DNA of 64,000 bases. It comes from a virus. Taxonomy: Duplodnaviria; Caudoviricetes. A program made the translations under genes and the position numbers. The stretch is taken from positions 6,372-70,371 of the IMG/VR virus record IMGVR_UViG_3300020045_008142; one strand, 5' to 3'. The notes beneath the pieces are model-generated. The model saw only the letters and a list, made by a program, of their open reading frames with translations, was not told where the DNA came from and made no database searches. This document shows positions 1-64,000 of the stretch, piece by piece; positions within the stretch are counted from its first letter, which is position 1, and every line of letters starts with the position of its first letter.

Positions 1-2
1 TA

Positions 3-233
3 TCAAAGCCAAAGCATAGCGGTGACGAGGCTACCGCTGTTTACGAGTCATTTACCCATGAAGGCATATCGCTAGAATTGGGCGGCGATAATGTTGTTCG
101 TATTTTGAAAAATAAAAACCAATGGACGGATGACGATATGAAAGAAGCATTTGATTTTCGCCCTGAGTGGCACGAAGACCCTATTGAATTTGAGAATTGG
201 CTAGAGCAATACAAGGCAGGTCGCAATGGCTAG
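3..233 (+). CDS. hypothetical protein, C-terminal part (runs off the left edge)
   Basis: Open frame from base 3 to TAG at 231-233 (SKPKHSGDEATAVY...YKAGRNG); its stop overlaps the next ATG at 226. Confidence 0.55.
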   Translation, partial: SKPKHSGDEATAVYESFTHEGISLELGGDNVVRILKNKNQWTDDDMKEAFDFRPEWHEDPIEFENWLEQYKAGRNG

Positions 234-393
234 ACCACTGATACAAATGGCGTTAGATTCGCTTTATTTTGATAGCAGAAATCATGACATCTTACGAATA
301 AGGGTCTTGCCAACACTTGAATGTCCAACGCTAATTAAAAAGAAAAAGCACTGGGAGCACTTGAATAAAGGTTCGTACAAAGCAAGAAAATAA
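226..393 (+). CDS. small hypothetical protein (55 aa)
   Basis: ATG at 226 overlapping the upstream stop, open to TAA at 391-393 (MARPLIQMALDSL...KARK). Confidence 0.4.
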   Translation: MARPLIQMALDSLYFDSRNHDILRIRVLPTLECPTLIKKKKHWEHLNKGSYKARK

Positions 394-699
394 CTAAATT
401 CCCGTAGCGGAAAATTCACGCCAAAATGGCTAGAGAAAATGCACCATCACCGCAACGGTATCGCGTTAGTTTTTGCGCGTACTGATTGCGCGTGGTTTCA
501 CGATTATTGCGCCAAGGCGGATGCAATCCTATTTATTCAGAAGCGGGTTAAGTTCGTTGACGGCTTAGGTATAACATCGGGCAATGGGGCGGGTAGCGGC
601 TCAATGCTGATTGCTTGGGGTGATGATAATGTAAAGTCATTGGAGCGAATGAAAAACAAAGGCTGGTTTGTTGATAACAGGCTTCTTAGAAACTTATAA
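394..699 (+). pseudogene. C-terminal half of a phage DNA N6-adenine methyltransferase
   Basis: KWLEKMHHHRNGIALVFARTDCAWF...ADAILF...RVKF...GAGSGSMLIAWG matches the C-terminal half of small phage adenine MTases. The expected NPPY position reads LNSRSGK and an in-frame stop lies just upstream at 391-393. Confidence 0.6.
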
Positions 700-720
700 C
701 CGCTTCGGCGGTTTTTTATT
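698..720 (+). terminator. rho-independent terminator
   Basis: aaccgc-ttcg-gcggtt hairpin followed by a T run. Confidence 0.7.
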
Positions 721-740
721 ACCCAAAAACAGGAAAAACA

Positions 741-935
741 ATGATGGGAAAGAGAGTAACAAGACCCGCTGGCGTGACAATAGAATCGCGTCAGCAAAAG
801 CAAAGGCGATTAGCAAAAGAAGCTGAATCAGCGAAAAATAAAACATCGAATATCGTTACCGCCAAAAACTACGATGCCCATGAAGCGCATGACACTGGCA
901 AAGACTACACGCCTATCTATCGGTATCGAAAGTGA
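741..935 (+). CDS. hypothetical protein
   Basis: 64-aa ORF with AGGA RBS; stop overlaps the GTG of the next gene. Confidence 0.6.
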   Translation: MMGKRVTRPAGVTIESRQQKQRRLAKEAESAKNKTSNIVTAKNYDAHEAHDTGKDYTPIYRYRK

Positions 936-1267
936 AAGCCGCCAAATACCACAACAAAATAACCACTATCAAAGGGATTAAGTTTGATAGTGGTCGTGAA
1001 GCGCGGCGATATTCACAACTTCTTTTGATGCAAAAAGCGGGTGAAATATCGAACTTAGAGCGACAAATAACGTTTGAGCTAATACCTAAGCAAAGGCTAT
1101 CTAACGGCAAGTGTGAGCGGTCGTGTAAGTACGTTCTTGATTTTCGCTACACCGACAAAAACGGCACAGTGGTTCACGAGGACTCAAAGGGAATGAGAAC
1201 CCAGACGTATATTGACAAGCGAAAAATGATGAAGTTTTTTCATAATATTGAGATTTTAGAAACATAG
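932..1267 (+). CDS. DUF1064-family PD-(D/E)xK nuclease (putative junction resolvase)
   Basis: KYHNKITTIKGIKFDSGREARRY...LERQITFELIPKQ...YVLDFRY...VHEDSKG pattern typical of DUF1064. Confidence 0.8.
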   Translation: MKAAKYHNKITTIKGIKFDSGREARRYSQLLLMQKAGEISNLERQITFELIPKQRLSNGKCERSCKYVLDFRYTDKNGTVVHEDSKGMRTQTYIDKRKMMKFFHNIEILET

Positions 1268-1274
1268 GTGATTT

Positions 1275-1889
1275 ATGAGTGATAAATTAACAGATGAACA
1301 ATTAATAACAATACGTACGGTTACACGCACAGATGATGTCGCTTCTCGTCATGTGCGAATGATGGCGGCTGAATTACTTGAAATTAGAAAGAAAAGACTA
1401 CTACCCGCTGAGTTAATAGCGCAATGCGAACAGGACAAGATTGATTATCCTGAATTTTGGTGGGAGTTGTGGCAATTCAGGGCGGAAAATGAATGGAAAA
1501 ACTTTAAAGGATTACGCGCTGTGTTTTTTGATGGCGATTTATATCGCAAACACCCGCATCGCAAAAGCATTATTGAGTTTAATGGGTGCAGTGACGATGT
1601 GATTATAAAAAATCACGTTTTGAAACTGGTAGCAACCAGTAGAAATCTTGCTAAAAAACAAGATAAAACGGTCACTGAGTGTTTACAGTTGATAGTTTTA
1701 TCTAAAGCAATCGATGATGCAATCGAGTCGGCGGCTAATGAAATGTTTTTTCAGTTTTGGGCGGAATGCAATAGCCAACAGGCGGCGTTAGATTTAGCTA
1801 ACAACTGGGAGACTGAGAAAGAGTATGTGATTAAACAAATTTTTGACGGCATTGAAAATTATTTCAAGGCGATATTGATTATGGCGTGA
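1275..1889 (+). CDS. hypothetical protein
   Basis: 204-aa ORF with AGGTGA RBS. Confidence 0.75.
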   Translation: MSDKLTDEQLITIRTVTRTDDVASRHVRMMAAELLEIRKKRLLPAELIAQCEQDKIDYPEFWWELWQFRAENEWKNFKGLRAVFFDGDLYRKHPHRKSIIEFNGCSDDVIIKNHVLKLVATSRNLAKKQDKTVTECLQLIVLSKAIDDAIESAANEMFFQFWAECNSQQAALDLANNWETEKEYVIKQIFDGIENYFKAILIMA

Positions 1890-1948
1890 GCGAAGCAGAT
1901 TAATAACAACCAAGCCCCGTGTAATGCGGGGCAATTTGAGGAATTGAG

Positions 1949-2224
1949 ATGGCCGTAAATATCAGCAACCTAAAACAAGGCGACACAATTGCATTCGTCA
2001 ATGGTCTAACCGCCTTGTGTTGCAATGTGATTCACGACAAAGCAGATAAACACGCGTGGCGAGGCGATTATGTTGTGCATTTTTATGTAAATCATCCCGA
2101 TTCACCATGTTTTGAATTTAACTCAAAATACTATTTTGCCGATGGTACATATCGGTCGAATTATGAAGAATGGATGCCGTGCCAGTTTGAGGCGTGGTTT
2201 ATAACTGAAATTAAAGGTAGGTAG
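1949..2224 (+). CDS. hypothetical protein
   Basis: 91-aa ORF with GAGG RBS. Confidence 0.7.
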   Translation: MAVNISNLKQGDTIAFVNGLTALCCNVIHDKADKHAWRGDYVVHFYVNHPDSPCFEFNSKYYFADGTYRSNYEEWMPCQFEAWFITEIKGR

Positions 2225-2227
2225 AGA

Positions 2228-2590
2228 ATGACAATGACGATAACTAAAGAACAAGTAATGACCGCCACTGGCAGTGAGCTTGATGAGTTGGTTGCGTTAG
2301 CGCAGGGGTGGTATAAATCAACTGATAATTGCTTTTGGATGTCAAAACAAGATCAGGACGATGATATTTTAGTCGTTGATTATCACCCAAGCACAACTGG
2401 CACTCAGTGCATGGAAATCATGGAGCGCGAGAAAATAAGCGTTACTTTTGAGTTGGACGGATGCTGGAGTGCTGATAATTACAACATAGAAGACAACACA
2501 CTGGAATCGGTAGCAATGGGCGAAACCGCAATGATTGCAATCTGTCGTTGTTTTATTTTGAGCAAATTGGAGGTGATAAATGGAAACTAA
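2228..2590 (+). CDS. NinX/DUF2591-like (ABA-sandwich) phage protein
   Basis: ELDELVALAQGW...YHPST...IMEREKISV...GETAMIAICRCFILSK pattern. Confidence 0.65.
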   Translation: MTMTITKEQVMTATGSELDELVALAQGWYKSTDNCFWMSKQDQDDDILVVDYHPSTTGTQCMEIMEREKISVTFELDGCWSADNYNIEDNTLESVAMGETAMIAICRCFILSKLEVINGN

Positions 2591-2918
2591 ATGGTATGAA
2601 AACATACCCCAGCAAGGGGTATTGTGTAAAGAATCAGGTACAGGGTTTATTTTTGCGGTATCTCACGAAATGGTTAGTACCGCTCCATCCCTTAAAGATA
2701 TTGATAGATTAACGCCACTAACCGCCGCCGAATGGTGGCAATTCGCGCCTTGGCAGAGCATGAGCAGCGCACCGCGTGATGGTTCATTGCTGTTGATATG
2801 GTGTCTACACGCTTGGCACATTGGGTATTATGACTCAGAAAACGAGTGCTTTGCATCGTGCGAGTTTCTGCTACTTGGTGCTGAAAAATGGCTTCCGCTG
2901 CCAACAGGTGATTTATGA
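2580..2918 (+). CDS. DUF551-like phage protein
   Basis: WQSMSSAPRDGSLLLIW...WLPLP resembles the WQPIETAPKDG...HWMPLP motif. Confidence 0.55.
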   Translation: METKWYENIPQQGVLCKESGTGFIFAVSHEMVSTAPSLKDIDRLTPLTAAEWWQFAPWQSMSSAPRDGSLLLIWCLHAWHIGYYDSENECFASCEFLLLGAEKWLPLPTGDL

Positions 2919-2925
2919 GCATTAT

Positions 2926-2955
2926 TAGGTCGCATAATTTAGTTTGTGCGACCTA
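2926..2955. terminator. hairpin between convergent early and late operons
   Basis: taggtcgcata...tgtgcgaccta inverted repeat. Confidence 0.5.
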
Positions 2956-3060
2956 GTTTAAATGTCATTAATGCGGGGGTTTGGTGGGTTTTTCTTTCTT
3001 GACTGCAATTACAATGGCGTGGTTATTTTTGTTACTGTGTTAAAGTCCATTGTTTAAGCC

Positions 3061-4368
3061 TTATGGATTATATAGATTATTTACTTTATTGTTTCCGTAA
3101 CAAGCTGTTAGTAGCACACCACCACTATAAATTGACTGCCTAGGGTCTGTAAATCCACTAGGTAGAGCAACCACATTGTCAATACTTCCATCTACATTCA
3201 TGTAAGTGATAGTATTACCCACATTTATAGCGAGTTTATTGATTTCTGGTATGTAGAGAATGTGTCTACAACCTGTTAGTGTATATGTTGCCTCAATAGT
3301 TAGAGTCGTTTTATTGATTTTCTTGATAGCATTGCTGCCGCTCGCAAAGATATAAGTCGGACTAAAAGCGAGATGAGAACACGCAGCACTTATTTGAGTT
3401 TTAGAGGTATTATCTAGTGTAGCACGAGTAAAGCTACTCATGAGCGGCTCAGTTGCCCATACATATCCGCTATCAATATAGACGTTATACCCTTCTGGGT
3501 ATCTGTTTTGCTGACCGCTTGGGGTATTTAACTGCTGAAAACTGATAATATTCAAATTGCGATCAACTTTACACAGTCGCTGTCCAACACTTACTTCCCA
3601 GCTATAATAGTGTAAGGTATTAGTCCATAAAAATTCACCATCGAAGGCTAAGCCAACAGGACCTGCACCGTTACTTAAGTAATTGAGACCTATTGTGTCA
3701 ACACCTGTTGTTAAATTAACTTTATGTAATCCATTAGAACCACTAGACCCATTTGACGCTGACGCATAATAAACATAACCTGCATCGTAAACCAGCATGC
3801 TGGTTTCATGACTATTATTAGAGTAATTAGTAATAACTCCAGTTGTTTTGTTAAATCTGTAAAAGCCCCCATTCCTACTCCCTGTATCTGGGTTATTTTG
3901 CAGTCCAATATAGTAATTCCCCTCTGCTTCGATAATAGTAGTTGGTCGTAAAGCAAAGGTTGGTTGTGTACCTGAGGTTGTATCTGTAACTCTAAAATCA
4001 CCATCATATAAAGTCCCCGCCGTGGCTACTACTGTTCCACTAATACTACCCGTGCGTAACTGAACCCTAAAATACTCATTCCCCTCTGATAACGAATCGG
4101 TAACTGGAGCAACGTCAAAGAATGAAGCGTTAGCAGTAATCACGCACGAACCACTGACTGCTGTAAAGTCATCTATTCCGTGAGTTGTTATATCTAAAAT
4201 CGTCCAGTACAGTGTTGTACCGTCTGGGACATTAGTTGTCGCTACATTCCAGCGCGTACTACTACCTTCATCTACTGCTACGGGTTCGCCGTCATGCAAT
4301 AGCGCGTAAGTTGGCTCTATATTTCTGTACGCGGTCACTACACCCCATCTTAGCCCTCTAGTTCTCAC
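3061..4368 (-). CDS. putative virion fibre/appendage protein (Calx-beta-like module plus beta-propeller-like repeats)
   Basis: Likely GTG start at 4368, directly after the upstream stop. VDEGSSTRWNVATTNVPDGTTLYWTI...FRVQLRTGSISGTVVAT module, then beta-rich repeats. Confidence 0.55.
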   Translation of the reverse strand: MRTRGLRWGVVTAYRNIEPTYALLHDGEPVAVDEGSSTRWNVATTNVPDGTTLYWTILDITTHGIDDFTAVSGSCVITANASFFDVAPVTDSLSEGNEYFRVQLRTGSISGTVVATAGTLYDGDFRVTDTTSGTQPTFALRPTTIIEAEGNYYIGLQNNPDTGSRNGGFYRFNKTTGVITNYSNNSHETSMLVYDAGYVYYASASNGSSGSNGLHKVNLTTGVDTIGLNYLSNGAGPVGLAFDGEFLWTNTLHYYSWEVSVGQRLCKVDRNLNIISFQQLNTPSGQQNRYPEGYNVYIDSGYVWATEPLMSSFTRATLDNTSKTQISAACSHLAFSPTYIFASGSNAIKKINKTTLTIEATYTLTGCRHILYIPEINKLAINVGNTITYMNVDGSIDNVVALPSGFTDPRQSIYSGGVLLTACYGNNKVNNLYNP

Positions 4369-4369
4369 G

Positions 4370-4894
4370 CTAAATCTCCGTAGACCAATGGCAAGCCCAC
4401 GTTGCACCGCTATCAATGGTTGATGCGGTGATAATACTGGTTTTGTTGGCAAGCGTGTTTAGCACCATTGCATCATTCATAATCTTAAAAGACGCTGGTA
4501 TCGCTATCGTGCGTCCGCCCGTAGCATTTTGCGTTAGTGTTAGCGTAAAGCTGCACATCACGCCACTAGGCACATTCGTCAATAATAAGCTGGTAATGTT
4601 TTGATTATGGGCAGTGACAAAATTATTAATGCCACTACAATCAAGCGTTAAAACGCCAGCAACTATTTCAGGTGTGGTAAATGACGATAATGATGCTATT
4701 AGGGATGTTAAAAAATTAGTTATACTGAGTTTTAAATTTAAAGCGGTTAATTGCGGTGTTGAAACTGGCAGGCTATCGAGCGTTACTTTTTTCGTTGTGC
4801 CATTAACACCATCGGCGGTGTCAGATACATCTAAAATAAGAGCAATATCACTGCCTGTAGGCGTTGCGTCTAAGTAGTCCTGATATTGCCCCAT
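4370..4894 (-). CDS. putative fibre-associated structural protein
   Basis: TTKKVTL...LTLTQNATGGRTIAIPASFK motif common in phage fibre proteins. Confidence 0.55.
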   Translation of the reverse strand: MGQYQDYLDATPTGSDIALILDVSDTADGVNGTTKKVTLDSLPVSTPQLTALNLKLSITNFLTSLIASLSSFTTPEIVAGVLTLDCSGINNFVTAHNQNITSLLLTNVPSGVMCSFTLTLTQNATGGRTIAIPASFKIMNDAMVLNTLANKTSIITASTIDSGATWACHWSTEI

Positions 4895-4899
4895 AATAA

Positions 4900-5100
4900 T
4901 TACTCTTTAGGTGTTTTAGGTGGTTTAACGGGTTCTTCTGGCGCAACATCGAGCAAGGTGTAGCCCTCTACGCCCTCAAAATAAGCCGCCGTTTCTTCGT
5001 CAACAGGTACGGACAACATACCCTGTTTATGCCGCGCAAACTCAATGCCATTGATTAAGGTTGAGGCGTTTGGTAACTCGCAATATATCTGTTTTTTCAT
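4900..5100 (-). CDS. small hypothetical protein downstream of the capsid gene
   Basis: 66-aa ORF co-oriented in the head operon. Confidence 0.6.
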   Translation of the reverse strand: MKKQIYCELPNASTLINGIEFARHKQGMLSVPVDEETAAYFEGVEGYTLLDVAPEEPVKPPKTPKE

Positions 5101-5152
5101 ATTTTTCTCAAAAAAAATGGGCAGGCGTGAACCTACCCATTATTAGCAGTCG

Positions 5153-6538
5153 CTAGGCAAAAGGTTTCCAAGTCGCGCCGTTTGGAACGATGTTTTTAAT
5201 AAGAACATGACGTTGACGAATACCGACACGCAAATAACCAGACATGAACTGCGCCCATGTTTTAGCCAGTTGGTTTGATACTGCCAAGTCATAACGTGAC
5301 ATTGGGATTAATGTTTGCCAAGTAATTGGCTTAGTGCCATTTAAGCCTAAATCGAGAATATAAGCCGAAGTTGTGCCGGGTATGTCAGTGTTTAAATCAA
5401 CATAAGTAGTCGTAGCACCTGCCACGGGAATACGAGTCATTTCACGCAAATCAGCTAATGCAGAAGTGCCATTTTTACGACTACGATAAATCACATAACC
5501 CGTTTCTAACGCACCCGCTGAACGTGTAATAGTCAATGTGACTTTGTTACCAGTCGCAACCGCTGTTTGTGCTGATAGCGTACCAACCGATTGACCTTTA
5601 TCATTAACACCAGCAACCAAATAGTAATAATTGCCTGTGTTAGTGCCAAATTTAGCGGCAGCATCAGCGGCAGCAACACACGTTACCGATACAGGTGCAA
5701 ACGCATTAGCGGCGGCAACGGCAGGGTAAGCCACTTCAAACGGCACTTTTTCGCGCTCATCACGAATAAATAAATCTTGGTTAGTGCTGATTTTGCCAAA
5801 GCTAGTATTGATAGCATCCATGACCACGCCGCTTTTAACATTGGTCGCGTTGTCGGTTAGCAAGATACGGCTTGCAGGGTTTAAAGCATCGTTCAGGTCT
5901 TTAGTGACCGCATAACCCGCGAAAATATCAGAAGCCATACCCTTGCCGCGATAAGCAATAACTTCGGCAGCTTGTGAGATAACATCAATGCTTTCTAATG
6001 CCGAACCTTGCATATCAATGACATGATCCGCTGAACCAAGCGATTTTATTTGCTTAGCAACACCATCAAATTCATACGGGCAAACAGTTGAATCGCCTTC
6101 AAATAACAAATGCTCAACATCACCCATTAACTGCAATGCGCCGTTTTGAACTTCGGCAGCTTCCAGTTGAATAATGCTGTTTTGTGCTTGACCAATAACG
6201 GAAACCTGACGGCGCGTCATTAAATGCTTGACCATGCCAGTCATACGCGCATAACTACCCGTAGAATCGGAAATGATACCCATTTCAGCGTTAGCCGAAC
6301 CACCACGGAAACCACCGACAGAGGATTGTTCAGTCCATTCATCTACGGTTGCAGTGCAAGTTCCTTTGGGTACTTTGTTGTAAAGTGCAAAATGAGTATT
6401 GTTATACAACAAACTCATAATTGTGTGTTCTAGCGACTGGATGCGTAACGCACCACCGCCTGTTAAAGTTGCGGAATCTGTACCGTAACCCGCTTGCAAT
6501 GCTTTTTGTAAAGCTGCAATTTCATCGTTCGCGCTCAT
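5153..6538 (-). CDS. major capsid protein, SPO1/A511/Twort-like
   Basis: KALQAGYGTD...GGALRIQSL...EHLLFEGDS...EFDGVAKQI...VIDMQG parallels Herelleviridae Cps (KSFTTGYG...GALRRE...FFGDS...EFDGLAKLI); 461 aa; follows protease and scaffold. Confidence 0.85.
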   Translation of the reverse strand: MSANDEIAALQKALQAGYGTDSATLTGGGALRIQSLEHTIMSLLYNNTHFALYNKVPKGTCTATVDEWTEQSSVGGFRGGSANAEMGIISDSTGSYARMTGMVKHLMTRRQVSVIGQAQNSIIQLEAAEVQNGALQLMGDVEHLLFEGDSTVCPYEFDGVAKQIKSLGSADHVIDMQGSALESIDVISQAAEVIAYRGKGMASDIFAGYAVTKDLNDALNPASRILLTDNATNVKSGVVMDAINTSFGKISTNQDLFIRDEREKVPFEVAYPAVAAANAFAPVSVTCVAAADAAAKFGTNTGNYYYLVAGVNDKGQSVGTLSAQTAVATGNKVTLTITRSAGALETGYVIYRSRKNGTSALADLREMTRIPVAGATTTYVDLNTDIPGTTSAYILDLGLNGTKPITWQTLIPMSRYDLAVSNQLAKTWAQFMSGYLRVGIRQRHVLIKNIVPNGATWKPFA

Positions 6539-6550
6539 ATTTTATAGCCT

Positions 6551-7096
6551 TTAGGATTGAGTAATTTTGTTGCGTAAATCATCGGAAATGACATCAGGGT
6601 TAAAATGCGATACTTCCAGTTGCGCGACTTCTTGTGATGACAGCTTGCCTGTGTGTAGCATTCGTAATGATTTAGCCATGAAATCTTGTGGCTGTAATGA
6701 CTTGACCATAGCTACCGATTGACGACCTGAACCGCTTTTGCGTAAAGCCATCACATCATCTTGCAAGGATTTAACCAGCTCATACACACCGCCTAACGCG
6801 CCTTGTGTTTTTCGTAGTTCATCTTTAACGGCTTGGTAATCGTCTTGCTGGCTTTCAAGCTGCATGGTTAGCGATTTAATTAATGCCGTACCATCTACCG
6901 CTTCGGCTTCTTGACCGTTGGCTAACGTGACACCGAACGATTTACCGAACATATCGCCCGTTTCTTCGTCTTCGTCATCTTCGTCATCTTCGTCATCTTC
7001 ATAATCATCATCTTCGTCATTATCGCCATCGCCTTTTTTGGCTTGTGATGCGGCAATTGACTTTAATAAATCCTCAAATTCATCATTATCTGGCAT
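6551..7096 (-). CDS. putative scaffolding protein
   Basis: Highly acidic N-terminus, coiled coil and many KS motifs; lies between protease and capsid genes. Confidence 0.6.
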   Translation of the reverse strand: MPDNDEFEDLLKSIAASQAKKGDGDNDEDDDYEDDEDDEDDEDEETGDMFGKSFGVTLANGQEAEAVDGTALIKSLTMQLESQQDDYQAVKDELRKTQGALGGVYELVKSLQDDVMALRKSGSGRQSVAMVKSLQPQDFMAKSLRMLHTGKLSSQEVAQLEVSHFNPDVISDDLRNKITQS

Positions 7097-7943
7097 TGTT
7101 TTTCCTGCTGTGTGTGGTTAAATCGGTTAAAAATTGATTGGTAAATTGCTGTGCATCATCATCACAAAGCCCAAAGGTTTTCATGATGTAGGGCGTGATA
7201 TTGCGTGGATTTAATGCGCCGCTATTCAATTGTTTAGCAACGTGATTGCGGGTATTCTGATAAAGCGACTGGACTCTTAACGCTGCGCCGCCTGTGAGTT
7301 GCGTGGAGTCTGTGCCGTAACCTGCTTCTAGGGCTTTTGACATAACAAAGCCGTTTAAGCTTTTGGCAAACACACCCACGGCAACCTTTGAAACTTCGGG
7401 AACGGTAGAATTAACAGGGCAACGATCAAGCGCAACATTGTTCCAGCGCACTTTGTCAACAACGGCTATTTTTTGCCCTTCTGGCGTTGTTTGAATGGAT
7501 TTTGATAGCACTGAACCACCCACAGACGGATACCAGCGACTAGGCGGGTTTTGCTTAGTCAGTGATTCCCAAACCATATTGGCATTCTTTGCCATTGGCG
7601 AATCGCCCGTATAAAGCTCAGCTTTAACAAAGGTTTTTGAACCATTTACCTGCACTTCGATAGGCTTGCCTATTTCATATTCCATGAAGTTAGACACGCC
7701 TGATTTAGCCCCTAAAATCGAATAATGGGATAAATCAATATTGCCGTGGCGTAGGTAATAATCAGCCGATTCACTCAATGCTTTTTGCAAAATAACCTCA
7801 TTCTGCAAGTCCACATCTTCGTTAGATGCTTCAAAATACAATAACCGCCGACCGTTATCTTCTTGTGGTGTAGCCTTTAATAGACCACCTACAGCGATAT
7901 AATCAGGGACTTGTGATAATAGTTGTTGATTCTGTGTTTCCAT
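7086..7943 (-). CDS. prohead protease
   Basis: LYFEASNEDVDLQNE...GNIDLSH...IGKP...FVKAELY...SVGG...VALDRCPVN pattern; position before scaffold and capsid. Confidence 0.75.
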   Translation of the reverse strand: METQNQQLLSQVPDYIAVGGLLKATPQEDNGRRLLYFEASNEDVDLQNEVILQKALSESADYYLRHGNIDLSHYSILGAKSGVSNFMEYEIGKPIEVQVNGSKTFVKAELYTGDSPMAKNANMVWESLTKQNPPSRWYPSVGGSVLSKSIQTTPEGQKIAVVDKVRWNNVALDRCPVNSTVPEVSKVAVGVFAKSLNGFVMSKALEAGYGTDSTQLTGGAALRVQSLYQNTRNHVAKQLNSGALNPRNITPYIMKTFGLCDDDAQQFTNQFLTDLTTHSRKNNAR

Positions 7944-7949
7944 GACTTA

Positions 7950-7964
7950 ATCATGATGTCACGA
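7950..7964 (-). promoter_or_regulatory. late promoter motif TCGTGACA-T-CATGAT
   Basis: One of nine exact TCGTGACA copies, each followed after 1 nt by a nAnnnT hexamer; 6 nt from the ATG at 7943. Confidence 0.75.
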
Positions 7965-8044
7965 CAGAATTTAGGGTAAAAAAAAGCCCTGATTGACAGG
8001 GCTTTTATAGGATGGTGTAGCGTGGTTTTGGTGGGTTTTTACCA

Positions 8045-8088
8045 AAAATCCCGTAAAGCCACTTCCTTTAGGCAGTGGAGGATGTCAA
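8045..8088 (+). mobile_element. IS200/IS605-like right-end remnant (no tnpA or tnpB)
   Basis: AAAGCCACTTCCTTTAGGCAGTGGAGGATGTCAA: subterminal hairpin ending in TCAA, resembling IS605/IS1341-type ends; supplies the stop of the 8085-8270 ORF. Confidence 0.5.
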
Positions 8089-8270
8089 GAGAAAAATCCA
8101 AATAGCGAAGTAAATCCACCGCTATTCTTTAGTTGATAACCGCTTTTTTGCTCTACAGTTCCGCTGTTTGTGATAATGAAATCAACGCACTCACGCAAAA
8201 AATCATTGGGCAAGCGCGTTTCATTTGCCTTGTTATTAATGCCTTTAAAATTTGATAGTGTGATTGCCAT
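8085..8270 (-). pseudogene. truncated N-terminus of a larger virion protein
   Basis: MAITLSNFKGINN...LPNDFLREC...GTVEQKSGY resembles N-termini of much longer phage structural proteins; ends exactly at the IS-like end. Confidence 0.4.
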
Positions 8271-8313
8271 GGCAGATTACTCAGTATTATGCTGTTCCAT
8301 AAAATGTCACTAC

Positions 8314-9231
8314 CTACGACATTTCAGCATCTAACGATAAAGTTACCACTACACCAGTGGTCTGATATGCAATTAAAGTATCTTTTGTAGTTTCAGTAGA
8401 TGAAAAACCAACACCGCCCCCCGATATAGCAGGAATCACTCTCATTCCTATTAAATTTGAGCTTCTCGAAGTGGCAGCAGGAATATAGAAAGCTTCTTTT
8501 CTAAAATAGCGTTTACATAATGATTCAATCTCTCCGATGTTACGTTGCTCGAACTCAGTAGCAACCGAACCATTTTCAAGCTGAACACCTGTTACACCAA
8601 AAACTCCAGTTGTACAGTTAGTTACAGATACTCTAATTCTTGCCCCATTTTTAATATCAGCGTGTGGATTTGAGTATGTCAATGTAGCTGTATACCAGCC
8701 GTTCCCTGCGTGTGAAAAAACAGTGCTTGTGCGATTTGTCACCGCCGAAAAAACATTATCTGTATTTGCAGTATCAATATTGATAGTAAAATCTTTTGCT
8801 ACATTAGAAAAAAGTCTTATAGACAACGTTATTGCATTGCTACCTCTAAAATTTGCTGAATTTGCAGATTCAATATTTTGCAATAATGTCACTTCTGTAT
8901 TTGATGTAACGCCATTCCATGCTGCACAAAAAGGATGCTTAGCACCATCACCACTGCTTTTAAAAATAGCAGTAGCCGCACCCGTCTGATAAGAATACCA
9001 GCGGTCTGACACATAACTTGTTAGAGAACCAAGCGGCGGCGTTATTGATTCGCCACGCTGCCAAACATCAAAACTACCATTAATAATTCTGTTTCTACCA
9101 GCAATATCTGAAAGCCCTGCAACTGTAATAGATTTATCTGGAAAAATTATTTCTCGTGTAGCAGTTGATGAAGTTTTTAGTGTTGTTGATACACCGACAC
9201 TATCGCCCGTGTGATTTAAATTTATACCCAT
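8314..9231 (-). CDS. fibre-related protein with carbohydrate-binding-like domain
   Basis: RNRIINGSFDVWQRG...DRW...GVQLENGSVATEFEQRNIGEIESLCKRYF is a widespread tail-fibre-associated domain. Confidence 0.65.
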   Translation of the reverse strand: MGINLNHTGDSVGVSTTLKTSSTATREIIFPDKSITVAGLSDIAGRNRIINGSFDVWQRGESITPPLGSLTSYVSDRWYSYQTGAATAIFKSSGDGAKHPFCAAWNGVTSNTEVTLLQNIESANSANFRGSNAITLSIRLFSNVAKDFTINIDTANTDNVFSAVTNRTSTVFSHAGNGWYTATLTYSNPHADIKNGARIRVSVTNCTTGVFGVTGVQLENGSVATEFEQRNIGEIESLCKRYFRKEAFYIPAATSRSSNLIGMRVIPAISGGGVGFSSTETTKDTLIAYQTTGVVVTLSLDAEMS

Positions 9232-9244
9232 AATTATTCTACAC

Positions 9245-9433
9245 TTAGTTAAAGGATAGATTAGTAAAAAACCGTCTAAACGTGCCAGCAGATGTTACGT
9301 TTCTATGAAAGTCACAATGAGGAAACCTAAATTTCTGAGAAGTTCCGCCTGTCAATATTGGTAGCGATGTAACAGATATTGCTACTTTACCTGATAACCA
9401 CGTTATTAAGTTATTAGTATGGTCTATATTCAT
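9245..9433 (-). CDS. small hypothetical protein
   Basis: ATGA overlap with the upstream gene. Confidence 0.35.
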   Translation of the reverse strand: MNIDHTNNLITWLSGKVAISVTSLPILTGGTSQKFRFPHCDFHRNVTSAGTFRRFFTNLSFN

Positions 9434-9714
9434 ACCAAAACACCAGATTGATAGCGTTCATGTGTCATCAAATGGGCATAAAGACCAGCAATATCAACAC
9501 TTTCTAAGTCACTAATCATCACTTCAAAACGGTCTGTTAATTCCTGCATACATGGCTTTTCCGACTCATACGCCGCCTTGCTTTTCCACGTCTGCACTTG
9601 ATAAGTAAAGCTGGTTTTATCCCCTGCGTTATTGCTTGATTGCGATACTATCTTGCTGTACGCGTTTTCGATAGTATCACCGTAACAGTCTTCTACTTCT
9701 CTTAAAATACTCAT
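9430..9714 (-). CDS. putative fibre assembly chaperone
   Basis: 94-aa acidic ORF directly after a fibre gene. Confidence 0.45.
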   Translation of the reverse strand: MSILREVEDCYGDTIENAYSKIVSQSSNNAGDKTSFTYQVQTWKSKAAYESEKPCMQELTDRFEVMISDLESVDIAGLYAHLMTHERYQSGVLV

Positions 9715-9731
9715 GTTTTTTATCCTGTTTG

Positions 9732-10766
9732 TTAAGCGTAAATTGTTTCAGCGCAATCAATGACGGCTGTTACTCTGATATTAGTTGCTGCTACACCTGT
9801 AAAAGTAAAGGCTGCCGCACCATTAGTTGTATCTGCTGTAACCGCAATGACACAGTTGTCAGGATTCCAGAAAGTTTCTATTGTAGAGAAATTTATTACT
9901 GTAGTTGCTGCCGAAGTACCTCTGGATACTCTACCTTTGATTACCCAACTAGCCCCACGGGTAGTAGACCCTGATACTATCGCATTAATGGTTGCTATAA
10001 ATGTTTTGGATTGGTTATTGAGTAATACTAGCTGGTTTAAAGTACCCCCAGCAGTATTATCGGCTGTTAATATTTTGGGAGTAGTATTGGTAGTAGTACC
10101 AGAGATAACCATACACATTTTTTGATTATCACCTGCCGTATTAAACGCCTTGCTTGACCAAGCTGTAGCTCCTTGTTGAACTGCAGAAGCCTCATTTCCG
10201 CCTGCAAAAGAATAGAAGCCACTAGCTAGGCAATTATAACCTTGAGCAACGGAAGCTCTACCTGATGAAGTACACCCGCGCCCTTGTGCGATTGCATACT
10301 CTGTAGTTGCCTCACAAAGTAATCCTTGCGCTCTTGAGCTTACGCCAGAAGCTACACATAAATTCCCTTGAGCAAAAGCAGAAGCTGCCGAGGCGTTACA
10401 GGCTGTACCTTGAGCAAAAGCATAATAGTCGAATGATATACAACTATCTCCAATAGCGGAGGAACTAATGCCAGTAGCCCTACAGTTTTTTCCTGCAACA
10501 AAGCTAGAATCACCACTTGCCACCTGATTTGCATTAGTTCTTGATGTTTGTAAATCTACTGCACCTAGTCCTCTAGCATTACCCCCAATAGTCGTACCAT
10601 CAGCTTGCTGTAAACTAAAACCCCCTGTACCTTTAGGACTAATAACAGCATCAGCATTAGGTTGTGATGATAAAACTGCTAATTTATTATAATACTTCCC
10701 TGAATAGAGTGTTTCGCTTTCTACCCACTTTGTCAAGCCAGCACTTGTTGGATTATTGACAGGCAT
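9732..10766 (-). CDS. fibre/receptor-binding protein with YadA-head-like 14-residue repeats
   Basis: Tandem A-S-G-x-x-S-x-A-x-G repeats (ASGDSSFVAG, ATGISSSAIG, ASGVSSRAQG, ASGFYSFAGG). Confidence 0.7.
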   Translation of the reverse strand: MPVNNPTSAGLTKWVESETLYSGKYYNKLAVLSSQPNADAVISPKGTGGFSLQQADGTTIGGNARGLGAVDLQTSRTNANQVASGDSSFVAGKNCRATGISSSAIGDSCISFDYYAFAQGTACNASAASAFAQGNLCVASGVSSRAQGLLCEATTEYAIAQGRGCTSSGRASVAQGYNCLASGFYSFAGGNEASAVQQGATAWSSKAFNTAGDNQKMCMVISGTTTNTTPKILTADNTAGGTLNQLVLLNNQSKTFIATINAIVSGSTTRGASWVIKGRVSRGTSAATTVINFSTIETFWNPDNCVIAVTADTTNGAAAFTFTGVAATNIRVTAVIDCAETIYA

Positions 10767-10768
10767 GA

Positions 10769-11608
10769 CTATACTCCTTCGTAAATTGACGCATTACCAT
10801 TAGAACTAGCCCATATCCCAGAGATAATACCTGTATAAATGGGGTTAGGCATTTCATAAAATCCACCTGCGCCGATAGGTACTTTTGCCCCTGCCTGTGT
10901 AGCCGTTGCTCCAAAACACACATAAAGAATTGCAGTGGAGTTATTAAATATTGTCAGGCTTCGGCGGTTAGCATTAGCGGCTATCAAGGTCTGTGTGGTT
11001 GCTAAGCTGCCAACACTTGTTGGAGTATCGCTTGTTAAGGGACTGTTTTTTATTGATAAAACGCCAGATAAAGTGGTTGCTATCGTTTTAAGTCTATCAA
11101 GTACGGTATAGGCTGTTGGGCTTGCTTGAACTTCTCCGATTTGCACCGAGCTTATTGCTAGAGTCAGTGTAGAAAGCTCACTAGCGGTCAAGCTATTAGC
11201 CGCAATTATCTCAAGCTTGCTGGTATCGACATCGGCGTTAGCGATTGCAAGTTTTGAGCGTCCGTTGTACCAAATCGGATTCTCGCTAACGAAAGCATTA
11301 GTAACCGTGTCGATTGTTAAAATACCGAGTATCGGGTCGCCTGCGATTGCACCCGTAAAGCTTTGCCCTGCCTTGACGCGATAAAGCATCGATGGTGTTT
11401 CTTTGTCTGGCAGTGATGCGTTAGCAATCGTGGTTAATAAATTGGTCTGCAACACCTGATTTGCCGCGCTTGCATCACCACCGCCCACTAAATCAGCCAA
11501 GCTAACAATCTGCGGGTCGCCGTTAGCATCTTTTGCTGTCAGTACGGCAATAACCGACTTTAGCCCCAGTCCACCCGCGAACTTAATAATATCGTCTCGA
11601 AGACTCAT
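10769..11608 (-). CDS. putative structural protein
   Basis: 279 aa, overlaps the portal stop; C-terminal ANANRRSLTIFNNS...LYVCFG...GGFYEMP domain seen in phage structural proteins. Confidence 0.55.
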   Translation of the reverse strand: MSLRDDIIKFAGGLGLKSVIAVLTAKDANGDPQIVSLADLVGGGDASAANQVLQTNLLTTIANASLPDKETPSMLYRVKAGQSFTGAIAGDPILGILTIDTVTNAFVSENPIWYNGRSKLAIANADVDTSKLEIIAANSLTASELSTLTLAISSVQIGEVQASPTAYTVLDRLKTIATTLSGVLSIKNSPLTSDTPTSVGSLATTQTLIAANANRRSLTIFNNSTAILYVCFGATATQAGAKVPIGAGGFYEMPNPIYTGIISGIWASSNGNASIYEGV

Positions 11609-14346
11609 GACTTACCCTTTTGTTTTTGCATAAATTTCTCAAATGTAAAGTTTTCTTGATTGGTTATGGTGTCGCCTAGCTCTGGCACATCTTGCCAAGA
11701 ACCACGGCAATGCGGATGTTGTACGCCAGCGGCTATCCACCACAATTCATGTTCCATGCGTGGCGTTAAGCCGTTTTCTGTGCGCTTATTGGGGCTTGAA
11801 GACCTGCCGATATTTGTCTTGCCCGTCCACACCTCGGTTTTTCCGTCTTTGTCGGGCTTATCCGCGTCAACCACCGTCATGACCGTACCGTGTATTTTTT
11901 CGCAAAACGGACACGCGCCCTTGTACATTTCCAACCGCCTAACCTTTCTACCCACGGCGGTTGACGCGATAAAGCCCTGCATGGACATTTCACCCGTTTC
12001 AGTGAGTGCGATACGCCGCCAGTCACGGTTCATATCGCCGTACTTATCAAATAGGGTTTGTTGTAATTTTGCGGTAGTGGCGGATTCATCACCAGATAAG
12101 CGTTTAAGTTGGTGATCCATTAACACGCCTGATAAATTGGTGCGGGCGTTATTACTCAATTCAACCACGTTTTCAGCGGCGCGAATTGCCCCATAATCCA
12201 GCATAGCGCGTGATGATACGGACAGGCTTAACGCCGATAGTACGCTTTCAAGGGTGTTAGGTAGTGAGGATTGCAACGCGGCAACCTGTGCTTCTGTAAT
12301 TGGTGTAGCGGGGTTTTTAGCCTCCCAGTGTGCCTGTGCAGAACCCATAATTAAACTTTGCGCGGTGTGATTGAGTGCGTTATCAATCAGCACATCAATG
12401 GGTAAATGTTGGCGAACTAACAGCCTAGCCAGTAGCGCGGTATCTTCAATGCTAAATAATGCGGGTTCAATTGACTGTAAATAGCTCTCAACACTAACCG
12501 CCTGTGCGTCTGTCCAGTATTCTGAAAATAATGCAAAATCAGGCTTAGCCGCGTTCATGTCTTGCTGGTAATTCTTACCTTCTAACCACGCATTTAATGA
12601 GGTACGAATAGCCGATGTGCGTATCATGCCTTGTTGCGTGTAATCTTCGACCAACGCCTTAACCCACACGTTATGATGTGGCAACCAAATATCATGCTCA
12701 CTCATTGCCTTGAGCAAGTTATTATTGGATAGGGATTTTTTTAACTCAGCTTCGGGTTCATCTTCTGGCTCTTCTGGTTCTTCGGCTTCGGTATCATCGG
12801 CGGGTTGTTCGTTTTGCGGGTCTTCACTGGCTTTTAATTGCATCCAGGCATTTAATAACGCGGGGTTAGCGGGGGCATCACCCAATTCATTGTCTAGTTT
12901 TTCGTAGCCTTCCTCAGCGCGTAATTCATTCACCGTTAGAATGAGCTTTCGCATTTCATTCTTTTTATCGGCATCCTCAATATCAAGCCCTGTAAACCTG
13001 AAACAATAATCAGGATTAAATTCACTGATAATGTTATCGGTTATTAGGTTCTCAAAGTAAGCCAATAACGGGCGCAACCCCGAATCTTTAGACGCTGCGA
13101 GCTTTTCAGCGGTATCACTGCCGCCTAATGCACTGGTAGAGCCACTGGTAAAGGAATCGAAATTTATCTCCGATGGCGACATTCCATAAATCGCACAGAT
13201 TAATGACGTTAAAAATGTCATCCATTTACCGAACATCATTTCTGAAAAATCTACACCAAACTTTTCAAATGAAGCGCGTGATTCAGCGTCTTTTGATACC
13301 AGAACAGGCATGGCGAAAGCATTATCAATACCCTTAACCATTGACTGCCAATAACGCCTAAACGCAGCTAAATCCTCATCGGAATAATTGCCCGACAAAT
13401 GCAGAACGCCTTTAGGCATAGAGTTTTTATCAAACACATTATTATTGAGTGTCATGGCGTTCAAGAAACCCGTGACAACCCGCACTAATAATTCTGTTTC
13501 TGGCAAGCCATACCCTGCCGCCGTTACGTCTGAACGACTATTGCGTGGTTCATAAATCAAGTCATCAAAAGTGTATGCAGTACGCACCAAGCCATTAACT
13601 ACCTGTACGGCGTAAATATCAGGATTGCCGCGATAGCCTTTTTCAGAACACAGGCGAATTGTCGCGCCGTCAACTGAATAAAGCCCTGCCATACCTAGCT
13701 TTTTATCGCCGCGTGACTCGACTTCAATGCCAACAGAATCAAGAATTAAACTATCGCGGGTAGCCTTGCCCATGAATTGAGCGAATGAATCACGGCGTAG
13801 TTTTTTGCGTTCTTTTGCCGAAAATTCAAAACCACAATTGGCTATAAACTTTGCTAATTCAGTGGTTTGTTTAGCCTCTGAGTCAGTTAATGAGTGCTTG
13901 CGGTCGGTATGACGAATTTCAAATGCTGGATAAGAGGTATCCATTTCAGATACACGGCAAAACCGCTGTACCTGTCTAGTGCGAGTCATGACCACCGCGT
14001 TAAGTACAGGCACTTGAATCGACATGGCCCGCAACGCATCAAAACTTAATTGTGATGGACGTTCCCAGTATTCGCCTTGTGATGGTAGAACAAAATCATC
14101 TAAAAACACCGATTGCATACCGTCTTTACCGTGTTTGGATGCTTCGGACGGGAACGGTACATTTGATGCTTCAATGGCTTTATGCAGGTTATTATCACCA
14201 TAGAACGCAATTAATTCGTTAATCGCGTCCATCGGTAACAACTCAGATTGAGCAGGAATAAATGATTTTTGCAAGCCGCCCAGCGCGTCTATGATTTCAT
14301 CTATCGGCGCGGCGTGATTAAAGGCGGTGTTCGTTGCGTTATCCAT
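11605..14346 (-). CDS. portal protein (SPO1/A511-like) fused to a MuF-like head morphogenesis domain
   Basis: Portal features (RDSLILD...IEVE, RN.RSD...GYGLPETE, GVLHL, F..YWQSMVKG..NAFAMPVL) in the first ~500 aa; C-terminal WRRIALTE...ACPFC...HPHCR MuF motif; single 913-aa frame. Confidence 0.8.
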   Translation of the reverse strand: MDNATNTAFNHAAPIDEIIDALGGLQKSFIPAQSELLPMDAINELIAFYGDNNLHKAIEASNVPFPSEASKHGKDGMQSVFLDDFVLPSQGEYWERPSQLSFDALRAMSIQVPVLNAVVMTRTRQVQRFCRVSEMDTSYPAFEIRHTDRKHSLTDSEAKQTTELAKFIANCGFEFSAKERKKLRRDSFAQFMGKATRDSLILDSVGIEVESRGDKKLGMAGLYSVDGATIRLCSEKGYRGNPDIYAVQVVNGLVRTAYTFDDLIYEPRNSRSDVTAAGYGLPETELLVRVVTGFLNAMTLNNNVFDKNSMPKGVLHLSGNYSDEDLAAFRRYWQSMVKGIDNAFAMPVLVSKDAESRASFEKFGVDFSEMMFGKWMTFLTSLICAIYGMSPSEINFDSFTSGSTSALGGSDTAEKLAASKDSGLRPLLAYFENLITDNIISEFNPDYCFRFTGLDIEDADKKNEMRKLILTVNELRAEEGYEKLDNELGDAPANPALLNAWMQLKASEDPQNEQPADDTEAEEPEEPEDEPEAELKKSLSNNNLLKAMSEHDIWLPHHNVWVKALVEDYTQQGMIRTSAIRTSLNAWLEGKNYQQDMNAAKPDFALFSEYWTDAQAVSVESYLQSIEPALFSIEDTALLARLLVRQHLPIDVLIDNALNHTAQSLIMGSAQAHWEAKNPATPITEAQVAALQSSLPNTLESVLSALSLSVSSRAMLDYGAIRAAENVVELSNNARTNLSGVLMDHQLKRLSGDESATTAKLQQTLFDKYGDMNRDWRRIALTETGEMSMQGFIASTAVGRKVRRLEMYKGACPFCEKIHGTVMTVVDADKPDKDGKTEVWTGKTNIGRSSSPNKRTENGLTPRMEHELWWIAAGVQHPHCRGSWQDVPELGDTITNQENFTFEKFMQKQKGKS

Positions 14347-14379
14347 AAAAGCCAGTTCAAGTGTTTGGGAATGGCTTTT

Positions 14380-14394
14380 ATGATAGTGTCACGA
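14380..14394 (-). promoter_or_regulatory. late promoter motif TCGTGACA-C-TATCAT
   Basis: Exact motif 34 nt upstream of the portal ATG. Confidence 0.75.
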
Positions 14395-14398
14395 CTAA

Positions 14399-17300
14399 TT
14401 AAGTCCTATGTGTTGAGGATTTTGGAGAGATCACTACAGGGGACGGCTTCATGTTTTCCATTGGGTTTCCGTTGGTATCGCTCACGGTAACACCTACATT
14501 GACATTGTGATTAAACATCATTGAGCTGTTTTTTTGTTGCGCTTCGTACATTTCGCGGCGTTGCTGTTCGGGGATTTTTTCAGGTTCTTGGTTTCCCATA
14601 ACAGATTTAGTTATTGGCAAATATTTATCATCATTACGATTTACATAATCAACATAGGATTTTGCGCTCGTTCCGTTTTGATCTGATACTGTGGGATAAC
14701 GCCCTTTTTCATAATATTCTTTTCGCGCTTGACCTGTTAAATTCGAGGCTAATCCTTTGTTAAAGGCTTCCTCATGAGATAGACCGCTTGCCTCTAACTT
14801 CTTGGTAAAGTCATTAATATTGCCAATTCCCCAGCCGATATTCTCATCAACATTAAAGCGGTCAACGCCTGCACCTTTGGCGGTTTTAGCCATCATTTGA
14901 AATATCCCTATCGGTCTATCTCCTTTGTGAGTACCTTTTGATATTACAGGCCCTTTAATATTTGGGTTTAAGCTAGACTCCTGTTCAGCTAACGCGGCTA
15001 TTTTTGCCGCTTCTTCGGGCGTGTTTCCTTGTCGCATAGCTTCGGCGGCTATTTTCTCAACGACACCGCGTTTACTAATTGGCACATGGTTTCCAATAGT
15101 GGCATCAGTGGAATTATCATTAAGGCTTTTGTAACTAGGTGATTCACTCTTAACCTTTGGCTTAGGTGCGACATACATCTTGTTAGCATCATTACCAGCA
15201 GCTTCAAATTTGTCTAAAAAGTCGGTTTTGAAGTTAGCAGGGGCTTCGGGGTTATTGGCAAAATCTTCTTTTACCTTGGCTAAAACTTCGGCTGCGTACT
15301 CTTTTGACCTATTACCAGTACCCATGAGTTTTGCGATATTTTCATCTGCCCACGCCATACCTTTAGATGAAATTGCGTTGCCGTCTACTGACTTGCCAGC
15401 ATAATCTACCTTAAACTCTTTGCCGTCTTTTTTATACTCATCACTGCTTAGTAAATTATGGTTTTTAGCCATTGCATTTAACAGGCTTGGCATTTCAGCA
15501 ATATAGCTATCTGGGTTTATCCTAGCTTTGGCAAGTTCATTGGTGTATTGGTCGCGTTGCGCCTCTTTAGTTATACCCTTTAGATTTATAGCCTTTTCGG
15601 TTAGCTCTAGGCTGTTTCGGCTATTTAAAAGCTGTTCATCGGTGGACTTATTACCTGCCCTGTCTTTACCGCTTAATTCAATCCCCGCTTCATCACTGCG
15701 TTTAGATAATTCCTGATTTGCAACAAAGGTATTCTTGCCACTAATATCAAACAGCTTAACCAGTGCAGTAATACCCTCTTTAACCATAATAACCGCTGGT
15801 ATCAACCCATCAACCAACTTCTGAATATTAGAATCCATGCTAACGGTGGCGTTCTTTAAAACCTGCCCTTCGTCTGAATCATTGGCTAAGGTGAGCTTAA
15901 TGACTTCCTTTTTAAACTCCTCCATTTTGTTGTCGTTAAGCATTGCGTCCATTTTGGATTTCTGCTCAGGCTTAATAAAACCTGAATCCTGCAATGCCTT
16001 GTATTGCTTATTGATACCATCATCACCGCCGCCCATTACCGCCATTAATGAGGGAATTTGTGAGGTTTTAACGGTCTTTTCGTCTATGCCATATTCTTTT
16101 AATTTTGCCCCGTAGTCGAAACCCTTTTCATTTTGATAAGCATCTAACGCAGCCCCCGCTACGGTTTCGCTACTTGTGCCAAACAGGTTTTTAACATAGC
16201 GAATGGCTTTTTTAGTATCGGTTGAACCATCGGCGTTTTTGGTGACATTTAAAATGTCATCCATCATCACTTTAAGGTTGGGCGTATCTGTGCCGCCATT
16301 TTCGGCTAATGCTTGCAGGTGGGTTAATTGCTTAGTATCGCCATTAGCTAACGCACGCTGATAAATTGCACTGTCTTTGCCGAAGGTATTTTTTGCTGTA
16401 CCGAATACGCCTGATTCTTGAATGGCTTGTAAATCAGTTGCATCATAAACAGGATTAAACCGCTTGAACGCGCCCTCAATATAATTTTTCTGAATATCGG
16501 AATTTGCACCCCTAAAGCCTTGGTCAAGCGATCCGATGACATTACCAGCAACCTGCGGATTTTTACTCAAACCCGCGTAGTTAGAACCCATTAACGTACC
16601 AAGCAATGAGGTATAGCTTGATACATCGGGGGTCATGAGGCTTTGATTAGCCGACATTTGGGTGAAGTTAGAGATTACCCCTAGAACTTCATCGTACTTT
16701 GCACCTGTGCCACTTTTTCCAACTGCTTCACCGATTTGTAAGGCTAATTTTTTATTATCGGTTTCGTTATTGGTTACGCCATACATTGACTGTGTGGCTA
16801 GGAATTGCGTAGTGGCATGACTATCAACACCATATCCTTGCGCTAAACCAACCGCATCACGCAAGGATTTACCGATGTTAGACGCGGCATCATCTAACGG
16901 GCTTATTGCCGCTGTATGGGCAAATTGTTTCGCAAGCTCTACAGTTTCATTGTAAGTAACACCAAAACCCTCAGTGAGTCCACGGGTACTATCGCGTAGT
17001 TTGTCGAAGTCGATAGAAGCCGCGCCTACCATGTGACGTAATTGCGAATAACTTACCGATTCTTTTTCGGTTTCGGATAAGCCAGCATCCGCCGCGCCGC
17101 CTATTTTTCCACCTAACGCACTGCCTATCATGGGCGCGATAATTGCACTCATACCGCCAGTGAACGGGGCAAGTGCTGCACCGATACCTTTACCCGCAAA
17201 GCCACCTAACGTACTGCCTAGTGACGCATTAAGACCACCGCCCCCAATTGCCGCCCCTGCGATAGTTCCCGCCATTTGTGCCATTTGGGAATTGCGTTTT

Positions 17301-18073
17301 TCACTCGCCGCTTTGTCGATAGCCGCCTGCGCGTCTCTGGCTTCCTGTTCCCTGATTTGTTGGGCATGGGCGGCGCGTGAGTTCTTTGTACGCCGATTAA
17401 CCGCGTCTTGACTACTGGAATCGTAGGACGGGTTATAAAGTGCCTCGCTGTAATCACGATAGCCGCCAGTGAAGTTATAGCGCGGATTTTCTCTAGCAGA
17501 ATCACTGCGGGCGCGTTGCTCTTTTTCTGCCCGCCGCTTTTTTTCATCGTTGAATTGTTGTTGGTAATGTTCACGCGCCTGTTTATTATCCAGCTCGTTA
17601 TGCTTTTGCTGGTCTTCACGGCGTTTTCTGCGGGTTTCGTTGGCTTGATTGCTATGCCAGTTTTCCTTAATTTCCTGTTCGCGCTCTCTTGACCACTTCG
17701 CGCTATCGTTGGCATTGAATACGTCAGAAGTTGTATTAATGTTGGTTTCGTTTTGGAAACCGCCTTGACTACCTCTAACGCCGTCAACTTTCTTACCGCC
17801 CAATGTTTCAGCGGCTTGTGAGAATACATCGGCTGAGCGTTTCGCCTGACTGGCTTCTAACTTGCCTTTATTATAAAGCTTGTCCTGTGCGACATTTACC
17901 TTGTCGATAATGGCGAGTAATTCCCTGTAATCTTTTAGGGCCTGCTCAATATCGACTTTGTAAGTGCCGCCCTTTAAAGCATCATTGACACTTTTAATCT
18001 TGCGTTCAGCTTCGGATAACTTCTGATTGAGGTCGCCTACGTCCGCTTCAATGCTAATTTTCTGAGCTGCCAT
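14399..18073 (-). CDS. tape measure protein with C-terminal lytic transglycosylase domain
   Basis: 1224 aa, coiled coil, Gly/Ala-rich segment; LAEQESSLNP...GIFQMMAKTA...DENI SLT motifs; follows the tail chaperone pair. Confidence 0.8.
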   Translation of the reverse strand: MAAQKISIEADVGDLNQKLSEAERKIKSVNDALKGGTYKVDIEQALKDYRELLAIIDKVNVAQDKLYNKGKLEASQAKRSADVFSQAAETLGGKKVDGVRGSQGGFQNETNINTTSDVFNANDSAKWSREREQEIKENWHSNQANETRRKRREDQQKHNELDNKQAREHYQQQFNDEKKRRAEKEQRARSDSARENPRYNFTGGYRDYSEALYNPSYDSSSQDAVNRRTKNSRAAHAQQIREQEARDAQAAIDKAASEKRNSQMAQMAGTIAGAAIGGGGLNASLGSTLGGFAGKGIGAALAPFTGGMSAIIAPMIGSALGGKIGGAADAGLSETEKESVSYSQLRHMVGAASIDFDKLRDSTRGLTEGFGVTYNETVELAKQFAHTAAISPLDDAASNIGKSLRDAVGLAQGYGVDSHATTQFLATQSMYGVTNNETDNKKLALQIGEAVGKSGTGAKYDEVLGVISNFTQMSANQSLMTPDVSSYTSLLGTLMGSNYAGLSKNPQVAGNVIGSLDQGFRGANSDIQKNYIEGAFKRFNPVYDATDLQAIQESGVFGTAKNTFGKDSAIYQRALANGDTKQLTHLQALAENGGTDTPNLKVMMDDILNVTKNADGSTDTKKAIRYVKNLFGTSSETVAGAALDAYQNEKGFDYGAKLKEYGIDEKTVKTSQIPSLMAVMGGGDDGINKQYKALQDSGFIKPEQKSKMDAMLNDNKMEEFKKEVIKLTLANDSDEGQVLKNATVSMDSNIQKLVDGLIPAVIMVKEGITALVKLFDISGKNTFVANQELSKRSDEAGIELSGKDRAGNKSTDEQLLNSRNSLELTEKAINLKGITKEAQRDQYTNELAKARINPDSYIAEMPSLLNAMAKNHNLLSSDEYKKDGKEFKVDYAGKSVDGNAISSKGMAWADENIAKLMGTGNRSKEYAAEVLAKVKEDFANNPEAPANFKTDFLDKFEAAGNDANKMYVAPKPKVKSESPSYKSLNDNSTDATIGNHVPISKRGVVEKIAAEAMRQGNTPEEAAKIAALAEQESSLNPNIKGPVISKGTHKGDRPIGIFQMMAKTAKGAGVDRFNVDENIGWGIGNINDFTKKLEASGLSHEEAFNKGLASNLTGQARKEYYEKGRYPTVSDQNGTSAKSYVDYVNRNDDKYLPITKSVMGNQEPEKIPEQQRREMYEAQQKNSSMMFNHNVNVGVTVSDTNGNPMENMKPSPVVISPKSSTHRT

Positions 18074-18347
18074 TTATAATATCTTCCAATTCACTAAAAT
18101 CAACATCATCAAGGTTTTCAACTTTTTCATCATAATCACCGTCTGCTTCAAACTCGTCCTCATTGCCGTTTTCATCGTAATAATATGCCCAATAATCCGC
18201 AATAATATCGGCATCGGTCATGGATAAATAACGGGGGTCGTTAGGCGGTAAGTTGTATTTTTTTCTGAACCAGAATCTATAGGTCTTGGCTAATTCCTTG
18301 CCCGTGCGCTTTGACTCCCGTGCCATCGCCTTTCCGAAACATATCAA
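18054..18347 (-). CDS. tail assembly chaperone, second ORF (possible frameshift product)
   Basis: Overlaps the first chaperone in the +1 frame; FWFRKKYNLPPNDPRYL motif; immediately before the TMP. Confidence 0.6.
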   Translation of the reverse strand: MICFGKAMARESKRTGKELAKTYRFWFRKKYNLPPNDPRYLSMTDADIIADYWAYYYDENGNEDEFEADGDYDEKVENLDDVDFSELEDIINGSSEN

Positions 18348-18636
18348 TGTTATCTTCTAGCAACCCCAATAATTCTTTTACCTTATCAGCGTTCCAGTTG
18401 GTGTCATCAATGTTTTCAGCATCTTCCCAGCCAGCGGGGGCAGATACGCATGAATGTTTATGTGCGGAAACGAATGAGGCTAATAAATAAAGCGTGTAAT
18501 CCTCGTTTGAATCACCTGCTATTTTGATGTAATCGGCGCGGATTCTTGCTCTATCGGCTATGGTTTGTCTACCGTAGCGAAACGTACCAACGTCTGGCAG
18601 TTCGATAAAAAAATCGGTTTCTTTAGGTTTTCTCAT
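18277..18636 (-). CDS. tail assembly chaperone
   Basis: 119 aa upstream of the TMP, ending MFRKG... Confidence 0.65.
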   Translation of the reverse strand: MRKPKETDFFIELPDVGTFRYGRQTIADRARIRADYIKIAGDSNEDYTLYLLASFVSAHKHSCVSAPAGWEDAENIDDTNWNADKVKELLGLLEDNIDMFRKGDGTGVKAHGQGISQDL

Positions 18637-18678
18637 GGGATGGGTCTCATTGAGTTTTTAGGTTGATTTAAAAACTCA

Positions 18679-18693
18679 ATGATAATGTCACGA
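18679..18693 (-). promoter_or_regulatory. late promoter motif TCGTGACA-T-TATCAT
   Basis: Exact motif upstream of the chaperone-TMP block. Confidence 0.75.
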
Positions 18694-18697
18694 CTAC

Positions 18698-19054
18698 TTA
18701 GCTTTGATTTTGTATAGCGGATTGCTTGACTAATAATTGACCATTGGGCGATTCAACGGGAATCATGGATTCAAGTTTACAGCTTGGGCAAACGTGTTTA
18801 ATGGTTGATTGTCGCCATATTGTATAGATGACACCTAGGATGACACCAAAGGCGTACAGCGGGATTTCAACCCATGTACTGCCCTGCACTACCTTTTCTT
18901 TATCGCCTACTGTTAGGCATTGGGTGCATACGAATTTAGGGGTAGCATTGCCAGTGATAGGCTTGTTTTCTTCACTGCTAGACTCTGAGAAAATACTAAT
19001 CATGATTGAAAAAAAAGCAAGGCAAGCAAGAACAAAAACAATGAAATTGTGCAT
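18698..19054 (-). CDS. membrane protein with CxxC-hydrophobic-CxxC zinc ribbon (moron)
   Basis: N-terminal TM helix, CTQC, hydrophobic stretch, CPSC. Confidence 0.65.
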   Translation of the reverse strand: MHNFIVFVLACLAFFSIMISIFSESSSEENKPITGNATPKFVCTQCLTVGDKEKVVQGSTWVEIPLYAFGVILGVIYTIWRQSTIKHVCPSCKLESMIPVESPNGQLLVKQSAIQNQS

Positions 19055-19148
19055 AAAATACCTTTTTGTGTTGAATGGATTATTGTGTTTTCAGTGTGGG
19101 CAAAACCTGCTATTTTGTCAAATATCATTATAGGAACTGAATAGAAAA

Positions 19149-19535
19149 ATGAATAAATTAATTATAATCAGCTTAATAACATCGTTCCTTGTATCAATAC
19201 CAGCTTACGCAAAGATTGAACGTAGCGAAAAGGCAAAGAACTCATTCAAGTATTCGCACCCATGCCCTGCTAATGGCAATAATCACGGTTCGTGTGCTGG
19301 TTATGTAATTGATCATATTAAGCCGCTGGCGTGTGGTGGTGCGGATGCAGTTATAAATATGCAGTGGCAAACCATTGAAGAGGGCAAGGCTAAGGACAAA
19401 TGGGAGCGTAAGGATTGCGAGACTAAGCCACAACCTACCAATGGGAAGTATTTTACTGGTAAACGTGGCGGGTATTATACGTTGTCAGCCAGTGGTAAGA
19501 AAAACTATGTTGACCATTCTTTTTGTGGGCGGTAG
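19149..19535 (+). CDS. signal-peptide-bearing HNH endonuclease family protein (moron)
   Basis: MNKLIIISLITSFLVSIPAYA signal; CP...C.GYVIDHIKPLACGGAD...NMQWQT HNH core; basic GKRGGYYT...GKKNYV tail. Confidence 0.75.
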   Translation: MNKLIIISLITSFLVSIPAYAKIERSEKAKNSFKYSHPCPANGNNHGSCAGYVIDHIKPLACGGADAVINMQWQTIEEGKAKDKWERKDCETKPQPTNGKYFTGKRGGYYTLSASGKKNYVDHSFCGR

Positions 19536-19545
19536 TAATCAATAA

Positions 19546-19814
19546 TTGACAGTTTTCTGTGTGTGGGTGTATTATTTTGTTTAGAGTCTCGTAAGCTCAA
19601 ACACAAAGCGTTGCCCACACATCGAAAATCCTTGTGGTTTTTTTATGCCTATCAGTTTCTGCTGTCATGCCCATTTGTGGCATAATGGCGTTGTTGGTTA
19701 GGAGTTCCAGAGAATATATTGAATATCTGGAGCGGTGCTTTGTGACCGTTACGAAACTCCTATCCAGCCACTTCGGTGGCATATTTCGTAAAAATGGCAC
19801 AAAGGAATATCCCC
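19546..19814 (+). ncRNA. c4/CI-type antisense RNA control module, copy 1 (promoter, target boxes, structured RNA)
   Basis: TTGACA-18-TATTAT promoter. Boxes TCGTAA and CACAAAGC (19589-19609), complements GCTTTGTG and TTACGA (19737-19754) inside a multi-stem RNA, boxes repeated over the RBS (19786-19804). Confidence 0.65.
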
Positions 19815-20726
19815 ATGTCACACGCACTAATCCCAGTACCCTTTCACGGTCAATCTTTATCAGCAGTTTTAGTTGATAACATTCCCCATGTAGCATTAAA
19901 GCCACTTTGTGAAAACATCGGGCTAGACTGGTCTGCACAAGTTCAAAAAATCAAGCGTCATCCAGTGTTAAGCTCAACTATGGTTATGATAACCACAGTT
20001 GCCGAAGATGGTAAATTGCGCGAAATGCTCATGATGCCAATCAAGTATTTAAACGGCTGGTTATTCGGTGTTGATTCAAATCGCGTTAATCCAGAAATTA
20101 AAGACCGCGTTATCGAATACCAACGCGAATGCTTTGAAGTCTTGGCAAGCCACTTCATGCCAAAAGTCGAAACCCAATACGGCTTAAAATCCCTCCCAGA
20201 GCCACCTACTATAACCACTGCTATGCAAGGCGAATTATCCGTGCGTGTATCGGTGATTGCAGGTGAATCAGGAAAAACTAAGGTAGCTGTCTGGTCGCGT
20301 TTTTCAAATCACTTTCGCATCTCAGGATATAAAAACCTGCCCATTGAAAAATACGATGAGTCGCTCACTTATCTGGAAAAACTCCGCATAGAGTATGGTG
20401 GAAATATTGAAATGATTGCTATACCAGCAACTGAGTACACAGCGTTATTGGAATCCATTAAGCGTGTCCAAGGCGAACTGGCAAACGAACAACAACATAA
20501 CCAAGTCACCATCACCCTTGCACCAAGACAAAAAGGTGAGAGCGTTAGACGATACCTAATCACGGTACATGGTGATGAAATGGTGCAAATGTGGACAGTT
20601 CCAGATAATGTACAACCATTGACACCCGAAGAATGGTATAGCTACGCAGAAATGCGCTACATCATGATTGAACGCTCAAAACTCGATGAAATGACCGCTA
20701 AACAATTGGGCGTACTGTTAGCCTAA
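19815..20726 (+). CDS. antirepressor-type protein (P22 AR N-terminal domain plus ORF6C-like domain)
   Basis: VPFHG...PHVALKPLCENIGLDWSAQ...LNGWLFG...YQRECFEVL; later VWSRFSNHFRISGYKNLP. Likely start ATG 19815 after AAAGGA. Confidence 0.8.
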   Translation: MSHALIPVPFHGQSLSAVLVDNIPHVALKPLCENIGLDWSAQVQKIKRHPVLSSTMVMITTVAEDGKLREMLMMPIKYLNGWLFGVDSNRVNPEIKDRVIEYQRECFEVLASHFMPKVETQYGLKSLPEPPTITTAMQGELSVRVSVIAGESGKTKVAVWSRFSNHFRISGYKNLPIEKYDESLTYLEKLRIEYGGNIEMIAIPATEYTALLESIKRVQGELANEQQHNQVTITLAPRQKGESVRRYLITVHGDEMVQMWTVPDNVQPLTPEEWYSYAEMRYIMIERSKLDEMTAKQLGVLLA

Positions 20727-20737
20727 CCCACAGACAC

Positions 20738-20774
20738 AAAAAAACCCGCTAATCGCAAGACTAGCGGGTTTTTT
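20738..20774. terminator. bidirectional rho-independent terminator
   Basis: aaaaaaacccgcta...tagcgggtttttt. Confidence 0.75.
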
Positions 20775-20786
20775 ATTGCCTAAAAC

Positions 20787-21032
20787 TCAAGGTTCAGAAC
20801 CTTCCTTAGCCTTGATAGTAATCCCAGTTGCAATCAATAGCGCACCTATTCCCGTGCCGTATTGCATTAAATCAAATTCGCCTGTTGTGAGTGTGTGGTA
20901 ACACTGCAAAACCAGTGCCACCAACACAGACAACATGACAAGGATGCGCGAAAAGTCGAAGCTCTCATTATCCTTGCCTGTAAGCGCGGTTTTCAGTGCG
21001 CTATTAATTGCTGTCATCACTACAACCTTCAC
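20787..21032 (-). CDS. putative holin (2 TM)
   Basis: Two hydrophobic helices and a charged C-terminus. Confidence 0.45.
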   Translation of the reverse strand: MKVVVMTAINSALKTALTGKDNESFDFSRILVMLSVLVALVLQCYHTLTTGEFDLMQYGTGIGALLIATGITIKAKEGSEP

Positions 21033-21237
21033 AGCCTTTCGGGCAGTCCTTAGCTATTATGGCTTTCAATGCGCGTTCTTTTGAAAAAACATTGTACATA
21101 AATCCAAAAATACCTAATGCACCACCGATAAAGCCAACGTGCATATCCATGAACTTTATCACGTCCTGAAAAAGGAACATTGCCGCGCCTAATGCTGTTA
21201 CTGAGTTAGATTGAAACCAGTCCTTAATATCGCACAT
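21004..21237 (-). CDS. small membrane protein (holin/antiholin candidate)
   Basis: Two hydrophobic segments and a Cys-containing tail. Confidence 0.45.
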   Translation of the reverse strand: MCDIKDWFQSNSVTALGAAMFLFQDVIKFMDMHVGFIGGALGIFGFMYNVFSKERALKAIIAKDCPKGCEGCSDDSN

Positions 21238-21244
21238 AAATAAC

Positions 21245-21667
21245 CTACAATTGATCGCCGCTGATAGATAGCGCGTTAAACGATGCGTCAGTCATAACCA
21301 CGGCGTTAGCACGAATATCAATACTGGCATTGTCAAATGAACAGCTTTCAATTTTTCTCAGTACAGCTTTAGTGGGCTTGTCGATAATCAAAATATCGAA
21401 TACCAGCCCTTTCAAAGCATCTTCTGAACTGGCAGGCATAATGCCAAGCTTACGCAATGTTGAATTACGCAACGCCGCCGATGATACCTGCACGGTGTTT
21501 TTTGACAGTGTAGGTACATATTCGATAGGGTCTATGCTTCCGATACCGACAACAGGTTGCGGGGCAAAGCTTGAGCTAACCCGCAATGACTGAATAACGC
21601 CTAGCACATTGCCATCGAATGTTAAGACGATTTCATTACCCGACTGGGCTTGTTTATTCGCTCTCAT
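21245..21667 (-). CDS. tail tube protein
   Basis: GNEIVLTFDGNVLGVIQS...SFAPQPVVGIGSIDPIEYVP; 140 aa after the sheath gene. Confidence 0.8.
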   Translation of the reverse strand: MRANKQAQSGNEIVLTFDGNVLGVIQSLRVSSSFAPQPVVGIGSIDPIEYVPTLSKNTVQVSSAALRNSTLRKLGIMPASSEDALKGLVFDILIIDKPTKAVLRKIESCSFDNASIDIRANAVVMTDASFNALSISGDQL

Positions 21668-21678
21668 AAATTAAACCC

Positions 21679-23406
21679 CTAAGCCGTTGTGCCAGAATAA
21701 GGCACGGTATGAATGGTAATTCCAATATAATTACTTGGAATAACAGGTGAACACTGGAACTCAACTAAAATATAGTCAATGCCTTGTGTAACGGTTAAGC
21801 CTTTCCACGCGGGATTTTTAGCATCCCCAGTGATAACGCCATCGCCTTGCGGTTCATCGGTTGCCAACAGCTTTAAGCGGCTTTCAGCGCGTGACTTAAC
21901 TTCTGCCAATAAATACGGCGTATTCTTTTGACCGCGCAACGGATCTAATGCTTCACGAATTGCGCGGGCCACAAAATCAGAAGCGACACCGACCGATATT
22001 TCCCGTTGCGAGAAGTTGGCGGTTTGTGCGGTGCTGATTGACTGCAATACTTTTACGTTATTGGCAAAATCCGACCAGCAACACAGAACACCACCCGCTA
22101 ACAATAAATCGGTTTCGTCTGGATTGCGTAAACGCCGTTCCATGCCACGGACATTGATAATCTTATTGGTTAATGGTGTGCCAGCAGAAACACCGCACAG
22201 CATACCGCCTAACAACGAGGCTAATACCCACGGTTGCCATAACGTATTAACGCCTGCATTATCAGGATCATAAAACCCTTGGTGGACAACAGAAACGCGC
22301 TGGTGATTGATAGCTGCCGCCGTAGCAATCGCGGTATCGTTAGAGGTTAAAGCAGGTAATCCGCAAATGGTACGGCGTTCCATACGCGCCACTAAACTCA
22401 TGTAATCGCAATGCGTTTCGGACATATACAACACGGTTTCACTGTCACTTAATGGCACAACCACCTGACAATCAACTTCTTTCAACGCATCAAACGCCGC
22501 TTGCCAGTTTTCAGTAGTCGCGCCCACATGAGGCGTGTAACTAAAAATAACGCCTGTAGTCGCGGTATTCGCAGGGGCTTTTAACGCACCTGTTAAGCGT
22601 TCAGCAACAACATTGGAAAAGCGGGTGTTCAGCGTATCAACGACTTTTTGCAACAAAGCACGAACAACTAAAGCAGTTGTTTTGCATGATGTTGAAGCCA
22701 GTGCGTCCAGTGTGATTGATTTGGTTGTATTGGAATTGTCCAGCACTAACGCCGTGACATCGGCAATGGTATTGAGCTTATCGACAATATCTTGAATAGT
22801 CGGGTAAACACTAAACAGTAATTCAGTTGGTACAGCGTCAACCGTTAAAGTTAATGCAGTAGCAGTAATGGCAACAGTCGCAACCGTACCCGCGCCGCCG
22901 TAAACCACGCTCAACATATTGGCAGCTAGGTTATCTTGAAAATTACTGGATAACACGCCGTTAATGGTGTTTTTGACTGTTACTTTTTTGGTATTGGCTT
23001 GCGTACCATTGGCAACAATCACGCGAATATTCGCACCTGCCGCGCCGTATTGCTTGGCTTTAACCAGAATGGCGTTAGTGCTTGAGGTATCAACTAAATA
23101 CCCTTGTGCCTGTTCGTCATCATCGGCACGGGCAAATAAGATATACGCGGGTGAATTGGTATCAGGGGATGGATTAAATGCCTTTTCAAAGGCTTTCAAT
23201 AAATCCGCTCTACCAGAACCCAATAGGGCTACAGCATCTTGATAACTGTTAATGCGAGTCACCGCAAAGGGTTCGCCGCTATCCGCTTCACCAACTAGGG
23301 CTAATACTTGGCTGTTAGGCGTAGAACTGACAATCATGCCAGAGTCATCAACCACGGAGGCGGTAACAGGGGTTACTAATAGTTGACCGTTAAATAATAA
23401 ACTCAT
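21679..23406 (-). CDS. tail sheath protein (A511/K-like)
   Basis: LALVGEADSGEP...LLKAFEKAFNPS N-terminus; 575 aa; C-terminal EISVGVASDF...FQCSPVIPSNYI. Confidence 0.85.
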   Translation of the reverse strand: MSLLFNGQLLVTPVTASVVDDSGMIVSSTPNSQVLALVGEADSGEPFAVTRINSYQDAVALLGSGRADLLKAFEKAFNPSPDTNSPAYILFARADDDEQAQGYLVDTSSTNAILVKAKQYGAAGANIRVIVANGTQANTKKVTVKNTINGVLSSNFQDNLAANMLSVVYGGAGTVATVAITATALTLTVDAVPTELLFSVYPTIQDIVDKLNTIADVTALVLDNSNTTKSITLDALASTSCKTTALVVRALLQKVVDTLNTRFSNVVAERLTGALKAPANTATTGVIFSYTPHVGATTENWQAAFDALKEVDCQVVVPLSDSETVLYMSETHCDYMSLVARMERRTICGLPALTSNDTAIATAAAINHQRVSVVHQGFYDPDNAGVNTLWQPWVLASLLGGMLCGVSAGTPLTNKIINVRGMERRLRNPDETDLLLAGGVLCCWSDFANNVKVLQSISTAQTANFSQREISVGVASDFVARAIREALDPLRGQKNTPYLLAEVKSRAESRLKLLATDEPQGDGVITGDAKNPAWKGLTVTQGIDYILVEFQCSPVIPSNYIGITIHTVPYSGTTA

Positions 23407-23414
23407 ATTTCAGC

Positions 23415-23654
23415 CTAAACGGGTTGGGTAATAAATTGATTGAAACACGCTTGAAAGCCGTCTACCGTGTCCGATAAATGCCCCTTGCGTTGCTCAATAC
23501 GATAAAAAGAGTTGACCATTTCCACGCGGCGATCCGTTGTCGATAATTCAGAACAGAAGTGGTCTAAACTGACTTGCTCAGGCGTTGCGATAGGTTCAGG
23601 CAATGATTCAACTGCCTTAGGTTCTTTTTTAGGTGTGTCGGGTTTTTCTGACAT
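23415..23654 (-). CDS. small conserved protein preceding the sheath gene
   Basis: Likely start ATG 23654 (MSEKPDTPKK). Confidence 0.55.
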   Translation of the reverse strand: MSEKPDTPKKEPKAVESLPEPIATPEQVSLDHFCSELSTTDRRVEMVNSFYRIEQRKGHLSDTVDGFQACFNQFITQPV

Positions 23655-23664
23655 AAAAATCCTG

Positions 23665-24471
23665 TTAATAGAGTGAGGTAGGGGTAACGGTGATGCTGTC
23701 CAATAGCGCGTAATCAGTATCATCATGAATACTGGAATCGCTTAAACAGCTAAAAGAAACGTGTGTGCGGTAAATGGGGCATTGATAGCTTTCAAAGTCT
23801 TCTGAGTCAGAAAACTTAGTGCTGATTTGCAATAAACCAGAGGCGTTAAATAATTCAAGGTTTGCGATTAATACGCTTTTAATGGCAGCGCGTAAGTCGT
23901 GGCGTTCATCACCGTTTATGCACCATGCGACAACCTCTAAATCCACCGCTGAATACCAGCCGATTGAATCAATGGCGTTATCGGTAAAATCCGATATAAA
24001 ACGGTTGTCTGGGTTATCGCTTTGTAAGTGAACAGTGACCACGGGAAACGCGGTATCTTCGATTTGTGGAGACGCATTTAATACAGTGATATGGTTGCGT
24101 GGGTGCGTTAATTTACCAGCGGCAATCAACGCATTTAAGCCACTATCAAGCCGCGCCCTGACAAGTTCCTGCGGATCTACTGAGGTGTCAGTAAATAACA
24201 AAGCAGGGGTAACAGCTTGAGCAGCTTGGCTTGAAATCCACGCTGTACCATTCCAGTAAAACACCTTGTAAAAATACGGCGTTCCATTTTCAAGGTCGTC
24301 ATAATCAACTAATTCAGTACCTTCACCCTGATACACAATGGTTTGCGCGTTCTCATTAGCAAACACACCGCTGGTATTGCGTAGGATTCGCCAGTAAAGC
24401 GCAGCGACAGGTGGGGACAATTCCAAGCTGACGGCGTTACCAGAAATTAGAGGGATTAGTTTAGTTATCAT
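23665..24471 (-). CDS. putative tail terminator/completion protein with N-terminal FN3-like domain
   Basis: N-terminal DYDDLENGTPYFYKVFY beta domain; C-terminal FPVVTVHLQSD region; position upstream of the sheath. Confidence 0.55.
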   Translation of the reverse strand: MITKLIPLISGNAVSLELSPPVAALYWRILRNTSGVFANENAQTIVYQGEGTELVDYDDLENGTPYFYKVFYWNGTAWISSQAAQAVTPALLFTDTSVDPQELVRARLDSGLNALIAAGKLTHPRNHITVLNASPQIEDTAFPVVTVHLQSDNPDNRFISDFTDNAIDSIGWYSAVDLEVVAWCINGDERHDLRAAIKSVLIANLELFNASGLLQISTKFSDSEDFESYQCPIYRTHVSFSCLSDSSIHDDTDYALLDSITVTPTSLY

Positions 24472-24477
24472 GACTGT

Positions 24478-24492
24478 ATTGTCGTGTCACGA
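24478..24492 (-). promoter_or_regulatory. late promoter motif TCGTGACA-C-GACAAT
   Basis: Exact motif; 6 nt from the ATG at 24471. Confidence 0.75.
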
Positions 24493-24540
24493 CAAAATGA
24501 GGGGCATAAAAAAGCCCGATTAGTCTGGGCTTTAGTTTGC

Positions 24541-25227
24541 TTATTGCACTAATTGCAGTCGAGGGTATTTTTTTCGATACTCAGCAACAAAATCATCCAT
24601 TAACTTTTTTCGGTCTTTTTGCACTGGGTAATGTTGAATTAATAGCGTGTTGCGTTCACGGATTGCCTTTAGTAATCGCAAATCATAGGTATCTAAATCG
24701 GATTCGTTTATCGACTTCCATTCACCATTAAGCGCACGATTAACGAACAGGTGTTCATTGCAGAAGTGATTAACGCCCGTTTTCTTGCCAAGCATATCAC
24801 GGACAAACACTAACCCGTCTGTCATTGGTCTAGCGGTATCGCGCTTATCTTGAATGGCTTGCTTGCGGTCTGGTTCGTTGCGTAGCCTATCTATCTCATT
24901 AATTGCTTTACGAAACGATTTTACCAGTGACAGTTTAAACTTTCGCACTATCGGGGTATTTCTGAAAAGCGTAATCAGGTAGGTTGCTTGGTCTTCGGTA
25001 AGTTCCGCATACTCCGTTGATTTGGCAAAGCCGCCAGTATCAAGCTTAATTCCCTTCCGCGTTTCAAACGCGAGTGGGCTAAACTCTGCAAAGTCATCGC
25101 TATATTTGCGGATAAGGGCAATTACGTTCTTATGCTCTAATTCGCAATTTTCAGCAATAACAATTGAATCGGTGAATGGTTTACCATGAGAAACATGGAC
25201 TAAATCGGTTTTAGCTTGCGACTTCAT
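24541..25227 (-). CDS. Rha family transcriptional regulator (moron)
   Basis: PFTDSIVIAENCELEHKNVIALIRKY...LTEDQATYLITLFRNT...FKLSLVKSF; likely start 25227. Confidence 0.8.
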   Translation of the reverse strand: MKSQAKTDLVHVSHGKPFTDSIVIAENCELEHKNVIALIRKYSDDFAEFSPLAFETRKGIKLDTGGFAKSTEYAELTEDQATYLITLFRNTPIVRKFKLSLVKSFRKAINEIDRLRNEPDRKQAIQDKRDTARPMTDGLVFVRDMLGKKTGVNHFCNEHLFVNRALNGEWKSINESDLDTYDLRLLKAIRERNTLLIQHYPVQKDRKKLMDDFVAEYRKKYPRLQLVQ

Positions 25228-25338
25228 TTTGATACCTTTTATCATTAGGTTTATCGGAATGGATGTGCCAGTGGGTGATAAATCCACGTTCAGCCGCTAA
25301 GCCTAGGCACAAGATTCAATTATACCACAATCATTCAA

Positions 25339-25353
25339 TCGTGACAGTAAGCT
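25339..25353 (+). promoter_or_regulatory. late promoter motif TCGTGACA-G-TAAGCT
   Basis: Exact motif upstream of the 25382 gene. Confidence 0.7.
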
Positions 25354-25381
25354 ATACCCACACCAACACAGGACGATAACC

Positions 25382-27907
25382 ATGCTTAATCAAGCCAGTA
25401 ATTCAAAACCACCGATTGTTTTATTCTTTTTAAAATCATTTCACGCCGCCCATACTCGAACACTTAAAAACGGTACAGTGGTACAAGTAGGCGCGTACAG
25501 TGATAAACGACTACGCCACGATGCTCAGGCGGTTCATGTTGATCATTCCAAAACCCAAGCCGAGGATAAGGAACATTGGGCGCGATTGCACCAAGAGCAA
25601 CACGTTTTACACCATACCGACAAAGCCGAACATGAGGCGCGTTTAAAGCATCTTGACGGCTTAATCGAACACCACAAGCGACAAGCGGATAACCACGAAA
25701 AACTACGCGATAAAGCCCGTGCAGACGGTGATAGCGTGGCATTGTCTACCCATAACAAGGGATTGACCACACACCACAATAAGACCGCTAAATTTGAAGC
25801 GCGACACGCTAAAACTTCGGCTAAGTTGGCTAAAGTTAATGAGAAGTTAGCGGGTATTCATGCGGCTAAGGAAAAGTTGTGGGCTGGGAGTGGGGCGGTT
25901 GCACTGAAAGAGGGTAATCATCCTTATTACAGAAAACCAAAAGAAGTTGGCAAAGAAATTGCCGATGACATAATTAGCAAAATAACCGTTCCCAGTCAGG
26001 ACAACATCATGAAGCCAGTAACGGGCAATGGCTGGACGGCAGGGCGTGACGCTACCAATAAAAACAATAAAGAGGGTGCGGCTCATGATAAGCAAAAAGC
26101 AATTATCGCTTATTTAAAGGATGGCGGATTATTGACCGATGAAAGCCTTGATGAAATATCTTACATAGGCAACAAATTCATTAGTAATGTAGAGAAACAA
26201 CGCCTTGGATTGGCTAACGATAGTCATAGTGGAGTACCTTATTTCAACCTAACTAGACCGCAAAAACAAGCTGTAAACGATTTTGTAACCGCTAAAATTG
26301 AGCGCACAAAATCCGCTAAAAACTTTCAATCAAGGCTTGCAAAGGAGATAGCAAGGAATAGAAGGCTTCCAACTAACGAACAGGACACCACCAAGCCAGA
26401 CACCGCAAAGCCTAAGCCAGAAGCGGAAGCGGTGAAACCTAAGCAACTGGATGGCGATAATCCAGATTATGAAGAATTTAAAAAGTGGCAACAATCCAAA
26501 AACAATAAACCAGCCTTTAATAAAGATGGTCTAGGCAATGTTAGTAAGGTAAAAACTGCCAAAGGCACGGAAATTGAAACCCGCTTTAAAGTGGTGGACG
26601 CTGGCGATTTGATAACTAGCCATGATAGCAGTGGACACGCAAACCCAAAATTCCCCAGTGATTTACAACCGCGTGACAGATCGAAACAAACCAGTCAAGC
26701 GTGGGTATCGACAACCTCTAAAAACTTGGACGTTGATAAATTGGGCAAAACCAGAGACGCGGCAAATGGTGCGCCGATTGTTGGGAAAGATGGCGTAGTG
26801 GAATCGGGTAATGGTCGAACAATGGCAATTAATCACGCCTATGAAAACGGACACGCGGACGAGTACAAGGCGTGGCTAACCGAAGAAGCGGCAGGTTTTG
26901 GCATTGACCCCGAAAGCATTAAAGGCATGAAAAACCCTGTATTGGTACGCGAAAGACAAACCGATGTAGACCGTTCTATATTCACCAAAGAAGCCAACGA
27001 AGACGACAAAATGGCAATGACAGCCACCGAAAAGGCGCGTAGTGATGGTGACAAAATCAGCGGGGCATTAGTTGAAAAATTGCATGATGGCGATTTACAA
27101 TCAAAAGATAACCGTGATTTTGTACAGGGATTTATCAAAACCCTAAGCAATGCCGAAGCCGCGCAATACTTCACCACCAGCGGCAAATTAACCAAACATA
27201 TTTATGATCGCGTACAGGCGGCAGTATTTGCCCGTGCTTATGATGATGACCGATTGCTTGAATTGATGGTTGATGATGCTAACCCCGATGTTAAAAATAT
27301 CATTAGCGCGTTAAATGGGGCGGCAGGTAACTTTATACAGGCTAGAGATTCAAGCTCACAAGCGCATAAAGCACTTACCAGTACTGTTACCGATGGCATT
27401 AAGGTGTCTATGGATAAGCAAGCGGTTAATCTATTGCTGGACGCTTCTAACGCTATTCTGGAGGCGAAAAACAAAGGGCTAAGCATAGGCGATTATTTAC
27501 GACAAAATAACATTTTTGGTGATGATGAAACGCCTGCGGATGTTGCTGAAATGGCGTTGTTTATCTCAGAGAATAACCGTAGCCCTGCCAAGCTAACCAA
27601 AGTATTTAAAGGTATGGCGGATTCAATTAACAAGCAAGCTGAACACAGTGCAACCACTGATTTAATGGGCGGAATGGACACGTTAGATATTATGGATATT
27701 TTCAGACAAGCCGCTGGTATTGCACCTGTAAAAAGTAACGCGCCTGAACCTGTTAAACCAGCGCAAAGAACAGGCGGCTTTGTTGATATGTTTACAGAAA
27801 CCAGAGGGCAGAAGCGCGACCGTGAAGCATTTGAAGCCAAGAAACCCGCAAAACTCGCTAAATCGCTTCAATCAAGTCCGTTAATCCTGTTTTTCAAAGC
27901 GGCTTAA
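25382..27907 (+). CDS. large polyvalent protein: His-rich leader plus DdrB-like ParB domain
   Basis: GTEIETRFKVVDAGDLITSH...LQPRDR...GAPIVGKDGVVESGNGRTMAI matches the DdrB-ParB domain; leader shared with the 34389 and 40797 genes. Confidence 0.75.
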   Translation: MLNQASNSKPPIVLFFLKSFHAAHTRTLKNGTVVQVGAYSDKRLRHDAQAVHVDHSKTQAEDKEHWARLHQEQHVLHHTDKAEHEARLKHLDGLIEHHKRQADNHEKLRDKARADGDSVALSTHNKGLTTHHNKTAKFEARHAKTSAKLAKVNEKLAGIHAAKEKLWAGSGAVALKEGNHPYYRKPKEVGKEIADDIISKITVPSQDNIMKPVTGNGWTAGRDATNKNNKEGAAHDKQKAIIAYLKDGGLLTDESLDEISYIGNKFISNVEKQRLGLANDSHSGVPYFNLTRPQKQAVNDFVTAKIERTKSAKNFQSRLAKEIARNRRLPTNEQDTTKPDTAKPKPEAEAVKPKQLDGDNPDYEEFKKWQQSKNNKPAFNKDGLGNVSKVKTAKGTEIETRFKVVDAGDLITSHDSSGHANPKFPSDLQPRDRSKQTSQAWVSTTSKNLDVDKLGKTRDAANGAPIVGKDGVVESGNGRTMAINHAYENGHADEYKAWLTEEAAGFGIDPESIKGMKNPVLVRERQTDVDRSIFTKEANEDDKMAMTATEKARSDGDKISGALVEKLHDGDLQSKDNRDFVQGFIKTLSNAEAAQYFTTSGKLTKHIYDRVQAAVFARAYDDDRLLELMVDDANPDVKNIISALNGAAGNFIQARDSSSQAHKALTSTVTDGIKVSMDKQAVNLLLDASNAILEAKNKGLSIGDYLRQNNIFGDDETPADVAEMALFISENNRSPAKLTKVFKGMADSINKQAEHSATTDLMGGMDTLDIMDIFRQAAGIAPVKSNAPEPVKPAQRTGGFVDMFTETRGQKRDREAFEAKKPAKLAKSLQSSPLILFFKAA

Positions 27908-27911
27908 CGTG

Positions 27912-28080
27912 TTATAATGTACCCTGTTGTGGCTGTACGCGGATTAATTACCCGCGTTAAAGCAGATTGAACACCTGTTGCCACAACTCTAATTCGTTCA
28001 AATCACTTTATCCCCGTTCAAGGATTTCAAAATGCAAGATTCTGACGTAGTAGATACACCCACCTATAATTATATTATAG
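27912..28080 (+). pseudogene. orphan moron leader with an abortive ORF
   Basis: TGTTATAAT, structured leader, AAGGATTTCAAAATGCAA start as in the Rha morons; the ORF stops after about 16 codons. Confidence 0.4.
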
Positions 28081-28201
28081 GATGCAGTTAACGAAAGTTA
28101 AGAAAAAAGTATCGGTATAAAATGAAAAAATAATTGAATCGCACAAAATAAACCGCTGGTTTCGTAGATGTTCCAGCGGTTTTTTTTATGCCTGTCATAA
28201 G

Positions 28202-28216
28202 TAGTGATATTAAAAT
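28202..28216 (+). promoter_or_regulatory. variant late promoter TAGTGATA-T-TAAAAT
   Basis: Two mismatches to TCGTGACA with the same spacing to a strong -10; upstream of 28247. Confidence 0.5.
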
Positions 28217-28246
28217 AAGCCATCAATCAATAGGCGGCTTAATCCC

Positions 28247-28984
28247 ATGTTAAAAGTAACTGTTCAAATCGACTTGTCAGAAATGACGCGATCAATTTAT
28301 ACCCAAGTTCAGCAGGCGGTAACGCTCACAGCATTAGAAGGCAAGGCAATCTGGCAGAATGAAATTAAACAAGCCCGCTTGCGTGATGTCGAAAAACAGG
28401 CTTACATGGATTCATTGAAAACTGAAATGACGGGTGATTTTTCAGCGGATTTATTCACTGATTACCGATTAGCAGGTGAAATTGAAAACGGTAGACCACC
28501 ACGCGATTTAAAAAAGAACCTGCTAACGTCTCGCAAAACCCGCGTTTCTAAGAAAGGTCAAAAGTACCTGATTATCCCGTTTAGGCACAATACGCCTGAC
28601 AATAATGCACACGCTAAGGCTATGCCTGTTGACGTTTATAACGAAGCTAAGGCATTGACTAAGAGTCGAGTGCTATCAATGTACACAAGGCAATCAGCAA
28701 CAGGGCATACCGTGCCGCAAGCTTTTTACCAATGGGGCGATAGACTACCTGCTGGATTAACGCCGAAGCTAAAAGACCATCACAAAACCGATATTCATGC
28801 GGGTATGGTGCGCTTTAATACCAGCTCTGGAAAACAAAACTCAAGCCAGTATTTAACATTCAGAGTGATGGGCGAATGGTCAACAGGCTGGATTATTCCC
28901 GCGCAAGCTGGGCTAAATTTAGCCAAGAATACACAGGAACAAATGCAGCCGTTACTGGCTAATTATTTGAAAGGGATTGTTTAG
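28247..28984 (+). CDS. putative neck/tail completion protein
   Basis: IENGRPPRDLKKNLL...KGQKYLIIPFRH...YLTFRVM...W pattern of SPO1-like neck proteins. Confidence 0.55.
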   Translation: MLKVTVQIDLSEMTRSIYTQVQQAVTLTALEGKAIWQNEIKQARLRDVEKQAYMDSLKTEMTGDFSADLFTDYRLAGEIENGRPPRDLKKNLLTSRKTRVSKKGQKYLIIPFRHNTPDNNAHAKAMPVDVYNEAKALTKSRVLSMYTRQSATGHTVPQAFYQWGDRLPAGLTPKLKDHHKTDIHAGMVRFNTSSGKQNSSQYLTFRVMGEWSTGWIIPAQAGLNLAKNTQEQMQPLLANYLKGIV

Positions 28985-30033
28985 GGTAGTTCCCAGCCCA
29001 GTATTCGCACTGCACCCGTTGATGTGGCGATAACAACGGCAATAGATAGTGATTCAAGCCCAAAGGTAAACGGCGTATTAATTGTTACATATTGCGCTCC
29101 CCATGTTGATGCTATCCATAGCACGTTAGAGACTGGCGGCGGGTTAGTGCTTTGCAAGCCCGAATATTGATTGCTGGGTGCGGCAACAACATAAGATGAC
29201 ATAACGCCAGTTTCATCGGTACTACCGACTAATGTGCCACTCACAGAAATAGCAGTAGGTGGCAAAATACCAGCCAGCGATACAGTGGCATACGTTGGGG
29301 TCAATAAATGCCATGTGCCAGTAACACCGCTACACGCAAGCGGTAAATTAGGCGTATTACTACCAATAATTACCCGTGGCTGCACTTTTTTACCATGCTG
29401 TAAAAACCCCAGCGGGTATTTATTCCCTGTACCATCGGTTTTAATCCACCCAACCAGCGCAAAATGCGTGTACCCAGTCGGTAAAGTGGGAGCAGCTCCA
29501 GATAGCGATATTAAACTAGATACCCCGTTAATAGTCGGATTAAAAATAACGTAAATTGCATAATGCTGGTTAGCTGATAACGTGCCAGTATCTAATCCAC
29601 TAATGCCAACTATCGCCGTATTACAGACTAAAACACTATTACTAATCAAAGTGGACGCATTGCCGTTTTTTACAATCAGCTCATCATAGCTAATATTTAC
29701 ACTACTACTTGCACCACCTGTTGAAATAACAAGGTTTTTAGCCTGCCCTGAAACAGCGGGAATACTGCCTGCCAATGCGAAAGCGGAGGCGTGTAAGCCG
29801 TCCACGGTATCAGCATCAAAATTATTACCATGGCCCTGAATAATATCCCCAATTGCCGCCGTTAATTCAGTAATCCGCGCCTTTAGCCATTTGGTGCGAT
29901 TAGCCAGTGCGGCAGGGGCTTTGTTCATGTTAGCGGTTTCATCACCGCCCAACAGCTCACTATCGGTTGTTTCACCCGTGGGGAATAGGTAAACCCCTGT
30001 ATCAAAATTTTCAACTTCTGTGATGTTAGCCAT
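28981..30033 (-). CDS. tail fibre protein
   Basis: N-terminal ANMNKAPAALANRTKWLK baseplate anchor; DADTVDGLHAS; follows the baseplate genes. Confidence 0.75.
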   Translation of the reverse strand: MANITEVENFDTGVYLFPTGETTDSELLGGDETANMNKAPAALANRTKWLKARITELTAAIGDIIQGHGNNFDADTVDGLHASAFALAGSIPAVSGQAKNLVISTGGASSSVNISYDELIVKNGNASTLISNSVLVCNTAIVGISGLDTGTLSANQHYAIYVIFNPTINGVSSLISLSGAAPTLPTGYTHFALVGWIKTDGTGNKYPLGFLQHGKKVQPRVIIGSNTPNLPLACSGVTGTWHLLTPTYATVSLAGILPPTAISVSGTLVGSTDETGVMSSYVVAAPSNQYSGLQSTNPPPVSNVLWIASTWGAQYVTINTPFTFGLESLSIAVVIATSTGAVRILGWELP

Positions 30034-30038
30034 AAATC

Positions 30039-30488
30039 CTACGCATTAAATATAATTGTCCAAGTGCCGCGTAATGAAATACTGTTTGTTTTCATTAGCG
30101 GTGTTCTGTTTTTTCGTGAAAATAGCGTGTTGTTTCCAGACAATAAGCCGAACTCAGCGATATTCATGCCGATAGCGTCCGTTGGGTCGAATCTGAAATG
30201 AAACCTTACGCTTGAGCTGGTCGGATAACTAACCTCGTAAATAGGCACGGTAACGCCACTTGTTAATGCGCTATCGGCAGTGCTAGGGGCGGTTGCATTT
30301 GTACCTACACCAACCTTACTAATTGCCCACAATAACGGATCAGCTCCGCCCGCTGTTTTTGCCTGAATAATTCGACTGTTCAGCACAATTAAATTGCGTT
30401 CATCGAATACTTCAATTAGCTGTTCATTGTCGTAAATTTGATACTGCAATATGCCTATCGGGGCATTAACCGATTCTGTAATATTCAC
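30039..30488 (-). CDS. baseplate-associated structural protein
   Basis: ISKVGVGT...IAEFGLLS...LFSRK...ISLRGTWTI pattern found before tail fibre genes. Confidence 0.6.
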   Translation of the reverse strand: MNITESVNAPIGILQYQIYDNEQLIEVFDERNLIVLNSRIIQAKTAGGADPLLWAISKVGVGTNATAPSTADSALTSGVTVPIYEVSYPTSSSVRFHFRFDPTDAIGMNIAEFGLLSGNNTLFSRKNRTPLMKTNSISLRGTWTIIFNA

Positions 30489-31582
30489 AATGACTCGACT
30501 GTAAGTGATGATGACGCATAAATCGCGCCGTTTGCATGATAAATACCGTTGGCATAGTGCTGTGTTTCGATAGTTAAAACCAACGAATCTGATACCGTGC
30601 CAATATCGGTAATGTGTGACGCTGCGTGAATAGCCCCGTTTGCATGATAAATACCGTTGGCGTAGTGATGTACAATCAAATCAGACACAAAACCATCGGA
30701 GTGCGGCATATAAACATTGTCTACTGTATCGCCACCTGATAATTCAACCTCAAAGCGTGTACCCGCTGATTTAAAGATATTAACAAAAGCGGTTAATCGC
30801 TCGAAAAAGTCATCTAATATTGAATCGCTGAAAATATCAAATACAACAGGATATTTAAACCATGTTGGATTTAATTCGCTATCAATCATTTCTAATTCTA
30901 AGCCAAACTTTTCAAATATTAATATTTCTAATGCAACATTATTACTTTTCGCCCTAATAGTTTCGTAAATAATCCGCGCCCTATAAACATCATCGGTTTC
31001 ATAGCCTGATAATCCACTGCCTAATATCCAATAATTCAAGCTATCAACTATTATTCTTCCTGTACTATCAAATATTTCATTACGCGCTCTTTTGCGTGGA
31101 ATACCGAAGTATTCGCCATAATAATCAAGCCAGTTGCTTTGTGACGAATGAAAATAAAGTTGTTTAAGCATTTCAACAATATCAGCCTTTGCAGTTTCCA
31201 AAACGATTGAAAACATATCAAGGATGACAAATAGCATTGAGCGATAAACGGGTATGGTATGCTCAAATAGCCCTGTAGACGCATCAAATAGACGCACGGA
31301 TTCTAATAATACCTGTGCAGGGTAATTACTATAATCCGTTGAAATAACTGTATCAGGGAATAATGGCGTTAATTGATTAAATACGTTATTAATTGTTAAG
31401 CCAGTCAAACTAATATTAATTACTTCGACATTATCCATCGTGGCAATTAAAAAACTGCCATTTACTTCAAATTGAAGCGTTGCGTTAGCGTGATTAATTA
31501 TTATCGCTGGTTTATCATCGGGGCTTAAATTAAAGCCATCATGAATATAACCTAATAGCTTTCTAAGTAAACGCATAAACAC
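30485..31582 (-). CDS. baseplate wedge protein (P2 gpI-like)
   Basis: WLDYYGEYFGIPRKR...ETDDVYRARI...KSAGT; follows baseplate J. Confidence 0.65.
   Translation of the reverse strand: MFMRLLRKLLGYIHDGFNLSPDDKPAIIINHANATLQFEVNGSFLIATMDNVEVINISLTGLTINNVFNQLTPLFPDTVISTDYSNYPAQVLLESVRLFDASTGLFEHTIPVYRSMLFVILDMFSIVLETAKADIVEMLKQLYFHSSQSNWLDYYGEYFGIPRKRARNEIFDSTGRIIVDSLNYWILGSGLSGYETDDVYRARIIYETIRAKSNNVALEILIFEKFGLELEMIDSELNPTWFKYPVVFDIFSDSILDDFFERLTAFVNIFKSAGTRFEVELSGGDTVDNVYMPHSDGFVSDLIVHHYANGIYHANGAIHAASHITDIGTVSDSLVLTIETQHYANGIYHANGAIYASSSLTVESL
30528..30667. repeat. 32-bp direct repeat (1 mismatch) encoding HYANGIYHANG twice
   Basis: Copies at 30528-30559 and 30636-30667. Confidence 0.85.
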
Positions 31583-32666
31583 CTTTAACGGCTTTACGGT
31601 TTCTATCTATGACAATATCATCGGCGGGTGATGTTATGGTGAAATTAAACACGTTAGGCACGCTCATAACAGCGGCGATAATCTCAGCAAGGATAATTGG
31701 ATTGCCAATTGCCACGCTGTCAATGTAGGCGGTAATAGCATCACTCACTAACGCTAAAACCACGCTTCTGTCTGAGTCGGGCAATAACTCAACAACCGCT
31801 GAAATATTAATTGCTATGTTGGTGGCTGATTCAACCACTACCCGCACACCAGCGGCTTTATAACCTGCAATCTTTGCCCCGTTAATATTGGTATAGCCAT
31901 ATAGGATTTTATTCGCTTCGGCGATTAATTCAGGCGATGCCCCGTTCACGCCGTTGTACAGATAACAGTTGACCACGCCGATAGGGGCTAATGGATCGAT
32001 TAAAAACCATTCAACAACACTGGCTTGTTTAACTTGCTCGATAACAATACCGTTACCATCCACCAACTTAACCGTACTTAGTGCGTACTCTAGCCCTGCG
32101 ATAGTGCTACGCGCTAGGTTCATGACGTAAGAGGTAAACCGTTGCTTGCGTAACTCGCTCGATTCTTCACCACTGCCAAAGGTAAAATTAGGCTGTGCGA
32201 TTGCCGATACTAAACGAACTACGTTAGCGGTGAATGGCGTACCATCGGGAATGACTTTACCAAGCCCTACCAGCGTATCAGTTACCAGCACTTCTGCACT
32301 GGTTTGATTGAGCGCGATAGTTACCTCATTAACACTTTTAAAAGTAGCATCTAAGTCGTTGGCAATAAACGCGGTATTTGCTGGAATGGTGAACGCTGCA
32401 CCTGCGGTAATGGTTAGCGTTATCATGCCCTGACCAGAAGTAGGCTGTAATCGCTCGAAGCCAAACGCCTGATAAAGTGCAACGGGTATGCCCTCTTTCA
32501 AGCCTAGCCACATTTGTTGATACAGTTCTTCAATCTCAACGGCAGGGGCTTCAATCACGGTTCGCATGACTGAACCGATAGTAAAATCAGTTATTCTGTC
32601 TTGCGTAGACGTGGCATAATTTATCATTGATGCCGCTATGGAATTGAAGTCCTTAATTTGGAACAT
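31563..32666 (-). CDS. baseplate J/gp47 family protein
   Basis: MFQIKDFNSIAASMIN...TDFTIGSVMRT...EESSELRKQRF...LARST. Confidence 0.85.
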   Translation of the reverse strand: MFQIKDFNSIAASMINYATSTQDRITDFTIGSVMRTVIEAPAVEIEELYQQMWLGLKEGIPVALYQAFGFERLQPTSGQGMITLTITAGAAFTIPANTAFIANDLDATFKSVNEVTIALNQTSAEVLVTDTLVGLGKVIPDGTPFTANVVRLVSAIAQPNFTFGSGEESSELRKQRFTSYVMNLARSTIAGLEYALSTVKLVDGNGIVIEQVKQASVVEWFLIDPLAPIGVVNCYLYNGVNGASPELIAEANKILYGYTNINGAKIAGYKAAGVRVVVESATNIAINISAVVELLPDSDRSVVLALVSDAITAYIDSVAIGNPIILAEIIAAVMSVPNVFNFTITSPADDIVIDRNRKAVKGVYAFT

Positions 32667-33271
32667 TACTTACCCTTTAACAGCTTGTAATACTTGTTAA
32701 ATAACGCGATACGATCAGTTAAGCCATTCGTGCCGCCGTTGATACGCTTAGTAATCGCGGTAATGGTTTCGTTTCTACCGCCTTGATCTGCAATGTTAAA
32801 TAACGCCTTGGAGTCAAAAAACCACGCCGCCGATAATAGCGGGTATTTTGTGGCAACTAAATCAGGGTTGATAACAACATTATCATCACTAATAAAAGCA
32901 TCCAGACATTCATAACCTGATTTTCCTGTCAGTTGAATATAACCCCTGCCACGGTATAAAAAACCCGCACCACTTGACTCATCACCATTACCCATACGGT
33001 TTGCATAAACAATATTGGCAATGCGCTCAGGCTTACGCGCACAATCATTGGCTAATTGAGCATTAAAATACTTAGGGAATGTTTTTAGTAGTCCACTTGC
33101 TGAATAGTTTAGGTTTTCACGGATAGCCGTAAAACCTGCGCTTTCATGATGGCACTGGCTTAAAAAGTGAGCTAAGCGCAATTCTGTATTAATGTTGAAT
33201 TTAGCCATTACAGCGGGTAATTCAGTCATTACTTTGTCAGGAATAACGCCCTGTAAATATTGAATATCCAT
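32666..33271 (-). CDS. glycoside hydrolase family 19 endolysin
   Basis: RLAHFLSQCHHESAGF...ENLNYSA...YRGRGYIQLTGK...AAWFF...ITKRINGGTNGLTDR. Confidence 0.9.
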   Translation of the reverse strand: MDIQYLQGVIPDKVMTELPAVMAKFNINTELRLAHFLSQCHHESAGFTAIRENLNYSASGLLKTFPKYFNAQLANDCARKPERIANIVYANRMGNGDESSGAGFLYRGRGYIQLTGKSGYECLDAFISDDNVVINPDLVATKYPLLSAAWFFDSKALFNIADQGGRNETITAITKRINGGTNGLTDRIALFNKYYKLLKGK

Positions 33272-33274
33272 AAT

Positions 33275-33490
33275 TTAAAATGAGAATAATGGTTTAGTTG
33301 TTCCGCAGGTTAAGCAAACATTTTGCCGTTCTTTAATGCGTTGTGACCAAGTGTGTTTACATTCAAAATCAGGGCATTTAACCGCATGACTACCTTGACC
33401 TTGCACCTGTCTTTTATTATGTGCGTACCCTGTCGATTGCTTGCAGTTCGGGCGGTCTTTGCATTTATTATTGGTGCAGAAGAATGTCAT
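33275..33490 (-). CDS. small Cys-rich protein
   Basis: 71 aa, first gene after a late promoter motif. Confidence 0.55.
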   Translation of the reverse strand: MTFFCTNNKCKDRPNCKQSTGYAHNKRQVQGQGSHAVKCPDFECKHTWSQRIKERQNVCLTCGTTKPLFSF

Positions 33491-33524
33491 GTGTGCGTGA
33501 TGGGTGCGTTTGTTTGATGGGGTT

Positions 33525-33539
33525 AGTATGGTGTCACGA
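33525..33539 (-). promoter_or_regulatory. late promoter motif TCGTGACA-C-CATACT
   Basis: Exact motif upstream of the lysin-baseplate block. Confidence 0.75.
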
Positions 33540-33630
33540 CAAAGTAGAGGGAGTATAAAATCATTATCATTTAAAAAAGATTTACTTTTTTATTTGGCAT
33601 TGTTCTAAATTGGTATATCATATTTAACCA

Positions 33631-34368
33631 ATGGAGGTGTTTATGAGTAAAGGCAAGTGGAAAACGCCTAAGCCTGATAAAAAGGTTCAGGTGGGCGGTA
33701 AAATGAATCCAGACTTAGCGGTTTGGGTTAAACAAAATGGTGGATTTCCAATGGTCGAAAAGACTGTTGAACTCTATAAAAAATCAATTGAGGATAGTGT
33801 CATGAGTAAATTAACTAAGGTTATTGCAGAACCTAAAACTGCTGAAAACTTAAAAATGACTGTCTTTGCCGATGAAAATGAAATGGCGTTTTTTAAGACA
33901 GACAAATATCTGAAAAACCTACACATCGTTGAAATTGGCAGTATCAAAGATTTTGTCATGAAGTATTCGTTTGACTCTCGCGTACTGCTTAACACTGCAG
34001 TTCTAAGGTGTATGAGATTTGATGAATTGGTCGTAAAAGAGATTGACTCTATCGCTGTGGACTCAGAAGAGCCGTTCGGCGATGAATTTGATGATGTTGT
34101 TGAAATATCATTTGTTAGTGACATGAAATATCTTGATATATTAAAAGAGATTTCTGAGGCAGAGGATTTTGACGGCGATGAATTAAAGAGCATGATAAAA
34201 GGAAATTGCTTTATAAAAATTGAAAGTCACGTTTACCCAAAAGGTGACTTTGAAGACTTTAATGTAATAACCATTACTGCCGACAACGACAACAGAAAGC
34301 TGGTTTTTGAGTTTGATGTTAATGAGGAATCTGGCGATATAGAAGTGATTAAGAGTTACTTCAATTAA
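33631..34368 (+). CDS. acidic hypothetical protein (moron)
   Basis: 245-aa ORF opposite to the flanking late genes, AT-rich upstream region with a possible sigma70 promoter. Confidence 0.7.
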   Translation: MEVFMSKGKWKTPKPDKKVQVGGKMNPDLAVWVKQNGGFPMVEKTVELYKKSIEDSVMSKLTKVIAEPKTAENLKMTVFADENEMAFFKTDKYLKNLHIVEIGSIKDFVMKYSFDSRVLLNTAVLRCMRFDELVVKEIDSIAVDSEEPFGDEFDDVVEISFVSDMKYLDILKEISEAEDFDGDELKSMIKGNCFIKIESHVYPKGDFEDFNVITITADNDNRKLVFEFDVNEESGDIEVIKSYFN

Positions 34369-34388
34369 TTAGCTAAGCACTGAATACG

Positions 34389-35699
34389 CTAGTCATCCCC
34401 TCTCGAATAAATAGACCAGTCTCTAATAGGCTGGTCTTTTTTTATTTCTGGCTTTATATGCCACCCTCCAGTCTGTACGGCATATCTAAACTCATCATCC
34501 ATTAGAGCGTCTTCATCCGCTGGGTTCTGTTCCATCCACGCATCAATACTTTTTTGTTCTTCGCTTGTTGGTTCACGCATTATTTCTTTTAAATGCGCGT
34601 CTCGCTTTTCACGGCTTGTAATAGACCGATCCGCTTTTGCATCATTTACCATTTTTTGAGCAACATCAGCGTATTCTTTAGGAACGCGCATCGTTTTTGC
34701 TTTGCCGTCATAAACCGCGCCGAACTTTTCTTCAAGCTCGTCCTTAACCGCGTATGTATTGCCAGTTAGCGGGTGCATTAAAGACATTTTAGCCTCCCAA
34801 TTAGCTTTACTCCTCGCCTTTTCTTCGATATGTGGAATTTTATCTTGCAACCAAGTATTAAGCTTTTGACCGCTTAACTTGCCAACCGTCCACTCTTTTG
34901 TTGTGCCATCCCACTTTGCACTTGAAAACTGTTTTTTAAACTTGTCTTTTAAATCAAACGGGATTTTTACACCGAAAGTACCATCTGCACGATGATTAAT
35001 CATTGGGTGCAACGGTGCGTTTTTATCAGCTAATTCTTTAGCTTTTTTTGCCTGTTTCTTAGCTATAGCTTCGGCGGCTTCCCTATCGTTTTCCGCTTTA
35101 AATTTTGCCAGCATTTCTTGGCGTTCTTTATCCTTACTTTGCTGAGGCTGTGTAGGCTTATTCATAGTCTGCCTAGGCTTACTACTAAACCGCTCTCCGA
35201 CTTTATTAACATAATGAGCATGAGCTTTATCGCTATCATCGGTAAGCTTACTAGACCCCTGCACAAAGCCCTCTTTCATTTTGCCAATTTCATTAGTAAT
35301 CAGTTCAGCTCTAGCCAGCATCTTTTCATGACGCATAATCGAGACTTTGAGTTTGATTATCTTGTTATGCGTAATTGTTACAGACTTCTTGTCGCCCTTA
35401 GCTTCATGACCTTCTGCACTTCTTTCGAGTGTTGCCAGTAGTTGCTTTTCAGTGTCGAGTTTACGCTTTAGCGCATGGGCTTCGTAGTGATTAGCCGCGT
35501 GTTGCTCGTGGTGCATATTCTGGAACTTAACCTTATCCACGTCCGACAAGTGGCTAACATCATGATTATGATCGGGTGCGTGTTGGGCGATTTTCTTCAC
35601 GCGTTTATCATAATACGCCGCAATGTTTGTGGTCGTTCCGTCTTTGTTCTTTCTGGTGTGCGCTGCGACAAATGACTTACTTAGAATTATTACTTTCAT
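34389..35699 (-). CDS. leader-family protein: His-rich leader plus two small KDxL...A(W/Y)DG domains
   Basis: First 171 aa align without gaps to the 40797 protein; cargo FDLKDKFKKQFSSAKWDG and GNTYAVKDELEEKFGAVYDG. Confidence 0.75.
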   Translation of the reverse strand: MKVIILSKSFVAAHTRKNKDGTTTNIAAYYDKRVKKIAQHAPDHNHDVSHLSDVDKVKFQNMHHEQHAANHYEAHALKRKLDTEKQLLATLERSAEGHEAKGDKKSVTITHNKIIKLKVSIMRHEKMLARAELITNEIGKMKEGFVQGSSKLTDDSDKAHAHYVNKVGERFSSKPRQTMNKPTQPQQSKDKERQEMLAKFKAENDREAAEAIAKKQAKKAKELADKNAPLHPMINHRADGTFGVKIPFDLKDKFKKQFSSAKWDGTTKEWTVGKLSGQKLNTWLQDKIPHIEEKARSKANWEAKMSLMHPLTGNTYAVKDELEEKFGAVYDGKAKTMRVPKEYADVAQKMVNDAKADRSITSREKRDAHLKEIMREPTSEEQKSIDAWMEQNPADEDALMDDEFRYAVQTGGWHIKPEIKKDQPIRDWSIYSRGDD

Positions 35700-35708
35700 A
35701 TTGACCTT

Positions 35709-36287
35709 TTAAATAACCTTCTCAAAAACAATCGCCTCACCATAAACAGGCGAAACCACGGCTTTAACGTAGATTTTTTCACCTGTCACAGTAGCTTGAA
35801 TATCATCCACCGACTTTGCCCGTGGGTCTTCTAATAACGCGGATTTAGTGTAAAACGCGGCTAATACCCCCAGTGATTCAGTATTGACATGACCAATAAG
35901 CGTATAAGCCCAACTGCCATAATCAGGGTGGAATAACAGGGATTTTTTAGACGTGACGGTGCGTAAGGATAACGCCTGTTTTAAGTTATCTTCCTGTGAC
36001 ACCGTGGTTAAATCGACACCATCAGCAACGATAAAGCCATCAATATCAAGCCCAATGTCGGTTAAAAAAGTATCGTTATCTTTCGAGAGTGGATCGGCTT
36101 GGAAAATGGGCAGTAAAATTCTACCGCCGAAACCAATAACACCCTCACTGGCAACTTTATCAATGTAAGGCGGTTTTAAGTCATTGAGTACCGCTATCTC
36201 AGTCCAACGCGCCGCTGTACCTAGGTGGCGTGATGATATGAGTTGTAAAGTATCATCGTTGTTTACGTTGACGGTACGCCAGCCCAT
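35709..36287 (-). CDS. LysM-like plus gp25/gpW-like baseplate wedge protein
   Basis: DDTLQLISSRHLG...WTEIAVLNDLKPPY then NLKQAL...LLFHPDYGS. Confidence 0.7.
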   Translation of the reverse strand: MGWRTVNVNNDDTLQLISSRHLGTAARWTEIAVLNDLKPPYIDKVASEGVIGFGGRILLPIFQADPLSKDNDTFLTDIGLDIDGFIVADGVDLTTVSQEDNLKQALSLRTVTSKKSLLFHPDYGSWAYTLIGHVNTESLGVLAAFYTKSALLEDPRAKSVDDIQATVTGEKIYVKAVVSPVYGEAIVFEKVI

Positions 36288-36880
36288 TATTTAACGCCTT
36301 TTGATGGTTGAACTCTATCCTGTCCATTGTATTGACCACGCACCGCATAGCTTTTATTCATTGGCACAGGGCTATGCTTGAAAAACTTAACCTGTCCGAT
36401 TTTCATACCTTCGGATAAAATTAGTTTGTGAAATTGGGTGTTGTTTTTTAGCTCTAAAGTAACTTTTCCGTTAAAGCATGGGTCGCACCAACCAGCTAAT
36501 TCATGCCCTAAAAAATTACGCCCTAGACTTGATTTAAGTGAGTATTCAGCACTTAACCAACTTGGCATATTTAAAGTTTCAAAGGTACTGGCAAGTAGCA
36601 CAGTATCAGGCATCATGTACCCTTTACCATCTAACTCAAACGGCTTAGTGAGCTTAATGCTTTCGCCTTTCGCTAAATCAACTTTATCCATGCCTCCGCT
36701 TATTAAATCTTCAACGCAGATAAATTTATCCAGTGTGACATCAATGCTAGTACCATTGACATTAGCAATAGGCGCATCAATAACACCCAAATCAATCAAC
36801 ACGCACAAGTCGTTATAGCTCAATAATCCATTAGGAATAAACCAGCGCGGGTATTTTCGTTTTAGCCAGTTAATCATCAC
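36287..36880 (-). CDS. dcd: dCTP deaminase
   Basis: NGTSIDVTL...LKSSLGR...AGWCDPCFNG...TLEL...GMKIGQ...YNGQ. Confidence 0.85.
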   Translation of the reverse strand: MMINWLKRKYPRWFIPNGLLSYNDLCVLIDLGVIDAPIANVNGTSIDVTLDKFICVEDLISGGMDKVDLAKGESIKLTKPFELDGKGYMMPDTVLLASTFETLNMPSWLSAEYSLKSSLGRNFLGHELAGWCDPCFNGKVTLELKNNTQFHKLILSEGMKIGQVKFFKHSPVPMNKSYAVRGQYNGQDRVQPSKGVK

Positions 36881-38679
36881 GCTACGTCTCCAAACTGGTT
36901 AATTAGGTCGTGTTGTGCGGTTTGTATGCGTTTTATGGCTATGTCGAAAAAGTCTTTTTCTTTCTCTATTCCAATAAACCTAAATCCCTCTGCAATTGCC
37001 GCCTTGCCTGTACTACCACTGCCTGTAAATGGGTCTAAAATAATCCCGTTAGGTGGTGTTATTAATCGGCAAAGGTAGCGCATTAGGTTGTGTGGCTTTA
37101 CGGTTGGATGGTGGTTTTTATTTTCTGGAACGGGTCGTCCTCTCGTGTCATCGCCGCCTGAGTGCGTCCGCTTTGCTATTGTCAACTCCAAACCATCACA
37201 ACCGCTATTCCTGTCTGCTTTACTGGCTTTGGCACAATATAGAAATTGGCTGTGTTCTGACTTTTGTACCACCTTTCCCGCTATGTCCTGTTTGATGTTC
37301 TTTTCTGTGGCATGGCGCACATAACCAAACAATATCGAAAGGCTTTGTGTAGTCGGGATGATGTCTGTGCTTTCCCATACATCCGCAAACGACACAAGGC
37401 TCTGGATTAGGGTAGAGTTTTTGTAGCTTCCAATACAGTCCTGAATAACTTGTAATTCCTCTTTCTTGAAATCCAAGCTCTTTATTCCTACAAGATACAC
37501 CGCAATAAGTGTTCCGCATGAGTCGCACAGGCTCTCCGCAGACCTTACATTTAGGGCGATTTGATTGCCGTGCTTTACCACCACATTCACGCGAGCAATA
37601 AATTCTTTTATTGCTTGGGTAGTCCAGCCATTCTTTTCCGCACAATTTACAAGTATGTTTTTCCATGATGATTCGCCTTTGTTAAATTCAAGGCTAATTA
37701 TATCATTTATACCTGCTTTTGCGTAGTAATCACTGCAAATAAAGCATATTTCATCACTTGGGCAACACTTAAAGAAACGGGATGCGCTGCCGCCGCTGTC
37801 ATTATGTCCAAACGAAACTCTGGGATATTCTTTGCCCTTTGCTACACTAGGCGTTCCACTACAATTCCTAGCATTGGCTTTGCTTGCTTGTGTATCAGGA
37901 AACAAAGCCATAACCTCATCACTACCATCATGAATTAAATTTGCAGGAAATCTGCCCTTGTTTGTATCGGTGTCAGGCGTGGCAACTTGAGAATCTACGC
38001 GCCCCTCTTTTTCACGCCACGCTGAAAAATCCTTTGCGGTTGTGGGAGGTCTTTCAGTACCAACCCGACACCCATCAATATTAATCCCGCCAGTTCCATG
38101 CTTAATAACATTCTTTGCCACCGTCTTTTCAGATAACGGCTTGCGTAATAACAGCCAATTTTCATAAGCTGGTTTTAATGCAGTCCCCCATCCATCCCAC
38201 TGTTTAGCGTTGTCTGTTGCGCTGACTGTTTCAAATGATTCACCTGCCATTGCTCCGTAAGTACCCCGCTCTTTACCGCTTCGTGTATTTATACCAACAA
38301 CCTCACGAACCGCCCCAGCTTCTTTGTCGATTTGCTTACTTATGCTTAGTGATTTTGGAAACCCACTGCCAAAAATGTGAATGATATTATCGCGTAACTC
38401 AAAACCCGCATCCTCACACGCTAACGCCGTCCAGTGTTGCGTCCGTGGCAATGTCCAAACAAGCGCATGACCGCCGTGCTTTAACACTCTATTGCACTCA
38501 GTCATTACCTCAGTCATCCATGCTATCCATTCATCACGCCCGCCCTTGTTTTTATCCCATTCTTTATTCATGAACGCGATACCAGCGGGCGGGTCGGTAA
38601 CAATGCTATCGACTGAATTATCAGCAAGCCCCCGCATAACCTCTAAGCAATCGCCATTAAATAATTGAACTTCCATCAC
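36877..38679 (-). CDS. DNA methyltransferase (N4-C/N6-A type) with a ~177-aa insertion
   Basis: SIVTDPPAG catalytic motif near the N-terminus; HHPTVKP and ILDPFTGSGSTG near the C-terminus; insertion between RFF and YCAKAS. Confidence 0.9.
   Translation of the reverse strand: MMEVQLFNGDCLEVMRGLADNSVDSIVTDPPAGIAFMNKEWDKNKGGRDEWIAWMTEVMTECNRVLKHGGHALVWTLPRTQHWTALACEDAGFELRDNIIHIFGSGFPKSLSISKQIDKEAGAVREVVGINTRSGKERGTYGAMAGESFETVSATDNAKQWDGWGTALKPAYENWLLLRKPLSEKTVAKNVIKHGTGGINIDGCRVGTERPPTTAKDFSAWREKEGRVDSQVATPDTDTNKGRFPANLIHDGSDEVMALFPDTQASKANARNCSGTPSVAKGKEYPRVSFGHNDSGGSASRFFKCCPSDEICFICSDYYAKAGINDIISLEFNKGESSWKNILVNCAEKNGWTTQAIKEFIARVNVVVKHGNQIALNVRSAESLCDSCGTLIAVYLVGIKSLDFKKEELQVIQDCIGSYKNSTLIQSLVSFADVWESTDIIPTTQSLSILFGYVRHATEKNIKQDIAGKVVQKSEHSQFLYCAKASKADRNSGCDGLELTIAKRTHSGGDDTRGRPVPENKNHHPTVKPHNLMRYLCRLITPPNGIILDPFTGSGSTGKAAIAEGFRFIGIEKEKDFFDIAIKRIQTAQHDLINQFGDVA
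37220..37666 (-). CDS. HNH homing endonuclease encoded out of frame inside the methyltransferase
   Basis: Two CxxC...YCSxxC zinc repeats, then CVVCG...HRHHPDYTKPFDIVWLCAPCHRKEH; AAGG upstream of the ATG. Confidence 0.85.
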   Translation of the reverse strand: MEKHTCKLCGKEWLDYPSNKRIYCSRECGGKARQSNRPKCKVCGEPVRLMRNTYCGVSCRNKELGFQERGITSYSGLYWKLQKLYPNPEPCVVCGCMGKHRHHPDYTKPFDIVWLCAPCHRKEHQTGHSGKGGTKVRTQPISILCQSQ

Positions 38680-39824
38680 GCCACCTTACGAGTACCACTA
38701 ACCACCGTAGCAGATAGCGAATTAACAGAGGTTAGATTAGGCGTTATCAGCACGTTATCCATTGAGTTAAGTTGTGCGACTGCTTGCGCGGCATCGGTGG
38801 ACATGGTTAATTTCTCATTTGTTACGGGTAGGTAATATTCCAGTGCGCTATTGCTTTGGAATGTCGAAACAGGACTACCGCCTGCGGTTGATGAACACAA
38901 AGACGCACCAAACAACTGATCGAAGTTAAGCAGGTCTTTAGGTGGTTTAAGGACGTTGTTCAGAATGCAATACAGGTTCATCAATTGCGATTTAGCAAAC
39001 ATCAATTCTGATTTAGTTTGTTGTGCGATTCCGTACACACTGCCCACGGTATCAAGGATATTGTGAGCGGCAAGGGTTAGGCTTGAGGTGGCGTTATACA
39101 GTGGCGTAGTTAGCTCACTTAACGCACCGCTACCCGTTTGTATCAATGATTGCACTTCACGGTTTAGACTGGTTGCCAAGTCCATTACGCCCAACATATC
39201 AGGGGTTAATTCCGTGAAATTGCTGTAAATATCATTGGCAACAACGGTTTTGAAGTCGTCTAAACGATTAAGCGACAAGTCCATAGAATCTAAGCCTAGG
39301 AGTAACGTAGTGGCTTCTGGAAGCTTTAAAAAGTCGGGGGCGTGTAAGTAGTCATCTAACCATAATAGGTTGATTTGATAGTACACCAACAAGGGATTTG
39401 CAATGCTACGTTTAAGCGTGAATGACATCGGGGCAACTACCCATATAAACCCGTCTAAGTCATTATTCAAAATCAGCTTAACTTTGTCGGGGTCGCCTTG
39501 CTTATCGGTTTCGCGCTTGCGTTCAGCGTGCCAATTTAGATAAATGAACTTGTGCAGTTTTATGAAAAATTCCCAGCCGTTAGGGTTCTTACCCGTTCCC
39601 CATCCTGTATGGCCCGAAATTTGCAAGCTTGGAAAACCTTTACCAAAGTTATCAGCAAACGCACCGCCTAGGGTATGGTGAACCGTTAGCCGTGATGTGT
39701 CCTGCCGCGCTAAATCTTCGGGCTTAACAGGTAATAGCATTTCAGAGGGCGGCACTGATCCGTTTGTGTTATGGAACACAAAGCCGATGTTCTTTTTATA
39801 GGCGGAATATTTAGGTACTGTCAT
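38676..39824 (-). CDS. putative baseplate/tail-tube initiator protein
   Basis: LPVKPEDL...TVHHTLGGAFADNFGKG...ISGHTGW...FTLKRS..NPL...YQI; first gene of a baseplate operon. Confidence 0.55.
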   Translation of the reverse strand: MTVPKYSAYKKNIGFVFHNTNGSVPPSEMLLPVKPEDLARQDTSRLTVHHTLGGAFADNFGKGFPSLQISGHTGWGTGKNPNGWEFFIKLHKFIYLNWHAERKRETDKQGDPDKVKLILNNDLDGFIWVVAPMSFTLKRSIANPLLVYYQINLLWLDDYLHAPDFLKLPEATTLLLGLDSMDLSLNRLDDFKTVVANDIYSNFTELTPDMLGVMDLATSLNREVQSLIQTGSGALSELTTPLYNATSSLTLAAHNILDTVGSVYGIAQQTKSELMFAKSQLMNLYCILNNVLKPPKDLLNFDQLFGASLCSSTAGGSPVSTFQSNSALEYYLPVTNEKLTMSTDAAQAVAQLNSMDNVLITPNLTSVNSLSATVVSGTRKVA

Positions 39825-39830
39825 GACTGT

Positions 39831-39845
39831 ATTGTGGTGTCACGA
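39831..39845 (-). promoter_or_regulatory. late promoter motif TCGTGACA-C-CACAAT
   Basis: Exact motif; 6 nt from the ATG at 39824. Confidence 0.75.
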
Positions 39846-39909
39846 CTGTTTAGGAGGATAAAAACCCGCTTTGAGGTTATCGGGGCGGTTTAGGTTTGGT
39901 ATTTGATAA

Positions 39910-40638
39910 TTAATCGACTAATTCAAGCAGCGGCAATCTAGGCTTAGGGTCTTTGTGCTTTTCTCGATACTTTTTGCCGAACTCAATTAATTTTGCTTTG
40001 CGGTCTTTATATTCTAATCCAGCCAAAATGTATGCTTCATCACGTTTACGGACTTGCGATAACATCTCAACTTCATAATTGGTAAGCTCATCTTCACCGC
40101 CTATCTGACACACGCCAACGAAACGCCCAATGACAATAAAATTACATAGCTTTGATTCTGTCATGTAAATATCATCACGCATTTCTTTACCTGTATCAGC
40201 GCGTAATTCTTTGAGCGCGTCCATCATTGGGTAATGTGCAGCACGTTTTGATTTAATTACGGCGGTGCGCTGTGGTTCTGAGTAAAGGCGGTTTATTTCA
40301 TTGATAGCATTGCGAAACTCTTTAATCAGCTTTAGCTTGAACGCAACAACCTTTTTAGTGTTGGTGAAAAGAGTAATTAAAAATGTAGCGTGGTCCTCAT
40401 TAAGTAAAGCCACTTGCGTTTCAGCCCCTTGGTAAGCAGGTAAAATTTCAAATTTGACCTGACCAAGCTCATTAAACTCACTTTCGTACTTTTTAATTAG
40501 TTGAAGTATTGATGTATTGGTTCTTTTGAACTCAATACCTTTTCGCTCAGTTGGGCAGTTTTCAGCAATAATTAAGCTGGTGGTAAAAGCGTGATGACCT
40601 TGGATATTCACTAAATCGGTTCTGGCTTGCGATTGCAT
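39910..40638 (-). CDS. Rha family transcriptional regulator (moron), paralog of 24541-25227
   Basis: AFTTSLIIAE...LNEDHATFLITLFTNT...FKLKLIKEF. Confidence 0.8.
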   Translation of the reverse strand: MQSQARTDLVNIQGHHAFTTSLIIAENCPTERKGIEFKRTNTSILQLIKKYESEFNELGQVKFEILPAYQGAETQVALLNEDHATFLITLFTNTKKVVAFKLKLIKEFRNAINEINRLYSEPQRTAVIKSKRAAHYPMMDALKELRADTGKEMRDDIYMTESKLCNFIVIGRFVGVCQIGGEDELTNYEVEMLSQVRKRDEAYILAGLEYKDRKAKLIEFGKKYREKHKDPKPRLPLLELVD

Positions 40639-40754
40639 TTTAAATCCTTAATTTAAAATAGACCTTGAATGATGGTGTGTCGAAGTCGTCAAGGAAACGA
40701 TTTTCAGCCGCTAAGCCTATCGACACAGTGCAATTATAACACAATCCTATCAAG

Positions 40755-40769
40755 TCGTGACACCATACT
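40755..40769 (+). promoter_or_regulatory. late promoter motif TCGTGACA-C-CATACT
   Basis: Exact motif upstream of 40797. Confidence 0.75.
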
Positions 40770-40796
40770 AGCCCCATCAATTATCAGGAAACCGTC

Positions 40797-43700
40797 ATGA
40801 CACTATTAGTATTCGCCAAAGCCTTTGTTGCCCAACATACCCGTAAAACTAAGAATGGCAACACCATTACCATTCAAGCCTATTATGATAAACGGGTTAA
40901 AAAAGCCGCTGTTCATGCACCCGATCACACACATAACGTAGCGCATTTATCCGATAATGATAAAGCCAAGTTTAGCAATATGCACAAGGAACAGCACGTT
41001 GCCCACTTCTACGAATCACACGCCCTTAGCCGCAAGCTTGACACTGAAAAGCAGTTATTAGCCACGTTGGAACGCTCGGCACAGGGGCATGAAGAACGCG
41101 GCGATAAGAAGTCTGTGATTATCGTACACAATAAGATTTTGAAGCTTAAAACCGTGATTATGCGTCATGAAAAAATGCTTACCCGTGCCAAGATGATTAG
41201 TGAGGGTATCGGCGATATGAAGCATAAAATGGTGGATGGTTCAGGTACGCTTGCGGGTGATGCTGATAAGGAACACGCGGGTTATGTGGCGAAAATGGGG
41301 GAGCGGTTTAAATCGAATAAGCAGGTTAAAGAGGTCGAAGCAGCCAAGCCTAGCGAAAGCCCGAAAGCTACTGAGTCAGATTATCACTACGAAGAAGCGC
41401 AAAAGGCTTACCAGCACAGCAATAGAAGCGGTGCGGCTGTTGGTAGAGAGCATTTTGTTAAGTTCATCAATGAGAATTACGACAAGTTAAACAACAACCT
41501 GAACCCTGAGCAAAAACAAAAGCTGGATAGCGAGTTTATCAACCTTAAAAAAGAATACCTAGAGCAAGAAAAGAATGTTTTACGCACTCGCTCTGGTGTC
41601 GTATCGGCACATATCGCGGGTAATTCAAAGTTCAAACAATCCACTTCTGATAGCACTGAAAATAGACTGGTTTCAACGGGCAATCACTTCGCAGAATGGC
41701 AGGATTTAGCCATTAAAAAAATAGCAGGGGATTTAAAGCAGCTTAGAAATGATGACCAGCTATCCAGCGACACCAATAGCGTAAAAGGCGAAGCAATCAA
41801 GAAAGCTAAAAAGGCGTTAATCAATGATATTAGTTATCTTAATACACCGGGCTGGGATAAAGCATCATCCAGAAAAGGCGTTAAAAAATCACTGGACGCA
41901 TTCAAAGCCATTGATGCTGATGAAGCTAAAAACTACCTTGCTAAAATTGACGCGGCTTTTGTGGAGAATGGCAAAAGCTTAAAACAGGTTGTTGGTGCTA
42001 AAACTGATTTATGGAAAGAGATTGATGCCTTTATGGGTGAAGCTAATAATACCTCACAATCCACCACGCAACCCGCAAAACAAGCACAACATGAATTAGT
42101 CGAACACATCACCCAAAAAGGCAAAACCATCAAGGGCGTTATTCGCAAAGACCTAACCAAGGCACAGGCACAGGCAATTGATCCGTACACCTTTAAAAAA
42201 GACGGTGGTTATTTCATTCGTGAGAAGTATTTAACGGGTGATGTTGGTGAGCAAGCTAAAGCCCCAACACCTCAAACAGAAGCGCAAATCAATAGCCAGA
42301 AAGTCAAGACCGCTAGAGACGCGGCGTTGTCGCACTATAAAGTTTACAGGGACACCGACTATAAGGGTGTTGATGAAAAGCACGTTAAGGCGTTGGTAAA
42401 TGGGTTTTATCGCCCGAACTCAAGCAATGTTTTACATGAGCAATTCAAGGAAATAATGGGCGGCAAGTTTGATGCAAGAAATTATTTGACCTTTGAAAAT
42501 ATGGCATTATTAGAATCCGCTGGATTGATTGATAAGCATGATAATCATTACGATACCAAGCTAACCCGCAAAGGTCAGGATATTTTAAAATCAACTTATG
42601 AGGGGCTAGTACGCGCTAAGGCACAACCTAAAGCCGCTGTAGAGCCTCCTAAGCAATCCACATCAATACTACTCGAAGAACGCGATAAAAACGACCCTAA
42701 CGGCACAATAAGACGCGGATTGTACAAAGAACCCAACGGCGAATATCAAGCCATGACTAGCACACAGTCTAAATACTTCAAGACTGAGAAAGGCGCGAAA
42801 GAGTGGCTAGAGCGTGTTAGTGGAAAGCCTGTAAATGTTGAACCTGTTGCCAAGGAAAAATCACCAGCACAGACGACTTCCACTCAATCAAGAGCAGACA
42901 GCGAAAAATTTAAAAGGGCAGAAAAAAGCGCGGCGGTTAATCGTGAGCGAGGCGCGGCAAGACTTGAAGCGGCGGCGGCTGAGCGCGAGGGTTACGACCA
43001 TTACAACGAAAGCCCGTACCTACAGGAAGAAGCTAGAAAGCTAAGGGCTGGTGCTGAAAAAATAAGGGCTAACAATTCGCAACCCGAACCAGCGGGGGCG
43101 GTTGATAGTGAGAAATCAAAACAAAAAACTAAGTCTAGCGATAAGCCAATAAGCACAAAATCAACCGCAAAACAGGTTATTGCCAAGTTTAAAAAACTTG
43201 GGTTCGTAGCGTCATCGGATGGATTCAACCGAATACGGGTTAGACCAACGCTTGACGGCAGACCATCTAGTAGCCCCGTTTATTATGAAAGACGCGGTGA
43301 AGGTAGCGAATGGAAGATTGATAAATGGAGCGTTCCAGAAACCGATGAATATACTTCGGTTGCCTATCCAGACCAGCATCGTGACGTATTAGCGTTTTTG
43401 GATGCGCATAAAACCATGTGGGGGGATTCAACACCAATGGCAAAATCCCTAATCCTATTCTTCAAATCCACCCCAACCCTAAACCTAAACCAACTGTCAC
43501 ACCGCGCCGCCACATCACCACGCAATCACTTACCCGAACCAAGCCAAGCCATAAACGGACACCTAACCATCAACGGCTTAAACATTGCCATTGAAAACCC
43601 ACAAGGTTCACAGCGTACAGGCGTTGACCGTGACGGTAACGAGTGGGCGCAAACTCTAACTAACCATTATGGTTACATTAAGCAAACCACAGGCGCGGAT

Positions 43701-44000
43701 GATGACGAATTAGACGTTTTTGTTAATCCTGAAATAGAACCCGACTTTAACGGCATGGTGTACGTTGTTAATCAAAAGCACACCGACACAGGCGATTTTG
43801 ACGAACATAAAATTATGCTTGGTTATGATGGTTTTGCCGAAGCGAAACAGGCGTATTTAAGCAATTATGAAGATGGTTGGCAGGGCGTGGATTCAATCGC
43901 TATTATGGACATGGACGGCTTCAAAGAATGGTTAAACGGTGCTGATACCCTACAACCACTGGATATTGATAACAGCAAGGTGATTTATGCTAACGCCTGA
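40797..44000 (+). CDS. large polyvalent protein: His-rich leader plus C-terminal InPase-type domain (DarA-like)
   Basis: NIAIENPQGSQRTGVDRDG...HYGYIKQTTGADDDELDVFV...FDEHKIMLG...AYLSNY...FKEWL. Confidence 0.75.
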   Translation: MTLLVFAKAFVAQHTRKTKNGNTITIQAYYDKRVKKAAVHAPDHTHNVAHLSDNDKAKFSNMHKEQHVAHFYESHALSRKLDTEKQLLATLERSAQGHEERGDKKSVIIVHNKILKLKTVIMRHEKMLTRAKMISEGIGDMKHKMVDGSGTLAGDADKEHAGYVAKMGERFKSNKQVKEVEAAKPSESPKATESDYHYEEAQKAYQHSNRSGAAVGREHFVKFINENYDKLNNNLNPEQKQKLDSEFINLKKEYLEQEKNVLRTRSGVVSAHIAGNSKFKQSTSDSTENRLVSTGNHFAEWQDLAIKKIAGDLKQLRNDDQLSSDTNSVKGEAIKKAKKALINDISYLNTPGWDKASSRKGVKKSLDAFKAIDADEAKNYLAKIDAAFVENGKSLKQVVGAKTDLWKEIDAFMGEANNTSQSTTQPAKQAQHELVEHITQKGKTIKGVIRKDLTKAQAQAIDPYTFKKDGGYFIREKYLTGDVGEQAKAPTPQTEAQINSQKVKTARDAALSHYKVYRDTDYKGVDEKHVKALVNGFYRPNSSNVLHEQFKEIMGGKFDARNYLTFENMALLESAGLIDKHDNHYDTKLTRKGQDILKSTYEGLVRAKAQPKAAVEPPKQSTSILLEERDKNDPNGTIRRGLYKEPNGEYQAMTSTQSKYFKTEKGAKEWLERVSGKPVNVEPVAKEKSPAQTTSTQSRADSEKFKRAEKSAAVNRERGAARLEAAAAEREGYDHYNESPYLQEEARKLRAGAEKIRANNSQPEPAGAVDSEKSKQKTKSSDKPISTKSTAKQVIAKFKKLGFVASSDGFNRIRVRPTLDGRPSSSPVYYERRGEGSEWKIDKWSVPETDEYTSVAYPDQHRDVLAFLDAHKTMWGDSTPMAKSLILFFKSTPTLNLNQLSHRAATSPRNHLPEPSQAINGHLTINGLNIAIENPQGSQRTGVDRDGNEWAQTLTNHYGYIKQTTGADDDELDVFVNPEIEPDFNGMVYVVNQKHTDTGDFDEHKIMLGYDGFAEAKQAYLSNYEDGWQGVDSIAIMDMDGFKEWLNGADTLQPLDIDNSKVIYANA

Positions 44001-44730
44001 TTTAACCACCATTAGAGCGCAATTATCCCTATCTGGATTAGTGAATGTTGCCGCGCTAACCGATCCAATGTTGACGCAAAAGTTTAACGCGGCTTACGCA
44101 CAGGCACAACGGGAATTACGGGTATTTTTTGAACCCACTGAGATTATTCCCGATGATGCCCCGCAGGCTGAAATTGACGCGCTTGAACTGGCTAATACGC
44201 CGTATCATGAGGAATCAGCATATAACTACGATTCAGGCTTTTGGTATGCTGAACGCCTTGGCTTTATGCCCACACGACAAAAACCGATTATCAAAATGCA
44301 CAGTATGATTTTTGCGTTCCCCAGTGCAAACCAGACTATTTTCACCGTGCCTATTGAATGGATACGCATGGATAAAAAATATGGCCATATAAAAATAGTC
44401 CCAACTACGCTAGGTTTTGCCGTGCCGTTGCCCGTGTATTTAATGCAAATTATGGGCATGGGTAGTGGCTTGCCGTTTATGCTTCGATTGCGTTATCAGG
44501 CAGGGCTTAAAGATATTGCGACAAACTACCCTGATATTATCGAACTACTTAATCGCATGACCATGTTAAGCGTGTTAAAGGGTGCGTTCTTGCCTACGTC
44601 TGGCAGTTTATCCGTTGATGGCATTAGTCGTTCACAGGGCATTAGTATTGCCGCGTGGCAAAGCTCTATTGATGAACTTATGGATAACCTACGCGATTCA
44701 ATTCACGGCGTTAGAATGGTGGTAGTGTGA
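43987..44730 (+). CDS. putative head-tail adaptor protein
   Basis: 247 aa; YQAG...YPDI...SLSVDGISRS pattern of SPO1-like adaptors. Confidence 0.55.
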   Translation: MLTPDLTTIRAQLSLSGLVNVAALTDPMLTQKFNAAYAQAQRELRVFFEPTEIIPDDAPQAEIDALELANTPYHEESAYNYDSGFWYAERLGFMPTRQKPIIKMHSMIFAFPSANQTIFTVPIEWIRMDKKYGHIKIVPTTLGFAVPLPVYLMQIMGMGSGLPFMLRLRYQAGLKDIATNYPDIIELLNRMTMLSVLKGAFLPTSGSLSVDGISRSQGISIAAWQSSIDELMDNLRDSIHGVRMVVV

Positions 44731-45353
44731 GGTTAGTCGGTGCAGAATTTGACGCATTACTGAACGATGTTGGGCAGGAATTTCTATGGCGTAAAGCGAC
44801 CGCCTGTCCGTGCTTAAATCCGCATTCAGGACAGCCTAAGTCAACCTGTACGCATTGCGGCAGCAAAGGGAGAATATGGGCTAGTCCTATTCAGGGCAAA
44901 TCAGGGGTAATTAGTCGTTCGCAACAAAAGAAAATGGCAGGTTTCGGCGTGTATGATGAGGGTGATATTATGCTTAGCATACCGTCTGATTCGCCGATTT
45001 ACGCTATCGGTATGTATGACAGAATACAGGCACTACACCGTACTGAACCGTTTTCAGTCGTGCTATTGTCGGGCATTAATGACGTGATAAAGTTCACGCC
45101 CACGCAGATTGATAGCGTAACGTGGATTGATGCGAATGACGCGGTAATTAGTGGCACTGTACCCGCCATTGTCAATGGTGCGCTGGTTTGGAGTGGTGTC
45201 GTTCCACCTGCTAAAGTTAGCTATGCTTTATCAGGGCGTAGAGCGTTAGATTATTATTGCTATCAGGATTTACCGCTTGATAGACCGCACCAGTTTGGCG
45301 AAAAATTGCCTAGACGGGTTGTATTGCGGCGGTTTGATTTGTTTGGGTTATGA
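44727..45353 (+). CDS. putative head closure/neck protein
   Basis: GQEFLWRKATACPC...CTHCGSKGRIW zinc-binding N-terminus typical of SPO1/A511 neck proteins. Confidence 0.6.
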   Translation: MRLVGAEFDALLNDVGQEFLWRKATACPCLNPHSGQPKSTCTHCGSKGRIWASPIQGKSGVISRSQQKKMAGFGVYDEGDIMLSIPSDSPIYAIGMYDRIQALHRTEPFSVVLLSGINDVIKFTPTQIDSVTWIDANDAVISGTVPAIVNGALVWSGVVPPAKVSYALSGRRALDYYCYQDLPLDRPHQFGEKLPRRVVLRRFDLFGL

Positions 45354-45392
45354 TGAAAAAAGCCCCTGTTGATAGGGGATTTTTATTACCTA

Positions 45393-45593
45393 TTACTTAA
45401 CCAGCATCAACCCATTACGCGGCAATCTATGCAGGTTATTGGTTCTGATTAGAAACTGGATAATCGCGGTACGCATTTCTGGAAACGCCTTGATGATGTA
45501 TGCGGGATTGTTGATAACAGCGGTTGCCATTTGGTCATCGGTTAATTCTATTTCTTCGGGTTCTGGAAATAGACGGATGATGGCGGCGGTCAT
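45393..45593 (-). CDS. hypothetical protein coupled to the Bro-N gene
   Basis: ATGA overlap with 45590-46387. Confidence 0.55.
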   Translation of the reverse strand: MTAAIIRLFPEPEEIELTDDQMATAVINNPAYIIKAFPEMRTAIIQFLIRTNNLHRLPRNGLMLVK

Positions 45594-46387
45594 TTTGCAC
45601 TGCCATTCAATCCTAATTCCATAGCAACCGATTCAAACCACTTGATTTGCTGAACTGGTGTGCCATCACCGTGTTTTTTACCCGTGTCCATGAGCGTTGA
45701 AAACTGCAAGCCTTTTTCAGTCGGTGTCCACACGATACGGTTTTTTGAATCGCGGCGGTCAACTTGAAAACCTTTGTCCTTTAAAAGCTGATTAACTTTT
45801 TGACCTGATAGGTTAATCATTAATCCAACATCGGACGCATTGATTAATCGAGATTGCACGGGTGCAACTAGCTCAATGCCTAGCAATGCTTGACAATCCA
45901 CGCCTGTGTTCTTTTTGGTGGCTTGGTTAGCCGATAACAGGGCTTGATTACCTTTAAGTCCAAACGCTTTAGACAAGGCAAGCATGGATTTGAACTCTTT
46001 AACGACTGTTTGTGAGTCGTTCTTTTGTGGAGCAGAATAGCTTCCAGTTTTGCGGATGGATGGTAGTATTTCTTCGCACACCAGCGTTTGAAAATCCTCG
46101 GCACTTGGCAGGTTTGAGCGCATGATTAAACGGTAAACATCGGACTCTGGAATGATTAAAGACTTTGTGCGGTGTAACTCTTTGATTTCATTAACGACTA
46201 ACTGTGAGCTATTCGTGAAATTAATAGCTTTCTTGCAGTTGTCATTGATTGCTTTAGATGGATTTTGATAACCTAAGCATTCAGCCATGTCTTTAGCAAT
46301 AAACCAAGGTTCGCCATTGCTACCAGTGATTACACGGAATGCGTGAGAATTGAAGTTGAAAGTTTGTAGAGCAGTTGGGTTTGACAT
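45590..46387 (-). CDS. Bro-N domain antirepressor-type protein
   Basis: FRVIT...EPWFIAKDMAECLGYQN...IIPESDVYRLIMRSNLPSAEDFQ. Confidence 0.85.
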   Translation of the reverse strand: MSNPTALQTFNFNSHAFRVITGSNGEPWFIAKDMAECLGYQNPSKAINDNCKKAINFTNSSQLVVNEIKELHRTKSLIIPESDVYRLIMRSNLPSAEDFQTLVCEEILPSIRKTGSYSAPQKNDSQTVVKEFKSMLALSKAFGLKGNQALLSANQATKKNTGVDCQALLGIELVAPVQSRLINASDVGLMINLSGQKVNQLLKDKGFQVDRRDSKNRIVWTPTEKGLQFSTLMDTGKKHGDGTPVQQIKWFESVAMELGLNGSAK

Positions 46388-46652
46388 AATTATTTCCTGA
46401 CTTTTGTTTTCGAATGGTAGCCACCGAAGTGGCTGATTGGGAGCTTCGAAACCGCAGTCAAGCGCGGCGACAGATATTCAATATATTCTCTATCACTCCC
46501 AACCAACTATTGCATTATGCCATAGACTGGCACAATACAAGAAACTGACGGGCATAAAAAAACCACATGGCTTTCGTGTGTGGGTAACGCTTGACTTTTG
46601 AGCTTTCGACGACTCTAAACAAAGCATAACCGCAAATAACCCGCAAAGTCAA
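46388..46652 (-). ncRNA. c4/CI-type antisense RNA control module, copy 2
   Basis: TTGACT-18-TATGCT promoter. Boxes TCGAAA and AGTCAAGCG, complements inside the structured RNA, boxes repeated at the RBS. Shares GAGAATATATTGAATATCT and CAGCCACTTCGGTGGC with copy 1. Confidence 0.65.
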
Positions 46653-46684
46653 ACTTTTGTAATTGCAATCAAACAACAATACCA

Positions 46685-46699
46685 TCGTGACACCATACT
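46685..46699 (+). promoter_or_regulatory. late promoter motif TCGTGACA-C-CATACT
   Basis: Exact motif upstream of 46728. Confidence 0.75.
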
Positions 46700-46727
46700 A
46701 AACGCCACTATCACAAACGGCGTTACC

Positions 46728-48089
46728 ATGAAAACCTACGACCCCAATATCAGCGTTCGAGTCATTAAAGCCACGCCACGCCATAAATTCAGCGAGTTAG
46801 ATATAACGTACTGGTTAGGTGAAAACTCAGTCATTGAAACGACTAAATCAGTACACCAGCCAGCGGGTACGTTTACCTTTACCTTGCCAGATAAGCCCTA
46901 TAAAGGGCTATCACTCAATGCGTTACTTGAACCTATGGATTTTGTAGAGATTCGCATGACACACGGCGGGGCAACGGGTAGTGAGTTGCCACTAATCATG
47001 CGCGGCTTCATTTCTGACATTTCAAAAAGCGAAACCATAAGCGGGGGCAAGCCTCAACGATGGCTTAGGATTACAGGGCATGACATGGGTAAAATCTTGC
47101 AACTGATACAGGTAGTTTATTTGCCGTCCAGTATCACCGCAAAATACTACATTGCCGCATTTCGCTGGAATGACGTTTTTGCCGAAGGTTCGCAGGTTAA
47201 ATCTAAATCAGCATCTGACTTTATCAATGAAGCGGTGAATATCGTGGTTAATCCGTTTATTGCCAAATTTACCGCGTTATCCGCACCCAGTAAGCAATCA
47301 CGGGTGGTTAATCGCCTGAGTGTCGATGTGAACGTAGAGGGCATGGTATCGGCTTACACGCCCAATATGTTTGAGAATGTATCGTTGCATCAAATGCTAA
47401 CCACTATTGTTGATGTGCCTACGTTTAACGAACTCTATACCGAAGATACCGAGCAAGGCACTACGCTAGTCGTTAAGCCATCGCCAATGAAAGACCTGTA
47501 TACAGGTAAATTCATTCAGGGCCATGCAGATAGCATAACAATTCCAGAGGTTGACATAATTAGTCAACAAACCAGCCGCAGTGATAGCGGTGTTGCTAAT
47601 TACTTTTGGGTATTGCCTAATAATTATGGCATGGAAACCAATCAATTAATGAAGCAAATCGCCGCAGCGGATTCATTAGACACCTACGCCACTTTTGAAT
47701 ACAAGAACTCCAAAATGGACACTTACGGATTCCGCAAAATGGAAGTCGAAAGCGTGCTAATGCCTCCTGAATACCGACATTCTGATTCACCCGATGAAGA
47801 CAAGGTATCTATGGATAGAAGCAATGATGAAAACTGGATAGCAGAACGCCGCACACTGTTACGCGATATGAACCGTGATAATGTGTTACTGGAAAGTGGA
47901 CGGTTAAGCCTACGCGGTAATGAAGCGATTAAGGCAGGGCAGTATTTGAATGTTGAGCGTAGTGGCGTGGTAATTGGTGAAGTGTATGCCCATTCTGTTA
48001 CGCACACATTTAGACCAATGCAGAGCTATTTTACTAATGTGGCGTTTGATCGCGGCACGTTGTTTGCCAATGCGAATAACCTAATTTAA
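46728..48089 (+). CDS. putative baseplate hub protein
   Basis: TTKSVHQPAGTFTFTL...LEPMDFVEIRM...ITGHDMGK...FNELYTED...GNEAIKAG pattern. Confidence 0.65.
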   Translation: MKTYDPNISVRVIKATPRHKFSELDITYWLGENSVIETTKSVHQPAGTFTFTLPDKPYKGLSLNALLEPMDFVEIRMTHGGATGSELPLIMRGFISDISKSETISGGKPQRWLRITGHDMGKILQLIQVVYLPSSITAKYYIAAFRWNDVFAEGSQVKSKSASDFINEAVNIVVNPFIAKFTALSAPSKQSRVVNRLSVDVNVEGMVSAYTPNMFENVSLHQMLTTIVDVPTFNELYTEDTEQGTTLVVKPSPMKDLYTGKFIQGHADSITIPEVDIISQQTSRSDSGVANYFWVLPNNYGMETNQLMKQIAAADSLDTYATFEYKNSKMDTYGFRKMEVESVLMPPEYRHSDSPDEDKVSMDRSNDENWIAERRTLLRDMNRDNVLLESGRLSLRGNEAIKAGQYLNVERSGVVIGEVYAHSVTHTFRPMQSYFTNVAFDRGTLFANANNLI

Positions 48090-48205
48090 TGTAACTTTTT
48101 CACAATTAAAACAGTTTTTTGTTACATAGAGCTATCGCAAGTCAACGAGTAATTATATTAATCAATGACTTGCTAAGTAACACAATGTACTTTTGTTAAT
48201 TATAA

Positions 48206-48913
48206 TTAACCAATCGGCTCAGTAGTCGGACTACCCATATTGCCATTACCGTGTAGATGATGCTCAAGGCTAATAGTCCCCGCAATCACATCACCAGTTG
48301 CTTGTACCTTACCGCCCACGGTCACATCATCGGACGTTGTAACCTTGCCAACAATATCAACATCACCCGTGATTTTAACATTGCCCGTTATATCCATATC
48401 ACCTGTGACAGTGATTAACTTATCCTTAGCAGACATGACGATTTTAACCGTGTTGGTCTTAAATCCAACCGTGATTAAAATATCCTTATCGGCATTCTTG
48501 TCGTCTTTCCATTTTTTATCGTAGTCTTTGCCCGCTAGGTCTTCGTGTTCGCTATCCTCAGCCATACGCATAAACGCACCTGACGGGTGAAATAACTCCA
48601 CGTTGCCATCTTCACCAATAGTCGTGTAAACCCCTGAATGATGCTTATTAACCGCCTTGTTGTCTTTAAATAACCATTGCGCTATTTCAGGAACAATGAA
48701 CCCCAGCACTACAGGCGGTTCATTGGAAACAAAGCCGATAACCGCCCTGATTTCGTTTTTATCATCCATACTGGGTAGGTTAATCGAACCGCTATTATGC
48801 CCCGCTGTTGATTGCAATACCCGCACGCCGTACAATTTACGCCCGTTGTGTAGCTCACAATCAACTTTCGATTCTTCGGGGTGTATAGCAAATACTTTGG
48901 CAAACTCTAGCAC
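48206..48913 (-). CDS. baseplate central spike (gpV/gp45-like)
   Basis: OB-fold N-terminus, beta-helix repeats, terminal SLEHHLH (HxH metal site). Confidence 0.8.
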   Translation of the reverse strand: MLEFAKVFAIHPEESKVDCELHNGRKLYGVRVLQSTAGHNSGSINLPSMDDKNEIRAVIGFVSNEPPVVLGFIVPEIAQWLFKDNKAVNKHHSGVYTTIGEDGNVELFHPSGAFMRMAEDSEHEDLAGKDYDKKWKDDKNADKDILITVGFKTNTVKIVMSAKDKLITVTGDMDITGNVKITGDVDIVGKVTTSDDVTVGGKVQATGDVIAGTISLEHHLHGNGNMGSPTTEPIG

Positions 48914-48914
48914 G

Positions 48915-50405
48915 TTAAACCCTCAAATAAGAATAGCAAGCAGGGCTATTACCCTGCGTTAAATAGCCTGTTTCACCACATACGCCGTCATTAAATGCGC
49001 GGCAGGTTTGGCAGGTGTCAGTTGGTGTAGTCATATCAGCAAACATAAAAGAAGCTGAATATAGACTGCTTTTCATAGCCCAATTTAAAAATTGGCTAGT
49101 CGAGTCTACGCGGTCATCGTGCTTTGCCTTCGGGAATAAAAACAACTCTGCCTCATAATCTGGCAACCATTCCGCACACTCTGGAAACCATACTCTACCC
49201 GCTTCAAATGTCGAACACGCGGAATACATCCGTGACATTTTATCTCCCTCTGGATTAATCGCAATAATGGGCGTACTGGTCGATTGCTTCAATTCTTGAA
49301 TGAGTGATTGCCCACTGGCTTTGTCTTCAATCAGCACCGCGTTAGGCTTGAATTGCTCATACTTCGATAAAATTGCCCGTTTAACCGCTGGATAATCGCC
49401 GCGCAATACATAACAATCAAGCAGGTAATAACCCGCTGTAGTTTCGCCCCATGTTGTACAGACACTAGGGTCGTTAATATCCGCCGCCTTAAATGCGGTG
49501 TCCCATGACTGTATAACCTTGATAAATTCAGCGGGTGGCGTTTGGTAGCGCGTAGCAGTAAGCCATTCACGTTTTACCATACCACCAGACCTAGGCACGG
49601 GTATCTGTAAGTATTGCCCTGCAAACACATAGGGATTAGCCGATTCCATACGCGCCAAATCTTCGCGGCTATGCTTAGCTGTCCATAGCGGTTTATCGTT
49701 ATCATCAAGCACTGGAATGACTAAATGCTGCCATTTTTCACCGTTGCCACCTGCCAACAAAAAACCGCTTAAATCGTTTTCATGCAGGCGTTGCATAATC
49801 ACAATGATAGGCGTATCAGGTGAATTTAATCGGCTTTCCATTGTCGTTTGAAACCAGTCAATGACATTTTGTCGCATTACTTCTGATTCTGCTTCACCAG
49901 CTTTATGAGGGTCGTCGACAATTACGCACCCGCCAAAACCAGAACGCAATTTACCAGCACCATAACCAGTAATCGTACCATCTGCACCCGTGGCATAAAC
50001 TACACCGCTTTTAGTGGTACGCCATTCATCCTTAGCCTTACTGTCATCCATGAGCTTCACGTCAGGGAATATGCGCTGATAGGTTTCGCTCATGACGATA
50101 GCGCGGCAATTATAGGCGTTATTGGTAGCCAATCGCTTTGAATAACTCGCATGAATAAACTCGCTATCGGGGTATAACCCCATACTCCACGCCATGAAAT
50201 TAACTACGGCTATTTCAGTTTTTGAGTAGCGAGGTGGCAAGTTAATAATCAGGCGTTTTGTTTCACCCAAAACAACATTTTCCAAGGCGCGACAAATAAC
50301 CCGATGATGCCAGTTATATAAAAACTCAATGTTACGCCGCTGGTAAAAAACTTCCTGCGTAAAATCAAGTAACGATGTTTGGCATGACTCAATCCAGTTG
50401 GTCAC
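48915..50405 (-). CDS. terminase large subunit
   Basis: LIINLPPRYSKT Walker A, VIVDDPHK Walker B, IVIMQRLHENDL, QSWDTAF, IEDKASG, HDDRVDS. Confidence 0.95.
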   Translation of the reverse strand: MTNWIESCQTSLLDFTQEVFYQRRNIEFLYNWHHRVICRALENVVLGETKRLIINLPPRYSKTEIAVVNFMAWSMGLYPDSEFIHASYSKRLATNNAYNCRAIVMSETYQRIFPDVKLMDDSKAKDEWRTTKSGVVYATGADGTITGYGAGKLRSGFGGCVIVDDPHKAGEAESEVMRQNVIDWFQTTMESRLNSPDTPIIVIMQRLHENDLSGFLLAGGNGEKWQHLVIPVLDDNDKPLWTAKHSREDLARMESANPYVFAGQYLQIPVPRSGGMVKREWLTATRYQTPPAEFIKVIQSWDTAFKAADINDPSVCTTWGETTAGYYLLDCYVLRGDYPAVKRAILSKYEQFKPNAVLIEDKASGQSLIQELKQSTSTPIIAINPEGDKMSRMYSACSTFEAGRVWFPECAEWLPDYEAELFLFPKAKHDDRVDSTSQFLNWAMKSSLYSASFMFADMTTPTDTCQTCRAFNDGVCGETGYLTQGNSPACYSYLRV

Positions 50406-50895
50406 GATGCCTAGCCTTTAGGCGTTCTTCAATTGCCAAATCTTGGGCGGTAACATTGTTTTGCTGTGCATTGGTATTGTTAATTTCAATTTGCGCGGTG
50501 GTTGCGAATCGCGGATTGTGCTTTTGCATTACAGTCAGCTTATCAACGCCGTCAACTATCGCTTTATATCCCTGCCCAGTTTCTTCATTTTCCAGTAATG
50601 ACGCGGCTTTCCTTATAGCCAATACACCAAAATTCTGAACATCACGCGCAAAATTCTCTTTAAATTGAACAGCTATGTCTATCGCGCCCAGTTCTTCTTT
50701 TGTCAATCCTGTAGATAATTGATTTAATTCGATTTTCTTATCAACTACCGCGCCCAGTTCTTGCCCAGTTTCTTTTGTCCATGCGCTGACAGTGCCTTTT
50801 GATACATTGTATTTTTTTGCCAGTTCGCGCTGAGAATACGCCCCTGTTCTGTAATCAATAACCAAGGCTTTTTTTACTTTTTCATCAGCAGCCAT
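50389..50895 (-). CDS. putative terminase small subunit
   Basis: N-terminal HTH (YSQRELAKKYNVSKGTVSAW); overlaps terL. Confidence 0.7.
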   Translation of the reverse strand: MAADEKVKKALVIDYRTGAYSQRELAKKYNVSKGTVSAWTKETGQELGAVVDKKIELNQLSTGLTKEELGAIDIAVQFKENFARDVQNFGVLAIRKAASLLENEETGQGYKAIVDGVDKLTVMQKHNPRFATTAQIEINNTNAQQNNVTAQDLAIEERLKARHRDQLD

Positions 50896-51149
50896 TACCG
50901 TTCCACTGCAACATACTTGCTTGGCTTAACCGCCGTAACACTCTTATTTTCAGCGCATTTATAGATAAGCTTGCCTTTTATTCTAAACCCGCACATACAA
51001 AGAATATTAACATTATCAGACAATTCAACGCGTCTACAGCACGAGCAAATATATTCTATTTTATCGCCTTTTGGTGCTGATAATATATTACCTAAGCAAT
51101 ACCTGCATAAATGAGGTTCAAGCGAATAAGTCATATTGCATAATCTCAC
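50895..51149 (-). CDS. Cys-rich hypothetical protein
   Basis: CRYC, CSCC and CMCG motifs. Confidence 0.6.
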   Translation of the reverse strand: MRLCNMTYSLEPHLCRYCLGNILSAPKGDKIEYICSCCRRVELSDNVNILCMCGFRIKGKLIYKCAENKSVTAVKPSKYVAVER

Positions 51150-51645
51150 AGTAATTAATTGATTTTTTAATTATACACTTATTTTTTACTTCTTTTTTAA
51201 ATGAAACTGACTGATTAGAAAATAAATCATCTTGAATAAAAAACAGTTGATTTTTAATTCGTGATATTTCACTTATTCCCGATTTTGCCAAATCATAAAT
51301 TATCTCAGTTATTGACGAAACAACCCGTTTAAACACCCTGCCATTATCACAAATAACCTCAACAGGATAAAAATTAAACCGTGGCACTTTACCCCTAGCA
51401 TCCGCTCCACGTTCAAATTCATGCAGTCGATTATTACAGCTTACACATAATCGCCCTTTAACTATCCTACGATAAGTGCATTGACACCGTGAACACACGC
51501 TCATTAAATTAATTTCAATTGGTTTTCCCGCGTGTTCCGCGCCTATTTCACATGACTTGCACGCTAAAAAATTACCGCTAGTATGTCGCTGAGCGCATAC
51601 GCTAGGCTCTAGGGTTAAACTTAATTTTTCGCATTTAAAAGTCAT
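51118..51645 (-). CDS. Cys-rich hypothetical protein
   Basis: CKSCEIG, CSRCQC and CVSCNN motifs. Confidence 0.65.
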   Translation of the reverse strand: MTFKCEKLSLTLEPSVCAQRHTSGNFLACKSCEIGAEHAGKPIEINLMSVCSRCQCTYRRIVKGRLCVSCNNRLHEFERGADARGKVPRFNFYPVEVICDNGRVFKRVVSSITEIIYDLAKSGISEISRIKNQLFFIQDDLFSNQSVSFKKEVKNKCIIKKSINYCEIMQYDLFA

Positions 51646-51793
51646 GGCTTCTTAACCTCTGTTTTTACGATTGTTATAATGCATCAAATTAACTGGCTTG
51701 GCTGTTAGTGATTTAGTATTTTTAGTTTCGCTCGAATGGAATTTATAAAACATTGGATTCGTTAGCCAGTCTGTGCGAGCTGTTGTTAATAGA

Positions 51794-52186
51794 TTAATCG
51801 GCGGCATATTCAACCGCAGCCTTAGCGCAAATAAGCGCGCTCTCTAGTTGACTTAAATCACCAATAATTGAAAATGAAAGTATATATCTAGCTGCTATGA
51901 GTGCGTCTAAGTTGTTATACGAAAAAACAGCGACATACTTTCCCATAACATCAGTTATTAATTCAGCCTTAGCGGTGTTTTTTAACTGATACCTTGAAAC
52001 ATCTTTAATAGCTCTTTCAATACTATAAACGGCTTCTTTATAATCCTGTTTAGCGGTCTTTAATCGCCCATCAATACCACCACAAGTTAATTTTTTAAAA
52101 GCTTCTGCGAGGGAAAAAGGCAAGCCAAAAATATTAGCTACGCCGAAAGGGTCGTATTCACCAAGTTGTTTGTATGGATTACTCAT
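51794..52186 (-). CDS. hypothetical protein, weakly DUF3310-like
   Basis: AFKKLTCGG...KTAKQDYKEAVYSIER pattern. Confidence 0.45.
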   Translation of the reverse strand: MSNPYKQLGEYDPFGVANIFGLPFSLAEAFKKLTCGGIDGRLKTAKQDYKEAVYSIERAIKDVSRYQLKNTAKAELITDVMGKYVAVFSYNNLDALIAARYILSFSIIGDLSQLESALICAKAAVEYAAD

Positions 52187-52194
52187 TTAACACC

Positions 52195-52485
52195 TCATTT
52201 CTCAATAAATAAATCACACCTACGCGGTCTATCGTCAATTGATGATTTACACGACTGAGCGCACTCTCGACAGTAAAACATATTATTATCAATATACTTT
52301 TCAGTCAAATAAACTAATTCGGCTATTATAGCCTGTTTATTATCCACATTAAATTTAATCTGTGAATTAGATAATTTATCGCAAGGCGTTACTTTAAACC
52401 CGTCTGGTTTATTATCTTTACCGTAAGTTAATCTCAAGCCAAATCCTTTTGACTTGATACGGTTGGTTAATGGGGTGTTATTCAC
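52195..52485 (-). CDS. hypothetical protein
   Basis: 96-aa ORF in a tightly packed operon. Confidence 0.6.
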   Translation of the reverse strand: MNNTPLTNRIKSKGFGLRLTYGKDNKPDGFKVTPCDKLSNSQIKFNVDNKQAIIAELVYLTEKYIDNNMFYCRECAQSCKSSIDDRPRRCDLFIEK

Positions 52486-52723
52486 TTATTGAAATTCGCT
52501 TAGTGCTTCCATCTTCTTGATTAACAAAATCAATATATTTCAACTCACTTTCTCCATCATCAATCCAGATAAATTCATCAATTATTATATTATCACCATG
52601 AATTTTCTTTAGCTCTCTAGCCATAAAAACAAATTGGCAGAAATCGGGGGCTATGCGTTCAAATTCATCTTCACTCAATGCGATAAAGTCGGCGATTGTT
52701 TTAATGTGTTTCTCGTTGCTCAT
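52478..52723 (-). CDS. hypothetical protein
   Basis: 81-aa ORF overlapping the next start. Confidence 0.65.
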   Translation of the reverse strand: MSNEKHIKTIADFIALSEDEFERIAPDFCQFVFMARELKKIHGDNIIIDEFIWIDDGESELKYIDFVNQEDGSTKRISISE

Positions 52724-52739
52724 TCAAATACCCTATTTT

Positions 52740-53030
52740 TTAGTCGTTTACTGCCGTTGCCGTCCTCGCTTTTATCATTGCAAGTCTAAAACAATCCCGT
52801 GAACAATATTTATTTCTATTAAAAATCTCTTTGTTGCACATTGGGCAGCACGGAGTAACTAAGCAAGCCTCATCTTCTTCTGTGTCATCAACAAATCTTA
52901 TTCCCATGCCCTTGCCATCGGCAATTACAATCACAAAGTTATTACGCCACATCAAAAAATCATTGATCGGAAGCTGGGCAAAGTCATTGCAACACGCCAT
53001 CATGATAAAAACCCCTTCAAAAATACACAT
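52740..53030 (-). CDS. hypothetical protein with a C-terminal zinc ribbon
   Basis: CPMC...YCSRDC. Confidence 0.55.
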   Translation of the reverse strand: MCIFEGVFIMMACCNDFAQLPINDFLMWRNNFVIVIADGKGMGIRFVDDTEEDEACLVTPCCPMCNKEIFNRNKYCSRDCFRLAMIKARTATAVND

Positions 53031-53272
53031 ACTTGGTCATCATCAAAACTCGCTAAATACCGATAAAAACGTCTAACCCTGCCCAATGCCTTGCCAGATT
53101 CTCTTTTCATCGTTTCTTGCCAAATATCAAGCCTTCCTGTTGTTGATAATTGATAACCTGCCGCAAAAATCACATCAGAAACTTTGTCACGTTGCTCTGG
53201 TTTCATTTCTAGCCAATCTTTATCTTCGCTCACAACAAGCCCCCAAATATCGCGTTTAAGCAACTTTGGCAC
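53000..53272 (-). CDS. hypothetical protein
   Basis: 90-aa ORF in the operon. Confidence 0.55.
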   Translation of the reverse strand: MPKLLKRDIWGLVVSEDKDWLEMKPEQRDKVSDVIFAAGYQLSTTGRLDIWQETMKRESGKALGRVRRFYRYLASFDDDQVCVFLKGFLS

Positions 53273-53559
53273 TCGGTCGAGGCATTGAATAGGGTTAAGT
53301 AACGATTAACCGCTCTAGCATCGTTCACGGCTTGAATATGGTCGTAATATTCATCAATCGCGTTATCCAGTGCGATATTCGCATCTTGAATACCAATGTC
53401 GTTAATAATCGCGTAACCTAGTGCTGCGTGGGCAGTGTGCATTTTTTGCCTTAGTTGATTAATCACAAGTCGCCTCGCTATTTTTTTGCTTAGCATCAAA
53501 ATAATCAGCACACAAATTGCTATAAACCACCTTTGCCGAGTTATATGTCTCAGGGGCAT
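53230..53559 (-). CDS. hypothetical protein with an N-terminal hydrophobic segment
   Basis: 109-aa ORF. Confidence 0.5.
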   Translation of the reverse strand: MPLRHITRQRWFIAICVLIILMLSKKIARRLVINQLRQKMHTAHAALGYAIINDIGIQDANIALDNAIDEYYDHIQAVNDARAVNRYLTLFNASTECQSCLNAIFGGLL

Positions 53560-53631
53560 TTAGCAGTCGCATCATTTCCATTTGTTGCCGCGCTATGTCA
53601 CGCAGGGCTTTTATCTCATTTGCGCTTAGCA

Positions 53632-56013
53632 TTAGTAATCCCCTCTTTGGTGTTGCAAGTTATCGACACGGGTATATTTGCCCTCGTAGTACGCTCTCAC
53701 AGTACCTATACTGCCGTTTCGATGCTTAGTCACTATCAGCTCCATAATCCCCTTATCCTCGCTGTCTTTGTTGTAGACTTCATCCCTGTAAAGCATGATG
53801 ATTAAATCCGCTGTTTGCTCAATTGCCCCTGACTGCCTTAAATCTGACATCATCGGGCGTTTATCAGCTCTCGATTCAAGACCACGGTTAAGCTGTGATA
53901 ACGCCAACATCGGCACATCATGATCCTTTGCTATTTTCTTTAGACCTTCTGAAATTTTGCCAATTTTCAGGGTTTCATTTTCGGATTTACCGCCATCAAT
54001 CAATTGCAAGTAATCCACGGCTATTAGCGATAATTTTCCATGTTCACGTTCCACGCGGCGTATGACTGTACGCATACCCGCAAGCGTGATTGAGCTGGTA
54101 TCGCAATAATGGATTTTAGTTCCTGATAACAACACGGTTGCCGTGGTTAATCGCGCCCAGTCGCCATCCTCAAGTTTTCCAGTGCGTATTTTGTCGCACT
54201 CAATACGCCCTACCGATGCAATCATTCTTTCGGTCAATGCTGTTTCTGGCATTTCAATTGAAAATATCAGCACGTTGGGGCGTGATTCTTGCAATGCTAC
54301 TGCCTCAACAATACGCATCATTGCTGCGGTGTTGTGAACAACAGTCATATCCTCCAATAAAAACAAATGATTCCCGTCTATTTCAAAGCCGTAATAATCA
54401 TCAACTTTATCGTATTCGACTTTGATTCCCGTTTGATTCCAAGTTCGAACAGATGTCCATGCCACTGCTTTTTTACGGGCTATTTTTACTGGTATCTCAT
54501 CAAGGTTTCCTGAAAATTGCACTCGATAAACCGTACATTCAAATCCTGTTTTTTTAATACTTGCTCGCTTAGCGGTTAGCTTTGTTCTATATCCAAGGCT
54601 ATCGCACAAGAATTTAATCTTCTGGGCTAAGCAAAATATTTTTTGTGTTATCTCAAACATTTTTGAATCTTTAAGATAATGCCCGTCACTATCAATTAGC
54701 CCCGCTAATAACTGCAAACGATTTTCGCGTGAATTAATCAAATACTGATCTGGTATGTGCTTATTATTCAATACACCTACGTCTCTTAATGCGCCCGTCA
54801 TTGTGAATCTGGTTTTAAGGTTCTTTTTCTCTTTAGAGACAATGCTGTATGTTGGGCAGCGAGTAGTTCCGTCCTTCATGACGTAATCTTTTTTATTGCA
54901 ATCCAGACCTATTTGCTCAGCGTAATCGGTCAAATAATCGACAATTTCTTTATCAGGAGTAGTAATATCTGGGCTTGCGCTTGAGCCATCGCCAAGCCAC
55001 AACCCTAAAAAATAAGGCGATATAAGCAATGGCTTTTCCATAAAATCAACGGCAACCTTATAGCCCTTGTAATTGTTTTTAAACTTAGTCGATGAATTAA
55101 TGTAGTCAGTCAACGGCAGGTTAAGTACATCGCCATTACTATGTTTACCCTCTGTACGACTACGCTTCAATGACAAAATATGTGATTCATTAACGCGATA
55201 ATCCATTGCTTTATTTTGCCGTACCCAATACATGGCTTCTCGACCATTCGCCAATGACAAAACGTGCCTAGGTGTAGAATCATCACCCATTAATACATCA
55301 CCGACTTGTATGTCCTCTACCGCCTTTACTTCTCCTGAATACATTAAAATCTGCGTACCCTTGCTAAAACATTTACCCATTGAAGGTCTTGCCGCCAAAA
55401 CAATCATATCTTTGCGCTGTAGACCGTTCGTGATTGCATCCAAGTCGATTAATCCCGTGGGTACGCCTGTCATTGTTTCGCCACTGTCATAACGCTGTTC
55501 AATGCGCTCTACCATTGCCGCTAACGCCGATTTAATGCCCACAACTTCTATTTTGTCATTACCCGTGGCGGTTATTTCAGAAACACACGCCTCTACTTTT
55601 TCCAGTAACTCATCGTTATCAACAGTAAAATTCATTGATAATTCGTTCATATCCACGGTCGCTTTAGTCACCCGTCTACGCAATGACTTTTTAACTAAAA
55701 TTCGTGCGTAGGCTTCGATATTTGCCGCTGTGGGCGTATCCTCATGTAGCATAATCAAATAGGGCAATCCGCCTACGCCATCAAGCTCACCTGTGCTTTT
55801 TAGTTCGTCAGACATAGTTACGATGTCAAACGGCTGTGAGTTTTCAGCCAGTTTTTTAATGGCCCTGAAAATTATTTGATGATTGACGCTATGAAAATCA
55901 TGCTCAGTGATTTTGTCGCTAATCACATCGTAAGTGTCGTTATCCAGCATCAATGAACCGATAACGCTCTGCTCTGCTTGCATTGAGCTGTGCATCGAAT
56001 TATTAGCACTCAT
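53632..56013 (-). CDS. dnaB: replicative DNA helicase with intein
   Basis: AEQSVIGSLML, GVPTGLIDLD, LAARPSMGK, FSIEM, IAVDYLQLI, ALSQLNR, DLRQSGAIEQTAD. Confidence 0.95.
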   Translation of the reverse strand: MSANNSMHSSMQAEQSVIGSLMLDNDTYDVISDKITEHDFHSVNHQIIFRAIKKLAENSQPFDIVTMSDELKSTGELDGVGGLPYLIMLHEDTPTAANIEAYARILVKKSLRRRVTKATVDMNELSMNFTVDNDELLEKVEACVSEITATGNDKIEVVGIKSALAAMVERIEQRYDSGETMTGVPTGLIDLDAITNGLQRKDMIVLAARPSMGKCFSKGTQILMYSGEVKAVEDIQVGDVLMGDDSTPRHVLSLANGREAMYWVRQNKAMDYRVNESHILSLKRSRTEGKHSNGDVLNLPLTDYINSSTKFKNNYKGYKVAVDFMEKPLLISPYFLGLWLGDGSSASPDITTPDKEIVDYLTDYAEQIGLDCNKKDYVMKDGTTRCPTYSIVSKEKKNLKTRFTMTGALRDVGVLNNKHIPDQYLINSRENRLQLLAGLIDSDGHYLKDSKMFEITQKIFCLAQKIKFLCDSLGYRTKLTAKRASIKKTGFECTVYRVQFSGNLDEIPVKIARKKAVAWTSVRTWNQTGIKVEYDKVDDYYGFEIDGNHLFLLEDMTVVHNTAAMMRIVEAVALQESRPNVLIFSIEMPETALTERMIASVGRIECDKIRTGKLEDGDWARLTTATVLLSGTKIHYCDTSSITLAGMRTVIRRVEREHGKLSLIAVDYLQLIDGGKSENETLKIGKISEGLKKIAKDHDVPMLALSQLNRGLESRADKRPMMSDLRQSGAIEQTADLIIMLYRDEVYNKDSEDKGIMELIVTKHRNGSIGTVRAYYEGKYTRVDNLQHQRGDY
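54331..55371 (-). mobile_element. intein with LAGLIDADG homing endonuclease (347 aa)
   Basis: Starts CFSKGT after P-loop MGK, ends VVHN before Thr; internal YFLGLWLGDG and LLAGLIDSDG. Confidence 0.95.
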
Positions 56014-56480
56014 AAATCACCCAGCGCGTTTTTTAACTCTGCAATTCGCGCCTTATGCTGTTCTGGTTGTAGTCGCACATAGTCATCAACTGGTTTGGTG
56101 AAATATTCACGCGGAGCGGATGCTTCGCACATGGCCCTGAATTTTGGTAACGATGGCTGCCAATCTTCTTTGCTTAGCAACAAGGCTTTTAATCCTTTGC
56201 CAAGCTGCAAAGGTGTTACGCCTGATAAACCCGATTGCCATGTTCTAGCCGCGTCCGTTAATTTACCGTGTTCGTTAATTGCCGATACTCCCATCGATGA
56301 AATCCACTTGTGGCTGTAAATGTGAATCATACGTTGCCACAATTGATCCATCGTTTTGATGTCTAAGAGCATCGCGTTCAAGCTGTTCTCTGGCTTGCAT
56401 TCGTTCAGTGCCTTCGCGCATTTGTCGTTGGATGCTAGTTTCTTTGATGATGTGTTGTTGCTGCTGTCTTGATGTGTCAT
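56010..56480 (-). CDS. lambda P-like replication protein (start uncertain, possibly 56351)
   Basis: LWQRMIHIYSHKW...TWQSGLSGVT...WQPSLPKFRAMC. Confidence 0.7.
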   Translation of the reverse strand: MTHQDSSNNTSSKKLASNDKCAKALNECKPENSLNAMLLDIKTMDQLWQRMIHIYSHKWISSMGVSAINEHGKLTDAARTWQSGLSGVTPLQLGKGLKALLLSKEDWQPSLPKFRAMCEASAPREYFTKPVDDYVRLQPEQHKARIAELKNALGDL

Positions 56481-57315
56481 AATTATTTTGTCCTTTGAAG
56501 TTGACTATATTTGAGCCTCGATTGGTGTGTTCGGCACTATCGGGGCTTTTTTGTGCCTGTATGCTTTGTCTTGCTGTAATTGCTGTTTTGATAAATCCGT
56601 CAAATAAACATGGGCTATTAGCTCTTGTTTCACCTTTTTGTGATAACCATCCCATTGCTCCCATAATTCCCTGCTCAACATCTTCGATTGTGTAACCCTG
56701 TTTCACCCATTCAACAAACATTGGAACTGTCTTTGCTGTTTGCGCTTCGTGAAATTTAAAGCCTTGGACATTTACAAAATAAGCTATCCATTCGTGAGAG
56801 TTTTCAGGTGTTTTTGTGATTGTTTGTTTTTCGTTATTTGCAGGTTTTGAGTTGTCGTTTTGAGTTGTCGATTTTTTTTCTTCGCACGCGCTAACAACAC
56901 TACACTCTCTTACTGATTCAATATTACAAGCTTTGTGCAACTCAGGATTGCTACTACCGTGCAACTCAGGATTGCTATTAACATCTAGTAGCAACTCAGG
57001 ATTGCTACTACCGTGCAACTCAGGATTGCTATTAAATCTACTTAGGTCGTACCTGCTTGACGTATTCTTCCCTTTAGTTTTTTGAGTTTCATAGCTAATA
57101 ATTCCCTTTTTTGTTAAAGATAAAATTAACCGAGATACTGACTGCCTTTGTAGTCCAGCTCTGTCTGCGATAGTTTGGTGAGACGGATTGCACTGATTGT
57201 AATTAGGGCTTTTTTTGTCGCCATTGTGAAACGTGCATAAAATCATCAGTACCAGTTTTTCAGTGCTGGTAATTCCTGTTAGTTTTGCCGCGTTATCTAC
57301 CGCTTGATAACTCAT
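56275..57315 (-). CDS. replication initiator (lambda O-like, N-terminal HTH)
   Basis: EKLVLMILC...CNPSHQTIADRAGLQRQSVSR..LSL..KG; internal iteron array. Confidence 0.8.
   Translation of the reverse strand: MSYQAVDNAAKLTGITSTEKLVLMILCTFHNGDKKSPNYNQCNPSHQTIADRAGLQRQSVSRLILSLTKKGIISYETQKTKGKNTSSRYDLSRFNSNPELHGSSNPELLLDVNSNPELHGSSNPELHKACNIESVRECSVVSACEEKKSTTQNDNSKPANNEKQTITKTPENSHEWIAYFVNVQGFKFHEAQTAKTVPMFVEWVKQGYTIEDVEQGIMGAMGWLSQKGETRANSPCLFDGFIKTAITARQSIQAQKSPDSAEHTNRGSNIVNFKGQNNYDTSRQQQQHIIKETSIQRQMREGTERMQAREQLERDALRHQNDGSIVATYDSHLQPQVDFIDGSIGN
56937..57031. repeat. replication origin iterons, 4 x GCAACTCAGGATTGCTA
   Basis: Exact 17-bp copies at 56937, 56961, 56991 and 57015; A-rich tract adjacent at about 56810-56880. 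Confidence 0.9.
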
Positions 57316-57626
57316 AAATCACCGCCATTAGTAATGTCATAATTAGGCTTTCCATATTTCACCCAATTAAAGCAAATCCCAATTGTTGCAAGAACTACCG
57401 AATCAACGTTATTTCTTCCTTTTTTTGCTATGCACAGAGCATCTAAGCAGCTACTTGTCCCCAGCAACATAATATATTCAGCAAATAATTCACGCCCCGT
57501 CCCAGTTAAGAAGCTACGCGGAAATATTGCTGTAATTGCATCTGAAATAATATCTAAACAAGCCGATTCTTGATCTGAATAACCGATATTTTCTATATCA
57601 GTCCTAAGCTCTTCTAAATTAACCAT
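57312..57626 (-). CDS. hypothetical protein
   Basis: 104 aa, ATGA overlap with the initiator gene. Confidence 0.65.
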   Translation of the reverse strand: MVNLEELRTDIENIGYSDQESACLDIISDAITAIFPRSFLTGTGRELFAEYIMLLGTSSCLDALCIAKKGRNNVDSVVLATIGICFNWVKYGKPNYDITNGGDL

Positions 57627-57628
57627 AA

Positions 57629-58012
57629 CTACCCCCTAGCCCTAATCATCGCAAACGCCGCGCTAAACGATGGTATAGGCTTCTTTTCAACAGCCGCTTG
57701 CTTAGCATGATGTGTCGCTAAAATTGCCAAAACAGCTTGGTTTCTGCTTGATAAGCCGTGTTTTTCTTGATAAGCCACTAGACACTTAACGCCGACTTCG
57801 TTCAATAAAAATGAGGTTGTAATGCGTTGACTTGTGTCAACTAATCTGGCTTTTTCGTAAGCCACGCGATTAAAGTCAGTCAATGCAATGCGAGTAATAA
57901 CTGCTTTTGTATGACTAGACCTGTCTTTAACACCATTAAATAAATACGGCGGCACTACTAAATTTATTGGTTTCATTTTTAGCTCCAAACAGGGCTGGGG
58001 TTGTACTTGCAA
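57629..58012 (-). CDS. hypothetical protein
   Basis: 127-aa ORF. Confidence 0.6.
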   Translation of the reverse strand: MQVQPQPCLELKMKPINLVVPPYLFNGVKDRSSHTKAVITRIALTDFNRVAYEKARLVDTSQRITTSFLLNEVGVKCLVAYQEKHGLSSRNQAVLAILATHHAKQAAVEKKPIPSFSAAFAMIRARG

Positions 58013-58219
58013 CGCGCTTTATGTATCGCGCTCATGCGTTTATGTTTACACCTAGGGCAGTCGTGCGGGTTAGATTGATGATGACCTTGCCCGACCGTCA
58101 CGCCGCGACCAAGGACCATGCCCCGCGATTTAGTACCGAAAATCGCAATACTCATTGGCAATCCCACCAGTGAATAAATATCACAATAAAAAACACGGCG
58201 GCGAACATTGATAGTTGAA

Positions 58220-58441
58220 TCATGCCAATACCTCTGTTGGTAAGTGACTGCGGCAGTCGCGTTCTAAATCAGCATCGAACGGAACGCCGCCAAGGGTTTC
58301 AGTGTAAAATTTAATTCTCGCTTGCTGTGTTAAATAGCCCTTGTACTCATCCCACTGACGACAAAATCCGTTATCGCCGAATTTAGATTTTTCATTGTGC
58401 TGTTTGAAATAGCCGCACTTGCCGCACGTCACCGTACTCAT
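58220..58441 (-). CDS. small Cys-containing hypothetical protein
   Basis: CGKCGYF motif; GTGA overlap. Confidence 0.6.
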   Translation of the reverse strand: MSTVTCGKCGYFKQHNEKSKFGDNGFCRQWDEYKGYLTQQARIKFYTETLGGVPFDADLERDCRSHLPTEVLA

Positions 58442-58668
58442 TGGTTTTCCTCGACAATGATTTCATCAGCCAGTGCCATTGCTACATCCCAGAAATACCA
58501 GATAGCAACACCGAAAACGGCTATAAAAGCCAAGCCCCAAAATAGTAATTTCATTTCACGCCCTCGATTTTCAGTAATTTCATAACAGCGATTAACGCCC
58601 GTTTTTTGATTTTTTCGATAAGCAGTTGTGCGATTACTGCTATTAATTCGATGCTTATGCTTAACCAC
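58438..58668 (-). CDS. small membrane protein
   Basis: One hydrophobic helix; true start may be the internal ATG (MKLLFW). Confidence 0.45.
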   Translation of the reverse strand: MVKHKHRINSSNRTTAYRKNQKTGVNRCYEITENRGREMKLLFWGLAFIAVFGVAIWYFWDVAMALADEIIVEENQ

Positions 58669-58695
58669 GGCATTCTTCTGTTAGTCCAGTGCATA

Positions 58696-58935
58696 TCAAT
58701 CCTTGAGTCCAAGGGCGATTCTTACTGCCATGACGCGCTCGTTGTTTTCGCCTTGAATGAGGTCGAGTTCGCGATATAAGCGTCCTAATTGAGCGTTTAT
58801 CGTGTGTTCAGAAACTCCCATTTCTCTAGCCATGCCTTTGTTAGATTTGCCGCGTAATACGGCAATCCAGACATCAATCACTCGCGGGGTTAATCGCGGG
58901 TACTTGTTTAAAACCTCGCTTGGTATCGTTGCCAT
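58696..58935 (-). CDS. LuxR/GerE-type HTH regulator
   Basis: LTPR...GKSNKGMAREMGVSEHTINAQLGRLYRELD. Confidence 0.8.
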   Translation of the reverse strand: MATIPSEVLNKYPRLTPRVIDVWIAVLRGKSNKGMAREMGVSEHTINAQLGRLYRELDLIQGENNERVMAVRIALGLKD

Positions 58936-59008
58936 CTGTTACTCCTTAGTTATTTACTGTTAATTGCTCAATGCAATTGTTGGGTTTTGTTGTTCGAGTA
59001 AACTGTTG

Positions 59009-59197
59009 TTAAGGGTTTTTGTTGAGGAAGTCCTCAACTTTTGCAACACGGTCAAGCGTTGGGTTAGTAATTACATTTTGTGCAAACTTCTCTAGCCAAT
59101 GAGGATTTACCTTAGCCATGCGGCTAATCTCCGCCCGTGTTTCTGTTCGCTGATTTAAAGCATTGCGGATGCTACAAACCCGCTCTGTAATGCCCAT
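59009..59197 (-). CDS. Cro-like HTH protein
   Basis: 62 aa, RAEISRMAKVN...NPTLDRV; divergent from the repressor. Confidence 0.7.
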   Translation of the reverse strand: MGITERVCSIRNALNQRTETRAEISRMAKVNPHWLEKFAQNVITNPTLDRVAKVEDFLNKNP

Positions 59198-59230
59198 TTT
59201 GCTGCTCCTTTTAAGTAAAAATAAGGTTAT

Positions 59231-59294
59231 ATCTTAGTAATAAGTTACTAAACAAGCAAGTAATAAAATACTTTTAAATAAAAAAACATTACTA
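59231..59294. promoter_or_regulatory. O_R/P_R region: three dyad operators and the cro promoter
   Basis: TAGTAA-N4-TTACTA (59235-50), AAGTAA-N4-ATACTT (59258-73), TAAAAA-N4-TTACTA (59279-94); minus-strand TTGCTT-17-TAAGAT. Confidence 0.7.
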
Positions 59295-59361
59295 ATGGAA
59301 GTTGGTATTGTTGTGCTGCCTGTATCACGCAAGGTTAAAAATTCATACTGAGTGAGTCAAA

Positions 59362-59706
59362 ATGAAAACTTCACATGAGGCTATTGCCAGCAATCTAAAA
59401 AGGTTGATGGCAGAAAGACAGCTAACCCAAACACAGCTAGCCGATAAAACTGGGGTTAGCCAAAAAACAATATCAAATATGATAAATTCTGGTAGTGTTG
59501 GCAGTATTACAACGGAATCGATAGAAAAAGTCGCAAGGTTCTTTGGAATAGAGGCGTATCACTTGATGATTCCCAATCTTCCTACCGAAGAATTAACTAA
59601 CAATGAAATCGAAAAAATCATTAATTATTACGCGCGATCAACAAGAGAGAGTCGTGTAAATATCGCAAGAGTTGCTGAGCTAGAAAGCAGATATTCAGTA
59701 ATATAA
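59362..59706 (+). CDS. CI-like XRE repressor without an S24 peptidase domain
   Basis: NLKRLMAERQLTQTQLADKTGVSQKTISN; only 114 aa. Confidence 0.8.
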   Translation: MKTSHEAIASNLKRLMAERQLTQTQLADKTGVSQKTISNMINSGSVGSITTESIEKVARFFGIEAYHLMIPNLPTEELTNNEIEKIINYYARSTRESRVNIARVAELESRYSVI

Positions 59707-59731
59707 TCCCCACATAAAGTAAAAAAATTCT

Positions 59732-59770
59732 AAAACGCTCACTGGCTTTGCTGGTGGGCGTTTTTTTTTT
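59732..59770 (+). terminator. rho-independent terminator after the repressor gene
   Basis: cgctcactgg...ctggtgggcg followed by a long T run. Confidence 0.75.
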
Positions 59771-59787
59771 GCAAAAATATACTACTC

Positions 59788-59834
59788 TAGTAATTTATTA
59801 CTTGACCTTATCACTGTTTAGTATTAAATTACTA
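59788..59834 (+). promoter_or_regulatory. O_L/P_L: two dyad operators overlapping TTGACC-17-TAAATT
   Basis: TAGTAA-N4-TTACTT (59788-803) and TAGTAT-N4-TTACTA (59819-34). Confidence 0.75.
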
Positions 59835-60030
59835 CCCAGTCCTAGCCAAAACAGGACGCACCATCGCCGACAGGAAGTCTGGCACTGCTCATTAAAAACA
59901 TGGTCGCCCTATTCAATATTACCTGCCGAGGATTATCGGCATTGATACGGGCAAAAGAAAAATGTAAATCGCTGGGCAATCGTTTTTGATTGCTCAGTGG
60001 GTTTATGTTTTTAACGAAGGATAAAATGAA

Positions 60031-60756
60031 ATGAAAGAAGTAATAGAGGTAAAGCCACACGCAACACTTATACAAGCGGTTTCTGCTAGAGATTTATATT
60101 TAGGTCTTGGTCTAGCAAAAGACCAATGGTCAAGATGGTATAAGGCGAATATTGAAAACAATGACTTTTTCAAAGAAAGTCAGGACTGGGTAGGGTTCGA
60201 CATTGTGTCGAGCGGAAACGAAACCAGAGATTTTGCCATATCAATTGATTTTGCTAAGCACATTTCGATGATGGCAAAGACTAAAAAATCACATGAGTAC
60301 AGAGGTTACTTTATCGAGTGCGAAAAGAAGTTGATCGCTCAACCCACACTAAACCCCGCAAACCTTTCAAGGCTTCAATTAATTCAACTGGCACTTGAAG
60401 CCGAGCAGGAGTTACAGGAAGCAAAACAAGAAATTGCGGTGCTTGAACCTAAAGCACTGGCACTTGACCGCATATCAGGTTCAGACGGCACGATGTGCTT
60501 AACTGATGCCGCTAAAAACCTCAGTGTTCCCCCGCAAAAATTAAACGGTGCGTTGTCATTTAATAAATGGATGTTCAAGCGTTCTGGCGGTTCTCACTGG
60601 ATAGCATATCAGGACAAAATTCAAGCGGGTTATCTTGACCATAAAACATACCCTGTCAAATTACCAGACGGCACTGAAAAAATAACGCAACAAGTCAGAG
60701 TTACAGCAAAAGGTCTAGCAAAACTTTCATGTCTTGTTTCTCAGTGGGGTATGTGA
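60031..60756 (+). CDS. AntA/AntB-type antirepressor with KilA-C domain
   Basis: AVSARDLYLGL...IDFAKHISMM...YRGYFIECEK; C-terminal MCLTDAAKNL...AYQDKIQAGYL...VRVTAKG. Confidence 0.85.
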   Translation: MKEVIEVKPHATLIQAVSARDLYLGLGLAKDQWSRWYKANIENNDFFKESQDWVGFDIVSSGNETRDFAISIDFAKHISMMAKTKKSHEYRGYFIECEKKLIAQPTLNPANLSRLQLIQLALEAEQELQEAKQEIAVLEPKALALDRISGSDGTMCLTDAAKNLSVPPQKLNGALSFNKWMFKRSGGSHWIAYQDKIQAGYLDHKTYPVKLPDGTEKITQQVRVTAKGLAKLSCLVSQWGM

Positions 60757-61004
60757 TGAAAAAACCATCTATTCAAAGGCGCGTGGAGCTACGAAAGCTG
60801 TACACGGAAACGTGCTTAAAGTTTGGTGCTGAAATAAGCGAAGTAGAGGAAGCCGTTTTACATAAAGAAACGGACGATATGCTACGAAAAATGAAACAAG
60901 TTGACAGGGTATTTTTTGTTGGTCTGTCATGCGCCGATGCGGAAGCCGCTGGTCTTGGTAAGTCATCTCCTACGATTGAGTTACCGCCATCAAACTATAA
61001 ATAG
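60753..61004 (+). CDS. hypothetical protein
   Basis: GTGATG overlap with the antirepressor stop. Confidence 0.55.
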   Translation: MMKKPSIQRRVELRKLYTETCLKFGAEISEVEEAVLHKETDDMLRKMKQVDRVFFVGLSCADAEAAGLGKSSPTIELPPSNYK

Positions 61005-61063
61005 AAAACACAAACTATTGGGTAATTTAGGTTATCCAGTGGGTTTATGTTTTTTTACCAACA

Positions 61064-61270
61064 ATGAGGATTTACAAAATGAAACCACTTGAGATAAAAG
61101 AGACTGCTCACATTAGAGCAATGGAATACTTTGAAAAAGAACATTGCTTAGCTTTGAATGCGCAAAGAAGAGAAACGCAAAGCTTCTGGAAAAAACCATC
61201 AAATACTATCGCAAAATCAACCAGAAACCCTGTAGTCAGAAAAACAAAAACAGGGTTTATCCATCGCTGA
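61064..61270 (+). CDS. hypothetical protein
   Basis: GAGG RBS; start 61064 or 61079. Confidence 0.5.
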   Translation: MRIYKMKPLEIKETAHIRAMEYFEKEHCLALNAQRRETQSFWKKPSNTIAKSTRNPVVRKTKTGFIHR

Positions 61271-61796
61271 AAACATAAACCGTTAGTCACTCACAAGTGA
61301 TTAGCGGGGTTTATGTTTTTGCTACTTCCTAGTAGCCAACACTCGCCCCAAACACTGGGGCATATTTTATCTGAACGCTTGGCTTACGCGGCAAAGTAAG
61401 CTGGTCAGTCGGAGGTTGCCGCAGTCATTAATGCTAACACCGACTATTAACGATAGCAATCTCACCGTTTTGCAGCTATGCGTTAATACTGATACTGAAC
61501 AGTAGTTGTTTTCAGGATGCCAATTTTAACCAACTGAATAGGCGGAAGGTGAAAATTAGCATTACCGCAGGGAAAGCGGTTTTTATTAACTCAACTTTGG
61601 AATCGAAATGAAAAAGTTTATGAAGTCGATTAAAGAATTATTGGAATTTGACCTGCGATTGTGTGCTATCGAGAGCGTAAACCCTTTTTATCATCGGGGT
61701 GCGAGCAGACATTGAAGGCTAGAGAATTTAACCAGTTAGGTAGTGACAGTACCTAGCGGTGGTTAGAGACTTTCTAACGCAACCTTGGAATAACAA

Positions 61797-62198
61797 ATGA
61801 AAAAAATTCTTTTTGCAATGGCAGTAATGCTTATGGTGGCGGCGTGTTCGGGCGATAAAGTTGGTTTTGATACTTTGGAATCAGCGCGAAAACAGGCTAA
61901 CGAAAATTCTGAGTTTAACGCACAGGTATTTCGATCTGGTCATCCTGAATTTGCTGGTTTTGCAATCATCACATCTGCCGATTCTTCGCAGGTAGCCGAA
62001 TGTCCGCAGGGTGATGGATGGGCTACGTTGTCGTTACTGGGTGCTGACAAAGTGACGAAAGTTCCGTTGAAATGCTCAACGGTTTCTGCTGGTATCGGGT
62101 GCTTATTGGATGCTGAATTTAAAGAAAAAGCCTACGCTTCACAGGATGGGTCTTGTAACACAGAAGTACCGTTCCCGATAAATAAAATACAGAAGTAA
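61797..62198 (+). CDS. predicted lipoprotein
   Basis: MKKILFAMAVMLMVAA-C lipobox; four further Cys. Confidence 0.75.
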   Translation: MKKILFAMAVMLMVAACSGDKVGFDTLESARKQANENSEFNAQVFRSGHPEFAGFAIITSADSSQVAECPQGDGWATLSLLGADKVTKVPLKCSTVSAGIGCLLDAEFKEKAYASQDGSCNTEVPFPINKIQK

Positions 62199-62424
62199 TT
62201 ACCACTAAGTCGCTTAGCAATAGGCGGCTTATTAGTAATTAGATGCGCTAATTGCTATACCTAAATTTCAACCGCTGATAGCAAGGCGGTTTTTTTATGT
62301 CTTGGAGAAAATGAAATGCAACAAAAAATACATTGTTCCAGATTTTCACATAAAAGACGCACCACGCACATTTTAACGTGGCTGTGTGAGCTGGCTTATC
62401 GCACAGATTTAAAAAGGGTTACTT

Positions 62425-62610
62425 ATGAGTAGATTGGATGAGCATGAAAAAGCAATCGGCGGCGATGAACCTACGCCGATTAGCGCATGGCTAACGGTTC
62501 TTGCAATTATCACTACCCTGATTATTGGTAGTGTTTCACTGGTATTTTTAGGAGATAGTTATGAAAACTGGATCGCACATCACACTACATCATGCGCTGG
62601 TAAATTTTGA
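62425..62610 (+). CDS. small membrane protein
   Basis: One TM helix. Confidence 0.55.
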   Translation: MSRLDEHEKAIGGDEPTPISAWLTVLAIITTLIIGSVSLVFLGDSYENWIAHHTTSCAGKF

Positions 62611-62670
62611 TTGTAAATCACGAAAAACACCGCCTGACACGCAAGCTAAGCTAGCAAAAAAACAAGGCTC

Positions 62671-62934
62671 GTGTGTTGGCATGGATTGCAAAAGCAACCC
62701 GTCACGGCGCGGATTTTGGGCGTGGTTGATGTCATGAGAGTAGAAATTAACCCGCTTGTTGCGGAAGCGCACAAGCTTAAATCTGATTTAGACCTACTGC
62801 AAAACGTCTATTCGGTTCGCAATGAACACGTTAAGGCTAGTCGATTAAGAATCACGCTTTATCGTGCAATTCAACGCTTTCATCGGCGTTTAGATAAATT
62901 CGAGTGGCGCAGTAATGAAACCCTTAGCGCATAG
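62671..62934 (+). CDS. hypothetical protein
   Basis: 87-aa ORF; start uncertain. Confidence 0.4.
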   Translation: MCWHGLQKQPVTARILGVVDVMRVEINPLVAEAHKLKSDLDLLQNVYSVRNEHVKASRLRITLYRAIQRFHRRLDKFEWRSNETLSA

Positions 62935-63832
62935 TGTCGGCGCGGGAAAGCCAGTAAAAACGGGGTTTAATGTCGATAACTTTGTATCAGCTATGGCATT
63001 GAAAGGTATAAAAATTAGAGTTAATGATCCACCGCCCAACAAGGCTAGGCGGTGGGGTGAACTAGACCATATAAACGGTCGCCCTGTGCGGTTTCCAGAT
63101 AATGACAGTTATTTGGAAGGGTTCAAAAGTTATGAACCGTTGATTGTAACACGAAGAATAGAAGGTAAGCAGCCTCAATACACGCTTGCGGATGTGGATT
63201 ATCAAACTGAACTAACGGGATTACCCGAATGGTTTAACACCCCTCATGAGACCCTTTATTATGCTTGTGCAGTTGATAACCCAAAACGCCTTGGATTTGG
63301 CTGGCGAATTACCGAGTACCACGAAAAAAACAAAACTTTCAAGCAGAGAGTTTTTGAAGATTCGCAAATTAAACCCGATGTTGCCCGACTTTATCAATCA
63401 GCGATAACAGGCGATTTATCCACTTCAATTGACCACGGTAAAACGTGGTTTGATGGTGGTGTTATGGATTATCCATTAATGCCAAAAGTCGAGATTAGAG
63501 AGTTACACGGTGGTGGTTATCGCGCTATTGGCAAAGGGTGGGATTGTGATTATCACTATGTTACCCGCGCATTTCCACGGCTTGATGAGCTTAAAAAGGG
63601 TTCGTTTAAGCTAAAACCACCTAGACCAACTCCGCCTAAATTTGATGACTTGTACTGGATAAATGACGAATGGTCGTGGTGGCAGTATCATCAAAAACAA
63701 CATGAAGAATGCCGCCTAGACTGGCTTTATGGCGATGAATATCGTTGTCCTTGCTATCACGCAAAAGTAGCGGAGTACGAAAGAGCAGTAAAAAAATACG
63801 AACTAGCCATTGAGAAATGGCTAAACCTTTAA
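62915..63832 (+). CDS. hypothetical protein
   Basis: 305-aa ORF, aromatic-rich. Confidence 0.75.
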   Translation: MKPLAHSVGAGKPVKTGFNVDNFVSAMALKGIKIRVNDPPPNKARRWGELDHINGRPVRFPDNDSYLEGFKSYEPLIVTRRIEGKQPQYTLADVDYQTELTGLPEWFNTPHETLYYACAVDNPKRLGFGWRITEYHEKNKTFKQRVFEDSQIKPDVARLYQSAITGDLSTSIDHGKTWFDGGVMDYPLMPKVEIRELHGGGYRAIGKGWDCDYHYVTRAFPRLDELKKGSFKLKPPRPTPPKFDDLYWINDEWSWWQYHQKQHEECRLDWLYGDEYRCPCYHAKVAEYERAVKKYELAIEKWLNL

Positions 63833-64000
63833 ATTAGATTAGGAATTATTTATGAATGCAGTAGTTGAAAGAAAATATCACCCGATCAGCTTCAATCTTT
63901 TTTTCTTCGGATTTGCGCTTTTCTTCGGCTTTGATTTTCTCGTCAATCGGTTTTTCAAGCAGCAAAAGTTCAGCGGTGATTCGTTCCGCTTCGCTATCTA

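Follow-up and report, generated by a model that had tools for sequence, protein, structure and literature searches.

Three late genes with a common leader

The window, meaning the whole stretch of 64,000 nucleotides that was analysed, comes from an uncultured temperate myovirus whose contig is about 76% complete. The three open reading frames described in the earlier note (P0001, P0002 and P0003) are present in it, and their products begin with a common His-rich leader. The genes and the features that belong to them are the following.

25289-25332, plus strand: 44-nt upstream element with 82% identity to 40703-40746
25339-25346, plus strand: TCGTGACA box upstream of the P0001 gene, with two mismatches to the 10-mer late box
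25382-27907, plus strand: P0001, 841 aa; tag at residues 1-18 (K18/S19) and subtype-B leader to about residue 180; ddrB-ParB domain at residues 394-525 (E 3e-39)
25382-25435, plus strand: predicted N-terminal propeptide of P0001, a hydrophobic run and then a K-S site
27854-27907, plus strand: mirrored C-terminal element of P0001 (residues 825-841), consisting of K827/S828, a spacer, a hydrophobic run, K839/A840-A and the stop
34389-35699, minus strand: P0002, 436 aa; tag at residues 1-8 (K8/S9) and subtype-A leader at 9-175
39837-39846, minus strand: late-promoter-like box heading a five-gene operon that ends with the P0002 gene
40754-40763, plus strand: late-promoter-like box GTCGTGACAC, 34 nt 5' of the P0003 start codon
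40797-44000, plus strand: P0003, 1067 aa; tag at residues 1-8 (K8/A9) and subtype-A leader at 9-175; DUF1391 at 635-673, double site at 881-891 and InPase at 920-1047
43437-43469, plus strand: internal junction of P0003, a hydrophobic run between two K-S sites, immediately before the InPase unit

The common leader is borne out by the alignments and by composition, His making up 9-13% of the leaders and about 2% of the remainder of each protein. A hand count had put the gapless similarity of P0002 and P0003 at about 115 identities over 171 aa; direct counting returned exactly 115 over residues 1-171, with a fall to background past about residue 180, and BLASTP gave 118/188 identities with 0 gaps (E 2e-74). 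P0001 is indeed the more distant member, with leader identities of 34% to P0003 (E 1e-14) and 36% to P0002 (E 2e-11), both alignments beginning at its residue 13. Beyond the leader no pairwise alignment of the three proteins was better than E about 0.1, as expected from the earlier claim of unrelated cargo. P0001 also has a region matching phrog_5143; for P0002 no family match was found in the cargo and no PHROG anywhere in the protein, and an Atlas search with the cargo gave only weak DUF5710/HARP-like leads (TM <0.35). Leader residues 1-175 drew no match from Pfam (E up to 0.1) or, in that region, from PHROGs, and the leader is an N-terminal module without earlier description that defines its own family.

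At the DNA level identity between the leaders of P0002 and P0003 is only 63%, and their synonymous sites are saturated (pS 0.83; pN 0.25). Since synonymous change is saturated while nonsynonymous change is low, the leader copies are old and have been kept by selection at the protein level; the leader is under purifying selection. A recent DNA repeat is ruled out by these same values and by the finding that no long repeat joins the copies.

The earlier note placed all three genes downstream of late promoter motifs, and this holds for P0003 and, with the two-mismatch box, for P0001, but not directly for P0002, which comes fifth in a tightly packed operon and has no box immediately before it. Allowing up to one mismatch, there are 10 copies of GTCGTGACAC where 1.9 are expected, and they precede operon starts; membership of the three genes in a late regulon is supported. 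An AGGA ribosome-binding site lies 5' of the P0001 ATG. All three leader genes are outside the head module in this genome, an observation that counts against loading into the head.

The leader consists of a short hydrophobic run ending at K-[S/A], a basic beta-hairpin and a His-rich helical hairpin, and is basic overall (pI 9.5-9.8). In the AlphaFold model residues 1-7 form a disordered tip, followed by the beta-hairpin and a confidently predicted helical hairpin of 45 residues (mean pLDDT 82.5). Foldseek searches of PDB and BFVD for a known fold brought up generic helical hairpins only, none of them below E 0.1. Residues H63, E65, Q66 and H67 are invariant and resemble a metal site. A secretion signal or lipoprotein is ruled out, the hydrophobic run being about five residues long with no charged n-region, and the window's three true signal or membrane N-termini are unlike the leader tip. 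Within the 70-kb genome, only the P0001, P0002 and P0003 genes carry the tag at a true ORF start.

A predicted cleavage motif in head proteins and leader proteins

The peptide at the start of P0001, P0002 and P0003 is short and ends at a motif that is also found in three proteins of the head module.

5153-6538, minus strand: major capsid protein of SPO1/phi812 type, with a predicted maturation site at K12/A13 that is homologous to the phi812-type K24/S25
6551-7096, minus strand: scaffold-like acidic protein P0066, 181 aa, with six hydrophobic-K-S-hydrophobic motifs against 0.07 expected
7086-7943, minus strand: head maturation protease (phrog_1028), with its own K-S site at residue 192 and, after it, a capsid-protein-like peptide

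Scaffolds of cultured relatives are enriched in the same motif, with 3 observed against 0.31 expected in Mecenats66, 5 against 0.18 in PHB04 and 5 against 0.11 in Touem01, and each of the proteases of these phages has at least one K-[S/A] site. The full-length phi812-type capsid protein (5lii) reads K24-S25, and a deposited chain (9row, 439 aa) begins at S25, the position that aligns with K12/A13 of the capsid protein studied here. From the motif statistics and the start of the deposited chain, K-[S/A] looks like the cleavage site of the head protease. The protease itself has no match to a Pfam peptidase family, and a literature search on the A511/phi812 cleavage site gave nothing usable. That one motif is common to scaffold, protease and capsid protein lends independent support to processing of the leader proteins. 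The near-invariant K-[S/A] could also owe its conservation to a role in hairpin folding and not in cleavage. Because trypsin likewise cuts after Lys, semi-tryptic mass spectrometry would be blind to the predicted event.

The motif is found at other positions as well. An element like that at the C-terminus of P0001 also ends P0016, P0006, P0027 and gp28 of PHB04, and gp34 of the same phage has the mirrored element too; the enrichment is modest (9/57 versus 2/50). The last site at the P0001 C-terminus would take off two residues only, which is a counterpoint to trimming. The internal junction of P0003 looks like such a C-terminal element fused to an N-terminal tag, and InPase stands alone behind the same tag in PHB04 gp28 and in P0049.

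The leader family, its cargoes and its gene neighbourhood

The leader profile and cargo catalogue suggested in the earlier note were run and yielded 62 cluster representatives, 43 of them at E <1e-10, with cargoes of polyvalent type. Family members range from 45 to 2132 aa, and the leader is mostly N-terminal. At least 19 different Pfam families are found as cargo, all of them within the repertoire of polyvalent injected effectors: InPase (9), LPD1 (8), ART-PolyVal (4), PBECR1 (4), ddrB-ParB (3) and RadC (3), together with Zeta toxin, PBECR3, LPD3, SNF2 helicase, DarA_C (in homologue P0033) and MuF_C (in only 1/57 homologues). Single homologues hold up to four domains of this repertoire. There are two to three tagged units on every related contig, and on two contigs (L004 and L005) a single polyprotein holds two fused units of leader plus cargo, each unit opening with a hydrophobic run and K-S. 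A modular tag with swappable payload, as had been suggested, is thus what the family displays. The proposal that the His-rich leader as a whole is the tag stands in part: the region is shared, but the most widely shared core is the first 8 to 40 residues, with the hydrophobic run, K-[S/A] and beta-hairpin. These parts are also found where the His-rich helices are missing, and in a cultured phage; the run with K-[S/A] sometimes lacks the hairpin too.

The cultured phage with the short tag is Bordetella phage PHB04, in which it occurs on a helicase (gp25), a DarB-like methylase (gp27), InPase (gp28) and an HD protein (gp32), all encoded between the portal and protease genes. No virion proteomics was found in the publications on PHB04 and Mecenats66. 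Searches of cultured phages by tblastn with P0002 and the 39-aa tag found no leader among 50,697 phage records, megablast of the region had no matches, no relative turned up among isolate genomes when 185,579 species genomes were scanned for the pattern, and IMG/VR added three further loci only. All five of the other leader-bearing contigs (5/5) encode homologues of the portal, sheath, tube or tape measure of this phage. The family is small and appears confined to one virion lineage, which plain common descent predicts likewise.

The small family within a single lineage is one of the observations expected if the shared N-terminus were a mere trace of duplication or mosaic recombination among late cytoplasmic proteins that are not packaged, with the likeness at K-[S/A] being coincidental. 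Modules shuffle freely in phage genomes, and the 44-nt element upstream of P0001 is part of a duplicated unit made up of a Rha-like regulator, the intergenic region and a leader gene. We nevertheless consider this explanation very unlikely, as the protein is conserved despite the saturated synonymous sites, the unrelated cargo families stand behind a leader that is mostly at the N-terminus or at the start of a polyprotein unit, the cargoes are of the types found in injected effectors, and the motif enrichment in four scaffolds is far above chance.

The gene neighbourhood could also be taken to mean that the leader proteins are parts of the tail or ejection apparatus, with the hairpin in the tail lumen, the baseplate or a conduit across the envelope, and with cargo leaving from the tail and not the head. 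The P0002 gene is the last of an operon that also encodes a tail-tube initiator and a baseplate protein, tail-fibre-like and virion structural genes come after the P0003 gene, P0005 adjoins sheath and tube genes, and the weak structural neighbours of the leader include tape-measure and tail proteins, none of them significant. Against this, the prohead protease works inside the head and it is its putative motif that marks the leader proteins; tagged genes adjoin portal or head genes in PHB04, L004 and L005, those of L004 and L005 lying immediately 5' of portal or MuF-like genes; and relatives of the InPase and ddrB-ParB cargoes occur as fusions to portal or MuF or are themselves established head proteins. 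A tail location therefore has little probability in our view.

A further possibility is that the module functions in the mature effectors themselves, as a working domain with, for example, a DNA-binding, metal-binding or oligomerising role in the infected cell, and that loading is achieved by other means such as a MuF-like part of the portal. Such a role would suit a basic leader with metal-site-like invariant residues, a confidently predicted helical hairpin as a folded unit, the existence of leader-only proteins of about 200 aa and a length of 175 residues, which is far above the 10-30 aa of known targeting peptides. It leaves unexplained why the disordered hydrophobic tip and K-[S/A] occur without the helices, sometimes without the hairpin, and directly before InPase, and it accounts neither for the mirrored C-terminal element nor for the match to the cleavage motif of scaffold and capsid. 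A working domain in place of a capsid address is thus unlikely, although it agrees in part with the loading signal that we favour, according to which the helices would be kept on the mature cargo.

Proposed mechanism and comparison with known systems

We propose, with slightly better than even confidence, that the leader proteins are late polyvalent-type effectors whose composite N-terminal module directs loading into the prohead and designates them as substrates that the head protease trims. The evidence is comparative, and comprises homology, modularity, cargo repertoire, motif statistics and late-gene context. In this mechanism the terminal hydrophobic run of about five residues, which is N-terminal and in some members mirrored at the C-terminus, would dock the protein to the assembling scaffold or to the inside of the capsid. 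The prohead protease would then cut after Lys in hydrophobic-x-K-[S/A], a motif at which it would also process the scaffold, the capsid protein and its own chain. The cut would free the docking peptide and, where units are fused as in P0003, split off units such as InPase. The basic beta-hairpin and the His-rich helical hairpin would remain on the mature cargo and probably hold it against the packaged DNA until both leave the head together.

To our knowledge, how a phage chooses the proteins that it packs and injects is known in detail for T4 only and in part for P1. The T4 capsid targeting sequences on IPI-III and Alt were reportedly described by Mullaney and Black. As in T4, where the injected proteins serve partly in anti-restriction, a short N-terminal peptide is common to otherwise unrelated proteins with swappable payloads. 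The 10-aa targeting sequence of T4 is cleaved by gp21, at a type of site also used on its scaffold and capsid proteins, and Alt has propeptides at both ends (PMC9026906); here the same is predicted for the tag and, with respect to trimming at both ends, for P0001. The two systems have no sequence similarity, and their sites differ, with Glu before the cut made by gp21 (L/I-x-E) and Lys before the one predicted here. Furthermore, the T4 tag is about 10 aa long and nothing of it is retained, whereas here a basic His-rich domain of 160 aa would stay on the cargo. The T4 system is experimentally proven and the one described here is known by comparison, and the tag may be said to work like that of T4 while not being a member of the T4 family.

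P1, which the earlier note cited, packages large anti-restriction proteins by means of its Dar system (DarB, DarA, Hdf, DdrB; PMC9024508, PMC12810830). Both phages are temperate myoviruses with a late regulon and a promoter box with a GTGAC core, the ddrB-ParB domain is found in both P0001 and P1 DdrB, and DarA_C is attached to one leader homologue. In DarB, residues 1-30 are enough to target the protein to the capsid, and according to the P1 authors the Dar N-termini have no consensus (PMC9024508). Read directly, the N-termini of P1 DarB, DdrB, DdrA, DarA, Hdf and Ulx have neither the tag nor the hairpin, which rules out kinship of the tag with P1. The P1 capsid protein is cut at E120/S121, whereas the head here is of SPO1/phi812 type, and in its virion the phage is not P1-like.

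The cargo places the leader proteins close to the polyvalent proteins of phages and conjugative elements, a repertoire that Iyer, Burroughs, Anand, de Souza and Aravind (2017) assigned to proteins injected with phage DNA (PMC5512222). The domains in common are InPase, ddrB-ParB, LPD1/3, ART-PolyVal, PBECR, RadC, MuF_C and DarA_C, the genes lie in a late or structural context, and processing into units is predicted. Two of the three proteins combine several elements, namely InPase and DUF1391 with the leader in P0003 and ddrB-ParB with the phrog_5143 region in P0001, and no cargo domain is recognised in P0002; late boxes and baseplate, tail and head neighbours are found in the window and in five related contigs. 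Those authors ascribe processing of polyvalent proteins mainly to built-in zincin metallopeptidases and their addressing to fusion with MuF or portal (PMC5512222), and the leader matches none of the LPD families deposited in Pfam, the set to which this comparison applies. Like MuF-fused effectors (SPP1 gp7-like), the leader proteins have a putative N-terminal addressing domain, then variable toxin or enzyme cargo, and a head-module context, but the MuF-like piece appears attached to the portal here, and no MuF domain was matched in P0001, P0002 or P0003.

The leader is a candidate for a sequence-readable signal common to many unrelated enzymes of anti-defence type and linked to a predicted protease code, whereas the P1 Dar proteins have no recognisable shared signal. 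If this is correct, a simple profile search would be enough to pick out injected effectors in phages of this lineage, the cutting of large polyvalent proteins into working units would be explained, and there would be a handle for loading chosen proteins into the heads of a lineage with cultured members. More tentatively, and as a possibility that we think somewhat improbable as it stands, myoviruses with SPO1/phi812-type heads may use a portable, mirror-symmetric address code, in which a hydrophobic pentapeptide at either end of the protein docks cargo in the prohead and is removed at K-[S/A] by the head protease, and the retained basic His-rich helical hairpin tethers the mature effector to the packaged DNA and thereby governs its exit with the genome. 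Such a code would provide a rule, readable from sequence, for finding and engineering everything that these phages inject.

Leader proteins and their cargo

Three genes had been described in the earlier note as encoding cargo proteins behind a shared His-rich leader, with capsid loading proposed as its role, and the translations match that description:

25382-27907 (+), P0001, leader protein of 841 aa
34389-35699 (-), P0002, leader protein of 436 aa
40797-44000 (+), P0003, leader protein of 1067 aa

P0002 and P0003 align without gaps, with 118 of 188 residues identical (E 2e-74); the hand count of 115 identities in 171 residues was exact, and identity drops sharply past residue ~180. P0001 is indeed the more distant, at 34-36% identity over the same stretch (E 1e-14 and 2e-11), beginning at its residue 13. 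Beyond the leader the cargo is unrelated, there being no other alignable region among the three. That these proteins share a leader merely as paralogues strikes us as improbable. All three leaders are His-rich and basic, the P0002 and P0003 leaders are just 63% identical in DNA and their synonymous sites are saturated; hence the leader copies are ancient, with the protein sequence under constraint.

The P0001 cargo contains a ddrB-ParB domain (E 3e-39) and that of P0003 has DUF1391 and, at its C-terminus, an InPase domain (E 5e-47), while P0002 cargo gave no family match, with weak DUF5710/HARP-like leads only. An in-frame ATG in P0003 (43437-43448) lies four codons 5' of an internal hydrophobic run, and from this start the InPase unit might additionally be produced as a separate tagged protein.

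The motif GTCGTGACAC occurs in 10 copies versus 1.9 expected, all shortly 5' of operon starts, and its GTGAC core recurs in the -22 box of the late promoters annotated in P1. The claim that a late-promoter motif precedes all three genes holds directly for P0003 and through a degenerate copy for P0001, but P0002 is not directly behind one, being the fifth and last gene in a tightly packed set behind the copy at 39837-39846. A divergent Rha-like regulator precedes both the P0001 and P0003 genes; the two regulators are paralogues (37% identical) and a 44-nt element is common to both intergenic regions. A duplicated unit (24541-25382 and 39910-40797) consists of regulator, divergent intergenic region and leader gene. 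A non-coding 340-nt stretch (27908-28246) follows the P0001 gene and includes a clear stem-loop and T-run terminator at about 28152-28190, with an imperfect hairpin before it; given this terminator, the P0001 transcript looks monocistronic.

Anatomy and distribution of the leader

By sequence alignment and AlphaFold prediction (mean pLDDT 82.5 for the model), the leader has three parts. A disordered hydrophobic tip closes with a near-invariant Lys and then Ser or Ala. Next comes a basic beta-hairpin at residues ~10-30, joined by a loop of low prediction quality (up to residue ~52) to the third part, a long helical hairpin whose antiparallel helices, 53-101 and 104-145, score pLDDT ~97 and include invariant His, Glu and Gln positions. 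The main alternative to capsid loading is that this His-rich domain is a working part of the mature effector and not an address, which we consider rather unlikely and which is partly compatible with capsid loading. The initial ~40 residues are found without the helices too, and repeated within long proteins, and the tip alone immediately precedes InPase domains in the protein P0049 and at P0003 residues 881-891. P0001 and several homologues end in a mirrored element (K|[S/A] site, short spacer, hydrophobic run, basic residues, stop) that is modestly enriched, at 9 of 57 versus 2 of 50 other proteins. Within a 204-aa protein (1275-1889) that has no family match, a hydrophobic run with K-A lies near residue 139; the protein's end, with K|A, then a hydrophobic run, then the stop, resembles the C-terminal element of the cargo proteins.

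A profile built from the three leaders and run on 1.84 billion cluster representatives retrieved 62 proteins (43 below E 1e-10) of 45 to 2132 aa, the leader being N-terminal in most. The family comprises two subtypes, the P0002/P0003 type and the P0001 type, and its members come from metagenomes only. The leader matches no Pfam or PHROG model and was not found among 50,697 cultured phage records or by pattern search across 185,579 species genomes. Of the 62 proteins, 57 were scanned with Pfam and gave InPase, LPD1, ART-PolyVal, PBECR1/3, ddrB-ParB, RadC, Zeta toxin, LPD3, DUF5710, MuF_C, DarA_C and SNF2-type helicase domains, the same set as in the "polyvalent proteins" proposed by Iyer et al. 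(PMC5512222) to be capsid-packed and injected.

Two related leader-bearing contigs carry fused forms in which every unit opens with a hydrophobic run and K|S. In L004, one 1930-aa protein joins both subtypes; in L005, a 1696-aa protein (913-6003) has leaders at residue 1 and ~1112, the second past a zincin HExxH region, and this polyprotein could be processed by its own peptidase plus the head protease.

Putative head protease motif and virion lineage

The window, 64 kb out of a 70.4-kb IMG/VR virus contig of 76% estimated completeness, encodes Rha/Ant-type regulators, replication genes and a myovirus virion module that includes baseplate genes:

5153-6538, capsid protein
6551-7096, acidic scaffold
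7086-7943, head protease
11605-14346, portal
14399-18073, tape measure with SLT domain
21679-23406, sheath
48915-50405, large terminase

The nearest capsid proteins (42-45% identity) come from myoviruses of ~90 kb that infect Gram-negative hosts, namely Morganella phage Mecenats66, Pseudomonas phage Touem01 and Bordetella phage PHB04, with more remote matches to SPO1 and phi812-type capsids. In Pfam the 913-aa portal matched the portal domain and no further domain; its residues 1-507 and 552-889 are separate genes in L005, the second part is likewise a gene of its own in L004, and the protein seems to be a fusion of the two.

Sites of the form hydrophobic-hydrophobic-K-[S/A]-hydrophobic are enriched in the scaffolds over the expectation from shuffles.

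Putative protease-motif sites in scaffold proteins
Scaffold; observed; expected
This window (181 aa); 6; 0.07
Mecenats66; 3; 0.31
PHB04; 5; 0.18
Touem01; 5; 0.11

The same motif occurs once in the window protease and at the leader-protein starts, and the proteases of Mecenats66, PHB04 and Touem01 have at least one site apiece. In the Mecenats66 and PHB04 capsid proteins K|[S/A] directly precedes a conserved segment (L-x-A-G-Y in Mecenats66). At the corresponding position the full-length phi812-type capsid protein (PDB 5lii, 463 aa) has K24-S25, the deposited chain of PDB 9row (439 aa) begins at S25, and this position aligns with K12|A13 of the window capsid protein. Together, the enrichment and this chain start are good indirect evidence that the proteases of this head lineage cleave after Lys preceding Ser or Ala, a cut invisible to the semi-tryptic search suggested in the earlier note. 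Residues ~190-225 of the window protease (7265-7370) contain a K|S site and then a K|A site, after which comes a peptide nearly identical to the N-terminal one of the capsid protein, an arrangement also present in PHB04 and Touem01; PHROG 1028 matches capsid residues 9-46 as well.

Since the prohead protease acts within the prohead, the presence of its motif in the leader proteins speaks for a location in the head, and a tail location appears quite unlikely. Genuine ORF starts bearing the tag (the hydrophobic run and its K|[S/A]) are confined in the whole 70-kb genome to P0001, P0002 and P0003. Leader genes lie immediately 5' of portal or MuF-like genes in L004 and L005, and the other five contigs with a leader each have homologues of the portal, tube, sheath or tape measure found here, a co-occurrence that may simply be descent. 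In PHB04, the helicase gp25, DarB-like methylase gp27, InPase gp28 and HD phosphohydrolase gp32, encoded between the portal and protease genes, start with the tag, gp27 and gp32 also carry the hairpin, and the mirrored element ends gp28 and gp34; these five genes with tag or mirrored element, all located from portal to protease, lie at 7099-21745 of NC_047861.

We therefore lean, if only somewhat, towards the leader as a capsid-loading and processing module whose bearers would be packaged, cleaved and injected. The proposed function is like that of T4 targeting sequences and the P1 DarB signal, but the leader has no sequence relation to either and adds a large domain predicted to be retained. 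As a cultured phage with tagged genes, PHB04 is a practical test system.
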